Positions 1 to 64,000 of a stretch of DNA of 64,000 bases are shown here, in pieces. The stretch covers positions 1 through 64,000 of the forward strand of contig NIVC01001769.1 of assembly GCA_002269645.1 (NCBI GenBank), read 5' to 3'. The translations under genes and the position numbers were made by a program. Under the pieces are notes generated by a model. It worked only from the letters and a program-made list of their open reading frames with translations, searched no databases and was not told where the DNA came from. The stretch comes from Macrostomum lignano. Its lineage: Eukaryota. How positions within the stretch are numbered: the stretch's first letter is position 1; every line of letters begins with the position of its first letter.

Positions 1-529
1 TTGAAAAAGGAAGAGGTCGAGAAAAGAAGAGCGACGTTGTACCAAGTGCTCCTACTCGTCGCAGCGAGCGTTTGAAAAACCAGCAGCAAGTGGTCAACTA
101 TGCAAATTCTTTACCACGGAAACAGAGATTGACAAACGCAGAAAATCATATCTGCGAACGCCGTTCGATCGTCGCTAGGAAGACGGCACCTTTGGCAGCA
201 GGAGCAGGCAAGATAAACGTCAGTCTGATAATATTCCAGCTACTTCTACGTATTCATCACCAGCGAAAGACACGTGCTACTCAGGAGAAGCCTGATGAAG
301 CGATCCGTTCGTCACCCAGAAAGCGGCCTACAATGGAGCAGCAGCCAGCTAAAGAAAATGTTCCGCAGAGCAGCAACTTTCAGAAGAGAGCGCTCAAGAT
401 GCTCCAATTGTTGAAGATGAAATCGGAGATCCTAATCTGCCAAAGTGCCTTCGGCAATCCGTTTCAGCAGACCAGTTCAAAAAGATGAGGCAAGACTTTT
501 TCAATGAAAACATAACAAAAGTATCACAT

Positions 530-1799
530 TTGAAACAGTGCTACGTGTGTAGGGAAAAGTTTCCTGGAAAATATTTTAGCATCGATTCTGAAGACATGTG
601 GCGATCGTTGTTTCAGAGATGACAATGAGCCGAAATCGTTTAGCCAAGAAAACAATGCGATTCCGATGTTGGAGCAGCCAGAAGATTTGCAAGATTTGAG
701 TGTAGCAGAGGCAAATTGTATTTCGCCAGTTTTGTCGGTTATTGTTGTGGTAGCAAATTTTTCCCCAAAAAGGCAAACAAAAATCGAGAGGACACGGAAT
801 CATGTTGCCTCAAGATCAGTCGCACGTTTTTGCGAGAGCTGCCAAGACGATCTCTGCCAGTTGTTTTAATGTACGACGAAAGAGCCCGTGTTCAGCCTGG
901 AGAGCGCAAAGCGGCACAATGAACAATTTGCGAGTTCGACGCGACAAAGTGACTAATGCGATGCGCTATTTAATGCAAACAACAAGTACTTTAGACAGTA
1001 TCAGGTTTCAATGAATAATGATGCGTCTACATCTGCCTGAAGATGGTTATGCTCATCAAGTAGAAGGTATGATTGTCGAAATGCAGTCTGACAATGAAGT
1101 GAATTTCGAGGCGGCACAGCAAGAAGGGCGGCTCAGCCAGAGCTGAGCGATTGGCAGCAACAAGTAGAAAAAATGGCGGACGAGACGAACGAGCTCGAGG
1201 AAACAATTATTCGCTGTTGGAGACTCTTTGCGTCGATTGAATCGGCAGTACGAGACAAATTTTTTGAGTGAAAAATTGAAATGGCCAGCAAGAAGCAACG
1301 AGCGGTAAACGAATTTCAGGATGAAGGATATTTTAGCATTGGCTTATCCTCATCTCTTTCCGGATGGAGGCAGGAGATTATAGTACGCCACGTAATTTTG
1401 GACTAAGTTTGGGCGACTATGCAAAGCATTTGATGCAATTCCGGTGTCCAAGATTTCGTACCGATTTGCGGTTTAAATTTTACATTGAAAATATGGTGAT
1501 GCGTGGAGGCGCTGGAAGTTGGTCGCGTGTTTGTACACGACAACAAGTATGCTGGATTAAGTGCCAAGGAAATGATTGAAGCACTAAATGACCCGGCAGT
1601 ATTGGCTAGCGTGTCAGTTCGAGCATCAGATTTGCGAGGCACAAGCGCTTATTGGCAGAGTAAAGGACGGCAATTGGAAGCCATGATTCGAACGCTTGGT
1701 GTTCCTCATTTTTTCGTGACACTATCGCAGCAGATGTACATTGGCCAGAGTTGCAGCATGCCTGGGGAATCGATGCAGAGCAATATGAAAGCAATGTAG
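530..1799 (+). pseudogene. Frameshifted N-terminal part of the Helitron Rep ORF
   Basis: Fragments in different frames: CYVCREKF...FSQENNAIP...LQDL (530-730) and ...RASDLRGTSAYWQ...MIRTLGVPHFFVTLS (ORF 1503-1799). Confidence 0.7.
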
Positions 1800-1878
1800 A
1801 ACTAAGAGCAGAAATGTTGTCAAAGTTGCAAAAAGATCCCGGAATGGCAGACACTGTGTTTTGGTTGCGATTTGAAAC

Positions 1879-3333
1879 ATGTTGAAAACGTTTTTGGTCG
1901 AGCACTGGAAAGTAAACGATTATTGGTTTCGCATAGAATATCAGAGTCGCGGAAGTCCACACGTTCACGGTTGCATTTGGATGCCAGATGGTGTTGATGT
2001 GACATCGAATACATTGAATGCAGAAGAATTGACGAGCTTTGTTGACAAGTACATCTGTAGTTGGAATTTGGCCATGGACGAATCGGATTATGGAAATCAA
2101 GTTTTGAATGGCAGTTTAGCAGGTCAAGGTCATCCAGCTCAACTGAAACCGGAAGAGATTGAAAATGACAAGCAAGATTTGCAGTTAATTTCGCATTTGA
2201 CAGAGAGGCACACTATTTGCAGTAAAAAGTGCTTGCGAACAGTAAAAGGCAAACAAGAGTGCCGATTCAAGTATCCGCGCGAGCCGCAGGAAAAGACTGT
2301 TGCAAAGCGAGTATCCCGTTTAAATTGGCAAGTTGAGACGCAGCGCAACGACGAGCGAATGATTTCTCACAGTCCGCAGTTGCTGTGCATGTGGAGAGCC
2401 AATGTCGATGTTCAAATGATTTCGTCCGTGAAGAATTTGATTCGCTATTTGATCAAGTATGCGACAAAAAGCGAAAAGGAGTCGGATTATATGGCGGAGC
2501 TGACAAAGCGTCTTCATAAGGAGTTGGAAGATAATGCAGAACAGAATGCCGATAACAATTTTCAGCGTAGCAACACTGCAAGGCGTGTTGTACAACAACA
2601 CTTGATGGCGCAAGTTGGAGGCGGTGATTATTCGGCGCAAGAGGCAATGCATTTGCTATTGCAGACGTCAATGTACAAGGGTTCGCGAGAATTTGTTTTT
2701 GTTCAGACTGGCGAAACCCGCGCAGTGGAGGAAAAGGGTGTTTGCAGGAATAGTTGCGACAAGTATTCAAAGCGTGCAAAGAATTTGGAAAATGTAACAA
2801 TGTTTCGTTTCTTTTCCGACTACTGTCTCAGCCCTAATGGGAGGTGCACAAAAAGGCCGAAACAAGTAGTTTTGCTAATCAGTCCATTTTTTCGACCGAA
2901 TGAGCAATCAGACGAAAGACGCGAAGGCTATTATCGGCAGCAGGTTTTGTTGTACAGTTGTTGGCGAAATGAGCGAGAAGCCAAAGGTTTGCACACAAGC
3001 TGGCAGCAAGCGTACGAAGCCATGCCTGCTGAGAATCGATGCGAGCTGCAGCTGCCCAATTTGGACGATTTGCGCAACGACGAAGCTGACGAAGAAGTCG
3101 AAGCAGTTGCGGAGCTACCCGAAATGACCAACGCAAATGCGCAATCTGCTGCTCAGCCAACTTATGAGCACGAAGAGCAAGAAGATTGGATGGTTGCAGT
3201 GGGGGCACTTCATCGCGAGAGAAATCTATTGGCCTGTCCAGAAGATCAATTGCCAAAGCCGCCAGAAAATTTTGACTGGAGCGCAGCTAGTGGCGGCCAG
3301 TTTCCAACGTTGGAGAAGCAAAGGCGTTTTTAA
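1879..3333 (+). CDS. Helitron Rep (HUH endonuclease) domain ORF, 484 aa
   Basis: YWFRIEYQSRGSPHVHGCIW, HTICSKKC...CRFKYP, ANVDVQ, YLIKYATKSE and YSAQEAMHLLL motifs. Confidence 0.88.
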   Translation: MLKTFLVEHWKVNDYWFRIEYQSRGSPHVHGCIWMPDGVDVTSNTLNAEELTSFVDKYICSWNLAMDESDYGNQVLNGSLAGQGHPAQLKPEEIENDKQDLQLISHLTERHTICSKKCLRTVKGKQECRFKYPREPQEKTVAKRVSRLNWQVETQRNDERMISHSPQLLCMWRANVDVQMISSVKNLIRYLIKYATKSEKESDYMAELTKRLHKELEDNAEQNADNNFQRSNTARRVVQQHLMAQVGGGDYSAQEAMHLLLQTSMYKGSREFVFVQTGETRAVEEKGVCRNSCDKYSKRAKNLENVTMFRFFSDYCLSPNGRCTKRPKQVVLLISPFFRPNEQSDERREGYYRQQVLLYSCWRNEREAKGLHTSWQQAYEAMPAENRCELQLPNLDDLRNDEADEEVEAVAELPEMTNANAQSAAQPTYEHEEQEDWMVAVGALHRERNLLACPEDQLPKPPENFDWSAASGGQFPTLEKQRRF

Positions 3334-3371
3334 GTAGCGACCTAAAACTTGGCGCAAGAGAGGTCGCTGAC

Positions 3372-4889
3372 ATGCCGATAAACAGTGTTGAATCGCTTAA
3401 TGTTCGGCAGCGAGAAATGTACAACCTAATTGAAAGTCATTTGCAGCTTTCAAGACTAGCCGAAGAAAACCAAGGCGAAAAGCCGGAGCCTCTCAAAGCA
3501 ATTTTGTATGGTAGCGCTGGAACTGGAAAAAGCTACTTGATTTCTACATTGCGTCGGTTGATTGGAGAATCAAGATGCAGAATTATGGCATCAACAGGCG
3601 TAGCCGCTTTCAATATTGCAGGCGAAACTTTGCACTCGGCTTTGAAATTGAATGTAAATTTTAGTGCTGGTGTTGGCAAGAAATCCCTAATGGAGATGCA
3701 AGAGCAGTGGAAAGATGTGCGCTACATTTTTATTGACGAATTTAGCATGCTTGGCCAAAGGTTACTCCGTAAGGTGGATGCTCGTTTGCGCGAATTGTTT
3801 CCAGAACACAGTAAACAGAGTTTTGGTGGTCGATCTGTAATCCTAATTGGCGACGTGTTTCAATTGCCTCCAGTTTTGGACACGCAACTGTACGTTTACA
3901 ATCCAAATCAAAAGAAGCACGATATATTGAAATCTGAAGGCTATAAATTGTACATGGAGTTCAAAAAGGTTGTGCATCTGACAGAACAAGTCCGACAAGC
4001 AAACGATACGGAATTCGCCCAGTTGTTGGATAAACTTCGCGAAGGCAAGGCCGACGAAGCCTGCTGGAATTCGTTGATGAACAATTGTCGCGTCTATGCT
4101 CCCGACCTTTTGCCTGAAGGTTTCCAAAGCGGGTGTACATTTTTATATCACACTAACGAGGATGTGAGAAATCGCAACTACATGCTATTGGGAAAGATGG
4201 TTTCCGAATTGAATCCTGTGCGGCAAATTAACGCAATTTGTAAAGGAGACGAAGCAAAATTGTGTGGCAAAAAGAAGGAACATAAAAAATCGGATACGAA
4301 TCTGGAGAAGCGACTCTATTTGTGTATTGGTGCTCGAGTAATGCTAACTAGAAATCTGTCAGTACGCAATGGACTTGTGAATGGATCAGTTGGAACTGTA
4401 CGAGGAATTTGCTACGCTCCTGGAAGGCAATCACCAAAGGATTGGCCAGATTGTATTTGGGTTGAATTTGACAATTATTCTGGCCCAGCAATGGGGGCAA
4501 TTGTACAAGATAATCGTGCAATTCGTGTAGTGCCAATTCTGTCAGTAACGAATGAAAAGTTTAAAGGAGGAGCCCAATTGTCGCGTCAACAATTTCCACT
4601 ACGATTGGCTTGGGCTAGTACGATTCACAAGAGCCAAGGACTTACAATTCCAAAAGCGTACGTGGCGTTTAGCAAAGGAGGCGCCAGGAAAGCTATTCCA
4701 GCTGGATTATTTTATACTGCGGTGAGTAGAGTTCGTGCATTTGCAGATTTGCGAGTATCAAGTTGCGATTACAACAATTTCGTGAGCCTTTTTTCTGCAC
4801 AAAAAGTGCAGACGCAGTTGCATGAGCAAAAGCGTTTGCTGAGAATGTGCTCATCGCGAATTCTGATAGCCGCTAACTTGCTATTCTAA
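3372..4889 (+). CDS. PIF1-family (SF1B) DNA helicase of the Helitron, 505 aa
   Basis: Walker A GSAGTGKS, ASTGVAA, Walker B FIDEFSM, GDVFQLPPV, QFPLRLAWASTIHKSQGLT and YTAVSRV. Confidence 0.93.
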   Translation: MPINSVESLNVRQREMYNLIESHLQLSRLAEENQGEKPEPLKAILYGSAGTGKSYLISTLRRLIGESRCRIMASTGVAAFNIAGETLHSALKLNVNFSAGVGKKSLMEMQEQWKDVRYIFIDEFSMLGQRLLRKVDARLRELFPEHSKQSFGGRSVILIGDVFQLPPVLDTQLYVYNPNQKKHDILKSEGYKLYMEFKKVVHLTEQVRQANDTEFAQLLDKLREGKADEACWNSLMNNCRVYAPDLLPEGFQSGCTFLYHTNEDVRNRNYMLLGKMVSELNPVRQINAICKGDEAKLCGKKKEHKKSDTNLEKRLYLCIGARVMLTRNLSVRNGLVNGSVGTVRGICYAPGRQSPKDWPDCIWVEFDNYSGPAMGAIVQDNRAIRVVPILSVTNEKFKGGAQLSRQQFPLRLAWASTIHKSQGLTIPKAYVAFSKGGARKAIPAGLFYTAVSRVRAFADLRVSSCDYNNFVSLFSAQKVQTQLHEQKRLLRMCSSRILIAANLLF

Positions 4890-4890
4890 A

Positions 4891-7800
4891 GTCGGCAACT
4901 ATTTAGTCAGCAACTATCCATCCAGTCAGCATCCGTCCAGTCAGCAGCCGTCAGTCAGCAACAATCCAGTCAGCAACCATCCAGTCAGCAACCATCCAGT
5001 CAGCAAACATCCATCCAGTCAGCAACCATTCGTCCAGTCAGCATCCATCCAGTCAGCAACCATCCAGTCAGCAACCATCCAGTCAGCATCCGTCCAGTCA
5101 GCAGCCATCCAGTCAGCAACCGTCCATCCAGTCAGCAACAATCCAGTCAGCAATCATCCAGTCAGCAACCATCCAGTCACAACCATCCAGTCAGCAGTCA
5201 TCCAGTCAGCAACCATCCGTCCAGTCAGCAACCATCCGTCCAGTCAGCAATCATCCGTCCAGTCAGCGACCATCCAGTCGGCAACCATCCAGTCACAACC
5301 ATACGTCCAGTCAGCAACCATCCAGTCAGCAACCATCCAGTCAGCAACCATCCATCCATTCAGCAACCATCCAGTCAGCAACCATCCAGTCAGCAACCAT
5401 CCAGTCAGCAACCATTCGTCCAGCAACCATCCATCCAGTCAGCAACAATCCAGTCAGCAACCATCCAGTCAGCAAACATCCATCCAGTCAGCAACCATTC
5501 GTCCAGTCAGCATCCATCCAGTCAGCAACCATCCAGTCAGCAACCATCCAGTCAGCATCCGTCCAGTCAGCAGCCATCCAGTCAGCAACCGTCCATCCAG
5601 TCAGCAACAATCCAGTCAGCAATCATCCAGTCAGCAACCATCCAGTCACAACCATCCAGTCAGCAGTCATCCAGTCAGCAACCATCCGTCCAGTCAGCAA
5701 CCATCCGTCCAGTCAGCAATCATCCGTCCAGTCAGCGACCATCCAGTCGGCAACCATCCAGTCACAACCATACGTCCAGTCAGCAACCATCCAGTCAGCA
5801 ACCATCCAGTCAGCAACCATCCATCCATTCAGCAACCATCCAGTCAGCAACCATCCAGTCAGCAACCATCCAGTCAGCAACCATTCGTCCAGCAACCATC
5901 CATCCAGTCAGCAACAATCCAGTCAGCAACCATCCAGTCAGCAACCATCCAGTCAGCAACCATCCGTCCAGTCAGCAACCATCCAGTCAGCAGCCATCCT
6001 GTCAGCAGCCATCCAGTCAGCAGCCATCCAGTCAGCAACCGTCCATCCAGTCAGCACCCATCCAGTCAACAACCATCCAGTCAGCGACCATCCAGTCAGC
6101 AACCATCCAGTCAGCAACCATCCAGTCAACAACAGTCCATCCAGTCAGCAAACATCCATCCAGTCAGCAACCATCCAGTCAACAACAGTCCATCCAGTCA
6201 GCAACCATCCATCCAGTCAGCAACAATCCAGTCACAACCATACATCCAGTCAGCAACCATCCAGTCAGCAACCATCCGTCCAGTCAGCAACCATCCAGTC
6301 AGCAGCCATCCTGTCAGCAGCCATCCAGTCAGCAGCCATCCAGTCAGCAACCGTCCATCCAGTCAGCACCCATCCAGTCAACAACCATCCAGTCAGCGAC
6401 CATCCAGTCAGCAACCATCCAGTCAGCAACCATCCAGTCAGCAAACATCCATCCAGTCAGCAACCATCCAGTCAACAACAGTCCATCAAGTCAGCAACCA
6501 ATCATCCAGTCAGCAACAATCCAGTCAGCAACAATCCAGTCAGCAACAATCCAGTCACAACCATACATCCAGTCAGCAACCATCCAGTCAGCAACCGTCC
6601 ATCCAGTCAGCAACAATCCAGTCAGCAACAATCCAGTCAGCAACCGTCCATCCAGTCAGCAACTATCCAGTCAGCAACCATCCATCCAGTCAGCAACCGT
6701 CCAGTCAACAACCATCCAGTCAGCGACCATCCAGTCAGCAACCATCCAGTCAGCAACCATCCAGTCAACAACAGTCCATCCAGTCAGCAAACATCCATCC
6801 AGTCAGCAACCATCCAGTCAACAACAGTCCATCCAGTCAGCAACCATCCATCCAGTCAGCAACAATCCAGTCACAACCATACATCCAGTCAGCAACCATC
6901 CAGTCAGCAACCATCCGTCCAGTCAGCAACCATCCAGTCAGCAGCCATCCGTCCAGTCAGCAACCATCCAGTCAGCAGCCATCCAGTCAGCAACCGTCCA
7001 TCCAGTCAGCACCCATCCAGTCAACAACCATCCAGTCAGCGACCATCCAGTCAGCAACCATCCAGTCAGCAACCATCCAGTCAGCAAACATCCATCCAGT
7101 CAGCAACCATCCAGTCAACAACAGTCCATCAAGTCAGCAACCAATCATCCAGTCAGCAACAATCCAGTCAGCAACAATCCAGTCAGCAACAATCCAGTCA
7201 CAACCATACATCCAGTCAGCAACCATCCAGTCAGCAACCGTCCATCCAGTCAGCAACAATCCAGTCAGCAACAATCCAGTCAGCAACCGTCCATCCAGTC
7301 AGCAACTATCCAGTCAGCAACCATCCATCCAGTCAGCAACCGTCCAGTCAGCAACCATCCAGTCAGCAATCATCCATCCAGTCAGCAACCATCCAGTCAA
7401 CAACCGTCCATCCAGTCAGCAACCATCCAGTCAACAACCATCCAGTCAGCGACCATCCAGTCAGCAACCATCCAGTCAGCAACCATCCAGTCAGCAACCA
7501 TCCAGTCAGCAAACATCCATCCAGTCAGCAACCATCCAGTCAACAACAGTCCATCCAGTCAGCAACCATCCATCCAGTCAGCAACAATCCAGTCACAACC
7601 ATACATCCAGTCAGCAACCATCCAGTCAGCAACCGTCCATCCAGTCAGCAACAATCCAGTCAGCAACAATCCAGTCACAACCATACATCCAGTCAGCAAC
7701 CATCCAGTCAGCAACCGTCCATCCAGTCAGCAACAATCCAGTCAGGAACAATCCAGTCAGCAACCATCCAGTCAGCAACCATCCAGTCAGCAACCGTCCA

Positions 7801-10650
7801 TCCAGTCAGCAACAATCCAGTCACAACCATCCGTCCAGTCAGCAACCATCCAGTCAGCAAACATCCATCCAGTCGGAAACCATCCAGGCAGCAACCATCT
7901 AGTCAGCAACCATCCATCGAGTCAGCAACCGTCCAGTCAGCAACCATCCAGTCAGCAGCCATCCTGTCAGCAGCCATCCAGTCAGCAAACATTCATCCAG
8001 TCAGCAACCATCCATCCAGTCAGCACCCATCCAGTCAACAACCATCCAGTCAGCGACCATCCAGTCAGCAACCATCCAGTCAGCAACCATCCAGTCAGCA
8101 AACATCCATCCAGTCAGCAACCATCCAGTCAGCAAACATCCATCCAGTCAGCAACCATCCAGTCAACAACAGTCCATCAAGTCAGCAACCAATCATCCAG
8201 TCAGCAACAATCCAGTCAGCAACAATCCAGTCAGCAACAATCCAGTCACAACCATACATCCAGTCAGCAACCATCCAGTCAGCAACCGTCCATCCAGTCA
8301 GCAACAATCCAGTCAGCAACAATCCAGTCAGCAACCGTCCATCCAGTCAGCAACTATCCAGTCAGCAACCATCCATCCAGTCAGCAACCGTCCAGTCAGC
8401 AACCATCCAGTCAGCAATCATCCATCCAGTCAGCAACCATCCAGTCAACAACCGTCCATCCAGTCAGCAACCATCCAGTCAACAACCATCCAGTCAGCGA
8501 CCATCCAGTCAGCAACCATCCAGTCAGCAACCATCCAGTCAGCAACCATCCAGTCAGCAAACATCCATCCAGTCAGCAATTATCCAGTCAACAACAGTCC
8601 ATCCAGTCAGCAACCATCCATCCAGTCAGCAACAATCCAGTCACAACCATACATCCAGTCAGCAACCATCCAGTCAGCAACCGTCCATCCAGTCAGCAAC
8701 AATCCAGTCAGCAACAATCCAGTCACAACCATACATCCAGTCAGCAACCATCCAGTCAGCAACCGTCCATCCAGTCAGCAACAATCCAGTCAGGAACAAT
8801 CCAGTCAGCAACCATCCAGTCAGCAACCATCCAGTCAGCAACCGTCCATCCAGTCAGCAACAATCCAGTCACAACCATCCGTCCAGTCAGCAACCATCCA
8901 GTCAGCAAACATCCATCCAGTCGGAAACCATCCAGGCAGCAACCATCTAGTCAGCAACCATCCATCGAGTCAGCAACCGTCCAGTCAGCAACCATCCTGT
9001 CAGCAGCCATCCTGTCAGCAGCCATCCAGTCAGCAAACATTCATCCAGTCAGCAACCATCCATCCAGTCAGCACCCATCCAGTCAACAACCATCCAGTCA
9101 GCGACCATCCAGTCAGCAACCATCCAGTCAGCAACCATCCAGTCAGCAAACATCCATCCAGTCAGCAACCATCCAGTCAACAACAGTCCATCCAGTCAGC
9201 AACAATCCAGTCAGCAACAATCCAGTCACAACCATACATCCAGTCAGCAACCATCCAGTCAGCAGCCATCTAGTCAGCAGCCATCGAGTCAGCAGCCATC
9301 CAGTGAGCAACCGTCCATCCAGTTAGCAACCATCCAGTCAGCAACCATCCGTCCAGTCAGCAACCATCCAGTCAGCAGCCATCCTGTCAGCAGCCATCCA
9401 GTCAGCAGCCATCCAGTCAGCAACCGTCCATCCAGTCAGCACCCATCCAGTCAACAACCATCCAGTCAGCGACCATCCAGTCAGCAACCATCCAGTCAGC
9501 AACCATCCAGTCAGCAAACATCCATCCAGTCAGCAACCATCCAGTCAACAACAGTCTATCAAGTCAGCAACCAATCATCCAGTCAGCAACAATCCAGTCA
9601 GCAACAATCCAGTCAGCAACAATCCAGTCACAACCATACATCCAGTCAGCAACCATCCAGTCAGCAACCGTCCATCCAGTCAGCAACAATCCAGTCAGCA
9701 ACAATCCAGTCAGCAACCGTCCATCCAGTCAGCAACTATCCAGTCAGCAACCATCCATCCAGTCAGCAACCGTCCAGTCAGCAACCATCCAGTCAGCAAT
9801 CATCCATCCAGTTAGCAACCATCCAGTCAGCAACCATCCGTCCAGTCAGCAACCATCCAGTCAGCAGCCATCCTGTCAGCAGCCATCCAGTCAGCAGCCA
9901 TCCAGTCAGCAACCATCCAGTCAGCAACCATCCAGTCAGCAACCGTCCATCCAGTCAGCAACAATCCAGTCACAACCATCCGTCCAGTCAGCAACCATCC
10001 AGTCAGCAAACATCCATCCAGTCGGAAACCATCCAGGCAGCAACCATCTAGTCAGCAACCATCCATCGAGTCAGCAACCGTCCAGTCAGCAACCATCCAG
10101 TCAGCAGCCATCCTGTCAGCAGCCATCCAGTCAGCAAACATCCATCCAGTCAGCAACCATCCATCCAGTCAGCACCCATCCAGTCAACAACCATCCAGTC
10201 AGCGACCATCCAGTCAGCAACCATCCAGTCAGCAACCATCCAGTCAGCAAACATCCATCCAGTCAGCAACCATCCAGTCAACAACAGTCCATCCAGTCAG
10301 CAACAATCCAGTCAGCAACAATCCAGTCACAACCATACATCCAGTCAGCAACCATCCAGTCAGCAGCCATCTAGTCAGCAGCCATCGAGTCAGCAGCCAT
10401 CCAGTGAGCAACCGTCCATCCAGTTAGCAACCATCCAGTCAGCAACAATCCAGTCACAACCATACGTCCAGTCAGCAACCATCCAGTCAGCAACCATCCG
10501 TCCAGTCAGCAACCATTCCAGTCAGCAACAATCCAGTCACAACCATACGTCCAGTCAGCAACCATCCAGTCAGCAACCGTCCATCCAGTCAGCAACCATC
10601 CAGTCAGCAACAATCCAGTCACAACCATACGTCCAGTCAACAACCATCCA
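4891..10650. repeat. ~5.7 kb minisatellite, core CCAGTCAGCAACCAT (15 bp, with 4-bp CCAT/CCGT insertion variants), showing higher-order repeats
   Basis: Directly visible. Identical translated blocks 469 bp apart (5244/5713). The marker variant CCAGGCAGCAACCATCTAG occurs at 7884, 8932 and 10033. Confidence 0.98.
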
Positions 10651-11668
10651 ATTATTTACGATAAATTGCGTAATTTGCGTTGCAGTGGCTGCTGAATTCT
10701 CATAAGCAAAGCACTTAAAAAGCTAATGTCTGCTCGAGTTACAATTTAAATATTCTTTCCAAAAACGAACACTCTATTGAGTGGGTACTGCGCGCATGTT
10801 TGCCGTTTGGCGGTTTTGATACAAATTTGCGAAACTATTATTGCGCGCAGCACCGCCCACAAAATGTGCAGTGAAAGTCCCTAAAAGTGTGAGTAGCATT
10901 GATTAACCTTTCACAGTGTAAAAAAATTTACAGTGTAAAAAATGGTGTAAAGTTTCCATAAAAATATCTTTGTTTTTAATTCTCATTGCACTGTGTGAGG
11001 TTAGTTAAATGCTCGACGCTTTTTGTTTTAGACACGGCAGTATTTTTCTCATATAATAGTTTACATATTTATTGATTAATTCGTTTTTTCGGAGTTTTGA
11101 AAGCTGCTGTGCCTAATTATGGATTTAGCTAAATGATCAGGCTACCTAATGTTGGGTAACTTGTATCAAATGGCAAAGCATTTCACTGCAAAGTCGCATC
11201 CGGTGGTTTCACGTACCTGTGGGCGTTAAACTGTACATTTGAAATGCTGAATTTCTAGGAAAATCTCATTTCAAATTACAGTGAACAGAATCGGAGCGGC
11301 GAAAATTTTTTTTAACTAATTTCGTTGTTAATTGCAAGATTATTTTTCGTAAGTCCAAATGTCCAAGATATTTATTATGAGTATTATTTCTTGGACCTTA
11401 GTATATGATGTTAATTCATGTGTCTCAGTTTGATTTTTTGAGTCTATTTAATAGAACTTTGTGATTAAAAAATTAATGAATGGTAAATTATAATTAATTA
11501 GTCACATAGGACATATGTAACTAAAATACGTAGCATCTAAGTAGTTTACAATAGTTTAACATTTTTAGGGTTTTATGTGTTGCAAAACTGTACTCAAAGA
11601 AATCAAAAATAATTTCGAAATATTGAGCAATTAATGCACTTCGACCTGCTAAGGTGGCACACCTTCAA

Positions 11669-12881
11669 TCTAGTTAGATTTTTTTGTTTTAGCTTTTTTT
11701 CTCATTGAACTCAGTCTATGGCAATCTTTCTATACAATTGACTTATCAGAATCAAAATGCCCAGTTTGTGTATTTGGTTGAAATTTGTTTTGTTTCATCT
11801 TGATCATCATGAATGACTACTGTAATGCCGAGAATCCATAGGCAGGGCTGCGTTGTCTCATCGTTTCGACGACGCGACTAAGCATTAACCATAGACGAAA
11901 CTGGCGGGCACGGCGCACCCTAACGCACTTTAAACAACGTTGTCACACACAGCCAGCGAGAGGAATTGCTGCCCATTTTGCTGACTCACCTGCGCAGGCA
12001 CACAATTGCACTCGGATTCGTACGCAGTCATACGCGTTGGCAAACATTCAACACAGGAGTGTTCAGCCAATCCTAACTTTTCGTACTCGTACCGTTTTGG
12101 CATGTACACTTCACTGACTTCACTGTGCCTTGGTGGTTGGCTCTCAATTGAGTTAGTTGCATACGAGCGGAGCTAAGCCGAGATTCCAATTTAGCACCAA
12201 ATTAACTTGACTGCACGTGGAATCGAGCCTGGGCCGCTGGTGTATGAAGACCAAAAGACCACTGGGCGCCGCACAAACCAGTCCATTAGTGCTTCCAGCA
12301 ACAAAGGCATTAAAACACGAACTTGGCACAGAAACGAAGCGGGCCTCCAAAGCCAAACACAACGGGGGATAAGAGCAGCAGCTAGGCATTGAGCAAAAAA
12401 CAAATCAGCGGGAAGAGCACCGTCAAAAATGAGCACTAAGGGCGGAAGAAAAAACGCAGAGAGGCCGCAGCAACACCCGAGTTGGGCAAGTAGCGCTCCA
12501 CCGCCGAACTCTTCCAGTCGCCGATCCGATGGTTCTCCGCCACCGGCAGGCCCATGTGAGCTGCCCAGATGGCCCCACCTGGGCGCAGGCTGTGAGTCGA
12601 GTAGAGCTTGCCGCCACACCCAGCCCTCTGCAGCTTAGAGTCAAGAAACCGGTCCAGGTCCCTAGGGGGTAGATGGCGCCGCTGTCCATTGCGATCGATG
12701 AAGGACCAGAGTGGCGCCTCGGCTATTGCCAGCTTGTTGACCCACAGAAGTCGGCGAATCGCCACTACCGGTCAGAGCGCGGGGCAGGCGGGGAACTTCG
12801 GAAGCAGGACGCGATGGACTCGATCTCGGAACTGCACCGCACAAACCGGTCCATTAAAAATTAGTCGAGGCATTCTGTCTA
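11669..12881 (-). repeat. 1.2 kb segment, near-identical inverted copy of 26430-27642 (YR remnant + SINE + S4 upstream sequence)
   Basis: The same ORF set appears on opposite strands in the track. Both ends were traced by manual alignment. Confidence 0.93.
12436..12765 (-). pseudogene. Tyrosine recombinase C-terminal remnant (DIRS/Ngaro/Crypton-type)
   Basis: YSTHSLRPGGA...IGDWKSSAVERY (HxxR, GxW and catalytic Y). The upstream xPV motif has TGA where Cys is expected. Confidence 0.75.
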
Positions 12882-13293
12882 AAAATAAAAAACTGTTCAA
12901 TATTAACTCCCTATAGTGTCATGAAAATTTTCCATTATTCATACCATGCCCATGGACTGCTCGTATTAGGGCATCATCAAACTATTAACAGATAAGCTGA
13001 GGACATGCTGTAAGATTTTGTCTAGCTGAAAGAAATTAAAAAAACATGCCAAAACGACATCACTGATGACATTGCAGGTAAAGTGCAGCCGGATTAGGTA
13101 TATTTTGCTTTGCTTTGGAGTATTAAATAAATTGTAGTAGGAGCGTCCGTGATACGTTATATCACATCAATATAGGTTCGGTTCTTTCAGTGTTGTTACT
13201 TTTCAGAGCAATGCATCCACTTTCGTCAAACTATTATTTAGTTATACAATACTGAATTGTAAGCTGTAGCATGCGTAGTTTGACATCTGTCGA

Positions 13294-15354
13294 TTAGTTG
13301 TTAGCAGCTGGCGTAGTTGCGACCACTGGTGCTGAGATGTTGGTATTAGCAGAGGTAGTTGGTGCTGGTGGTGGAGGTGCTGAATTGTCTGTATCAGCAG
13401 AGGTAGTTTGTGCTGGTGGTGGAGGTGCTGAGTTGTTGGTGTCAGCAGATGTAGTTGGTGCTGGTGGTGGAGGTGCTGAGTTGTTGGTGTCAGCAGAGGT
13501 AGTTTGAGCTGGTGGTGCTGGTGCTGAGTTGTTGGTATCAGCAGAGGTAGTTTGTGCTGGTGGTGCTGGTGCTGAGTTGTTGGTATCAGCAGAGGTAGTT
13601 TGTGCTGGTGGTGCTGGTGCTGAGTTGTTGGTATCAGCAGAGGTAGTTTGTGCTGGTGGTGCTGGTGCTGAGTTGTTGGTATCAGCAGAGGTAGTTTGTG
13701 CTGGTGGTGCTGGTGCTGAGTTGTTGGTATCAGCAGAGGTAGTTGATGCTGATGGTGCTGGTGCTGAGTTGTTCGAATTACAAGACCAGAGGCTTTTCCA
13801 ACATTGGCGCATGTCAGAACTGACATCGGGCCTGTCGTTGACACATAGCGGGATTAAACGGCAGCTAATGCAGAGAATCGGCAAAAGTAAAATCGACATC
13901 AGTATGGCAAAACAACACGAGCCGAATTGGATGCGTGCTTTGTCAATATACTTCTCCTCCGCATAAGGATAAATACAGCGGATACAAAGGTATCCGAATC
14001 CCTGGATTAAGATAAAAATAATTAGCAGGTAAACTGCTTTCGTTAAGTGGCATTACATTATCTAAACTTAAGCTACAAATATTGCATAAAAATGTGTCTA
14101 AAAAACCGATTTACTAAAATGTATGCCATTCTATCTATCATATTCTATGTCTAGCTTGATTCAAATATAAATAAACATGATTTGAACTCACTTACACAAA
14201 TGTAGTAAATAGAAAATAGAAGTAGTACAAAGTTTGGTAACCACCAAAAAAGGCCAATTAGTAGTATGTCTCTCTTAAGGCAGTAGGACATATATTCCTT
14301 AAATTCGCTACTGTTGCAGCACGCGCCGTGCACGTAACGGGAACTGCAACAGAACGATTTCGTGCTGTTTCTGAAGTTTACATCGGTGAAAGAAACGTTG
14401 GCCAAATAATCAATTTTATCTGGGCAGACGTGCAGAAAACGAGGGCATTTCGCACAGTGTGACTTCTTCATATTTGAAATTTGCTCCATCTCTGCTCATA
14501 TACCGCCAGAGATTCTTTGGGACTTGTGTTAATTTAGGTCTCTTTACCAGCGTTGCGGAACCTCTTTTGGATCTTGAATAAAGCAAGGGTGGTGATGCAT
14601 TGTTAAATGCAGTATTCGCCTATTTAAGAGCAAGAAAGGTATAAGTAGCTACTAAAGCCTCTGTCTGATCTTACCCTTTATAATCACGCGACTCGGCGCC
14701 TAAAATGCATGAGAAGTTTAATTTAGCAGTAGTTGCTTTGAAAAACCTCAAGTTCTGATCAAAATATCAGGTAAAGTGGCTCGTTTAGCATCAACATCAA
14801 CATCACTTAATTTAGTGAATGTTGATCATAAATAGCTCGTACTTGAAAACAAAGTATTGAGATGCGGACATTGTAAAAGGAAGCGTTTTATGGTACAGAT
14901 AGGTTGGATAAATCTGTCAAAAGTTCTATTTAAAGTCCATTTTTCTTAACAGTGTGCTTATAGTTGTGCTTGCTACTCAGCTCTCCATGACCAATAAAGT
15001 AATTCACATTAGGAGTTTCCTCAAGCTTAAAAGTCCTATTCCTTTGCTCCGTTTGAAGCTATGCAGAGATTTTGGTTTGAACAAAATAAAATTGCAATAA
15101 ATCTTCCGTTCTTCACCTTAAAAGCACAACGCCTTAAAGACCTTAATTAAAAAATCAGGAATGATAGGTTGAGTCAAAAAGATTGTGATCTGATCGGCTT
15201 TGTGCTTGAACGACAGTAGCTGATATATTCTGTGTGAACAACTACAGTTTGCATTTAAAATGTGTTTAAATATGGTGAAAAACTCACCCGTCAAAAGTCC
15301 GACAATGAGCAGTGTGATAACTGCCAGTAAATGCGTAATTTGCCAATTCTTCAT
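13294..15354 (-). pseudogene. S1: Shisa-like 2-TM gene copy with an 11-bp frameshift; exons 15354-15288, 14699-14675, 14572-14196, 14001-13294
   Basis: All introns are GT-AG. Exon 3 is 377 nt versus 388 nt in S5 (TCTTCATATAA missing near 14438), which shifts the frame inside the Cys domain. Confidence 0.8.
13342..13773 (-). repeat. 48-bp coding VNTR, 9 units (NNSAPAPPAQTTSADT)
   Basis: Counted from ORF 13294-13899 (42 + 9x16 + 15 = 201 aa). Confidence 0.95.
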
Positions 15355-16194
15355 ACTCGTAAAAGTTTTGCTTGCTGTTGTGTACCTGCGATCTTGTTGC
15401 TTGGATCTTTTTAGTCCGAATGAAGAACGGCTGAGTTACGCTTAGAAATTGGGAATTCAAGGCTGATTAGAAGTCAAAAATTTCAACAGGACAACTTTTA
15501 CCATAGAAAACAGATTTGCAAGCGAAAGCCCAGCGGGAGTTCTGCTTTTCGACTAAAAATTTGTATAACACAAGCCCTAAGCTATTCGCTTTCGTTAGTT
15601 TACCTTTTTCAAGCTTACTCTTCTCACGAATTTCCACTGCTATGCTGCTTTGCATATAAGCGTCAGGTTAATTGGTACCTTACCATTTTTCGTAATATAA
15701 CCTAAATTCGATGGCAAAATTCAGTAAAAATTTACTCATCGTAAATAACAATTATGTTTTCTAGCGAGGAACGCCGACGGGTACCTTAGATAGATTAGTT
15801 GAAGAGAAAGGTGCACGAATTCTTATGTAAATATGGAACCAAGGACTACGAAGCACACCGGACGGGAAACTACGTTTTTGGCAAATTTTAGGCGGTAGCT
15901 TTTTGAATAATAATTTACGGAGACAGCTAGGGATTTGCTGTTACAGCACAAAAGCTATTAACGCTTTTTCATAGGTGACAAATCCTATATTCATCTTTTG
16001 ATAGTTTTTGTCTTTCTTTTACCTCTATTGATATTCATAGAGCTTTTCGTTAGCAAAGAAGAATTTTCAACTGTTATAAATCTATAAAACTATAAATCTT
16101 ATGTACATTGCTTTGAATTCGTTAGTAAAAGTAACGGAAATGTTGAAAATTATATCAGGGCTTAAAATCATCAAATAGCTGACCAAGTCAGTTA

Positions 16195-17365
16195 AACAGC
16201 TGATCAATTGAGCCAAACACAGCTGATCAATTAAGCCAAACACAGCTGATCAATTAAGCCAAACACGGCTGATCGATTGAGCCAAACACAGCTGATCAAT
16301 TAAGCCAAACACAGCTGATCGATTGAGCCAAACACAGCTGATCAATTAAGCCAAACACAGCTGATCAATTAAGCCAAACACAGCTGATCAATTGAGCCAA
16401 ACACAGCTGATCAATTGAGCCAAACACAGCTGATCAATTGAGCCAAACACAGGTGATCAATTGAGCCAAACACAGCTGATCAATTAAGCCAAACACAGGT
16501 GATCAATTGAGACAAACACAGCTGATCAATTGAGCCAAACACAGCTGATCAATTAAGCCAAACACAGCTGATCAATTGAGCCAAACACAGCTGATCAATT
16601 GAGCCAAACACAGCTGATCAATTGAGCCAAACACAGCTGATCAATTGAGCCAAACACAGCTGATCAATTAAGCCAAACACAGCTGATCAATTGAGACAAA
16701 CACAGGTGATCAATTGAGCCAAACACAGGTGATCAATTGAGCCAAACACAGCTGATCAATTGAGCCAAACACAGCTGATCAATTAAGCCAAACACAGCTG
16801 ATCAATTGAGCCAAACAAAGCTGATCAATTGAGCCAAACACAGCTGATCAATTGAGCCAAACACAGCTGATCAATTAAGCCAAACACAGCTGATCAATTG
16901 AGCCAAACACAGCTTATCAATTGAGCCAAACACAGCTGATCAATTAAGCCAAACACAGGTGATCAATTGAGACAAACACGGCTGATCAATTGAGCCAAAC
17001 ACAGGTTATCAATTGAGCCAAACACAGCTGATCAATTGAGCCAAACACAGCTGATCAATTAAGCCAAACACAGCTGATCAATTGAGCCAAACACAGCTGA
17101 TCAATTGAGCCAAACACAGCTGATCAATTGAGCCAAACACAGCTGATCAATTGAGCCAAACACAGCTGATCAATTAAGCCAAACACAGCTGATCAATTGA
17201 GCCAAACACAGCTGATCAATTGAGCCAAACACAGCTGATCAATTGAGAAAAAAACACAGCTGATCAATTGAGCCAAACACAGCTGATCAATTAAGCCAAA
17301 CACAGCTGATCAATTGAGCCAAACACAGCTGATCAATTGAGCCAAACACAGCTGATCAATTGAGC
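16195..17365. repeat. 23-bp tandem array CTGATCAATTGAGCCAAACACAG
   Basis: Directly visible. Confidence 0.98.
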
Positions 17366-17560
17366 CAACTTAACTCTGCTTTGCTTCAATTCATCCAGCT
17401 GTAAAATGGGTGCCAGCATTAGCTGGGATAATTGAGGGTGTGTAGCGACCCCCCCCCCAGTCCTTGGACTGAACAGCCGATCGCAGCCTTCAGATGCGCC
17501 GCGCAATAGCTGCGGCTGAGCTGTCGGTTGCAAATTTTCCTATTAGGGCAGTTGTAATCA
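17355..17560 (+). mobile_element. Headless SINE body (CORE/Meta-like central domain), same family as 56140-56405
   Basis: CTTAACTCTGC...CCAGCTGTAAAATGGGTGCCAGCATTAGCTGG...AGTCCTTGGACTGAACAGCCG matches the reverse complement of 56140-56330. Confidence 0.7.
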
Positions 17561-17864
17561 ATTTTTTTATCGTTACCTGCGTTCCTTTTTGGCTCTCTCG
17601 CGTGGCGCGTGTACATTTTACATGTATAAAATCAAACTTCTGCTCTATCAAATTACCAGAGTGGCTTGGGATTCAGGCTAGGAGAACCAGCCATGGTTCG
17701 AGTAAAAAATTCATGAAACAATTCATCCTAGAAGTTGGTTCCTCCACTTTCCTAGTACCTACGCTGCTGTAACTACTGAATTATTTTGCATCAAAATATG
17801 ATTTTGAGCCAGAATTGTACAAACAATACGATATGAGCTAAGGTAAGAAGGGAATGATGCTGAG

Positions 17865-19466
17865 TGGGAATAATGCTAAATGGGGAATGATGCTAAAGGG
17901 GGAATGACGCTAAAGGGGGAATGATGCTAAAATGGGGAATGATGCTAAAGGGTGAATGATGCTAAAGGGGGAATGATGCTAAAAGGGGGAATGATGCTAA
18001 AGGGGGAATGATGCTAAAAGGGGGAATGATGCTAAATGGGGAATGATGCTAAAAGGGGGAATGATGCCAAAGGGGAAATCATGCTAAAGGGGGAATGATG
18101 CTAAAGGGGGAACGATGCTAAAAGGGGGAATGATGCTAAAAGGGGGAATGACGCTAAAGGGGGAATGATGCTAAAGGGGGAATGATGCTAAAAGGGGGAA
18201 TGATGCTAAATGGGGAATGATGCTAAATGGGGGAATGATGCTAAAAGGGGAATGATGCTAAAAGGGGGAATGATGCTAAAAGGGGGAATGATGCTAAAGG
18301 GGGAATGAGGCTAAAAGGGGGAACGATGCTAAAGGGGGAATGATGCTAAAAGGGGGAATGATGCCAAAGGGGAAATCATGCTAAAGGGGGAATGATGCTA
18401 AAGGGGGAATGATGCTAAAGGGGGAATGATGCTAAAGGGGGAATGATGCTAAAAGGGGGAATGATGCTAAAGGGGGAATGATGCTAAAGGGGGAATGATG
18501 CTAAAAGGGAGAATGATGCTAGATGGGGAATGATGCTAAATGGGGGAATGATGCTAAAAGGGGAATGATGCTAAAAGGGGGAATGATGCTAAAAGGGGGA
18601 ATGATGCTAAAGGGGGAATGAGGCTAAAAGGGGGAACGATGCTAAAGGGGGAATGATGCTAAAAGGGGGAATGATGCTAAAGGGGGAATGATGCTAAATC
18701 GGGAATGATGCTAAAAGGGGGAATGATGCTAAAAGGGGGAATGATGCTAAAGGGGGAATGATGCTAAAGGGGGAATGATGCTAAAAGGGGGAATGATGCT
18801 AGATGGGGAATGATGCTAAATGGGGGAATGATGCTAAAAGGGGAATGATGCTAAAAGGGGGAATAATGCTAAATGGGGAATGATGCTAAAAGGGAGAATG
18901 ATGCTAAATATGGAATGATGCTAAAAGGGGGAATGATGCTAAATGGGGAATGATGCTAAAAGGGGGAATGATGCTAAATCGGGAATGATGCTAAAAAGGG
19001 GAATGATGCTAAAAGGGGGAATGATGCTAAATGGGGAATGATGCTAAATGGGGGAATGATGCTAAAAGGGGAATGATGCTAAAGGGGGAATGATGCTAAA
19101 AGGGGGAATGATGCTAAATGGGGAATGATGCTAAAAAAGGGGGAATGATGCTAAATGGGGAATGATGCTAAAAGGTGAAATCATGCTAAATGGGGAATGA
19201 TGCTAAAAGGGGAATGATGCTAAAAGGGGAAGTCATGCTAAATGGGGAATGATGCTAAAAGGGGAATGATGCTAAAAGGGGAATGATGCTAAAAGGGGGA
19301 ATGATGCTAAAGGGGGAATGATGCTAAAAGGGGTAATGATGCTAAAGGGGGAATGATGCTAAAAGGGGGAGTAATGCTAAAGGGGGAATGATGCTAAAAG
19401 GGGAAATCATGCTAAAGGGGGAATGATGCTAAAAGGGGGAATGATGCTAAAAGGGGGAATGATGCC
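17865..19466. repeat. G-rich 16-17 bp satellite (GGGG(G)AATGATGCTAAA(A))n
   Basis: Directly visible. Confidence 0.98.
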
Positions 19467-20501
19467 TGTTGTGGGTTGATGGCTTTGCCATAGACATTTT
19501 TGTTACGCGACTGCGTTGATGAATTGAACCATGCTATTGAGTTATGAAATAAACAATAGACGCGTCAGAGGTCAGCAGACCGCTAGACTGACAATTGCTA
19601 AAGGCTAAAAGCCAAAAGCACAACAGTGGCGTCGCAAGCATAGGCTACGAAAATGCCTGGAAGTACGCCAGCATCGCCAACTAAAGGAGTTGGTAAAACG
19701 GTTTCGAGCGACAAAGCACCACCGCTTGCGATCTCGTCGAAATCAGTCCAAGCGACAAAGTCGGCAACAGCGACAGCGCAGAACCCAAGCGCACAAGTAT
19801 CGAGAGGACAGCAAGTTGACATCGAAAAACTCGATGAAAGTTCGAACTTCCAGAGGTGGTTGGACCGATTCACACTGTGCAGCGAACTCAACGGCTGGCA
19901 GGACGACACGAAAAACAAGCTGCTGCTGATGAAGCTCAGCACCAAGCTGTACGACGCATTGGCAGATCGAGCCGCTCCCAAGAAGCCGGGAGAAAAGAGC
20001 TTCGATGAACTGATCAAACTACTGGCCAGCATCCTGGAACCAAAGACGTTCGTTATGGCTGAGAGATTCAATTTCCAGCATATCACTCGCACGGCATCAA
20101 TGAGCATTCGTGAGTATGCACAGCAACTCTGCATGCAGGCAGACAAGTGTCAGTTTGGCCTATCCAGAGATGAGAGACTGAGAGATCAGCTCGTATTCGG
20201 TTTGAATGACAAGGTGGCCATCAGCAAGTTATTGGAACAGGACTTCAGCACTCTCACGTTTGAGACAGCTATCAACATCGCTGAAGCGCACCAGAACCTA
20301 TCACAAACGCAAATACTAAAGGGTTGCACCAGTCAGCCGCAGTCTTCTGAAGTAATGAAAATTTCAGCATCGGTGGCCAGAGGCTCCCACTCTACAAGCC
20401 CCAAGTGTGGCAGATGTGGCACAATGCATGGCTCCAATGGAGGGTGTCCTGCGAAAGGAAAAACGTGCAACAAATGTGGCATGCAAAACCACTTCGCAAC
20501 A
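19467..20501 (+). mobile_element. Internally deleted Ty3/gypsy element: 159-bp LTR (19467-19625), PBS and gag, flanked by a 5-bp TSD (ATGCC)
   Basis: TGTTGT...CAACA with an internal AATAAA, then G-TGGCGTCGCAAGCA (PBS-like), then the gag ORF. The right end is ...GCAACA|ATGCC. Confidence 0.85.
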
Positions 20502-20525
20502 ATGCCAAAGGGGAAATCATGCTAA
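19653..20525 (+). CDS. Ty3/gypsy gag (Mag-like), truncated in the second Zn knuckle
   Basis: FQRWLDRF, AERFNF, RDERLRDQLVFGL, CGRCGTMHGSNGGCPAKGKTCNKCGMQNHF. The last codons derive from the satellite. Confidence 0.85.
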   Translation: MPGSTPASPTKGVGKTVSSDKAPPLAISSKSVQATKSATATAQNPSAQVSRGQQVDIEKLDESSNFQRWLDRFTLCSELNGWQDDTKNKLLLMKLSTKLYDALADRAAPKKPGEKSFDELIKLLASILEPKTFVMAERFNFQHITRTASMSIREYAQQLCMQADKCQFGLSRDERLRDQLVFGLNDKVAISKLLEQDFSTLTFETAINIAEAHQNLSQTQILKGCTSQPQSSEVMKISASVARGSHSTSPKCGRCGTMHGSNGGCPAKGKTCNKCGMQNHFATMPKGKSC

Positions 20526-20885
20526 AGGGGGAATGATTCTGAGTAGCACGTAGCTACTAGACTAAAAAACATTCCATCTCGAAAATGTACAATCTTTTGA
20601 GTGCAGTGTTTTTATGACTGTAGTCGTGAATATTTCTTATTTAATTTTTGTCGAGACATTTTATCGAGTAAAAGAGCAGTTTTTCAGTATTTAAAATTCG
20701 AATTTCAATATTTTTGAAAAAATAATTATCAATAAGACTAAATATTTCGAAGCATTCTTTGATATTTGAACTTAAATTTCTCAACATAAATGCTCAGCTT
20801 TACTTTGGGGCATAATAATGAAAATTCAGAATTTTATAGTTTGTCGGTACAGATGTTGCTCATTGATTTAGTTTTTGGCATCTCA

Positions 20886-21155
20886 TTATTGCTTTTGTGG
20901 CGCTTGCTGGATCGAGTCATTGCTTCCAGAATACTTGTATGGAGGAGGCGGCGGTGGCGGAGGGTATTGCTCTGGCCACTGCTGGTGCATCGGGGGGTAT
21001 TCTGGGCGAATCTGCGGCTGTGTGAAGCCTCCATATGGATGTGCCTGCTGGTGCGACAGGGAGTCCTGCTGCAGCTGCAACCCTTGATAACTCTGCTGCT
21101 GCTGCTGCTGCTGCTGCAGGCTTCCATGTTGCTGTTGTTCCTGCTTTTGAAAACC
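20886..21155 (-). pseudogene. S2: orphan last exon (Gln/Pro-rich PPxY tail), duplicate of S6 exon 4
   Basis: Intact acceptor TGTACTCAG|GGT and 90 codons ending ...YPPPPPPPPYKY...QKQ*. The upstream exons were not duplicated, because the block ends in (TAAC)n. Confidence 0.8.
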
Positions 21156-21239
21156 CTGAGTACAGGGGATGCAATCATTGAAATTTATTGCTAGCAGCAA
21201 TAAATACAGTCCTATGAAATTTATAATTTAATAACTACC

Positions 21240-21883
<644 letters not shown>

Positions 21884-22520
21884 GCAGCTCGAGTATCGCA
21901 GTACAGCTACATGATAGCGTCGATTAGCTGCTGCGGGACCCAGTAGGCTCGAAGGACGAAGGAGAGCGCGGCTCTCCTTCGAAGACAAAAAAAGTCAATG
22001 AAGACAATGATCAGCGTAGACTGGCGGATGCGCGCCTCCTCGATGACACGGCGGAGTGCGAGGATCTGTGTCACTGTACCGCGTTGCGGCCGGAATCCTT
22101 TCTGTTCGTGAGGCAGGTACGGGTCCAGCACCGACTGCAGACGATCGAGCAGCAGTCAGTTGAAGAGCTTCGTGGTGCAGGACGTCAGCGAGATCCCGCT
22201 GTGGTCTTCTTTCCGCGTTGTCCCTGCCTTCTTCGGGATCGGCACGATGTGCGCGACGGTCCACTCGATGGGCGCAGGAGCCTGTGACCTGGAAGGCCAC
22301 ACAGCGGAGCCACAGCCCCTCGACTAGGACTTCATCGGGGCCTAGCGCCTCGCCGCCTGATGTTCTCCGAGCGAACAGCACAACGTCCTCCGTGGTGACT
22401 GGGCTGGTGCAGAAGTCCTCCAGACTCCTTCTCAGCTGGGAGCGGCGTGTCTAGTGGGAGCGCAAAACTGATAGGCAGCGGCGACGCAGGCGCATTCACG
22501 ATGCCAGTGAAGAAGTCGCG
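21884..22520 (-). mobile_element. RTE-like non-LTR retrotransposon RT fragment (degenerate)
   Basis: LDPYLPHEQKGFRPQRGTVTQILALRRVIEE...IIVFIDF. Homologous to 49440-49890. Confidence 0.85.
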
Positions 22521-23649
22521 GTCCTATGATATAGTCAGCTCAAGCGTAGTTCGATCTGATTGACTTCAGTGATTAAAAATGCAGTTGTGTAGTAAACCGT
22601 AGCTGTTGTAGATCACTGTAGGCCTGACATTGTCAGTAGTGTTGGTCAGCGTCGTTGTGGTGGTGATATCAGTTGTTTCACTGTGTTCAGAGACTGGCTC
22701 ATCACTGTCAATGAATCGACCATCACAACACGTTGCTCTTGATTAGGCGGCTCAACAGTGGTGTTAGCGGGCTCTTGGTCTGTAGGAGTCACGTCACTTC
22801 CACGATGCAGTGCACGTTACATTTTTACGTTTTACACAAAGCAGGTGTTCAGCAGTTCCTGGACATTTTTCCAGATATTCCATCTGTAGGCCTGTAGAGC
22901 TGTAGAAATTCTGGACTCAGGGAATGCGTCCGGCTCACTCAATAAATCCTTGGTTTGATCCAATTACCAAGAGCACAAGACGAATAGTCTAAGAGCCAAT
23001 AGCGAACTCGCAAAGAGCAGCTAGGCGTAGTCAGCCAATAAATAGGGGAGAAATATCTCAGTAACCTGTTCAAACCGAACAGCCAATTAAAGGTCGTGAG
23101 TGACAAAGGCAAATCCATAACAGGAAATTGAAGTTCACCGGGCAACCTCAATCCATTGGAGGCGCCGCTCTAGGACTTAATCACCCCCCCCCTTTAGCTA
23201 AACAGTGTCTTGCCGCTCGGGCACTGCGCGCTACCAGTAGCAAATCCGTGCTATCGTGAAAGCCCATGATCTCAACTCAGTTTAATTACCCCTAGAACAA
23301 CTTGGTAACAGCAGTGGGATTGTGAATTGTGAATAGACAGAGGAACTCCCCTATTAAACTATGGTAATTCGTAATATGTATTATAATGTAACTCCTATAT
23401 ATAGCGAATATATAGCAACTAATATATAGCTCGTGATCAAGACCATTAAAGCACGCAGCAGCTATATATTAATCCTACATTGTCATTCATGATGATCAAG
23501 AAAAGGCAAACTAAATTTTAACCAAATAAACAAACCCTCGCATTTCGATTCTGATAAGCCAATTGTATAGAAAGATTTCCATAGACGACTGAGTTCAATG
23601 AGAAAAATAAGAACTATAACAAAAAATCTAACTAGCTAACCTTAGTCAG

Positions 23650-24408
23650 TGTCACGTTTTTTTAGTCGTTGTAGTCCCAAATTAATGGTGAAGTCAAACT
23701 CTTGCGGAGTTGTGTAGCGGAAGCACTTGGCGTATGATGGCAGAGGACTTCCGTAAACCGTTTACTGTCGTTATCAATATGATTAATGTCAATACAAGAG
23801 TTATAGCGTTCTGGGGCACTGGCGGCTGCAACAACGGGTCGATGTAATTGAAGTTATGAAGTCAAGCAGATGATGAAGGATGATGGTGAAGCAAAGTAGC
23901 AAGTGATGGCACTGAGTACGGTGGTGGCAGTGAGTAGCAAGTAGACAAGTAGTGGCGTGATTGGGCGCTAGCCCGTGGCAGTACAAGGTGGAGCACGAAT
24001 GCGTAAACAAGTCTGGCCCAGACAGGGTGGGCCGTGGCGAGAGATAAGGAGGCACGAAGAAGGAAAGAAGGAACGCACGAACGGGAGGGGAAAGAGAGAG
24101 AGATAACCCCCAGCCCGCCGCCAGGCGGGGTTAATAAAGGAGCGCAGGAGGGTTAGCATAATATATGCGGAGAGTTTTCATTGGCTGGCGGGGGAAAAGC
24201 GAGAACTGAAATTATTGATCGCACGAGACCCTTCAGACGTACGCAAAGCTTACAAAGTACGCAATGATTAGCAATTGATACAGATTCGTTGGGCGCTACT
24301 ACAAGTAAACGTGAGAATACACGATTGAAGAATATTAAATGAGAATTTGTAGTGAAATTGTAGTCCAACGGCCTTTTTGCGGGACCACCTTAAACTGACA
24401 AAGTCACA
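23650..24408. mobile_element. Solo-LTR-like insertion, 759 bp, TGTCAC...GTCACA with a 5-bp TSD (GTCAG)
   Basis: GTCAG at 23645-23649 and at 24409-24413. The paralogous site upstream of S4 (~27650) has a single GTCAG (empty site). An internal AATAAA is present. Confidence 0.75.
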
Positions 24409-24471
24409 GTCAGCTAAAGTTAAACGGCTGCTGTAGTCCAAAAACCGTTGCAAAGCACTCCCAAAAGTCTC

Positions 24472-26432
24472 ATGATGAGTTCGCGAATCAACCGTTTACC
24501 TGCAGCTGTCGTACTGCTCATAGTCGGATGTTTATTGGGTAAGTCTTCCGCAACATATTGATGTTTATTGGGGGCCGTAAACCAGCGGTAGCGCAGCTGC
24601 TCTGGTGTGCCGCGACCCAGGCTCGATTCCAAGTGCAGCCACATTAATTTGGGGCTGGATTGGAATCTTGGCTTGGCTCGCTTGTGCAATTAACGGCCTT
24701 GAGAGCCAACCCCCCAAGGCGCAGTGAAGTGTACATGCCTAACAATTGATAAAGTTAGGGCCGCTGTACACTCCTGTGTGAGTGTGTGCCTGCGTAACGT
24801 ATCCGCGCGCTTGTATGCCTGCTCAGGGGAGTCGGCGGAATGGGCAGTAATGCCTCTCGCCGGTTGTGTGCAAATGACGCTTAAATTGCGCCAGGGTGCA
24901 CACAACCCCCTGCCTCTAAAAAATGCTCTGCTTTTTATTAATTAGTATGCTTCCCGAGTTATAAAATACTTCAGATTCCGTTTCATGAATTTTTTGCCAG
25001 AAATTCGCGATTATGAAACTTGAGATTAGGATCCTTGAAAACCCCCTATAGAGACGAAATTATAAATCCTATATATAGTATTAAAACCGCAAATACTACG
25101 TATTTGTCTATTTCATAAACCTACACTAAAACAAGTCTGGAAACTAATCGTGGTGATTATTTAAGTTTGCGACACCACGCAGGAGTTTTGAGAGGTACCA
25201 AATCAGAGAAAACTTCCACAAAAGGTCCAGGGTTCGGGGGAGTCTTCAGCAGGTGGCCTGTCCACCCTTTCGGTTGTAGCTCTTGTCCTGGACAGGGACT
25301 TCAGCTGGCTTTGGGCCCAGATTGGGAAGCTTCCGCTGCCCGCGGGCCCATGGCCCACTTTGCCTTGTAAAATCGGCGGCAGGCAGCTCCAGAGGTGTTG
25401 CTCATGCACCTGCCTTTTGGCATCGCTCAGGAACTGCTCCAAGGGTCCCGTCGGGGCGTCTTTAATGGTAGCAGGTTGGGACAGAGGCCAAACTAGACTC
25501 GTACCGCAGAGTAGTTTACCACGTCATTATGGGTCATAGGGGCCAACAGTCTCTCCATTTACTGGCCTGAACTTCAATAGATCCTCAAATCTTCATTCAA
25601 GATTTGGTCAGCAAGTGTTTAAAAATCCTCTTTACACTAAACTCCCGCCATTCCTTTTCTTCTGGTGCATGGAATTGGACCAACGAAAACCAAGGATTTT
25701 AGATGCTGATCAAATTTTCAAGTAGGCCTTGTCGCCAATTCATGCTATTACGATTCTGCTGCATTGAAATTCCCAGCTAACTTTTACGTAGGAACTACGT
25801 ACATGTAGAATTACCAGCAGTGCAATATAAAACGCCAAGAAATTCTTCGAAAAGTATTTTCCTATGCTTATACGTATAACTTCTGATCAATTTTAGGCGG
25901 CGTCTGTTTGAAAGATTATAAAGGGTAAGACTAGCAATGTGTTTATTAGTCACTACCTTTATTTTTAAATTAGACAATACTGTATTATTTAACTATCATT
26001 ATCTCGTTTCACTTTAGAGGCAAAAGAGGTTCAGCAGAGCTGCTCAAAGGAGACAAAGTAAAGGTGTCCAGTAGTCTCAGGCAGTATATGGACAGAGACG
26101 GAACCGATTTTAAATATGACGAAGTCACAGTGTGCGAACTAAAGAATTCAGAGCTACAGGCCTGCCCTGATAAGGTTGACTATTTGGTCAACGTTCCCTT
26201 CTCTGAAGTGAGCTCTAAAGCCAGCACGAGATCCCACTGCTGCGAGTCTTCGTGCTGCACTGCTGATGTCCAATTTGCGTTGAAATTAATAAGTGACGAT
26301 AGTCGGTCACGCTACATATTACAATTACACATTACAATTTACAACGTAAATTGCCGATTGCTTTGGGAATACTTCTCAATTTTGGAAAGGATCATTAACA
26401 AGGAATCTAAGGAATTGTTGGCGCAATTGTAG
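24472..26432 (+). CDS. S3: Shisa-like protein lacking the TM helix (169 aa); exons 24472-24538, 25897-25924, 26018-26432
   Basis: Signal peptide MMSSRINRLPAAVVLLIVGCLL|GTAAGT, a 28-bp microexon (GVCLKDYKG) and C-x9-C-x24-CC-x3-CC. The frame is continuous to TAG. May be a pseudogene. Confidence 0.65.
24571..24922 (+). mobile_element. tRNA-derived SINE (family B) in S3 intron 1
   Basis: tRNA-like head with B-box-like GGCTCGATTCC and a short A tail. Absent from the homologous S4 intron. Related copies at ~27035-27420 and probably ~54760-55010. Confidence 0.65.
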
Positions 26433-27642
26433 ACTGAATGCCTCGACTAATTTTTAATGGACCGGTTTGTGCGGTGCAGTTCCGAGATTGAGTCCATCGC
26501 GTCCTGCTTCCGAAGTTCCCCGCCTGCCCCGCGCTCTGACCGGTAGTGGCGATTCGCCGACTTCTGTGGGTCAACAAGCTGGCAATAGCCGAGGCGCCAC
26601 TCTGGTCCTTCATCGATCGCAATGGACAGCGGCGCCATCTACCCCCTAGGGACCTGGACCGGTTTCTTGACTCTAAGCTGCAGAGGGCTGGGTGTGGCGG
26701 CAAGCTCTACTCGACTCACAGCCTGCGCCCAGGTGGGGCCATCTGGGCAGCTCACATGGGCCTGCCGGTGGCGGAGAACCATCGGATCGGCGACTGGAAG
26801 AGTTCGGCGGTGGAGCGCTACTTGCCCAACTCGGGTGTTGCTGCGGCCTCTCTGCGTTTTTTCTTCCGCCCTTAGTGCTCATTTTTGACGGTGCTCTTCC
26901 CGCTGATTTGTTTTTTGCTTAATGCCTAGCTGCTGCTCTTATCCCCCGTTGTGTTTGGCTTTGGAGGCCCGCTTCGTTTCTGTGCCAAGTTCGTGTTTTA
27001 ATGCCTTTGTTGCTGGAAGCACTAATGGACTGGTTTGTGCGGCGCCCAGTGGTCTTTTGGTCTTCATACACCAGCGGCCCAGGCTCGATTCCACGTGCAG
27101 TCAAGTTAATTTGGTGCTAAATTGGAATCTCGGCTTAGCTCCGCTCGTATGCAACTAACTCAATTGAGAGCCAACCACCAAGGCACAGTGAAGTCAGTGA
27201 AGTGTACATGCCAAAACGGTACGAGTACGAAAAGTTAGGATTGGCTGAACACTCCTGTGTTGAATGTTTGCCAACGCGTATGACTGCGTACGAATCCGCG
27301 TGCAATTGTGTGCCTGCGCAGGTGAGTCAGCAAAATGGGCAGCAATTCCTCTCGCTGGCTGTGTGTGACAACGTTGTTTAAAGTGCGTTAGGGTGCGCTG
27401 TGCCCGCCAGTTTCGTCTATGGTTAATGCTTAGTCGCGTCGTCGAAACGATGAGACAACGCAGCCCTGCCTATGGATTCTCGGCATTACAGTAGTCATTC
27501 ATGATGATCAAGATGAAACAAAACAAATTTCAACCAAATACACAAACTGGGCATTTTGATTCTGATAAGTCAATTGTATAGAAAGATTGCCATAGACTGA
27601 GTTCAATGAGAAAAAAAGCTAAAACAAAAAAATCTCACTAGG
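26430..27642 (+). repeat. 1.2 kb segment, inverted twin of 11669-12881
   Basis: Manual alignment shows only scattered substitutions. Confidence 0.93.
26546..26875 (+). pseudogene. Tyrosine recombinase C-terminal remnant (second copy)
   Basis: Translation is identical to 12436-12765. Confidence 0.75.
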
Positions 27643-27713
27643 TAATGTTAGTCAGCTTAAGTTGAACAGCTGCTGTAGCCCAACAACCGTTGCAAAGCAC
27701 ACCCAAAAGTCTC

Positions 27714-29532
27714 ATGATGAGTTGGCGGATCAACTGTTTACCTGCAGCTGTCGTACTACTCATAGGCGGATGTTTAATGGGTAAGTTTTCCGCAACATAA
27801 TTTAAATTTATCTTGTATTACATGCTCTGCTCTTTATTAATTAGTATGTTTCCTGAGTTATAAAATACTTCAGATTCTGTTTTATGAATTTTTCATAATC
27901 CAGAGATTTAAGACCCCCGAAAACCCCCCTATTATAGCGACGAAATTATAATCCTATATTAGTATTAAATACGCAGATATTACTTATTTGTCTATTTCAT
28001 AAACCTACACTACGAGTAAAACAAGTCTTCAGCAGTTGTCCTGTCCACCCTTCCGGCTGCATCTCTTGTCCTGGACAGGGACTTCAGCTAGCTCTGGGTT
28101 CAGATTAGAAAGCCCTGGCCCGAGGGCCTTGGGGCCCACAGCCTCAGCATTTATTGGCCTGAACTTCAATAGATTGCTCAGACTTTCATTAAAGATTAGG
28201 TCAGTAAGTTCATCCAGTGTTTTTTTAAAAATCCTCTCAGCACTAAACTCCCGCCATTCCTTTTCTTCTGGTGCAACGAAAACCAAGGATTTTAGATGCT
28301 GACCAAATCTTCAAGTAGGCCTTGTCGCCAATTCATGCTATTGCGATTCTGCTGCATTGAAATTCTCAGCTAAATTTTACGTAGAACTATGTAGAATTAC
28401 CAGCAGTGCAATATTACACGCTAAGAAATTCTTCAAAAAGTATTTTCCTATGCTTTTACGTGAAACTTCTGATCAATTTTAGGCTGCGTCTGTTCGAAAG
28501 ATTATAAAGGGTAAGACTTGCAGTGTCTTTATTAGCCACTACCTTTTTATTTTTAAATTAGGCATTACTGTATTATTTAACTATCATTATCTCGTTTCAC
28601 TTTAGAGGCAAAAGAGGTTCAGCAGAGCTGCTTAAAGCCAAAGGTGACAAAGTAAAGGTGTCCGAAAGTCTCAGGCAGTATATGGACAGAGACGGAACCG
28701 ATTTTAAATATGACGAAGTCACAGTGTGCGAACTAAAGAATTCAGAGCTACAGGCCTGCCCTGATAAGGTTGACTATTTGGTCAACGTTCCCTTCTCTGA
28801 AGTGAGCTCTAAAGCCAGCACGAGATCCCACTGCTGCGAGTCTTCGTGCTGCACTGCTGATGTCCAATTTGCGTTGAAATTAATGAGTGACGATAGTCGG
28901 TCACGCTACACATTACTTGTTGTGTCAGTAGTTTTACCCTTTGCCATTTTGATGCTCACCGTTTTATGCCGACTGTGTGGTGTAAGTCAACGCGAATCTC
29001 ATGTTTGGGTTTGAATTCTCGTAGGGGTAGAGGCATTTAGATTTCAGACCGAATATTTATATAATGGCAAGAATTCTAGATCCTTAACTTGCGTCCTGAG
29101 ATCGGGGCAATAGCTTTCAGATTGTCGACTATTCTGGGTTATATATGGCATCACTAGTGCCATATACCTGTAGCTACTGTGCTTATCTGGTGTAAATACT
29201 TAACAAAGTGAATATAAATCAACTAATTGCCTTTCTTTATGCAGCTACTTATATACTGCTGTAGCGATCCGGATGCGAAAAATGAACGTATTGCCGATTG
29301 TTATGGGAATACTTCTAAATTTTGGAAAGATTCATTAACATTTATCCTAATGCATCGGGAAAATCTGTTTTGGAAGACAAAGGAATCTGTTTTGCTGGCC
29401 CAGACAGAGGAGCCGTGGCGAGAGATAAGGAGGCTCAAGGCAGCCAGGAGGAGAAGGAAAACAAGAGCCAGACGCCTAGAAGTGAGGAGAGAACGTGAAA
29501 AACCCCCCAGGCCGCCGCCAGGCGGGGGTTAA
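27714..29532 (+). CDS. S4: Shisa-like type I membrane protein (~252 aa); exons 27714-27780, 28483-28510, 28606-28981, putative 29245-29532
   Basis: Signal peptide MMSWRINCLPAAVVLLIGGCLM, microexon GCVCSKDYKG, 6-Cys domain, TM LLVVSVVLPFAILMLTVL, then CRLCG|GTAAGT. Exon 4 is less certain and runs into LTR-derived sequence. Confidence 0.75.
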
Positions 29533-29807
29533 TAAAGGAGCGCAGAAGGGTTAACATAATGTATGCGGAGAGTTTCCATTGGCTGGCGAGATAAAAACAA
29601 GAAACTGAAATTATTGATCGCGCGAGATCCTACAGGCGTACGCAAAGATTACAAAGTACGCAGTGATTTAGCAATTAATACAAATTCGTTGCGCGCTACT
29701 ACAAGTAAACGTGAGAATACGAGATTGGAAAATTTAAATGAGAAATTGTAGGGAAATTGTAGTCCAACGGCCCTTTTGTGGGACCACTTAAAACTGACAA
29801 CATCACA
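29394..29807. mobile_element. Partial copy (right-hand ~410 bp) of the 23650-24408 LTR-like element
   Basis: Aligns to 24015-24408 and ends at the same ...ACTGACAAxxTCACA terminus. Confidence 0.7.
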
Positions 29808-29989
29808 CTATTCAATATTAACTCTTAATACACCTTTCACGTTCAACTTTGAACAAAGTCCAGCTCTGAAAAAAACTAGCAGAAATTCAATTCAGACAAT
29901 TCTTTTTGATCCAGCGTGCAAGAATGCTTTGGAAGTCGCCAAATGCGTGCCGAAATGCAAGTGTCTATGGTAATAGACAATGGTAATAG

Positions 29990-30710
29990 TGTCTATGTCT
30001 ATGGTGCGGCAGTTGGTGACGCGGCGGCGCTCACGAAAGCGCACAAGCACGTGGTCGAGCTGTGCCAGCCTCCGCGTAGCGTTCCGGCCGCGCGCGTTCC
30101 GCCGCCTCCGCTTGCAGCCCACGAAGGTCGCGAGCCTGCCCGGTGACTTGCGGAATCTGGTGTTGGCCGACACCATGTCCTGTCTCTCCAGGAAGTCCTC
30201 TAGCGCTCCGGTGTTGCCGTTCTCGCGCGCTGTCACGAACAGCGATCGCTCGGACCTACGCAGAACTGCGTTCAGGTCTCCGAGAATGACCACTGTGTCA
30301 CATTGCGCCATCTCCTCCACCCGCATCGAGAGTTGCTCGAAGAAGGCCTGAGCCTCATCGGAGCGGGTAGCAGGCGGCGCGTACGCGCAGAACAGGCGGG
30401 CGTTCCGGCCGTTAAGCCGGACGTCGACCCGAAGCAGCCGAGAAGACAGGGAGACGCAGCGACAGCTCTGCTGCAGCCTCGGTCCGATCAGCGCTCCAAC
30501 TCCTCCACGGCCTCGCTCATCCGCTGAGGTGTACCAGAGTGTCCAACCGGCGCCTAGGTCCTCACAGTGAAGTCCGGGGTCGGCTCTGATAGACACCTCC
30601 TGTAGTGCGATGACATCACAGCTGAGGTCGAGCGCTAGCCTCGCCAGCAGCCCTCTCCGCCATGTGGCCTTGAGAGTGCGGCAGTTCAGCGTCCCGATTA
30701 TGTTAAGCAT
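29990..30710 (-). mobile_element. Non-LTR retrotransposon APE endonuclease domain (5' part, 3' truncated)
   Basis: IGTLNCRTL, DVIALQEV, CAYAP, VILGDLNA and LDHVLV motifs. Confidence 0.9.
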
Positions 30711-31278
30711 GCAAATTAAGAGCCAGACTGGCGCTTTGGTGCGGTCACAGGCAGTTAAGCGGCTAAAGTAAGTTAAATATTAGTCTAAAGATCTCCGAAA
30801 GTGACAATGCATCTACATCATCGCTATCCGTCGACGTGTTAACACATTTAGTGCCAAAAGCGTGCAGTTACGTGTACTTTTACATGTACTTCTGGGAATT
30901 TGGTGATGAAATAGTACATTTAGTAGTGTATAAAGGCTCGCCAGCGCAAGAACCCCCTGCAAAAGTCCTCTCTGTCCCTGCATGGCCAATGCGATATTAG
31001 TCCCAGCAGCGTCCCTTCTATTCGGCTATGACTTCGGAATTTAGACAGCTAAAAGACACTAGATGGCAGGTAACTGCAGTGCCCATCTAGTCGGAAGTCC
31101 GATTTCGATAGCTCCGGTTTGGTGAGCCGGGGCGCACGGACTGGTGGTAGCGGGTTAGTTAATCTGCGGATTAGCTAATCTCTACCTTTCAAATTCTCCC
31201 TGCTTGTCTCTCGCTGTCTTCTCCTAGCTATAGGACCTTGCTGCTCGCCCACAATCTTTCCCGTGTGCCACAATCTTT

Positions 31279-33056
31279 GGTGTCCCAAAAGTTCCCGGAA
31301 TGTCTAACGTAACTCTTCAACAGAGCCATGAAATTTCACGCCCATGGTGTCAAATGAAAGGAAATTTTGTCACAAAGAATACAAAGTTAAAATCATGTTG
31401 ATATCTTTTTTTATTCAAGAGCTACAGCAAGAAACTTGCGCAAAGGTCAGGGGTAGTGTTACACAACCTCAACAATCTATGGCAATAATTTTTTCATCTC
31501 CATTTTTGGAGTTTTTCATTTTGAATTCGTGCTACTGACGTGTTAGAAAGACGTGGTAGTGTCTATGGAAAAAAGCAGAAATGCTCATAAAGCTAATCTG
31601 AGCTTTTGCGCGAGTGCAGATAATTCGTACCAAGCGCTTGCTTTCAACTTGAAATTTCTTTGCGAAAATGAGTTCTCTTCAGAGCCTTGAAAGTCAGCGA
31701 AGTCAAGTTTTTGCCCTTTGGTCAGTAGGATGGAGTGGAGCCAAGATTTCTGACCACTTATTCTCCATCCACGGTGAGAACAGCCTGAAAAAAACTGCAA
31801 TTTACGGATGGATCGAACGCTTTAAAGATGGCCAGTCTGCTGTGAATAATCAGCCACGCTCTGGCCGTCCTTGCACGTCGGGTGGAGAGACATCCCATCA
31901 ACGGATCGAGGCCCTCCTGGACTCGGATGCCCGCTTGACTATTCGAGAGATCTCTGATCAATTGGATATTGCCAAGTCGACTGTCCATCGAATAATCGTC
32001 AACGATCTGGGTCTCTCAAAGATCTCAGCCCGCTGGGTTCCCCGTCTCCTCACACCGGAGCTCAGGGCACAACGACTGAGCGTCGCCAAGTCCAACATTG
32101 AGCTCATTCAGAGGCAAGGTGGCTGGAGCGACTTCGGTAAGCTGATCATTTCTGGTGACGAGACCTGGATTCCGTTTTTTGATCCTGAGACAAAAGAAGA
32201 AAGCCGGGTTTGGACAAAGAAAGGGTCCCCTGCCCCTGTGAGGGCTCGGCGAGACCAGCATTCGAAAAAAGTCATGCTGACTCTCTTCTTTGACCACTGT
32301 GGTCCACTGACCATTGATTTTCTAGAGGAAGGGACCACCATCAATGCTGATCACTACGTTGCTAGCCTGGCCAGACTAAAAGATGATGTGAGAAACAAGC
32401 GGCGTCATTCTGGTGAGAAGCCCTGCTTTTTGCACCATGACAATGCTCGGCCACACACCGCTAGAAAGACGATGGCGCAGATCAACCAGCTAAATTTTGA
32501 GTTGGTGCCTCACCCGCCCTACTCGCCAGACTTGGCCCCTGCCGATTTTGCCATCTTTCCACAAATTAAAAAACTTATTCGTGGCCGGGTGTTCCAGAAC
32601 CGCAGTGAACTTGAAGACTTCACTCGTCGCGTCATCCTGCATGAAATGCCTCGAACTGTTTTTGCCCAGGCCATCGACGGCATGCTTTCAAGGTGGCAGA
32701 GGTGTGTCCAGCTGAATGGGGACTACGTGGAGAAGCCGCAGGTTGAACTTGACGATTCGCTTTGAATTTTGAATTGGTTCATGCCCATCATCGGCACCCA
32801 TTTCATCAACGGTATGAACTGTTCTGTGTTTTATTGTTTAAAATCATTGTCATAGATTGTTGAGGTTGTGTAACACTACCCCTGACCTTTGCGCAAGTTT
32901 ATTGCTGTAGCTCTTGAATAAAAAAAGATATCAACATGATTTTAACTTTGTATTCTTTGTGACAAAATTTCCTTTCATTTGACACCATGGGCGTGAAATT
33001 TCATGGCTCTGTTGAAGAGTTACGTTAGACATTCCGGGAACTTTTGGGACACCTCG
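31279..33056 (+). mobile_element. Tc1/mariner (DD34D) transposon with ~215-bp TIRs
   Basis: Inverted repeats 31279-~31491 and ~32841-33056. The right end is ...GGGACACCTCG|TA. The left end lacks the terminal CGA and the TA. Confidence 0.95.
31668..32765 (+). CDS. Mariner transposase, intact 365-aa ORF
   Basis: WVPRLL, GDETW, HDNARPH-x-YSPDLAPAD. 34 residues counted between the second and third catalytic Asp. Confidence 0.96.
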   Translation: MSSLQSLESQRSQVFALWSVGWSGAKISDHLFSIHGENSLKKTAIYGWIERFKDGQSAVNNQPRSGRPCTSGGETSHQRIEALLDSDARLTIREISDQLDIAKSTVHRIIVNDLGLSKISARWVPRLLTPELRAQRLSVAKSNIELIQRQGGWSDFGKLIISGDETWIPFFDPETKEESRVWTKKGSPAPVRARRDQHSKKVMLTLFFDHCGPLTIDFLEEGTTINADHYVASLARLKDDVRNKRRHSGEKPCFLHHDNARPHTARKTMAQINQLNFELVPHPPYSPDLAPADFAIFPQIKKLIRGRVFQNRSELEDFTRRVILHEMPRTVFAQAIDGMLSRWQRCVQLNGDYVEKPQVELDDSL

Positions 33057-33372
33057 TAGCTACCATGGCGCTGACCATCTGACAGGAGTGAGAGGCCAGA
33101 GCTCTTAGTGATTCATTTCAGAGTTCTTAGGCCCGAAGCTACAGGCTTAAAAAGGCCGAACCCATCAATTTAGCATAACAGCCATAGACTACAACCATAA
33201 ACAGAAATCTCTTCTCTCCATCGTGCAAGAATGTTCAGACCATGGATGAAGGAAATACACTGGATTGCTCATCTGAAATAGTCTATGGTCGAGTTCTTTC
33301 CTCCAAACTTGGAATTTACCCCCTAGGAATCTATTGGCTGATGAAAGTTAAAAATAATTACCCGTAGTATAA

Positions 33373-36189
<2,817 letters not shown>

Positions 36190-36455
36190 TAATATAATAA
36201 AACAAACCAAAAATGACTTCAATAATGACATTTTCAGGTAAAGTGCAGCAGGATTAGGTATATTTTGCTTTGCTTTGGAGCATTAAATAAATTGTAGTAG
36301 GAGCTTTCGTGATACGCTATAACACATCAATATAGGTTCGGTGTTTTTGATGTTGTTGCTTTTTCAGAGCAATGCATCCACTTTCTTCAAATGATTATTC
36401 AGTTATACAATACTGAATTGTAGGCTGTAACATGCGTAGTTTGATCATCTATCGA

Positions 36456-38334
36456 TTATTTGTTAGTAGCTGGTGTAGTTGCCACCACAGTTGCTAAGTT
36501 GTTGGTATCAGCAGAGGTAGTTGATGCTGGTGGTGCTGGTGCTGAGTTGTTGGTATCAGCAGAGGTAGTTTGTGCTGATGGTGCTGGTGCTGAGTTGTTG
36601 GTATCAGCAGAGGTAGTTTGTGCTGGTGGTGCTGGTGCTGAGTTGTTGGTATCAGCAGAGGTAGTTTGTGCTGGTGGTGCTGGTGCTGAGTTGTTGGTAT
36701 CAGCAGAGGTAGTTGATGCTGATGGTGCTGGTGCTGAGTTGTTCGAATTACAAGACCAGAGGCTTTTCCAACATTGGCGCATGTCAGAACTGACATCGGG
36801 CCTGTCGTTGACACATAGCGGGATTAAACGGCAGCTAATGCAGAGAATCGGCAAAAGTAAAATCGACATCAGTATGGCAAAACAACACGAGCCGAATTGG
36901 ATGCGTGCTTTGTCAATATACTTCTCCTCCGCATAAGGATAAATACAGCGGATACAAAGGTATCCGAATCCCTGGATTAAGATAAAAATAATTAGCAGGT
37001 AAACTGCTTTCGTTAAGTGGCATTACATTATCTAAACTTAAGCTATAAATATTGCATAAAAATGTGTCTAAAAAACCGATTTACTAAAATGTATGCCATT
37101 CTATCTATCATATTCTATGTCTAGCTTGATCCAAATATAAATAAACATGATTTGAACTCACTTACACAAATGTAGTAAATAGAAAATAGAAGTAGTACAA
37201 AGTTTGGTAACCACCAAAAAAGGCCAATTAGTAGTATGTCTCTCTTAAGGCAGTAGGACATATATTCCTTAAATTCGCTACTGTTGCAGCACGCGCCGTG
37301 CACGTAACGGGAACTGCAACAGAACGATTTCGTGCTGTTTCTAAAGTTTACATCGGTGAAAGAAACGTTGGCCAAATAATCAATTTTATCTGGGCAGACG
37401 TGCAGAAAATCTTCATATAACGAGGGCATTTCGCACAGTGTGACTTCTTCATATTTGAAATTTGCTCCATCTCTGCTCATATACCGCCAGAGATTCTTTG
37501 GGACTTGTGTTAATTTAGGTCTCTTTACCAGCGTTGCGGAACCTCTTTTGGATCTTGAATAAAGCAAGGGTGGTGATGCATTGTTAAATGCAGTATTCGC
37601 TTATTTAAGAGCAAGAAAGGTATAAGTAGCTACTAAAGCCTCTGTCTGATCTTACCCTTTATAATCACGCGACTCGGCGCCTAAAATGCATGAGAAGTTG
37701 AATTTAGCAGTAGTTGCTTTGAAAAACCTCAAGTTCTGATCAAAATATCAGGTAAAGTGGCTCGTTTAGCATCAACATCAACATCACTTAATTTAGTGAA
37801 TGTTGATCATAAATAGCTCGTACTTGAAAACAAAGTATTGAGATGCGGACATTGTAAAAGGAAGCGTTTTATGGTACAGATAGGTTGGATAAATCTGTCA
37901 AAAGTTCTATTTAAAGTCCATTTTTCTTAACAGTGTGCTTATAGTTGTGCTTGCTACTCAGCTCTCCATGACCAATAAAGTAATTCACATTAGGAGTTTC
38001 CTCAAGCTTAAAAGTCCTATTCCTTTGCTCCGTTTGAAGCTATGCAGAGATTTTGGTTTGAACAAAATAAAATTGCAATAAATCTTCCGTTCTTCACCTT
38101 AAAAGCACAACGCCTTAAGACCTTAATTAAAAAATCAGGAATGATAGGTTGAGTCAAAAAGATTGTGATCTGATCGGCTTTGTGCTTGAACGACAGTAGC
38201 TGATATATTCTGTGTGAACAACTACAGTTTGCATTTAAAATGTGTTTAAATATGGTGAAAAACTCACCCGTCAAAAGTCCGACAATGAGCAGTGTGATAA
38301 CTGCCAGTAAATGCGTAATTTGCCGATTCTTCAT
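36456..38334 (-). CDS. S5: Shisa-like protein with two hydrophobic segments and a Ser/Thr/Pro/Ala repeat tail (331 aa); exons 38334-38268, 37680-37656, 37553-37166, 36971-36456
   Basis: Signal peptide MKNRQITHLLAVITLLIVGLLT, microexon GAESRDYKG and C-x12-C-x24-CC-x8-CC. Exon lengths 67+25+388+516 = 996 nt, in frame, all GT-AG. Confidence 0.85.
36504..36743 (-). repeat. 48-bp coding VNTR, 5 units
   Basis: ORF 36456-36869 = 42 + 5x16 + 15 aa. Confidence 0.95.
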
Positions 38335-39174
38335 ACTCGTAAAAGTTTTGCTTGCTGTTGTGTACCTGCGATCTTGTTGCTTGGATCTTTTTAGTCCGAA
38401 TGAAGAACGGCTGAGTTACGCTTAGAAATTGGGAATTCAAGGCTGATTAGAAGTCAAAAATTTCAACAGGACAACTTTTACCATAGAAAACAGATTTGCA
38501 AGCGAAAGCCCAGCGGGAGTTCTGCTTTTCGACTAAAAATTTGTATAACACAAGCCCTAAGCTATTCGCTTTCGTTAGTTTACCTTTTTCAAGCTTACTC
38601 TTCTCACGAATTTCCACTGCTATGCTGCTTTGCATATAAGCGTCAGGTTAATTGGTACCTTACCATTTTTCGTAATATAACCTAAATTCGATGGCAAAAT
38701 TCAGTAAAAATTTACTCATCGTAAATAACAATGATGTTTTCTAGCGAGGAACGCCGACGGGTACCTTAGATAGATTAGTTGAAGAGAAAGGTGCACGAAT
38801 CCTTATGTAAATATGGAACCAAGGACTACGAAGGATACCGGACGGGAAACTACGTTTTTTGCCAAATTTTAGGCGGCAGCTTTTTGAATAATAATTTACG
38901 GAGACAGCTAGGGATTTGCTGTTACAGCACAAAAGCTATTAACGCTTTTTCATAGGTGACAAATCCTATATTCATCTTTTGATAGTTTTTGTCTTTCTTT
39001 TACCTCTATTGATATTCATAGAGCTTTTCGTTAGCAAAGAAGAATTTTCAACTGTTATAAATCTATAAAACTATAAATCTTATGTACATTGCTTTGAATT
39101 CGTTAGTAAAAGTAACGGAAATGTTGAAAATTATATCAGGGCTTAAAATCATCAAATAGCTGACCAAGTCAGTT

Positions 39175-40415
39175 AAACAGCTGATCAATTGAGCCAAACA
39201 CAGCTGATCAATTAAGCCAAACACAGCTGATCAATTAAGCCAAACACGGCTGATCGATTGAGCCAAACACAGCTGATCAATTAAGCCAAACACAGCTGAT
39301 CGATTGAGCCAAACACAGCTGATCAATTAAGCCAAACACAGCTGATCAATTAAGCCAAACACAGCTGATCAATTGAGCCAAACACAGCTGATCAATTGAG
39401 CCAAACACAGCTGATCAATTGAGCCAAACACAGGTGATCAATTGAGCCAAACACAGCTGATCAATTAAGCCAAACACAGGTGATCAATTGAGACAAACAC
39501 AGCTGATCAATTGAGCCAAACACAGCTGATCAATTAAGCCAAACACAGCTGATCAATTGAGCCAAACACAGCTGATCAATTAAGCCAAACACAGCTGATC
39601 AATTGAGCCAAACACAGCTGATCAATTGAGCCAAACACAGCTGATCAATTAAGCCAAACACAGGTGATCAATTGAGACAAACACAGCTGATCAATTGAGC
39701 CAAACACAGGTGATCAATTGAGCCAAACACAGCTGATCAATTGAGCCAAACACAGCTGATCAATTAAGCCAAACACAGCTGATCAATTGAGCCAAACACA
39801 GCTGATCAATTGAGCCAAACACAGCTGATCAATTGAGCCAAACACAGCTGATCAATTAAGCCAAACACAGCTGATCAATTGAGCCAAACACAGCTTATCA
39901 ATTGAGCCAAACACAGCTGATCAATTAAGCCAAACACAGGTGATCAATTGAGACAAACACGGCTGATCAATTGAGCCAAACACAGGTTATCAATTGAGCC
40001 AAACACAGGTTATCAATTGAGCCAAACACAGCTGATCAATTAAGCCAAACACAGCTGATCAATTGAGCCAAACACAGCTGATCAATTGAGCCAAACACAG
40101 CTGATCAATTGAGCCAAACACAGCTGATCAATTGAGCCAAACACAGCTGATCAATTGAGCCAAACACAGCTGATCAATTGAGCCAAACACAGCTGATCAA
40201 TTGAGCCAAACACAGCTGATCAATTAAGCCAAACACAGCTGATCAATTGAGCCAAACACAGCTGATCAATTGAGCCAAACACAGCTGATCAATTGAGAAA
40301 AAAACACAGCTGATCAATTGAGCCAAACACAGCTGATCAATTAAGCCAAACACAGCTGATCAATTGAGCCAAACACAGCTGATCAATTGAGCCAAACACA
40401 GCTGATCAATTGAGC
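39175..40415. repeat. 23-bp tandem array (copy 2, about 3 units longer), followed by the SINE body to ~40610
   Basis: Directly visible. The offset between the duplicated blocks rises by ~70 bp across the array. Confidence 0.97.
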
Positions 40416-40914
40416 CAACTTAACTCTGCTTTGCTTCAATTCATCCAGCTGTAAAATGGGTGCCAGCATTAGCTGGGATAATTGAGGGTGTGTAGCGACC
40501 CCCCCCCCCAGTCCTTGGACTGAACAGCCGATCGCAGCCTTCAGATGCGCCGCGCAATAGCTGCGGCTGAGCTGTCGGTTGCAAATTTTCCTATTAGGGC
40601 AGTTGTAATCAATTTTTTTATCGTTACCTGCGTTCCTTTTTGGCTCTCTCGCGTGGCGCGTGTACATTTTACATGTATAAAATCAAACTTCTGCTCTATC
40701 AAATTACCAGAGTGGCTTGGGATTCAGGCTAGGAGAACCAGCCATGGTTCGAGTAAAAAATTCATGAAACAATTCATCCTAGAAGTTGGTTCCTCCACTT
40801 TCCTAGTACCTACGCTGCTGTAACTACTGAATTATTTTGCATCAAAATATGATTTTGAGCCAGAATTGTACAAACAATACGATATGAGCTAAGGTAAGAA
40901 GGGAATGATGCTGA

Positions 40915-42516
40915 GTGGGAATAATGCTAAATGGGGAATGATGCTAAAGGGGGAATGACGCTAAAGGGGGAATGATGCTAAAATGGGGAATGATGCTAAA
41001 GGGTGAATGATGCTAAAGGGGGAATGATGCTAAAAGGGGGAATGATGCTAAAGGGGGAATGATGCTAAAAGGGGGAATGATGCTAAATGGGGAATGATGC
41101 TAAAAGGGGGAATGATGCCAAAGGGGAAATCATGCTAAAGGGGGAATGATGCTAAAGGGGGAACGATGCTAAAAGGGGGAATGATGCTAAAAGGGGGAAT
41201 GACGCTAAAGGGGGAATGATGCTAAAGGGGGAATGATGCTAAAAGGGGGAATGATGCTAAATGGGGAATGATGCTAAATGGGGGAATGATGCTAAAAGGG
41301 GAATGATGCTAAAAGGGGGAATGATGCTAAAAGGGGGAATGATGCTAAAGGGGGAATGAGGCTAAAAGGGGGAACGATGCTAAAGGGGGAATGATGCTAA
41401 AAGGGGGAATGATGCCAAAGGGGAAATCATGCTAAAGGGGGAATGATGCTAAAGGGGGAATGATGCTAAAGGGGGAATGATGCTAAAGGGGGAATGATGC
41501 TAAAAGGGGGAATGATGCTAAAGGGGGAATGATGCTAAAGGGGGAATGATGCTAAAAGGGAGAATGATGCTAGATGGGGAATGATGCTAAATGGGGGAAT
41601 GATGCTAAAAGGGGAATGATGCTAAAAGGGGGAATGATGCTAAAAGGGGGAATGATGCTAAAGGGGGAATGAGGCTAAAAGGGGGAACGATGCTAAAGGG
41701 GGAATGATGCTAAAAGGGGGAATGATGCTAAAGGGGGAATGATGCTAAATCGGGAATGATGCTAAAAGGGGGAATGATGCTAAAAGGGGGAATGATGCTA
41801 AAGGGGGAATGATGCTAAAGGGGGAATGATGCTAAAAGGGGGAATGATGCTAGATGGGGAATGATGCTAAATGGGGGAATGATGCTAAAAGGGGAATGAT
41901 GCTAAAAGGGGGAATAATGCTAAATGGGGAATGATGCTAAAAGGGAGAATGATGCTAAATATGGAATGATGCTAAAAGGGGGAATGATGCTAAATGGGGA
42001 ATGATGCTAAAAGGGGGAATGATGCTAAATCGGGAATGATGCTAAAAAGGGGAATGATGCTAAAAGGGGGAATGATGCTAAATGGGGAATGATGCTAAAT
42101 GGGGGAATGATGCTAAAAGGGGAATGATGCTAAAGGGGGAATGATGCTAAAAGGGGGAATGATGCTAAATGGGGAATGATGCTAAAAAAGGGGGAATGAT
42201 GCTAAATGGGGAATGATGCTAAAAGGTGAAATCATGCTAAATGGGGAATGATGCTAAAAGGGGAATGATGCTAAAAGGGGAAGTCATGCTAAATGGGGAA
42301 TGATGCTAAAAGGGGAATGATGCTAAAAGGGGAATGATGCTAAAAGGGGAATGATGCTAAAGGGGGAATGATGCTAAAAGGGGTAATGATGCTAAAGGGG
42401 GAATGATGCTAAAAGGGGGAGTAATGCTAAAGGGGGAATGATGCTAAAAGGGGAAATCATGCTAAAGGGGGAATGATGCTAAAAGGGGGAATGATGCTAA
42501 AAGGGGGAATGATGCC
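40915..42516. repeat. G-rich 16-17 bp satellite (copy 2)
   Basis: Directly visible. Confidence 0.98.
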
Positions 42517-43550
42517 TGTTGTGGGTTGATGGCTTTGCCATAGACATTTTTGTTACGCGACTGCGTTGATGAATTGAACCATGCTATTGAGTTATGAAAT
42601 AAACAATAGACGCGTCAGAGGTCAGCAGACCGCTAGACTGACAATTGCTAAAGGCTAAAAGCCAAAAGCACAACAGTGGCGTCGCAAGCATAGGCTACGA
42701 AAATGCCTGGAAGTACGCCAGCATCGCCAACTAAAGGAGTTGGTAAAACGGTTTCGAGCGACAAAGCACCACCGCTTGCGATCTCGTCGAAATCAGTCCA
42801 AGCGACAAAGTCGGCAACAGCGACAGCGCAGAACCCAAGCGCACAAGTATCGAGAGGACAGCAAGTTGACATCGAAAAACTCGATGAAAGTTCGAACTTC
42901 CAGAGGTGGTTGGACCGATTCACACTGTGCAGCGAACTCAACGGCTGGCAGGACGACACGAAAAACAAGCTGCTGCTGATGAAGCTCAGCACCAAGCTGT
43001 ACGACGCATTGGCAGATCGAGCCGCTCCCAAGAAGCCGGGAGAAAAGAGCTTCGATGAACTGATCAAACTACTGGCCAGCATCCTGGAACCAAAGACGTT
43101 CGTTATGGCTGAGAGATTCAATTTCCAGCATATCACTCGCACGGCATCAATGAGCATTCGTGAGTATGCACAGCAACTCTGCATGCAGGCAGACAAGTGT
43201 CAGTTTGGCCTATCCAGAGATGAGAGACTGAGAGATCAGCTCGTATTCGGTTTGAATGACAAGGTGGCCATCAGCAAGTTATTGGAACAGGACTTCAGCA
43301 CTCTCACGTTTGAGACAGCTATCAACATCGCTGAAGCGCACCAGAACCTATCACAAACGCAAATACTAAAGGGTTGCACCAGTCAGCCGCAGTCTTCTGA
43401 AGTAATGAAAATTTCAGCATCGGTGGCCAGAGGCTCCCACTCTACAAGCCCAAGTGTGGCAGATGTGGCACAATGCATGGCTCCAATGGAGGGTGTCCTG
43501 CGAAAGGAAAAACGTGCAACAAATGTGGCATGCAAAACCACTTCGCAACA
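42517..43550 (+). mobile_element. Internally deleted Ty3/gypsy LTR-gag element (copy 2; 1-bp deletion frameshifts the Zn knuckles)
   Basis: Same LTR, PBS and TSD (ATGCC) as copy 1. AAGCCCAAG here versus AAGCCCCAAG in copy 1. Confidence 0.85.
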
Positions 43551-43933
43551 ATGCCAAAGGGGAAATCATGCTAAAGGGGAATGATTCTGAGTAGCACGTA
43601 GCTACTAGACTAAAAAACATTCCATCTCGAAAATGTACAATCTTTTGAGTGCAGTGTTTTTATGACTGTAGTCGTGAATATTTCTTATTTAATTTTTGTC
43701 GAGACATTTTATCGAGTAAAAGAGCAGTTTTTCAGTATTTAAAATTCGAATTTCAATATTTTTGAAAAAATAATTATCAATAAGACTAAATATTTCGAAG
43801 CATTCTTTGATATTTGAACTTAAATTTCTCAACATAAATGCTCAGCTTTACTTTGGGGCATAATAATGAAAATTCAGAAATTTATAGTTTGTCGGTACAG
43901 ATGTTGCTCATTGATTTAGTTTTTGGCATCTCA

Positions 43934-47157
<3,224 letters not shown>

Positions 47158-48493
47158 TCACGCTATGATCCAGTAGGCTTGCAGGCGATGAATGCTTCGG
47201 GTTGAACATTTGACCAGAAATGCCTAAATTGTCTGCGTGTCTTTAAATGCTTTGTTTTACTATTTTAACGATTATTTTTGTCCCTTAAAGGATAAATGCC
47301 ATGTCTATGGGCTTAGGGTCGCCAAAGCATGTCAGCATAAGCTTTGATTAAACAATATAGATTTCTGAGCCATGCTTCAAATAGGGAAGGGAAGAGAAAG
47401 CGGAAGCTGGATATTTGCCTCAGACAAGGAGTAGGTAATTAAAGCCGGAAAATTTTTGTATATTAATGTAGTGATCCGCTAGTTTGGTGTTAGGCATTGT
47501 ACTATTGTCAGCAGCTTCCCTCGCCCTCGCCCTCTCTCTGGGTTGCTGTCTGCCGCTGGGCAGCCTCCCTCCCTTTTGCTGCCTGTTCTCTGTCGCCCCC
47601 CTCTTCTCTGCGCTCTTTCTTGCAGCCACGAGCTTCTCCGCTGTGGCCTGCTCTGCGTTTAGTTCCTGTCCTGAGGTCACGCTGGTGGCCTGTTTCCCAT
47701 GTCATGTGAGCAAGTCACCTGCCAAGTCTTGTTTTCTCGAAGTCCTAAAGTGCAGTAAAGTGTTTACTGCACTCTTTGGCCCGTGTTTACGAGAAGAATC
47801 ACGTGTTTCGGGGCCCTTGCCTTCTGTAAGGTAATAGGTGACTCATGTTTCTAAAAATAGATACTGAGTCATGCGGCTCTGTGCACTTTACCCGCAAATC
47901 CTGCCTTCCCTAAGGCGGAGGGTGACGTCAGTTCTAAAAATTGAACAGAGTCACGAGGTCCGGCGCACACTGGTGCAGCGGGGATTTCCTGCCTTAAAAT
48001 ATTTGCCCCTCACCCTTGGTTCAGTCAAGGATTCTTCTTCTTGTTGTTGTTCTTCTTTAGTCTAGTTTTCCATACTTCATTCAGTTGCCAATTAAAGCTA
48101 TCTGTAATTTGCCTGATTAAACTTAGAAGCCCAAGCCTAAGGGAGGCTAACACTGCCTTCCCAGCCACCCCTTGAGCCCGGTGGGATCTGCTGACCAGGA
48201 CGCCTTGTTCATTAATCTGCAAATCTTCACGCTGTGCTGAAATCGTTGACTTGTTTATTTCGCTCCGACGGGAAGCTCACCTCACCGAACGCCGAGACCT
48301 GAAGGAACTGGTGGCAGCACTACCTACGCTACTAAGAGCTAATCGAAGGCTTCCGGTTGAGAAGACGGAGAGCCCAAATCACTGTGCTAGACAGTAGGAG
48401 AAGCACAGGTACAACATTGGTGGCAGCGGTGGGATTCAAGGACCTACCAGACTACCTCGAGACAACCCCGAGACAAACCCTCAATACTTCACT

Positions 48494-49890
48494 AACAACA
48501 ACAACAACAACAAAATTCGCGGCCCCGCATGCAAAGTCACATTTAGAGCAGGGCGCGTCAGATGGCGCGCCGCAGAGCCTTGGAGCGAACAAAGTCCGCT
48601 CCGTTGGCAGTGTCGGGCGCCCCAGCGTCGCACAGCAGGCAGTCCACGTATCGACCGGTTCGGGCCTGATCCCGCCTGAACGGGCCCTGCAAGGTGAGCA
48701 GCAGGACGTCCTGAACAGGTTGGGGGCAGTAGCCTTCGGCCCGGATCACGTGGCTCGCCAGTTGAAGTCGCCGCCGGCGCAAGATGGTGGACGGGCGCTG
48801 CAGCTTGGCCCGATCGTACAGGGCCTCGGTCCCGACGCTCTCGTCAGCTTGAAAGGCCGCATGGAGCAGCCCTAAGTGCGCCGAGTCCAGCTGCCGCTCT
48901 AGCGTAGCCGTCAGCGTCCACGTCTCCGGCGTTGTATAGCAGGACGGTTTCGATTGGCACCTGCCACAGCCGAGCCCTCTGGCGGTCGGGCAGTGCTTCA
49001 GACTGGAGGACGGCTCGAGTGTAACGAAAGGCCGCCCAGGCAAGTCCTCTGCGCCGCCGGAGGTCTTCCTCCACGTGGGGCACCAGACCGCCGAGGTAGG
49101 TGAACCGCTGGCAGCGTGCGAGCTTGGTCGTCTGCCCGTCTGCGCCGCGGCACGTCAAGTCCGCTGGGATGTCGGCCGGCACAGTCAGCACCTCGGTCTT
49201 CAGCGTGTTGACGATCAGAACAACGCCACGCGACACCGCCGCCTCGACCAGCCTATCGATCTGGCACTGGGCGCCTTCAACGGACGAGGACAGGAGGGCG
49301 AGGTCGTCGGCGTAGCCAAGCACGCTTAGGCGCTTTTCGACGTGGCGGCGACCGATGTGTCTGCGCAGCAGGAAGCCGTCCCAGCCGAGGGGAGAGCGGT
49401 CCGAAGCACCCAGCCATCAGCGGCACGAAGGGAAAGGGCGCTAGCGTGTCGCCCCGCAGAACTCCTGATGAAGTATCGAACAGGTCAGGCAGGCCGATCG
49501 AGCAGAAGTCAGTTGAAGAGCTTCGTGGTGCAGGACATCAGCGAGATCCCTCGGTGGTCTTCTTTCCACGTTGTCCCTGCCTTCTTCGGGATCGGCACGA
49601 TGTGCGCGACGGTCCACTCGGTGGGTGCAGGAGCGCCGGCGAGCACGCGGTTCATGACGCCTGTAACCTGGGAGGCTACACAGCGGAGCCGCAGCGCTTC
49701 GAACGGGACTTCGTCCTGGCCGAGCACCTTGTCGCCTGATGTTTTCCGAGCGAACAGCATTGCGTCCTCCGTTGTGACTGGTCTGGTGCAGAAGTCCTCC
49801 TCAGCTGGGAGCAGCGTGTCCAGTGGGAGCGCAAAGCTGGCGGGCAGCGGCGATGCGGGCGCGTTTACAATGCCGGCGAAGATGTCGCGC
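48494..49890 (-). mobile_element. 5'-truncated RTE-like LINE (degenerate RT plus 3' end with a (GTT)n tail)
   Basis: HRGISLMS, LGYADDLALL, FTYLGG, RRRRLQLASHVIRAE. (AAC)n on the + strand at 48494-48513. Confidence 0.88.
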
Positions 49891-49904
49891 AATTCATTCC
49901 TGCA

Positions 49905-50126
49905 GAACTATAGACCGTGAACTATAGACCGTGAACTATATATAGACTGTGAACTATATGCCGTGAACTATAGACTGTGAACTATAGACCGTGAACTATA
50001 GACCGAGAACTCTAGACCGTGAACTATAGACTGTGAACTATAAACTATGAACTATAGACTGTGAACTATAGACTGTGAACTGCCGTAAACTATAGACTGT
50101 GAACTGCTGTGAACTATAGACCGTGA
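49905..50126. repeat. 14-bp tandem array GAACTATAGAC(C/T)GT
   Basis: Directly visible, next to the LINE truncation point. Confidence 0.92.
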
Positions 50127-50594
50127 GCAGGCAATCTGAAGTCCTTTTGCAGGCAATCTATATGGAGAAAATATTTTCCAGTTAGGAAAGTTACATTGTT
50201 TGTTTGTTCAGCTTAGAAACAAAATAAAACTTGGGTCAGTATTTTTGATAAATTGACTTATAAATTTCATAAGTCTCTATCGAAAGTTTCTAGCAGGTAT
50301 ATTTGCTGTGTTGTTGTCCTTTAAGTAAAGGAATATTGTGTTTAGGTCTTTTCTTGACAAAAATAGTTAGAAAAAGCGTGCTATGACGCCATTTTAACAG
50401 AAAAGTAGGCAACTGCTTTCACAGTCAGTAGTAAAACTCGTTTATTCAGATGCCTGTTTGGCAAGTATTCCAAACTTATTGATATGTCTCTGTCAAAGGA
50501 AATTAAAAAGCATGCGCTCAAATTAAAAGAACACAGTTTTTATCATCACATCTCTGCAACTCTGAATCTAGGACAGGTCTGTTGTCCTTTATTA

Positions 50595-53500
50595 TTAGTA
50601 CATTTGCGGTGGTGCCATGGGCGGCGGCGGCGGGGGTGCGTACGGCATCGGCTGCGGCTGCGCGAAGCCTCCGCCAGAGCCGTAGGGCACCGGCTGCTGG
50701 TAGGGCGAGCCGAACCGCGGCGGCTGCATAATGATAAATTGGCACAAAGTTGTGACGCACTTTTAATTAATGTTTGGTTAATAAATTTAACAGCATAAGT
50801 TGTTACTTGTTGTAGTCATATCAGCAACATTAAAAAGTCGCCAAATCTATGCGTCAGTGACTATCTCTTGGACTATTCTGAAATAAAAGATACGAGAAAA
50901 CTGATCGGGGTAGCTTTAATCCACGTCCAACCCTCGCACACCGCTCCCCCACTTCATTCCTCAACTCAAGCTAGTCTGCCGCGGCGTAGCTGAGTAGCGT
51001 CACTCGCAAAGATTGAGACTTTACCTGCACTCTCAAAATTGGCGACCACAGACCGAATCTGCTGTGATGGCGACTTTTCGATATTGCTGAGTATTTGTAC
51101 CTGACTGTCACAAAAAAACTGCTATCGATGCAAAGTATTTTCTCCGTAAAACCGGCCTCCAGAAAACTTTCCAAGAAACGTACTTTCCCGTTCTAATTAA
51201 GTAGTCTTTGTTGTCTACGTTGCATTGCTCCCACACTTTTTATTAATCGGTGGCATTTAGTTGTTAATCACGTCGCGCTATGGTGAACCAATTAGCAAAT
51301 ATTCTGAAATTCATTTTCACTCTTTCAACAATGCAAAAGGTTATCCTTAAAATGATCGCCATCTTGATACAGACACGTCCAGGTTCCCTGCCCCTCCCCG
51401 CTATGTTTTGCGCTCCCTCCCTTTTCCCGTGTGATTCCTGCCCCCCCATGATGACTAATTGAAAATGAGTTATCACAATGACTCAAGCTTATCGCCCACC
51501 CACTCCCTCGAGCACCAACCCCACCCTCCTTTCTATTGTTCGAAATCATTCATGCGTGTGACAGTTTTTATGACCCCACATCTCCCCAAGCTTTTCCTGC
51601 CTGTTACGTAATCCCCAATCATCAGTGGCGTAAATAGGGGGGATACGGGGATATATCCCCCCATTTTGATGATTTATAGGAAACGAAAATGAGGATTTTT
51701 GGGAAAAAATGCAAAATAAAGCGGCATAGACGCAGCAAAATTGCCAAAAATGGCTTATTTTACCCGTAATTACTATTAAAATGTTTTAAACGATTATTTT
51801 CGCGAATCCCTAGTTCCTAAAATGTCGAAGATAGAACAGACGTCTGCCGGATTTACTATGATTTTAACAAAGTAAAGTTTTTTGAGCCCAAAAACATGGT
51901 CTTGGTACTTTTTAATGCATACTTTTAGCAAAAAAATGAAAAAAACTTTTTCATTAGTCTAAAATTTTGTCCCTAAAAGTTATCCCTCCCCCTTTTCAAA
52001 ATCCTGTGTACGCCACTGCCAATCATGAATAGTTTTTTCTCCGTTGCACCCCACCCCAGTTTCTCGTCCAATAGCAGCGCGACTGGTGGGTGACATCACC
52101 AGGGTTGCTTGGTAACGAAGATCAAGGACAAGTCACGGCCTTCAATATCACGTATCACGTGATCGTGATCGTGTGACGCGTAGTCTCAGGGCTATAAACA
52201 AGAGCCCGTTTTAATGGCCCGAGCGGCCACCCCCGTTCTCAGCTTTAGCTTCCCTGTCCCTATAGGACAGAGTATGGCAAACTTTTTCGCTTCAAGTGCC
52301 AGATAAGGATTTTAGCTCATGTCTGCAGGCCAGATGAGAGTGAAAAAGAGAAAGAATAGAAGATAAGAGATGTGAGAAGAGAGGCATGAGATGGGATGAG
52401 AGAAAGGATAAACGAGAAGAGAGGAGGAGAGAGGAAGAGAAGGGAGAGAGGAAAGAGGGGAGTGTGGAGAGAAGGGAAAGGGAGAGGGGAGAGAAGAAAA
52501 AACCCGAGAAGAGAAACAAACCTTTAGCGGGCCGGATCGCTTTTTTGAAGTTTCGAGAGGCTTCGAGGCCCGCTTATCGCCCGCAAGCCGGAGTTTGCCG
52601 ACCCCTTCTATGGAAGGGCATCACGAGAGAGTTCTGGGACCTACCCTTCCCCATCAACATAAAAATATGGCGTTTTATCCACCCTTGGAATCCTGTGGCT
52701 TAGGAGGGAATCGTAGTCTAGAATCGCTCACCAGCTAAAAGATCCAAATGTCCTCGTTTACAGCTCTGACTAGACTGTCCATAGAGTCCCTAGTCGGCCA
52801 TTTCTAGTACAGTTGGGGTCAAGAATCTTCGTCTGTTACAGACCGGAAGTCCCGCCTCACTAGTGGGAGTTTTCACATGTGATTGGTGACTGCCGCGCCG
52901 CTGTCTATGGATAATGGGATCTTGGCCGCAACCTCAGCTACCGCACCATCCAGACGCCTGGTGGGTGTACCTTTCAGCGCCAGAGCCCAGGGGTTGCACA
53001 GAGGCGTTTTCATGCAGCTCTGTTACGTCAATCTGATTTTTAATTTTTATGAACTTTTTATCTTGTTTCACTAAATCAGATCTCCTTAAGCCATGATAAG
53101 AAAGAACTGCATTTATTACTCACCCCCATCGGCCTAGAGGCGTTGGGCCTCTGTTTGACAAGACAGAAAAACTTGCAAGCGCAAAATATGATCAAACCCA
53201 TGACCACCACTCCAAGTAAAGAGCAGATCACGATTGCTGCAATGGCTCCCGTGGACAAACTTGACTTCAGCGCCTCGAACTCGGCTTTTGTGCAGCAGTA
53301 CTGCTCGTCCTCCTCACCGCAACAATACGTCTTTGTATCAGCGTTTGACAGCAGGTCATAGTAGGACTTTGCATTGGAATCTACGTCTTCTTCTGGACAG
53401 ATAAACTGATCATACTTGCCACGGCCGGCAAAGCAGAGGGCCACATCGCTCGCTGTTATGTCCGAACGCAGTCTGTCACCTGATAATACTAGCGGTCGGA

Positions 53501-54392
53501 GTTCTTTCGAGACGTACACTGAGTTTACGTCGAAGTCCAGTTCTGAAGCGCGTCCGCCTCTGAAATGCAGAACAAACAGCTCAAATGAAATTTTGAATCA
53601 ACTTGTACTGAATTCAAATCACTGCTTTGAGTTTTTAGTTACCCCTTGTACAAGTTTCCTCTCATTTCATGAACACTTAAATCACCTGGAATGTTTATTT
53701 TTATGCGGATTTAAATGTAATGTATAAAGAATATTTTTAAAAGGCTAGAATCCCTATTGAGAATCTAAAAGAGAGTTAAAGCATTCGGAAGTGTAACTGA
53801 TCATATGGTTGAGCAGTCATATTGATCATCCAGAAGTGAGATTAATCATTTAGAGGTGAGATTGATTATCTAGAAGATAGATCATCTCAAATGTGAGATT
53901 GATCACCTAGAAATTAGATTGATAATCTAATTTGCTCATCTAGAAGTGAGATTTTGATTATCTCAAAATGAGATTGATCATTTAGAAGTGACATTAATCA
54001 TATCAAAGTGAGATTGATCATCCAAAAGTGAGATTGATTATTTAGAAGTGAGATTGATCGTCTAGAAGTGAGATTGATCATCTAAAAATGAGATTGATCA
54101 TCTAGAAATGAGATTGATCATTTAGAAGTGAGATAGATCATCTAAAAGTGAGATCTAGTATTTAAAAACTTTTTTTGATCTTCTAAAAGTGAGATTGATT
54201 ATCTAGAAATGAGAGTGACCATTTAAAAGCGAGATTGATCATTTAGAGGTGAGAGTGATCTTCTAAAGTAAGGTGAGATTGAGAATTAATTTTAAAACCA
54301 AATAATTCTGCTGAAAGCTACTTACATGTACAGTATTCTACCAAGAGAAGTAGACCAATCGCGTTCAATGAAAATACCATTTTGTATGCCAT
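50595..54392 (-). CDS. S7: Shisa-like type I membrane protein with a Pro/Tyr-rich tail (224 aa); exons 54392-54326, 53685-53643, 53559-53124, 50723-50595
   Basis: Signal peptide MAYKMVFSLNAIGLLLLVEYCT, microexon ...GNLYKG, C-x11-C-x24-CC-x7-CC, TM AIAAIVICSLLGVVVMGLIIFC then ACKFFC. 675 nt in frame. Confidence 0.87.
51623..52018. mobile_element. hAT-type MITE, 396 bp
   Basis: TIR CAGTGGCGTA...TACGCCACTG with a perfect 8-bp TSD (CCAATCAT). Confidence 0.92.
52268..52607. mobile_element. Older hAT-type MITE with a GA-rich interior
   Basis: CAGAGTATGGCAAACT...AGTTTGCCGACCCCTT with a degenerate 8-bp TSD (CTATAGGA/CTATGGAA). Confidence 0.6.
53830..54280. repeat. Degenerate 20-bp tandem array (TAGAAGTGAGATTGATCATC) in S7 intron 1
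   Basis: Directly visible. Confidence 0.9.
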
Positions 54393-54644
54393 CTTTATGA
54401 TGAATTCGTTAACTCGTTGCAGATTTTTTCTAAATCAATTTTCTTCAGAACTAAGTAAGCTTTTGTACTTCGTATTTCTCTTTTTGTTGACTTTGTGGCT
54501 ACCATGGTTTATCTATGGCATTCATCTTTCTTAATTTATTCGCATACTTTATGTGGAATATATAGTGGCTTTCAAGGCATCAATCACTAACTGTAAAAAC
54601 GTTGAATACATTAACAGACAACTACATACTTATCTTAATAAAAA
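54393..54644. promoter_or_regulatory. Putative shared (bidirectional) promoter/5' UTR region between S7 and S8
   Basis: 252 bp separate the two divergent ATGs. Inferred from position only. Confidence 0.5.
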
Positions 54645-56829
54645 ATGGCGTTGCAATATTTCATTTCAAGCAGTCTATCAAACCTACTTTGTTTAATTTC
54701 TATTGGATTCCTACTACCAATCAACACTATACGTAAGTGCCATGGCTTACTAATGCATGAATTGGGTTGTTGAAGCGCTATCACACATACGTACGCGTCG
54801 AGACTACCATCTTATTACGTCTGACACTTGACTTCTGGTTAGTTTTTGTGGCTCACTCTCGAATCCCAAGGTCCTGGTCACTGTACATCTTGTGTGAGCG
54901 CGTGCGAGTGCGTGCGAGTGCGTACAGTATTCACACCCTTTTTGCGCTCAGGAGTCAAAAATGGGCAGATTGCCTCACTGTTGGTTGTAAAACGATGTTT
55001 TGCGGCAAGCGAATGCAATTAATATTATTATTATTTGCACCTCGCTTATTGGGCGCCCCGAAGGGGGCACTAGATTGCTAGTCAAATATACTAAAACTTT
55101 AACTATACTATAAAAATACAATTATACCGCTGAAAACTTCTAATTTTTTTCAGACGCTCTCAATAATCTTAAGCTTCTCCGAAGTTTTGGCGATGGATAC
55201 AATGGGTAATGATTCTATTGCACGACTAGCCCCACTTTTAAATTTAAATTAAAGAACTTCTATATTCAACTTCAGCATAATAATGAGTATTTAATCAATT
55301 TTTCAGTGGAGTACGTGCCGAAGCAATTGACTTTCAGTTGGACTCGGTATACGTCCCCAATAGTTTAATGTACCTTTTTGGACAACGCAATGTCAGCCGC
55401 AGTGGCTTCTTCGATTTCCGAAGGGGCTTAGTAGTTGGCGACATCACTGTGTGCTTCGCTTCTCGAGCATCGGGAACGAGGACCTACGACAAGTTCGTCT
55501 GCCCGGAATCCGACGACGGCAGCAAAGCGAACTCCTATGCTGAATTGGTTGCCAGGCCGTCTGCGAAGTCCTACTGCTGCGGCCCTGGCGGCAGCCAGAG
55601 ATGCTGCACACATGACCAATACTCGTCCGGAGACAAACGCAAGCCGTCTCCGAAAGATTCGGACGAAAAGTCCGGCTTATCAAAATCCATGATAGCCATC
55701 ATCTGTGTCAGCTCAGTTACTGGCGTCGTTCTAATTGGCCTGGTGATATTCTGCATCTGCCATGGTTGCCGCAATAGGAAGCCGGTAAGTTGGTCAGAAA
55801 CATTTTGTTTTTAAAATAATCGTAGTTACAGCTTAGACATATACATGCGTCTGTTTTCTAGGTTGCATTTCGAAATTGTGTCGATCTTATTCTTAACCTG
55901 ATTTTATGCAACGCTTAAAAATAAATTCTATAAAAACAATTAACCTGCCCTGTGGCAACTCGGCCTACTTTGCAGACTCCTAAGCACATACAAGCTCGCC
56001 AAAACTGTATATCCGGTTACGAGCTCATGCACTGCGAGGTTCTCTCCCAGGGTGAACAGCAATCTGCCCTCTCTGTGCCTTGAGAGTTGACCCCCATGGA
56101 AGTGAATTGTATTAAATAATAATAATATTAAAAATAATTGATTACACCTGCCCAATGGGCAGATGTGCAACCGACAGCTCAGCCGCAGCTATTGAAGGCT
56201 GCGTACGGCTGTTCAGTCCAAGGACTGGGGGGTCACCACACACACTCTCAATTAACCCAGCTAATGCTGGTACCCATTTTATAGCTGGGTGAACTGAAGC
56301 AATGCAGAGTTAAGTGTCTTGCTCAGGGACACAAATTGTTGCAGTGGGATCGGAAATCGAACCCCCGACCTTCAAGTCGTGAGTCCGACTCTCTAACTCC
56401 CCTCCAAGTTTCAGGTGCACCAACCATACGACAAGGGGCGAGTTAAACTTTATAGAAGATTAGGACATTCATTGCACTTGATGTATACTAACTCGATAAT
56501 GCATATAATTTATCTGATCGGCAGGTAGGAGCCTATAAAAAATGAATCTTAAAACCATTTTTCAACATTTTTCGTCATACCAGCAAGCGCCGCGTTATGG
56601 CGGGCAACAGCAACAACCGGCAGGTCTTGGAGGAGGCTACGCTCAACCAATGCCGCCGCCGATGCGGCCGCCGATGCCGCCGCCGATGCGGCCGCCAATG
56701 CCGCCGCCGATGCCACTGCCGATGCCGCCGCCGATGCCGCTGGCACAGCCGATGCCTCTTCCCACGGCTCCGCCGCCGCCCCTAGCTCCGATGCCCCAGA
56801 GGTTCCCTCCGCCGATGTATCACCAATGA
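54645..56829 (+). CDS. S8: Shisa-like type I membrane protein with a Pro/Met-rich PPxY tail (287 aa); exons 54645-54732, 55154-55205, 55307-55784, 56584-56829
   Basis: Signal peptide ...LLCLISIGFLLPINTI, microexon ...GDGYNG, C-x15-C-x24-CC-x7-CC, TM MIAIICVSSVTGVVLIGLVIFC then ICHGC, tail ...FPPPMYHQ*. 864 nt in frame. Confidence 0.87.
56140..56405 (-). mobile_element. tRNA-derived SINE (family A) with a CORE/Meta-like central domain, in S8 intron 3
   Basis: Minus strand: tRNA-like head with GGTTCGATTTCC, then GTGTCCCTGAGCAAGACACTTAACTC...ATAAAATGGGTACC. Superfamily assignment is from recall. Confidence 0.7.
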
Positions 56830-57119
56830 ATGCGAGACACTCTCCAACGACCTGCATTGAACAAACTCCAATATCTCATTCCGACAATAACGAGCTTCAA
56901 TAAACTAACCATTTTTTGACTTGGATGATTCTCGGGAAAAAAGAGGGCAACCAATTTACTCAAATATAATTCTTGAATCTTTACTGCCTTTTTCTTTTAT
57001 TCAGGCCAATGGTTATTTTTGACTGACAAATCCTTGTTCTTGGACTTTCTGCACCCGCTACTTAGGTATCGGATATTTCAGTACACAACTTTGTTCCCTT
57101 AATAACTCACTAACTACTC

Positions 57120-58200
57120 GTACTAGCGTTTCGGCCGCAAGGTTTTACCCAGATCGGTCAGATCGTCCATCCGATGGGGTGGCTGAGATGTTTGTGCCGC
57201 GCCATATTGAAGTAAGGACAGGTGACGTGAAGTCTCCACGATCTCTTCTTCCATGTTACAGAAAAGACAGGTGGTTGGGCAACCAGAGACATGTATGTCT
57301 CTAGAATAATCCATGGCCGGTTAGGACTATTAACATCTCCCTGAGGTTGGTATTGCTAAGTGAGATCAGATAACCAGAAGCTTTCCTGTTCAGGTTAGAC
57401 ATTGCACAGCGGCTCTGTCTGTAGTTGTTGCAACTGTGCCAGTGGAGGTGGTGTTGCTGGTGGAGCCACCTGTTAACATGGCGGGTGACTTGTGACTCAG
57501 GCAAGAGTGGCCTCACTAGAAGGTTGTTAGCGTCTGGGTTGCTAAAGTTTTTGGGCGAGAATCCGAGAGGATACTGCTATTTCAAGATGATCTGCGGCAG
57601 CATTGAGATACAGTTTCATTGGAAATTTAGTTGAGGCTTTGATAGCGGCTTGGCCATTAGTGTAGCTACAAATATTTAAATTTCAGATGTTTTCCTGCAG
57701 CAGGTGCTGCTTCATTGCTGCTCCAATGTGCTCACTGACGCATATTTCGGCCTGGAAAACCGAGGTGTTCTCGTTCAGGTGCAGAATTTCCTGAAGAAGC
57801 GTTTTACCCACATGAAACATACTCGGCCGTTATACAGTGAGTCGTCATTGAAGCAGTGCATACCGTGGCTGCGCCAGTTCACACCGACATCCATCGGGGT
57901 GCCGTCTCGACTAGGGATGGCGGTCAGGAAGCTCCTCCTGATGTTGAGAAAGGGAGACTGTTATCCACAACGCTTGATGTGGACGTTGATAGGGTCGCGA
58001 CGGGAGAAATCCAAGTTGCTTGTTATTGGCTTTAATCCATATGCAGGATTAAAGTTTTCATTGGAGTGAAAACAGAGGATGTATTGTTCATCGTTTCATC
58101 GCAAGAAAAGTCAGGAACCAGCTTTCATGGTCTCCGCCCAAATAAACAAATGAAAAGGAGATGATTTTCAGATAGCGCCCAGCAGCGAAGATGCTGCGCT
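57120..58200 (-). mobile_element. Degenerate non-LTR retrotransposon 3' region (RNase H + Cys knuckle; R1/LOA/I-like)
   Basis: Minus-strand fragments [26 protein letters not shown] and CLFCNMEEE...H, with many stops. Confidence 0.65.
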
Positions 58201-60787
58201 GCAGCTGGTAGAGGCGCTGTTGTATAATGAATAAGTCAGCCAGTCTGCAAGCTTGTAGGCGAAACTCTCAAGCTCTCAAACTCACCGCGCTCTCACTTAT
58301 ATATCATATATTGTAATGTGATCGATAGCTAACAGGTGTACATCAAATGTACACTGATGTAACCACGCTCTGGTCGCGCATACGGCAGGGGAAATTTTTC
58401 AAAAGTACCTCCGATCTCTGTGCACCTCCTGAGTAGAGCCGTCGAGACTGGGCCAGGTCTTTGACCAGGCCTGCAGACTCCCGCTCTGCTGCACCCCCTG
58501 CTGCCTCGGCTCCGTCTCCCACTCCGCCACACATGCCTTTCCGGAGCCCCTGTCTCTCTCTGTTCCTCACCCGCTCCCCATCTCCTATGCACTCTACCCT
58601 ATTCATTATGTACCTTTCCCGATTCCCGTCTTTTTGTCTCTTTGTGCACTGTGCATGCGCTGTCCCCCCTTTTTCGGTGTCTACTTACAGTACTTTATGC
58701 GCTCACCGTCACCCCATCCCTTATTAAACTCCCAAACGGTGACGAAAGCCTCGTGACCCCTCCTTCCCCTCGATGACTCATCAATGACTCACCACCCCTC
58801 TTGCGCAACCTTTTATCATGCTATTAATCTCCTCCCCAATTTCTCATGCGACACCCACCTCGCCTCCGCTTCTATTGTTCTCGTTTTTGATTATTTTGTT
58901 CTCCTTTTCACACCTAATTATCACATTTTCCCGGATTTTCTCTTTCTTTTGTTCTCGTTTTCGCACCCAATTAGCACCTTTTCTCCAATGTTTACTTTTC
59001 TATTGTTCTCGATTCTCCCCAATTATCCCCGATCTTCATTTCCTTTTTTCTCGACCCAAGCCCCATTGTTCTCAATGTTTGCTTGCGCAACACTTTTGCG
59101 ACCTCCCGCCGCGCCAATTATCCTCCCACCCCACCTCCGGATTGCACAATTTTCCCATTTCTCATGTTGCTATGCCGTTCTCATGCTTCTCATCATGACT
59201 CATTCTGACGTCATTCTGCCGGCAGCCAATCAGAGAGAGGGAGTCATGGAAACGACCTTAGAGCGGCGGCTGGGAAGGCTATATAAGGAAACGGTTTTCG
59301 GCATGAGAATCCTCAAAGGTCTTCGTCTGGTCCCATCTTTGCACTTGCTGTCAGACGCTGCTCTGACCCATTCGTCTATAGGACGAACCTCTGCCGGTCC
59401 GCGGTCTGTTACCGCCAAGCCCTTTAGCTCCCCAAGTGAGCTCATCTGCCGGCCAGCGGTCTGTTACCGCCCAGCATCTTCAGCACCGCCTGAGCTACAT
59501 CAGCGCCCCGTCGCTTCAGCGCATCGCCGCTTCACAGTCTGCCTGTGTATAGCCAACAGCCGCCCATGGTCACTCCGTCGCTGTCTCTCTCTCTGTGCAG
59601 CTTCCGGTAAGTTTCTGTTACTAATTTGTGCTCTAATAGCCTTGCTTGTCCGGGGTTTGCCTATTTTCCATTGCTTAACTAGAGAGCTGAGCCAATAGTG
59701 ACAGCGTATTATTTGCTGTACATGTATTTATTCAATAGTGAAGCCGCCTAACTGCCTGATTATTTTCCTAAGGTCTAATTATTAACTACTAGTAAACTCC
59801 TCATTATTCACTCGTTCACCATCATTTCATTCATGGCTTGCTTCGCCTTTCTCCCGGGGTGGCGAAGCATAAGGAAGTTTGGGTAAGCTAATGGCCTCTC
59901 CCCGTGCAAAGCCCGCCTGTGTGCGCGTGCTGCGGGTCCGAGTGTGGGAGATTAGCCAGTCTTGGCACAGAATGGCGGTAGGAAGGTTGCAACCCCATGC
60001 TGATGCGTCCCTTCGCCCTGAGCAATCTAAACTAAAGACAGTACATGTTCGCCTCATACTACTCTTAGTAATCAAAGTCGCAAGTCAGCCTCGCTCACAG
60101 CCACAAAGGATCCCCTGCTGAGAAGTCCTCTAGATTGAGCCCAGAGTTCCCGATCATGCCCCAAGCAGAGTCCCTGTACTCGGATGCATGTGTCTCCCCT
60201 GTTAGCCTAAATCCCCTGGTAACCAATCCAGGCGGGGCTCTAGCCTCGAGAGGTCTGGTAGTAAGATTTAGGTGCGCCAGGTCACATAGAGTGGTGGCAG
60301 CCACTCGGTCATGCTGTGACCGAGTGACCAACTATTGCACCTTGGCTACAGGTGGGGTCCATGTGGGTCCTTGGCCCTCTGGTCACGAAAGCGCTACCAA
60401 AGCTATCAGTCTGGTGCTGGAGGTCCGTCAGGTAATTGCCCGGTCAAAGGCAGCCTACGGTCATTGCCCCCTCTGGTCATGCGTTCGTCTCCCAGCGGAG
60501 CGGACAGACGACAAGGGTGGTTATATCACACACAATTACGCACATGCATAGAGTACCAATACAAAGTTCACCTTCCCTTCCAATGAGCGGAATAACGAAA
60601 ACCGAAATCGTCGAAATATTGAACAAGGAATAAAAGTGCATGACTGAGCCTCGAAGGAATAAAAGCAGATCATCGCACAGAGTATTTCGCTGAGCATTAA
60701 ATCGCAATATTAATCTGAGAACAACTAATTTGGCTTCAAATACGCAGCGTTCGTGAGAATGTCAGTTAACAGTCACTAATAAATCAG

Positions 60788-63700
60788 TTAGTGCGTCACA
60801 ATTTCCTCGTACCACTGTGGAGGCGCTCGCGTCCTCGTGCTCACTCGAACCGCAGTCTGGGCTGTCTGCTGCGGCCGCGCTGGCTTTGCCGCCTCCGCCG
60901 CCGCCACTGCCGGAGTCGCAGCTGCGCTCGAAGCCGTCGCGGGCAGCGCTCCAGCAGGCCGCGGCACTCGAACGCAATTTTCGACGTGCCAGTGGGAGCC
61001 ATCCTTGAGGATGACGGTGGTGGCGCTCGCGATCAGGGAGATCTCACGAGGCTCGGACAGGCGGCTGCTTAGCTTGCCGCGGGTGAACGGCCGCTTCACC
61101 CGCAACCCAGTCGCCAACCATGAAAGTCGGCGGGAGTTTCCTGGTCGAGTTGAGCTGGTTTAAAACTCGCTGCTGTTTCCGCTTGATGCCGGCCGCTAGT
61201 CTGTGCCGCGCTGCCGTCCTTGGGGAGTGCTGATCTTCTGGCCTGTCATCAGCTCTGCCGGAAATTCCAGTCAATGCATGCGGGGTGGTCTGTACGACCA
61301 TAGCAGTGCCTTCACCGCGTCCTTGAAGCCGTAGCCCTCCTCCACGTGCGTCTTAAGGCCGTCCTTGAGAAACCGGTTGAAACGCTCCACCGCCGCGTTG
61401 CCCTGAGGGTGGTAGTGCGGCGACTGCCGATGCTGGATGCCACAGCGCCGGAGAAAATCCTCGAAATCACCGGACACGAACTGAGGGCCTCCATCTGTGT
61501 TGATACTCTTCGGCACCACGTTGTCAAGGCGTTGATGACATCAGCGCTTGTGATGGTTGACATGCAGGCAGCCTCCGGCCACTTTGAGTGCAAGTCGTAC
61601 AGCACCAGGATGAAGCGGCAGGAGTTCGGAGCCGAGTGCAGCTCCCCAAAGATGTCTAGCTGAAGCTCCTCCCATGGACGCGTCGGCCACTTCGTCGGGG
61701 TCAGAACCGTCTTGGATGGCTTGAAATTCTTCTCGCTTAGCAGACAGGCTTCGCAGTGCCGCACGAACTCCTCAATTTGCTGGTCGATTTGCGGCCACCA
61801 GACGGCGTCCCGACAGTGCTGCTTCATTCTGCTCACGCCGAGGTGCCCGAAGTGCGCCAGCTTTAGCGTCATCTCCCTCAGGGATGCGGGGATCACCGCT
61901 CGAGTGCCGTTGCCAGGCACTTGCCGTCATTCCAGGCCGTCAACTGCGTTCAGATCCTCCAGTACGGCTGCAGCTCCGGCCGCAGATGCTGATGGAGCTC
62001 GGCCACCCCTGGAGCGTCAGGGTTATCACTTCGCTTATTACCGGGTCCTGCAGGGATGCCTCGGCCAGCTCGCTTGCGCTGACAAACTCCAGCGCGCCCG
62101 ATAACAATACGGCATTCACCTGGTGCTCGTTCGGATCTTCAGCGCAATCTTCTCCGAAAGCGCCATGGCGTGACAAAAAGTCGGGCACGACGTTTTTCTT
62201 ACCGGGAACGTGGCACACTTGGAAGTCGTACGCGAGCAGGCGGTCGGCCTATCGGTGCAGCCGCAAAGGTCAGTGGCAGCCCTGAGCCGTCAGCAGCGTC
62301 GTCAGAGCCTGGTGGTCGGTGTACAGTTCGAATCTGCCGCCGAACAGGAAGTAGTGCCAACGCTCGCAGGCGAAGATGCATGCGAGCGCTTCTCTTTCTG
62401 ACGCGGAGTACTTGCACTTGGTCGCCGACAGAGTCCTCGACGCGAAAGCGACTGGCTTGCGAACGCTTGCATTAACACGGCACCCAGAGCGTGCGCAGAG
62501 CTGCCGCAGGCCACGATTATCTTGTCGTCGGGACAGAAGAATCGCAGGCACGTTGGAGACACTACCATCTTCTTAAGCCTCCACAAGGCCCTCTGACAGT
62601 CCGCTGTCCATTTCCAAGGCTGGTCCTTGCAAAGTAGCTGCAGCAGCGGCTAGGCGATGTCGGATAGGTTGTGTAGGAAGTTCGAGTAAACTTTACCATT
62701 CCGAGAAATGAGGCCACCGCCTTGGTGTTCTGAGGCTCTGGCACCGCTTCGATGGCTTCCACATTGGACTGCATCGGCTGAAGGCCTCTAGCCGAGACGA
62801 TGTAGCCCAGAAACTGCACGGACTCTGTAGCCTACTGGCACTTAGCGGTGTTGAGCGTAACGCCATGGGTGAGCAGTCGGTCCAGCACTGCCGTGAGCCG
62901 CCGCCGGTGTTCCGTCTCGTTGGCAGCGTGCACCACGGTATCATCAACGTAGTGCAGCGTCCCCAAACAGCCGTGGAGAATCTTACTAAGCACCTTCTGA
63001 AAGGCTGCTGGAGCGCTGTTAAGGCCGTAGCAGACGCGTTTGTACCGGTACAGGCCTTTCTCCGTGATGAAGGCTGTTAGGTCCCGCCGGTCTTCCGCCA
63101 GTTCCAGCTGCAAGTACGACGAGTTCAAATCGAGCTTAGTGAACTCGGTAGAGGTCTCGGTAGTTAACGGACAGCACTGCCTCGCCCATTACACCGATCG
63201 CCTCGCCGTTGTACGCGATGAGCTTCTTGGTCGATGGCTGCAGTGGCACCCGGTTTCCGAGCTTTCTGAAGGTCCTTTCCGACAGGATGGACACCTTGGC
63301 TCCCGAGTCCTCGAGCAGATTCAGCCAGGTGCCCTGCGCCTTCAGCCGGCAGCGGATGTCAGGGCTGGCAGCACCGCGCACTGTGTACACGGTGTGGTCG
63401 CTATCGTCCACGATCTCGGCGACTTTGGCTCCCTGCGACCGGCCCGACCGCAGACATGGCACATCTTGCCTTCAGCTGGACAGCGAGTCCGGCTGGTGTG
63501 TCCGCCTCCGCACTTCGAGCAGAGCTCGCGATCCGCTGATCGCTTCTGACCTCCGTTTTTCCTGTCGGGTTGCAGTCGGACTTTCTTCACCTCTTCTCCC
63601 AGCTGGGCTCTGGAAGCAGCTGCGCCTCCAATCTCGATCACGCTGGCCTCAGCGATGCTGGTCTCCCACTGCTGGCTCAGAGTCATGGCCTTCTGCAGGG

Positions 63701-64000
63701 TCAGACCGTCCTCAATCAGCAGGTGCTATCGAATTCGCCTGTCGCTGACCTTCTCCACGATCTGGTCCCGAATCATTTCTTCCATCATGTCGGGGAACTC
63801 ACATGAGCCAGCTAGAGCATACAGGGCCGCCACAAGTCCGCAATCTTTTCACCCGGACGTTGACTGCGCTGTGGAAACTTGTGGCGCTCGGCTACCACGT
63901 TGACTTTGACCCCGAACTGCTCGTCCAGAATCGCGATTTTCGCAGTGATTCCTGTTGGAACCGGAGTCCTCGTTGCCGCCACCGCGGTGAAGACTCACTG
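60788..64000 (-). mobile_element. Degenerate Ty3/gypsy gag-pol (frameshifted); 5' end beyond the window
   Basis: Domain order: gag knuckles (CSKCGGGH...CPAEGKMCHVC), PR (DSGA), RT (YGLNSAPAAFQ, YVDD), RNase H (EREAL, YTDHQAL), IN (HFGH...CEAC, TDGGPQF, GNAAVERFN). Confidence 0.95.

Follow-up and report, generated by a model that had tools for sequence, protein, structure and literature searches.

The DNA analysed here (the window) comprises positions 1-64000 of NIVC01001769.1, a 240-kb contig of the Macrostomum lignano assembly Mlig_3_7. Scanning all six frames for C..C..CC..CC turned up seven family exons, and a profile built from them retrieved exactly those seven from the window at E values of 1e-32 to 1e-57, so that the exons are not chance occurrences. 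Rebuilding the genes gave seven models with three or four exons and one orphan exon, S2 (Table 1), which agree to the base with the original prediction, whose outer coordinates are stop codons (S1 at 13294 and S8 at 56829). All rebuilt introns are GT-AG, and the phases 1, 2 and 0 recur, as had been claimed, wherever a gene has that intron. Coding lengths are multiples of three in S3 (510 nt), S4 (759 nt), S5 (996 nt), S6 (834 nt), S7 (675 nt) and S8 (864 nt); the one exception already noted, S1, sums to 1177 nt with a remainder of 1 because its exon 3 carries an 11-nt deletion relative to S5. Related genes for small membrane proteins of the Shisa/CYYR1 type do cluster here, and the cluster extends past the window, with two more members at ~75.7-78.3 kb and ~80.4-81.3 kb of the record.

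Table 1 Genes, exons and duplicated segments of the cluster (window coordinates)
Feature	Coordinates	Strand	Exons or contents	Description
Family exons			14.3k(-), 26.1k(+), 28.7k(+), 37.3k(-), 45.7k(-), 53.3k(-), 55.5k(+)	six-frame scan
S1	13294..15354	-	15288-15354, 14675-14699, 14196-14572, 13294-14001	frameshifted S5 copy
S2	20888..21155	-		orphan copy of S6 exon 4; polyQ/PPPY tail
S3	24472..26432	+	24472-24538, 25897-25924, 26018-26432	truncated S4-type copy, 169 aa
S4	27714..29532	+	27714-27780, 28483-28510, 28606-28981, 29245-29532	subgroup A, 252 aa
S5	36456..38334	-	38268-38334, 37656-37680, 37166-37553, 36456-36971	subgroup A, 331 aa
S6	43934..47157	-	47100-47157, 46051-46087, 45494-45956, 43934-44209	subgroup B, 277 aa
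S7	50595..54392	-	54326-54392, 53643-53685, 53124-53559, 50595-50723	subgroup B, 224 aa
S8	54645..56829	+	54645-54732, 55154-55205, 55307-55784, 56584-56829	subgroup B, 287 aa
Segmental duplication copy 1	13034..21883	.	S1, 23-nt and 17-nt satellites, DUF7083 ORF, S2	
Segmental duplication copy 2	36191..44946	.	S5, same 23-nt and 17-nt satellites, DUF7083 ORF, S6 exon 4	

The two subgroups are homologous (hhalign 95.5%, E 1.4e-8), in keeping with the proposed paralogous cluster of conserved exon structure, and S8 lies head-to-head with S7, with 252 bp separating their start codons. The cluster had been described as hidden, a view that does not survive comparison with existing records: S5, S6, S7 and S8 are GenBank PAA64264-PAA64267, from an annotation built on StringTie/TACO RNA-seq assemblies (PMC5730564), their UniProt labels read "CX domain-containing" or "Shisa N-terminal domain-containing", and one copy is named CYYR1 in UniRef. 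Rebuilt S6 and S7 are identical, residue for residue, to PAA64265.1 and PAA64266.1, and S5 has 331 aa in our model and 299 aa in PAA64264.1. The S8 model agrees with UniRef A0A1I8GDV2 except at a few residues; PAA64267.1 (272 aa) takes the last exon in a different frame. Annotation is missing only for the broken copies and for S4, which lies in an interval (record positions 26456 to 36456) where GenBank calls no gene.

Domain layout and topology

The cluster would encode small type-I membrane proteins. Exon 1 is predicted to supply the signal peptide (all the proteins have a signal-like hydrophobic stretch at the N terminus, as had been claimed), and exon 2 a short linker with a conserved (Y/F)(K/N)GG at its end. 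Exon 3 would form an ectodomain of 100-150 residues, in which six invariant cysteines (C..CP..CC..CC) probably make three disulfides, and then continue into a putative cysteine-lined transmembrane helix; exon 4 would provide a lineage-specific tail. None of the C, C(P), CC and CC positions varies among the six aligned copies, which bears out the C*C*CC*CC ectodomain first described, and the ectodomain cysteine count is exactly six in S6, S7, S8 and family member P0011. Hydropathy segments, from which topology was taken, indicate one transmembrane helix in S4, S6, S7, S8 and P0011, two in S5 and none in S3; a helix in all but S3 had been expected, and as a single helix this holds for S4, S6, S7 and S8, S5 having two.

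Tails are more heterogeneous than the PY-tail layout of the original prediction, which stands for S6 and S8 and fails for S7 and subgroup A. Among the window genes canonical PPxY occurs only in S6, whose tail combines polyQ with PPPY at residue 258, and in S8, whose (PPPM)n tail ends in PPMY. A tail motif scan found none in S4, in S5, in S7 (which terminates in PPQMY) or in the very proline-rich P0011. S5 couples its two predicted helices to a Ser/Thr/Pro-rich tail of 16-aa repeats (48-nt array at 36492-36743), each with an NNS sequon. Subgroup A no longer has the PY tail, and S5 appears to have acquired a second helix and a variable-number, probably glycosylated repeat tail.

Segmental duplication and decaying copies

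Helitron, mariner, LINE and LTR fragments populate the region, which is as transposon-dense as had been noted, and two segments of it are 98-99% identical. The boundary of copy 1 falls in a (CTAA)n microsatellite (21286-21883) and that of copy 2 in an (ACTA)n microsatellite of S6 intron 3 (44284-45452). S2 sits just inside the edge of copy 1; it has an AG acceptor and an open reading frame, and a family profile search of the window found no exon-3-like sequence upstream of it. Judged by position and sequence, S2 is an exon copied by the 8.8-kb segmental duplication. In S1, the 11-nt deletion shifts the frame and creates stops, and its exon 4 remains intact and includes about 11 copies of the 16-aa repeat (48-nt array at 13326-13773); S1 is a probable pseudogene.

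The S1 and S2 block could instead be an assembly artefact, a near-identical second copy of the S5-S6 interval mis-joined in a neopolyploid PacBio assembly. The 1-2% difference between the blocks is similar to between-contig divergence, the L005 copy matches both at ~97.7-97.9%, the block ends in a microsatellite and beside a repeat, and considerable redundancy is described for the assembly, 180 Mb of which lies in blocks of at least 95% identity (PMC5730564). However, the block lies between unique flanks within its contig, and S1 has private lesions, namely its deletion and a bigger repeat array. We regard a mis-join as quite improbable and a genuine duplication as the better reading.

S3 has lost the transmembrane helix, intron 3 and the beginning of exon 4 to a deletion, its frame departing from that of S4 after 'SRSRY', and a 1215-nt repeat (26427-27641; 99.4% identical to an inverted copy at 11670-12884) adjoins its stop codon. 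Between S3 and S4 dN/dS is 0.72-0.78; the S3 lineage evolves almost neutrally, at dN/dS ~0.7. Variant forms had been proposed, and both the S5 form with two helices and the S3 form with none are there, but S3 as a secreted functional variant is not supported: it is a deletion derivative of a near-neutral lineage with a transposon directly behind it. From their lesions, S1 and S3 look like pseudogenes, not variants. S4 looks intact in the window, with the final ~139 nt of exon 4 inside a repeated element (29395-29807 ~ 24013-24408), and elsewhere in the assembly its copies are disrupted, by a premature stop (L005) on one contig and a frameshift (L006) on another. We read S1 and the S3/S4 lineage as copies in decay.

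Relationship to Shisa-like proteins

The Shisa-like superfamily, STMC6 (Pei & Grishin 2012, as described in PMC5578492 and PMC11399591), is defined by the C*C*CC*CC pattern (PMC5578492). Shisa_N was the top or sole ectodomain Pfam match in five members of the family, always across CP..CC..CC: S7 (25.4 bits, against a cut-off of 22), P0011 (19.9), a 254-aa neighbour (16.8), S6 (16.7) and S8 (15.8). The proposed profile similarity holds for S7, the only member to pass; S6 and S8 fall below the cut-off, and the Pfam scan gave no Shisa_N match in subgroup A. Queries with family consensus sequences left the score at 15.6-15.8 bits, with no gain.

A family profile searched against 1.84e9 representative proteins had a sole match outside Macrostomum, XP_070578740.1 of the hemichordate Ptychodera flava (E 1.8e-6), which is titled 'shisa-4-like' and is a Pfam CYYR1 member at 44.8 bits. 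Subgroup B aligns to this CYYR1-family protein with an hhalign probability of 98.2% (E 4e-14) through the 'TKSYCCG..Q.CC..EF' stretch, although the match spans only CC..CC, the transmembrane helix and the first residues beyond, and transmembrane segments inflate such scores. The cluster misses the Pfam CYYR1 (PF10873) gathering cut-off of 31 bits, the best score being 16.4 for S7 exon 3; the CYYR1 model is not among the Pfam matches of the full-length proteins, and no orthology to CYYR1 is detectable. Foldseek and a PDB sequence search returned no structure with which folds could be compared, and a search for expression, localisation or interaction records for these genes found none.

CYYR1 has the same signal peptide, small six-cysteine ectodomain, single transmembrane helix with cysteines in and after it, and proline-rich tail, with PPxY shared here by S6 and S8. 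It differs in that the Macrostomum ectodomain, about twice the size of the Shisa_N domain, has an extra N-terminal part of ~45-60 residues and a far longer C2-C3 loop (24 residues; alignment columns 65-97), and in that CYYR1 has three PPxY motifs, whereas the cluster proteins have one or zero. The Shisa family (Shisa_N, PF13908; Shisa1-9) has the CP..CC(G)..CC core, single-pass topology and proline-rich tail in common with the cluster; scores are marginal and the match omits the first cysteine region (profile positions ~14-44 of 50). Shisa proper also has further cysteines beyond the CC..CC core. With WBP1, WBP1L (OPAL1), VOPP1 and TMEM92 the likeness is one of architecture and of proposed action, a membrane-anchored PPxY tail recruiting WW-domain E3 ligases (PMC11399591), and no sequence match was detected. 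Nematode CX module proteins (PF01705) are likewise small, lineage-expanded membrane or secreted proteins with a six-cysteine module. CX is UniProt's automatic label for S5, S6 and S7, and the assignment was not reproduced, PF01705 being absent from our Pfam scans at E <= 1.

These proteins might alternatively be unrelated to Shisa-like proteins: a lineage-specific cysteine-rich single-pass family that converged on CC..CC beside a transmembrane helix, with a function unrelated to ubiquitin-ligase adaptors. The near-confinement of profile matches to Macrostomum, the mostly sub-threshold Shisa_N scores, the larger ectodomain with no structural match and the lack of PPxY in S7, P0011 and subgroup A speak for such convergence. 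Against it, five divergent members match one and the same Pfam family at one position, the stretch aligned above closely resembles a bona fide CYYR1-family protein, signal peptide, six cysteines, transmembrane helix and proline-rich tail are the superfamily-defining layout (PMC5578492), and a neighbouring member of the cluster combines canonical short loops with a PPPY motif. We consider convergence unlikely; Shisa-like ancestry is moderately supported by the sequence comparisons.

Selection on the cluster

The genes had been suggested to form a diversifying recognition-receptor locus (immune, allorecognition or reproductive), in which variable loops, secreted and two-helix forms would be kept under positive selection. 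Several features would suit such a locus: the family is confined to Macrostomum at HMMER sensitivity, loops between cysteines differ greatly among paralogues, the repeat number of S5-type tails varies among copies (about 11, 5 and 6+5), and duplicates and pseudogenes exist. We compared S5-S8 with near-identical copies on other contigs of the same assembly. S5 differs from its copy on NIVC01001132.1 by six replacement and one silent change, counts too few for a test. However, dN/dS is 0.34 in S6, 0.15 in S7 and 0.39 in S8, and pooling these with S5 gives 0.44, a significant deficit of replacements (binomial p 0.017).

The paralogues are old, since dS between them is saturated, and each is 95-99% conserved between contigs; paralogue types number only about seven. 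The supposed secreted form, S3, is a deletion product beside a transposon, S1 is frameshifted, and the tails of S6 and S8 bear adaptor-type PPxY, not signalling domains. Diversifying selection on the cluster is not supported, and we judge a fast-diversifying recognition locus very unlikely. A related suggestion, that the ectodomain extension and the S5 architecture (second helix, with a variable-number glycosylated repeat on the outside of the cell) mark a new surface-receptor branch whose extracellular part was recruited for lineage-specific recognition (for example of mating partners, sperm or microbes), with functional copy and repeat variation, seems to us just as improbable. S6, S7 and S8, which make up subgroup B, are intact and transcribed and evolve under purifying selection. 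The duplication and decay in the proposed birth-and-death evolution are real, but a neopolyploid, repeat-rich genome produces such turnover anyway; copies here turn over through segmental duplication, transposon insertion and neopolyploidy rather than through any demonstrated diversifying selection.

Proposed function and significance

Little is understood of Shisa-like proteins, adaptors that adjust the surface levels of receptors, among them Frizzled, FGFR, AMPA receptors and CXCR4. We think it probable that the tandem cluster is a Macrostomum-restricted branch of this superfamily (STMC6: Shisa, CYYR1, WBP1/VOPP1, TMEM92) whose products are PPxY adaptors to NEDD4-type ligases. The PPxY motifs of human CYYR1 bind the WW domains of WWP1 and WWP2, and WBP1L acts as adaptor in the ubiquitination of CXCR4 (PMC11399591). 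By analogy, these proteins most likely work as single-pass transmembrane adaptors, bringing in NEDD4-type ubiquitin ligases via PPxY, which fits S6 and S8. The Pro/Gln-rich, putatively cytosolic tails of subgroup B, with PPxY in these two, most likely dock the WW domains of NEDD4-family HECT ligases, and the cluster proteins may thereby regulate how partner membrane proteins, or the ligases themselves, are ubiquitinated, sorted in endosomes and turned over.

For annotation, one GenBank model is corrected (the S8 tail was in the wrong frame), one gene is added (S4), and S1 and S3 are flagged as likely pseudogenes and S2 as an orphan exon. The cluster opens no new kind of biology; it is an example of a gene cluster remodelled by segmental duplication and transposons in a neopolyploid genome. 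As M. lignano is a flatworm open to transgenesis and RNAi, this compact, lineage-specific cluster would allow the adaptor role to be tested in stem-cell-rich, regenerating animals.

Gene models and existing annotation

A six-frame scan of the window finds the C..C..CC..CC cysteine pattern in seven related open reading frame (ORF) segments, most of them followed by a hydrophobic helix. Taking the annotated protein of 224 aa as template, we rebuilt the models by reading the DNA and checked them by script. All introns are GT–AG. A signal-like peptide is encoded by exon 1 (58–88 nt), which is followed by a phase-1 intron; the intron after exon 2 (25–52 nt, in every case 1 mod 3) is in phase 2. The cysteine-rich ectodomain and transmembrane (TM) helix lie in exon 3 (376–478 nt), which has a phase-0 end, and the tail lies in exon 4. 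The coding sequence is divisible by three in S3–S8; in S1 it is one off from a multiple of three, since exon 3 has a deletion of 11 nt by comparison with S5, the near-identical twin of S1. A family profile from an alignment of six exon-3 translations (A1) has exactly these seven matches in the window (E values of 1e-32 to 1e-57). The gene models of the original prediction were accurate, their outer limits being the S1 and S8 stop codons, and the cluster is confirmed in detail.

An eighth match to the cysteine pattern, at 656–808(+), has neither a profile match nor a TM helix and was taken as chance. A merged exon 1+2 of S6 from an ATG at ~46160 was dropped given the annotated exon 1 at 47100–47157. 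At 53.3 kb, an exon ORF matches a protein of Macrostomum lignano with 100% identity. Scans of the window for Rfam families and tRNAs gave no hits, and the CpG observed/expected ratio of this eukaryotic sequence is 0.74.

The genes had been described as hidden, which they mostly are not: GenBank already annotates S5–S8 on the 239,836-bp contig NIVC01001769.1, where gene coordinates equal window coordinates, and UniProt names the annotated members ‘CX domain-containing’ or ‘Shisa N-terminal domain-containing’. This annotation derives from genome-guided RNA-seq assemblies, with repeat-overlapping transcripts removed (PMC5730564), and so lends indirect transcript support to the S5–S8 junctions. 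The last exon of S8 in PAA64267.1 is in a shifted frame and gives an Arg/Cys-rich tail; the canonical GT–AG junction yields 287 aa with a (PPPM)n...PPMY tail, and this Pro-rich tail agrees with UniRef A0A1I8GDV2 and a copy on contig NIVC01003254.1. The GenBank record has no annotated gene between 26.5 and 36.5 kb, and S4 is therefore new. Database copies of the S3/S4 type are fragments only (P0003, P0004 and P0013). Two of these, P0003 (UniRef A0A1I8GAG3) and P0013 (UniRef A0A1I8J3U2), carry the odd automatic names ‘PDGF_2 domain-containing’ and ‘Site-specific DNA-methyltransferase’, for which the sequences examined give no grounds. A search for expression data under the gene identifiers (Mlig031649, Mlig022124 and others) had no match in the literature or in two supplement sets, with germline and neoblast lists covered in part.

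Features of the window and of the same record beyond it
Feature	Position	Size	Remarks
Region of Helitron-like pair and satellite	1879–10650
Rep/Helitron_like_N ORF	1879–3333		Helitron-like pair
PIF1 helicase ORF	3372–4889		Helitron-like pair
Satellite	from 4890	5.7 kb	15/34/49-nt units (CCATCCAGTCAGCAA...)
Inverted 1215-nt repeat	11670–12884, 26427–27641	1215 nt	99.4% identical
Segmental duplication	13034–21883, 36191–44946	8.8 kb	98–99% identity
S1 stop codon	13294
Minisatellites	16196–17368, 17850–19465, 39177–40418, 40901–42515		23-nt and 17/35-nt units, ~50 and ~90 copies
Inverted repeats of mariner/Tc1-type element	31279–31492, 32840–33053	214 nt each	99% complementary
Mariner/Tc1-type DDE transposase ORF	31668–32765	365 aa	element apparently complete
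S5			PAA64264.1
S6			PAA64265.1, exact-sequence match
S7			PAA64266.1, exact-sequence match
S7/S8 start-codon interval	54393–54644	252 bp	divergent, head-to-head
S8		272 aa	PAA64267.1
S8 canonical junction	55784/56584		GT–AG
S8 stop codon	56829
Further cluster member	75.7–78.3 kb	378 aa	PAA64269.1
Further cluster member	~80.4–81.3 kb	254 aa	canonical short loops, Cys-rich TM, PPPY motif
Fibrinogen C-terminal domain gene	~84.5–85.9 kb	384 aa	L004 (same record beyond window) 2465–3837

Duplication and decay

Self-comparison of the window reveals a segmental duplication that appears to have produced S1 from S5 and the orphan exon S2 from exon 4 of S6; its upper boundary falls within a tetranucleotide microsatellite in the third intron of S6. 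S3 and S4 form a tandem pair (~90% identical); S3, from which the TM helix, the third intron and the first part of exon 4 have been lost, runs out of frame into an exon-4 remnant. One copy of an inverted 1215-nt repeat abuts the S3 stop codon; the near identity of its two copies indicates recent insertion. S7 and S8 point away from each other, and their start codons are separated by only a short interval, which suggests a shared bidirectional promoter. Two more family genes lie beyond the window on the same record. Just past them is a gene with a fibrinogen C-terminal domain; in invertebrates, members of the fibrinogen-related group are often immune lectins.

Selection and copy variation

Because dS between paralogues is saturated, the paralogues are old. 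Near-identical copies are present on three other contigs (loci L001, L005 and L006). Such copies are expected from the redundancy of the assembly, in which blocks of at least 95% identity add up to 180 Mb (PMC5730564). By the Nei–Gojobori method, dN/dS against the L001 copies is 0.34 for S6, 0.15 for S7 and 0.39 for S8. Pooling these with S5 gives 0.44 (14 silent and 21 replacement changes), a deficit of replacements (binomial p = 0.017). S5 and its L005 copy differ by 6 replacement changes and 1 silent change, counts too small to interpret. At ~0.7, the dN/dS of the S3/S4-type copies is consistent with decay; in the L005 copy, a stop lies four codons past the TM helix, and the L006 copy is frameshifted. 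We find no positive evidence of diversifying selection, and neither the proposed diversification nor the idea of a recognition locus is supported. The real variation lies in copy loss and in how many 16-aa repeats the S5-type tail contains (~11 in S1 and 5 in S5). On the L005 contig (NIVC01001132.1), an insertion of ~4.3 kb (L005 11898–16198) splits the 48-nt coding array of the S5-type gene, and the GenBank model PAA71860.1, which has 302 aa and extends over 6.4 kb, splices over it.

Transposons and satellites

The window is rich in transposons, with Helitron, mariner, LINE and LTR pieces that include, besides the elements tabulated, a LINE endonuclease, an LTR integrase fragment and two DUF7083 ORFs. 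A satellite starts exactly at the end of the Helitron-like pair, and may be carried by, or have been seeded at, the Helitron 3′ end. Large minisatellite arrays separate S5 from the S6 tail and were co-duplicated with both; a shorter form occurs on contig NIVC01001132.1.

Probable relationship to the Shisa-like superfamily

Subgroups A (S1, S3, S4 and S5) and B (S6, S7 and S8) are homologous, as shown by their hhalign match (95.5%, E = 1.4e-8) and identical intron positions and phases. The Shisa-like label first given to them is reasonable, although the profile evidence is weak. Pfam Shisa_N exceeds its cut-off in S7 alone (25.4 versus 22 bits) and recurs over the ectodomain in the database protein P0011 (19.9), the 254-aa neighbour (16.8), S6 (16.7) and S8 (15.8 bits); the Pfam scan gave no Shisa_N match in subgroup A, and searching Pfam with family consensus sequences did not raise the score. 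When 1.84 billion representative proteins were searched exhaustively by HMMER with the family profile, 11 matched, 10 of them from M. lignano. The eleventh, a Ptychodera flava ‘shisa-4-like’ protein (E = 1.8e-6), is a member of Pfam CYYR1, and its hhalign match to subgroup B (98.2%) covers the CC..CC core, the TM helix and the first residues beyond. Word-indexed searches, run with exon 3 of S7, exon 3 of S4 or the hemichordate protein as query, recovered nothing beyond Macrostomum proteins and the queries themselves.

Shisa-like (STMC6) proteins are defined by a signal peptide, the C*C*CC*CC pattern, one TM helix and PY motifs (PMC5578492, PMC11399591). From this definition, together with the homology and the Shisa_N and CYYR1-type matches, we place the family with moderate confidence as a divergent, lineage-restricted branch of the superfamily. 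Unlike core Shisa-like families, it has an extra N-terminal extension of ~45–60 residues in the ectodomain and a long C2–C3 loop. An AlphaFold2 model of S7 exon 3 (pLDDT 76.6) has the cysteines on short strands with a long helix after them; Foldseek found no match to it in the PDB, and a profile search of PDB sequences was empty. The cluster thus belongs to a known kind, as a new branch specific to this lineage, and is largely annotated already.

Possible roles of the proteins

Two membrane passes are predicted for S5, an architecture that would place its Ser/Thr/Pro-rich repeats, each with an NNS sequon, outside the cell and that is unusual for the superfamily. The tails of S6 and S8 contain PPxY motifs (PPPY and PPMY, respectively), and S7 has PPxxY and xPxY variants only. 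By analogy with CYYR1 and WBP1L (PMC11399591), we infer that subgroup B most likely consists of membrane adaptors, whose PPxY tails would recruit NEDD4-family WW-domain ligases and so may control the turnover of partner membrane proteins.

What the first reader, a model, noticed from the sequence alone, without database searches (positions are those of the whole stretch)
36456..37553. S5: two-TM Shisa-like protein with a VNTR-encoded N-glycosylated mucin-like stalk
Seen: TM1 (ILLIGLFWWLPNFVLLLFSIYYIC) is followed by a short charged loop, a second hydrophobic run (CCFAILMSILLLPILCISC), a Cys/Trp segment and 16-aa repeats NNSAPAPPAQTTSADT. Each repeat carries an N-x-S sequon and Thr/Ser. There is no PY tail. 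Inference: TM2 returns the C-terminus outside the cell, which would make the sequons usable. This departs from the single-pass definition of the family. Repeat number is 5 here and 9 in S1, so stalk length may be tunable.
Basis: partly seen in the sequence, partly recalled or inferred. Interest (0 to 1): 0.72.

Follow-up and report, generated by a model that had tools for sequence, protein, structure and literature searches.

The report
Flatworm Shisa-like protein, two membrane spans
This is a real, already-annotated gene of the flatworm Macrostomum lignano for a Shisa-like membrane protein whose usual proline-rich tail is replaced by a second membrane helix and a minisatellite-encoded Ser/Thr/Pro repeat tail; it is an unusual lineage-specific variant, but its topology and glycosylation are still only predicted.

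Summary
The window is the first 64 kb of M. lignano contig NIVC01001769.1. On the minus strand a four-exon gene (38334..36456, all GT-AG) encodes 331 aa. In order it has a signal peptide, a C..CP..CC..CC Cys-rich domain, TM1, a 16-aa charged loop, a second and even more hydrophobic segment, a CWKSLWSC segment, and 5 x 16-aa NNSAPAPPAQTTSADT repeats from a 48-bp minisatellite.

The exon 3 to exon 4 junction (YYIC|GFGY) matches GenBank protein PAA64264.1, which is RNA-based. That entry shows only 3 repeats.

The Shisa-like assignment is supported only transitively. S5 has no Pfam hit, but hhalign links it at 95.6% to neighbouring paralogs that reach Shisa_N and carry PPxY tails. S5 has no PY motif.

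Hydropathy and an AlphaFold helical hairpin (pLDDT 84-93) favour an N-out/C-out two-pass topology. This is not proven.

Two caveats apply. The repeat tail is a free C-terminal end, not a stalk. The longer arrays sit in broken copies: S1 (9 repeats) has an 11-bp frameshift, and the copy on another contig is split by an LTR retrotransposon. No orthologs were found outside M. lignano.

Verdict: new variant of a known kind, modest interest.

The parts
38268..38334 (-). Exon 1: ATG and signal peptide MKNRQITHLLAVITLLIVGLLT(G), followed by donor gtgagt
   Evidence: identical to the N-terminus of PAA64264.1
37656..37680 (-). Exon 2 (25 nt): (G)AESRDYK(G), acceptor ttttag, donor gtaaga
   Evidence: Read and matched to P0001. 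The script located the identical S1 copy at 14675-14699.
37166..37553 (-). Exon 3: linker, Cys-rich Shisa-like ectodomain (C71, C84, C109-C110, C119-C120, C132; 37250-37435; three sequons NVS, NST, NSS) and the first 24 residues of TM1 (37166-37237)
   Evidence: only the annotated frame is open
36972..37165 (-). Intron 3 (194 nt), GTAAGT...CAG, phase 0
   Evidence: the junction YYIC|GFGY is present in GenBank protein PAA64264.1
36942..36971 (-). Start of exon 4: last 10 residues of TM1 (GFGYLCIRCI)
   Evidence: AlphaFold2 models residues 135-170 as one helix
36894..36941 (-). Short charged loop YPYAEEKYIDKARIQF (residues 171-186), predicted cytosolic
   Evidence: 3 positive, 3 negative residues
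36831..36887 (-). Core of the second hydrophobic segment, CCFAILMSILLLPILCISC (residues 189-207), predicted TM2
   Evidence: Most hydrophobic 19-mer in the protein; lies inside AlphaFold2 helix 176-216, pLDDT about 87-92
36750..36773 (-). Cys/Trp segment CWKSLWSC (residues 227-234)
36504..36743 (-). Five 48-bp units encoding NNSAPAP[PS]A[QS]TTSADT; each has one N-N-S sequon. The whole 95-aa tail (units 1-5 plus the degenerate sixth) is 35% Ser+Thr and 15% Pro.
   Evidence: TRF (36492-36743, 5.2 copies, 96%); unit table; composition
36456..36503 (-). Degenerate sixth unit NNLATVVATTPATNK plus TAA stop
13290..15354 (-). S1: near-identical paralog with 9.3 repeat units (13326-13773). An 11-bp deletion in exon 3 (between 14439 and 14440) shifts the frame after residue 75 and gives a stop at codon 83.
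36191..44946 (.). Copy 2 of an approximately 8.8-kb direct segmental duplication. Copy 1 is 13034-21883. Identity is 98-99% upstream of the array and 89% downstream.

Best explanation
S5 is the one intact copy of a transcribed, lineage-specific Macrostomum lignano gene (GenBank PAA64264.1, BOX15_Mlig031209g1). It belongs to a local cluster of Shisa-like (STMC6-type) genes. It keeps the family's front half: a signal peptide, a six-Cys C..CP..CC..CC ectodomain and an aromatic-rich TM1. Its last exon differs from those of its neighbours, which encode a cytosolic proline-rich PPxY tail or a basic tail. The S5 last exon encodes a 16-residue loop, a second and very hydrophobic Cys-rich helix, a C-x6-C Cys/Trp segment, and a Ser/Thr/Pro/Ala-rich tandem repeat made by a 48-bp minisatellite. 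The most likely product is a two-pass hairpin protein with both ends outside the cell or in the lumen and almost nothing in the cytosol. Such a protein could not recruit WW-domain (NEDD4-type) ligases as canonical family members do. It would instead display a Cys-rich domain beside a free, probably glycosylated, mucin-like C-terminal tail. Shown here: gene structure, splice junction, repeats, absence of a PY motif, paralog relationships, and copy-number differences between copies. Inferred: membrane topology, glycosylation, and any function. Repeat number differs between genomic copies through ordinary minisatellite instability; nothing here shows that this variation is used.
For: The window is 100% identical to NIVC01001769.1 over 21.9 kb. 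The protein is 100% identical to PAA64264.1 over the non-repeat residues and has the same exon junctions. That annotation derives from RNA-seq and transcript mapping (PMC5730564). All splice sites are canonical, the CDS is 996 nt, and only the annotated frame is open. The paralog alignment has invariant C, CP, CC, CC and an exon-final C. Hhalign of S5/S3 against paralogs E/F/G gives 95.6%, E 1.2e-8. P0007, the UniRef relative of paralog F, scores 29.1 bits against Shisa_N, above the cut-off of 22. Paralogs E and G have PPPY and PPMY tails, whereas S5 has none. Segment 189-207 is the most hydrophobic 19-mer. AlphaFold2 gives a helix-turn-helix over 135-216 with pLDDT up to 93. The tail is 35% Ser+Thr and 15% Pro, with 5 sequons starting 24 residues or more after the hydrophobic core. 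Array sizes are 5.2, 9.3 and 6.1+5.3 units in three copies.
Against: No topology predictor or experiment was available, and the charge distribution around the helices is neutral. The AlphaFold2 run had no alignment and says nothing about the membrane. S5 matches no Pfam model, even at E<=10. No homolog of the TM2/tail exon exists in 5.8 billion clusters or 1.84 billion representatives, so conservation cannot be assessed. Two of the three genomic copies are disrupted. Substitutions between copies are too few to show purifying selection: 1-2 non-synonymous and 1 synonymous in exons, similar to the intron rate. Sequon conservation across units only reflects how recent the repeat is.
Confidence: 0.55

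Rival explanations
1. The protein is single-pass. The second hydrophobic, Cys-rich run is a palmitoylated, membrane-associated or re-entrant juxtamembrane segment. The Ser/Thr/Pro repeat is then a disordered cytosolic tail, as in other Shisa-like proteins, and the sequons are never used.
For: The family is defined as single-pass with a disordered cytosolic tail (PMC10531659 abstract; PMC11399591). There are 9 Cys between residues 160 and 213, consistent with palmitoylation. Paralog G also has a tandem-repeat-encoded tail, and it is proline-rich and presumably cytosolic. Flanking charges give no orientation signal.
Against: Segment 189-207 is more hydrophobic than TM1 and than the signal peptide, so it would be expected to integrate. 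AlphaFold2 models a tight hairpin with TM1. The tail has no PY or other recognisable cytosolic motif. Its composition is typical of an extracellular Pro/Thr/Ser domain.
Confidence: 0.2
2. This is a young, decaying or marginal gene. The last exon arose by capture of a minisatellite-bearing sequence in a rapidly rearranging, recently duplicated gene cluster. The transcript exists but the product has little or no selected function, and repeat-number differences are neutral slippage. This is compatible with either topology.
For: S1 is frameshifted. The second-contig copy has an LTR retrotransposon inside the array and a premature stop in the last unit. There are no orthologs or relatives of the tail exon anywhere. 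Exon and intron divergence are similar. The genome is highly redundant and repeat-rich (PMC5730564).
Against: S5 keeps an intact 331-codon frame with four canonical splice sites, and all six family cysteines. It passed an RNA-based annotation filter. The S104T change in the other copy keeps the sequon. Loss of redundant copies is expected in a neopolyploid and says little about the retained copy.
Confidence: 0.22
3. The gene model is wrong: exon 4 is not part of this mRNA, and the repeat ORF is a by-product of a stop-free minisatellite.
For: In the in-frame test of the repeat part of exon 4, one plus-strand frame has no stop and two minus-strand frames have one each, the coding frame's being its own terminator. 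Longer ORFs run through the array on both strands. The GenBank protein disagrees with the genome by two repeat units.
Against: The 228-nt non-repeat part of exon 4 is open only in the frame set by a phase-0 GTAAGT/CAG junction. The independent RNA-based annotation uses the same junction and the same stop at 36456.
Confidence: 0.03

Closest known systems
Shisa / Shisa-like (STMC6) single-pass adaptors, including CYYR1, WBP1/VOPP1, TMEM92 and the CX family (Pei & Grishin 2012, cited from my own knowledge and via PMC5578492 and PMC11399591)
   Same: It has a signal peptide and a small ectodomain with the C*C*CC*CC cysteine pattern directly abutting an aromatic- and Cys-rich TM helix. Homology to paralogs that reach Pfam Shisa_N is supported. 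UniRef names the protein 'CX domain-containing'.
   Different: It is predicted to have two membrane helices instead of one. It has no proline-rich cytosolic tail and no PPxY motif, so the WW-domain/NEDD4 adaptor mechanism shown for CYYR1 (PMC11399591) cannot apply. S5 itself is below detection for every Pfam model.
Neighbouring paralogs in the same window: E (47157-43934, minus), F (53519-53076, minus), G (55338-56829, plus), and S3 (about 28610-29531, plus)
   Same: They share the exon layout, with the Cys-rich domain and TM1 on one exon that ends at or just after a conserved Cys (S3 ends one Gly later). The cysteine skeleton is the same. Identity is 22-43%.
   Different: Their last exons encode Gln/Pro-rich tails with PPPY (E) or PPMY (G), or a basic tail (S3, inferred splice), with no second hydrophobic segment. 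S5 exon 4 shows no significant similarity to them.
Mucin-like Pro/Thr/Ser (PTS) tandem-repeat domains encoded by VNTR minisatellites, such as those of vertebrate mucins and mucin stalks of type I receptors (own knowledge)
   Same: The tandem 16-aa units are rich in Thr, Ser, Pro and Ala and are encoded by a 48-bp minisatellite whose copy number differs between genomic copies.
   Different: The region is very short (5 units, 80 aa). It lies after a second TM helix as a free C-terminal end rather than between the membrane and a globular domain. Glycosylation and variation between individuals are untested.
Two-pass N-out/C-out hairpin membrane proteins such as ninjurins (own knowledge; analogy of topology only)
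   Same: The predicted arrangement is the same: both termini extracellular and a short cytosolic loop.
   Different: There is no sequence or fold relationship; the PDB sequence and fold searches found nothing.

Membership tests
Shisa-like / STMC6 superfamily | N-terminal signal peptide followed by an extracellular domain with six conserved cysteines in the pattern C*C*CC*CC | tested here: met
   C71, C84, C109-C110 and C119-C120, plus an extra C132. These columns are invariant across five window paralogs. An N-terminal hydrophobic leader is present.
Shisa-like / STMC6 superfamily | Direct profile match to a curated family model (Pfam Shisa_N PF13908, CX, CYYR1) | tested here: not met
   hmmscan of S5, P0001 and the isolated ectodomain returned 0 families at E<=10. 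The UniRef name 'CX domain-containing protein' could not be reproduced with this Pfam copy.
Shisa-like / STMC6 superfamily | Homology to recognised members by profile-profile comparison | tested here: met
   Hhalign of S5+S3 against paralogs E/F/G gives probability 95.6%, E 1.2e-8 over 85 columns. P0007 (F-type, UniRef 'CYYR1') scores 29.1 bits against Shisa_N, cut-off 22; window paralogs E, F and G score 16.7-20.9 bits, below the cut-off.
Shisa-like / STMC6 superfamily | Single transmembrane helix | tested here: not met
   By prediction only. There are two hydrophobic segments, 137-170 and 187-213, and the second is the more hydrophobic. AlphaFold2 models a helical hairpin. No experimental topology exists.
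Shisa-like / STMC6 superfamily | Proline-rich cytosolic C-terminal region, usually with PY ([LP]PxY) motifs | tested here: not met
   There is no [LP]PxY motif in S5. Paralogs E (PPPY) and G (PPMY) have one.
Mucin-like PTS tandem-repeat domain | Tandem repeats rich in Pro, Thr and Ser | tested here: met
   Five 16-aa units; the tail is 20% Thr, 15% Ser, 15% Pro and 24% Ala.
Mucin-like PTS tandem-repeat domain | Extracellular or lumenal location with dense O- and/or N-glycosylation | not testable with these tools
   This depends on the predicted topology. It needs tag accessibility and glycosidase shift assays.
VNTR (variable-number tandem repeat) coding polymorphism | Different unit numbers at homologous loci | tested here: met
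   5.2 units (S5), 9.3 (S1), and 6.1+5.3 split by an insertion on NIVC01001132.1. The GenBank protein shows 3 units, which may reflect transcript collapse.
VNTR (variable-number tandem repeat) coding polymorphism | Variation among individuals or alleles of the intact, expressed gene | not testable with these tools
   Only one inbred-line assembly is available. The longer arrays are in disrupted copies.

The most novel reading that the evidence does not exclude
A member of the single-pass Shisa-like adaptor superfamily was converted, by replacement of its last exon, into a hairpin surface glycoprotein with both ends outside the cell. It would lack the cytosolic PY adaptor function and would display its Cys-rich receptor-binding domain next to a minisatellite-encoded mucin brush of variable length. 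This would be a decoy-like or purely extracellular mode of action not described for this family.
Probability: 0.3. Interest if true: 0.45.

Novelty: new variant of a known kind. Interest (0 to 1): 0.3.

Why it matters
Shisa-like and STMC6 proteins are understood as single-pass adaptors. Their ectodomain engages membrane receptors and their cytosolic PY tail recruits NEDD4-family ligases. A natural paralog that keeps the ectodomain but swaps the tail for a second span and an extracellular repeat would be a ready-made separation-of-function variant. It would also be a small example of how last-exon replacement and minisatellite expansion change membrane topology within a tandem gene cluster. The practical value is more modest. 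The deposited protein (PAA64264.1) is 32 residues shorter than the genome encodes. The second annotated copy (PAA71860.1) bridges a retrotransposon as if it were an intron. S1 is a pseudogene as assembled. Because the gene is restricted to M. lignano in all the databases searched, and two of three copies are broken, its biological importance may be small.

Tried and rejected
1. Pfam scans of S5, P0001 and the isolated ectodomain gave no family at E<=10.
2. The word-seeded search of 5.8 billion clusters found only the protein's own cluster. Exhaustive phmmer against 1.84 billion representatives found only M. lignano fragments of the S2/S3 paralog and one spurious repeat hit, P0006. A profile of five paralogs found only M. 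lignano proteins. Cross-species conservation of TM2 and the tail could therefore not be tested.
3. The PDB sequence search gave only a low-complexity match to Sec62 at E 0.0024. Foldseek against the PDB gave nothing below E of about 3.5, as expected for a model with mean pLDDT 56.6.
4. I tested whether S5 exon 4 is homologous to the putative tail exon of S3. BLASTP gave E 2.1. The best ungapped 54-nt diagonal was reached by 11 of 200 codon shuffles. This is not significant, so the origin of exon 4 remains unknown.
5. dN/dS between the three copies has too few substitutions to be informative.
6. The positive-inside rule is uninformative, with 3 positive and 3 negative residues in each flank.
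7. I searched papers for the locus tags Mlig031209 and Mlig009658 and found no paper. The Pei & Grishin 2012 paper was not held, so the family definition is taken from papers that cite it and from my own knowledge.
Full report
WHERE THE WINDOW COMES FROM
The non-repeat part of the predicted protein is 100% identical to GenBank PAA64264.1. That entry is BOX15_Mlig031209g1 of Macrostomum lignano, named 'CX domain-containing protein' in UniRef. The 21.9-kb locus fetched around that gene (NIVC01001769.1, positions 26456-48334) is 100% identical to window 48334..26456. The window is therefore the first 64 kb of that contig of the Mlig_3_7 assembly. It is free-living flatworm DNA, not prokaryotic or viral.

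Yes. The gene is on the minus strand and has four exons: 38334..38268, 37680..37656, 37553..37166 and 36971..36456. All are flanked by canonical GT-AG sites. Together they give a 996-nt CDS of 331 codons plus the stop.

Exon 3 ends ...ILLIGLFWWLPNFVLLLFSIYYIC|gtaagt. Exon 4 begins cag|GFGYLCIRCIYPYAEEKYIDKARIQFGSCCFAILMSILLLPILCISCRLIPLCVNDRPDVSSDMRQCWKSLWSCNS. Five units of NNSAPAP[P/S]A[Q/S]TTSADT follow, then a degenerate sixth unit, NNLATVVATTPATNK*.

TRF reports the 48-bp array at 36492-36743 (5.2 copies, 96% match) and the S1 array at 13326-13773 (9.3 copies). In exon 3 and in the 228-nt non-repeat part of exon 4, only the annotated frame lacks stops. The repeat itself is nearly stop-free in several frames on both strands: one plus-strand frame has no stop and two minus-strand frames have one each.

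That test is passed. The GenBank protein contains YYIC|GFGY, and that annotation was built from RNA-seq and mapped transcripts (StringTie, TACO and BLAT; PMC5730564).

AN ANNOTATION DISCREPANCY
PAA64264.1 spans exactly 38334..36456 but has 299 aa with 3 repeat units. The same contig encodes 5 units and 331 aa. The sense strand of units 1-5 has no GT dinucleotide, so a canonical intron of 96 nt cannot exist there. The gap is best explained by mapping a transcript with fewer units. That transcript was either collapsed in short-read assembly or came from a shorter allele. It is not good evidence for a VNTR.

THE GENOMIC CONTEXT
S5 and S1 lie in an approximately 8.8-kb direct segmental duplication, 13034-21883 and 36191-44946. 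Identity is 98-99% from the array upstream and falls to 89% downstream of it.

S1 differs by an 11-bp deletion in exon 3, corresponding to S5 positions 37420..37410. This shifts the frame after residue 75 and gives a stop at codon 83. As assembled, the 9-repeat copy cannot make the protein.

A third copy lies on a redundant contig, NIVC01001132.1 (locus L002). It has intact exons 1-3 and 6.1 units, then an insertion of about 4.3 kb, then 5.3 more units. The insertion encodes protease, reverse transcriptase, RNase H and integrase, so it is an LTR retrotransposon. The reading frame runs into the element and ends ...TTSADTNCHDLWGGAAW*. GenBank PAA71860.1 treats the element as an intron.

S5 is therefore the only intact copy of three. 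The assembly is known to be highly redundant, with 180 Mb in blocks of at least 95% identity because of the DV1 karyotype.

WHAT FAMILY IS IT?
The window holds a cluster of related genes:
- S1 (13.3-15.4 kb, minus strand)
- a truncated S2 (about 26.0-26.4 kb, plus)
- S3 (28.6-29.5 kb, plus)
- S5
- E (47157-43934, minus; annotated, 277 aa)
- F (53519-53076, minus)
- G (55338-56829, plus)

Their ectodomain-plus-TM exons align with invariant C, CP, CC, CC and an exon-final Cys. This is the C*C*CC*CC pattern that defines Shisa-like/STMC6 proteins (PMC5578492).

S5 itself hits no Pfam model, even at E<=10. The evidence for membership is transitive:
- Hhalign of S5+S3 against E/F/G gives 95.6% probability, E 1.2e-8.
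- P0007, the F-type protein that UniRef calls CYYR1, scores 29.1 bits on Shisa_N, above the cut-off of 22.
- Window paralogs E, F and G score 16.7-20.9 bits, below the cut-off.

E ends in a Gln/Pro-rich exon with PPPY. G ends in a PPMP-repeat exon with PPMY. S5 has no [LP]PxY motif. S3, the closest paralog (39-45% identity in the ectodomain), appears to splice to a basic, non-hydrophobic tail. That splice is inferred.

No other sequence in the window resembles S5 exon 4. Neither the 5.8-billion-cluster database nor the 1.84-billion representative library contains a match. Its similarity to the S3 tail exon is not significant. 'Shisa-like' is therefore right at the superfamily level. The TM2-plus-repeat exon is an innovation of the S1/S5 lineage and its origin is unknown.

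TOPOLOGY
A simple 19-residue scan shows three hydrophobic regions:
- the leader, residues 6-24;
- residues 137-170;
- residues 186-213, whose core 189-207 (CCFAILMSILLLPILCISC) is the most hydrophobic in the protein. Its Kyte-Doolittle mean is 2.65. Summing the Hessa biological scale, quoted from memory, gives about -2 kcal/mol.

AlphaFold2 was run without an alignment. It models helix 135-170, a turn at 171-175 and helix 176-216, with mean pLDDT of 84-93 for residues 141-200. The ectodomain and the repeats are below 50.

The leader and the three sequons and seven cysteines of the ectodomain place that domain in the lumen. TM1 must then act as a stop-transfer sequence. A strongly hydrophobic segment 16 residues later is expected to re-insert and carry the 118-residue C-terminal region outside. 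This is inference from established topogenesis rules, not a test. Flanking charges are balanced at 3+/3- everywhere and do not help.

I put the two-pass N-out/C-out reading at about 0.6. If it is right, the first repeat sequon lies at least 24 residues beyond the hydrophobic core, far enough for oligosaccharyltransferase (own knowledge). The composition of 35% Ser+Thr and 15% Pro suits O-glycosylation.

First, the repeats are not a stalk. The Cys-rich domain is 4 residues from TM1, and the repeats form a free end after TM2. Second, a sequon in every unit is not independent evidence, because the units are near-identical copies.

'TUNABLE LENGTH'
Unit numbers do differ between copies: 5.2, 9.3 and 11.4 split by an insertion. 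But the longer arrays belong to copies that are broken as assembled. Variation between individuals is untested, and the 3-unit GenBank protein may be an artefact. All differences between S5 units are non-synonymous (P/S and Q/S). Substitutions between copies are too few to judge selection. Ordinary minisatellite slippage in redundant DNA explains what is seen.

MECHANISM, COMMITTED
The product is most likely a small hairpin glycoprotein that presents a Shisa-type Cys-rich domain beside a short mucin-like C-terminal tail. Only about 16 residues would lie in the cytosol. Canonical relatives work through PPxY-WW contacts with NEDD4-family ligases, as shown for CYYR1 (PMC11399591). S5 cannot work that way. 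It could only act through its ectodomain, for example as a ligand or receptor binder or as a decoy. This last step is speculation.

The main rivals are as follows:
- A single-pass protein with a palmitoylated second segment and a cytosolic disordered tail (0.2).
- A young, decaying gene of little function (0.22). This is compatible with either topology.
- A wrong gene model (0.03).

VERDICT
This is a new variant of a known kind: a Shisa-like ectodomain with a replaced tail exon. It sits in a gene that is already deposited as a hypothetical protein. Interest is modest (0.3), for three reasons. The decisive property, topology, is unproven. The gene is restricted to one species in every database searched. 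Two of its three copies are disrupted.

Noticed in passing
window 36456-38334 compared with GenBank PAA64264.1: The deposited protein (299 aa, 3 repeat units) is 32 residues shorter than the same contig encodes (331 aa, 5 units). No GT exists on the sense strand of the array, so the missing 96 nt cannot be a canonical intron. It is probably an artefact of mapping a collapsed or shorter transcript.
   Followed up: yes
L002 (NIVC01001132.1) 11899-16200: An LTR retrotransposon of about 4.3 kb, with protease, RT, RNase H and integrase Pfam hits, is inserted inside the 48-bp coding array of the second-contig copy of the gene. GenBank PAA71860.1 bridges it as an intron. The last unit there also has TNN* in place of TNNL.
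   Followed up: yes
window 14439/14440 (S1 exon 3): An 11-bp deletion relative to S5 (TTATATGAAGA) causes a frameshift and a stop at codon 83. S1 is a pseudogene unless this is an assembly error.
   Followed up: yes
window 43934-47157 (-), 53076-53519 (-), 55338-56829 (+), 25977-26432 (+), 28610-29531 (+): The window contains a cluster of at least five further Shisa-like/CYYR1-like genes. E and G have Gln/Pro-rich tails with PPPY and PPMY. The tail of G is itself encoded by a 12-bp tandem repeat (56650-56740, ATGCCGCCGCCG x 7.6). S2 looks truncated, losing its TM.
   Followed up: partly
window 4890-10650: A 5.7-kb array of a 15-bp unit (CCATCCAGTCAGCAA, about 350 copies, 80% match) shows strong negative GC skew. 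Some frames translate as [18 protein letters not shown]... It is unclear whether it is coding or a satellite.
   Followed up: no
window 16196-17368 / 39177-40418, 17850-19465 / 40901-42515, and 21286-21883 / 44284-45452: Large minisatellite arrays lie inside both copies of the segmental duplication: a 23-mer x about 51-54, a 17-mer x about 93, and CTAA/ACTA x 149-296. Copy numbers differ between the two copies.
   Followed up: no
window 11670-12884 and 26427-27641: A 1.2-kb inverted duplication at 99.4% identity. One ORF inside it (26546-26875) has motifs reminiscent of a tyrosine recombinase but no Pfam hit, so this may be a transposable element.
   Followed up: partly
window 29892-30710 (-): A 272-aa ORF matches Pfam Exo_endo_phos (E 2e-7), as in the endonuclease of a LINE-type retroelement. 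It lies just downstream of S3.
   Followed up: partly
window 31258-33056: A segment of about 1.8 kb is bounded by 214-bp inverted repeats (31279-31492 and 33053-32840, 98.6%). It is absent from the redundant contig L002, so it is probably a TIR-type or foldback element insertion polymorphism.
   Followed up: no
window 34700-35900: A GA-rich low-complexity tract of about 1.2 kb lies just downstream of S5. It is absent from L002, together with the rest of 33374-36189.
   Followed up: no
S5 residues 31-45 and S3/P0003: A conserved dibasic-containing stretch (GSKRGSATLVKRPK in S5, GKRGSAELLKGDK in S3/P0003) lies between the signal peptide and the Cys-rich domain. It may be a propeptide or convertase site.
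   Followed up: no
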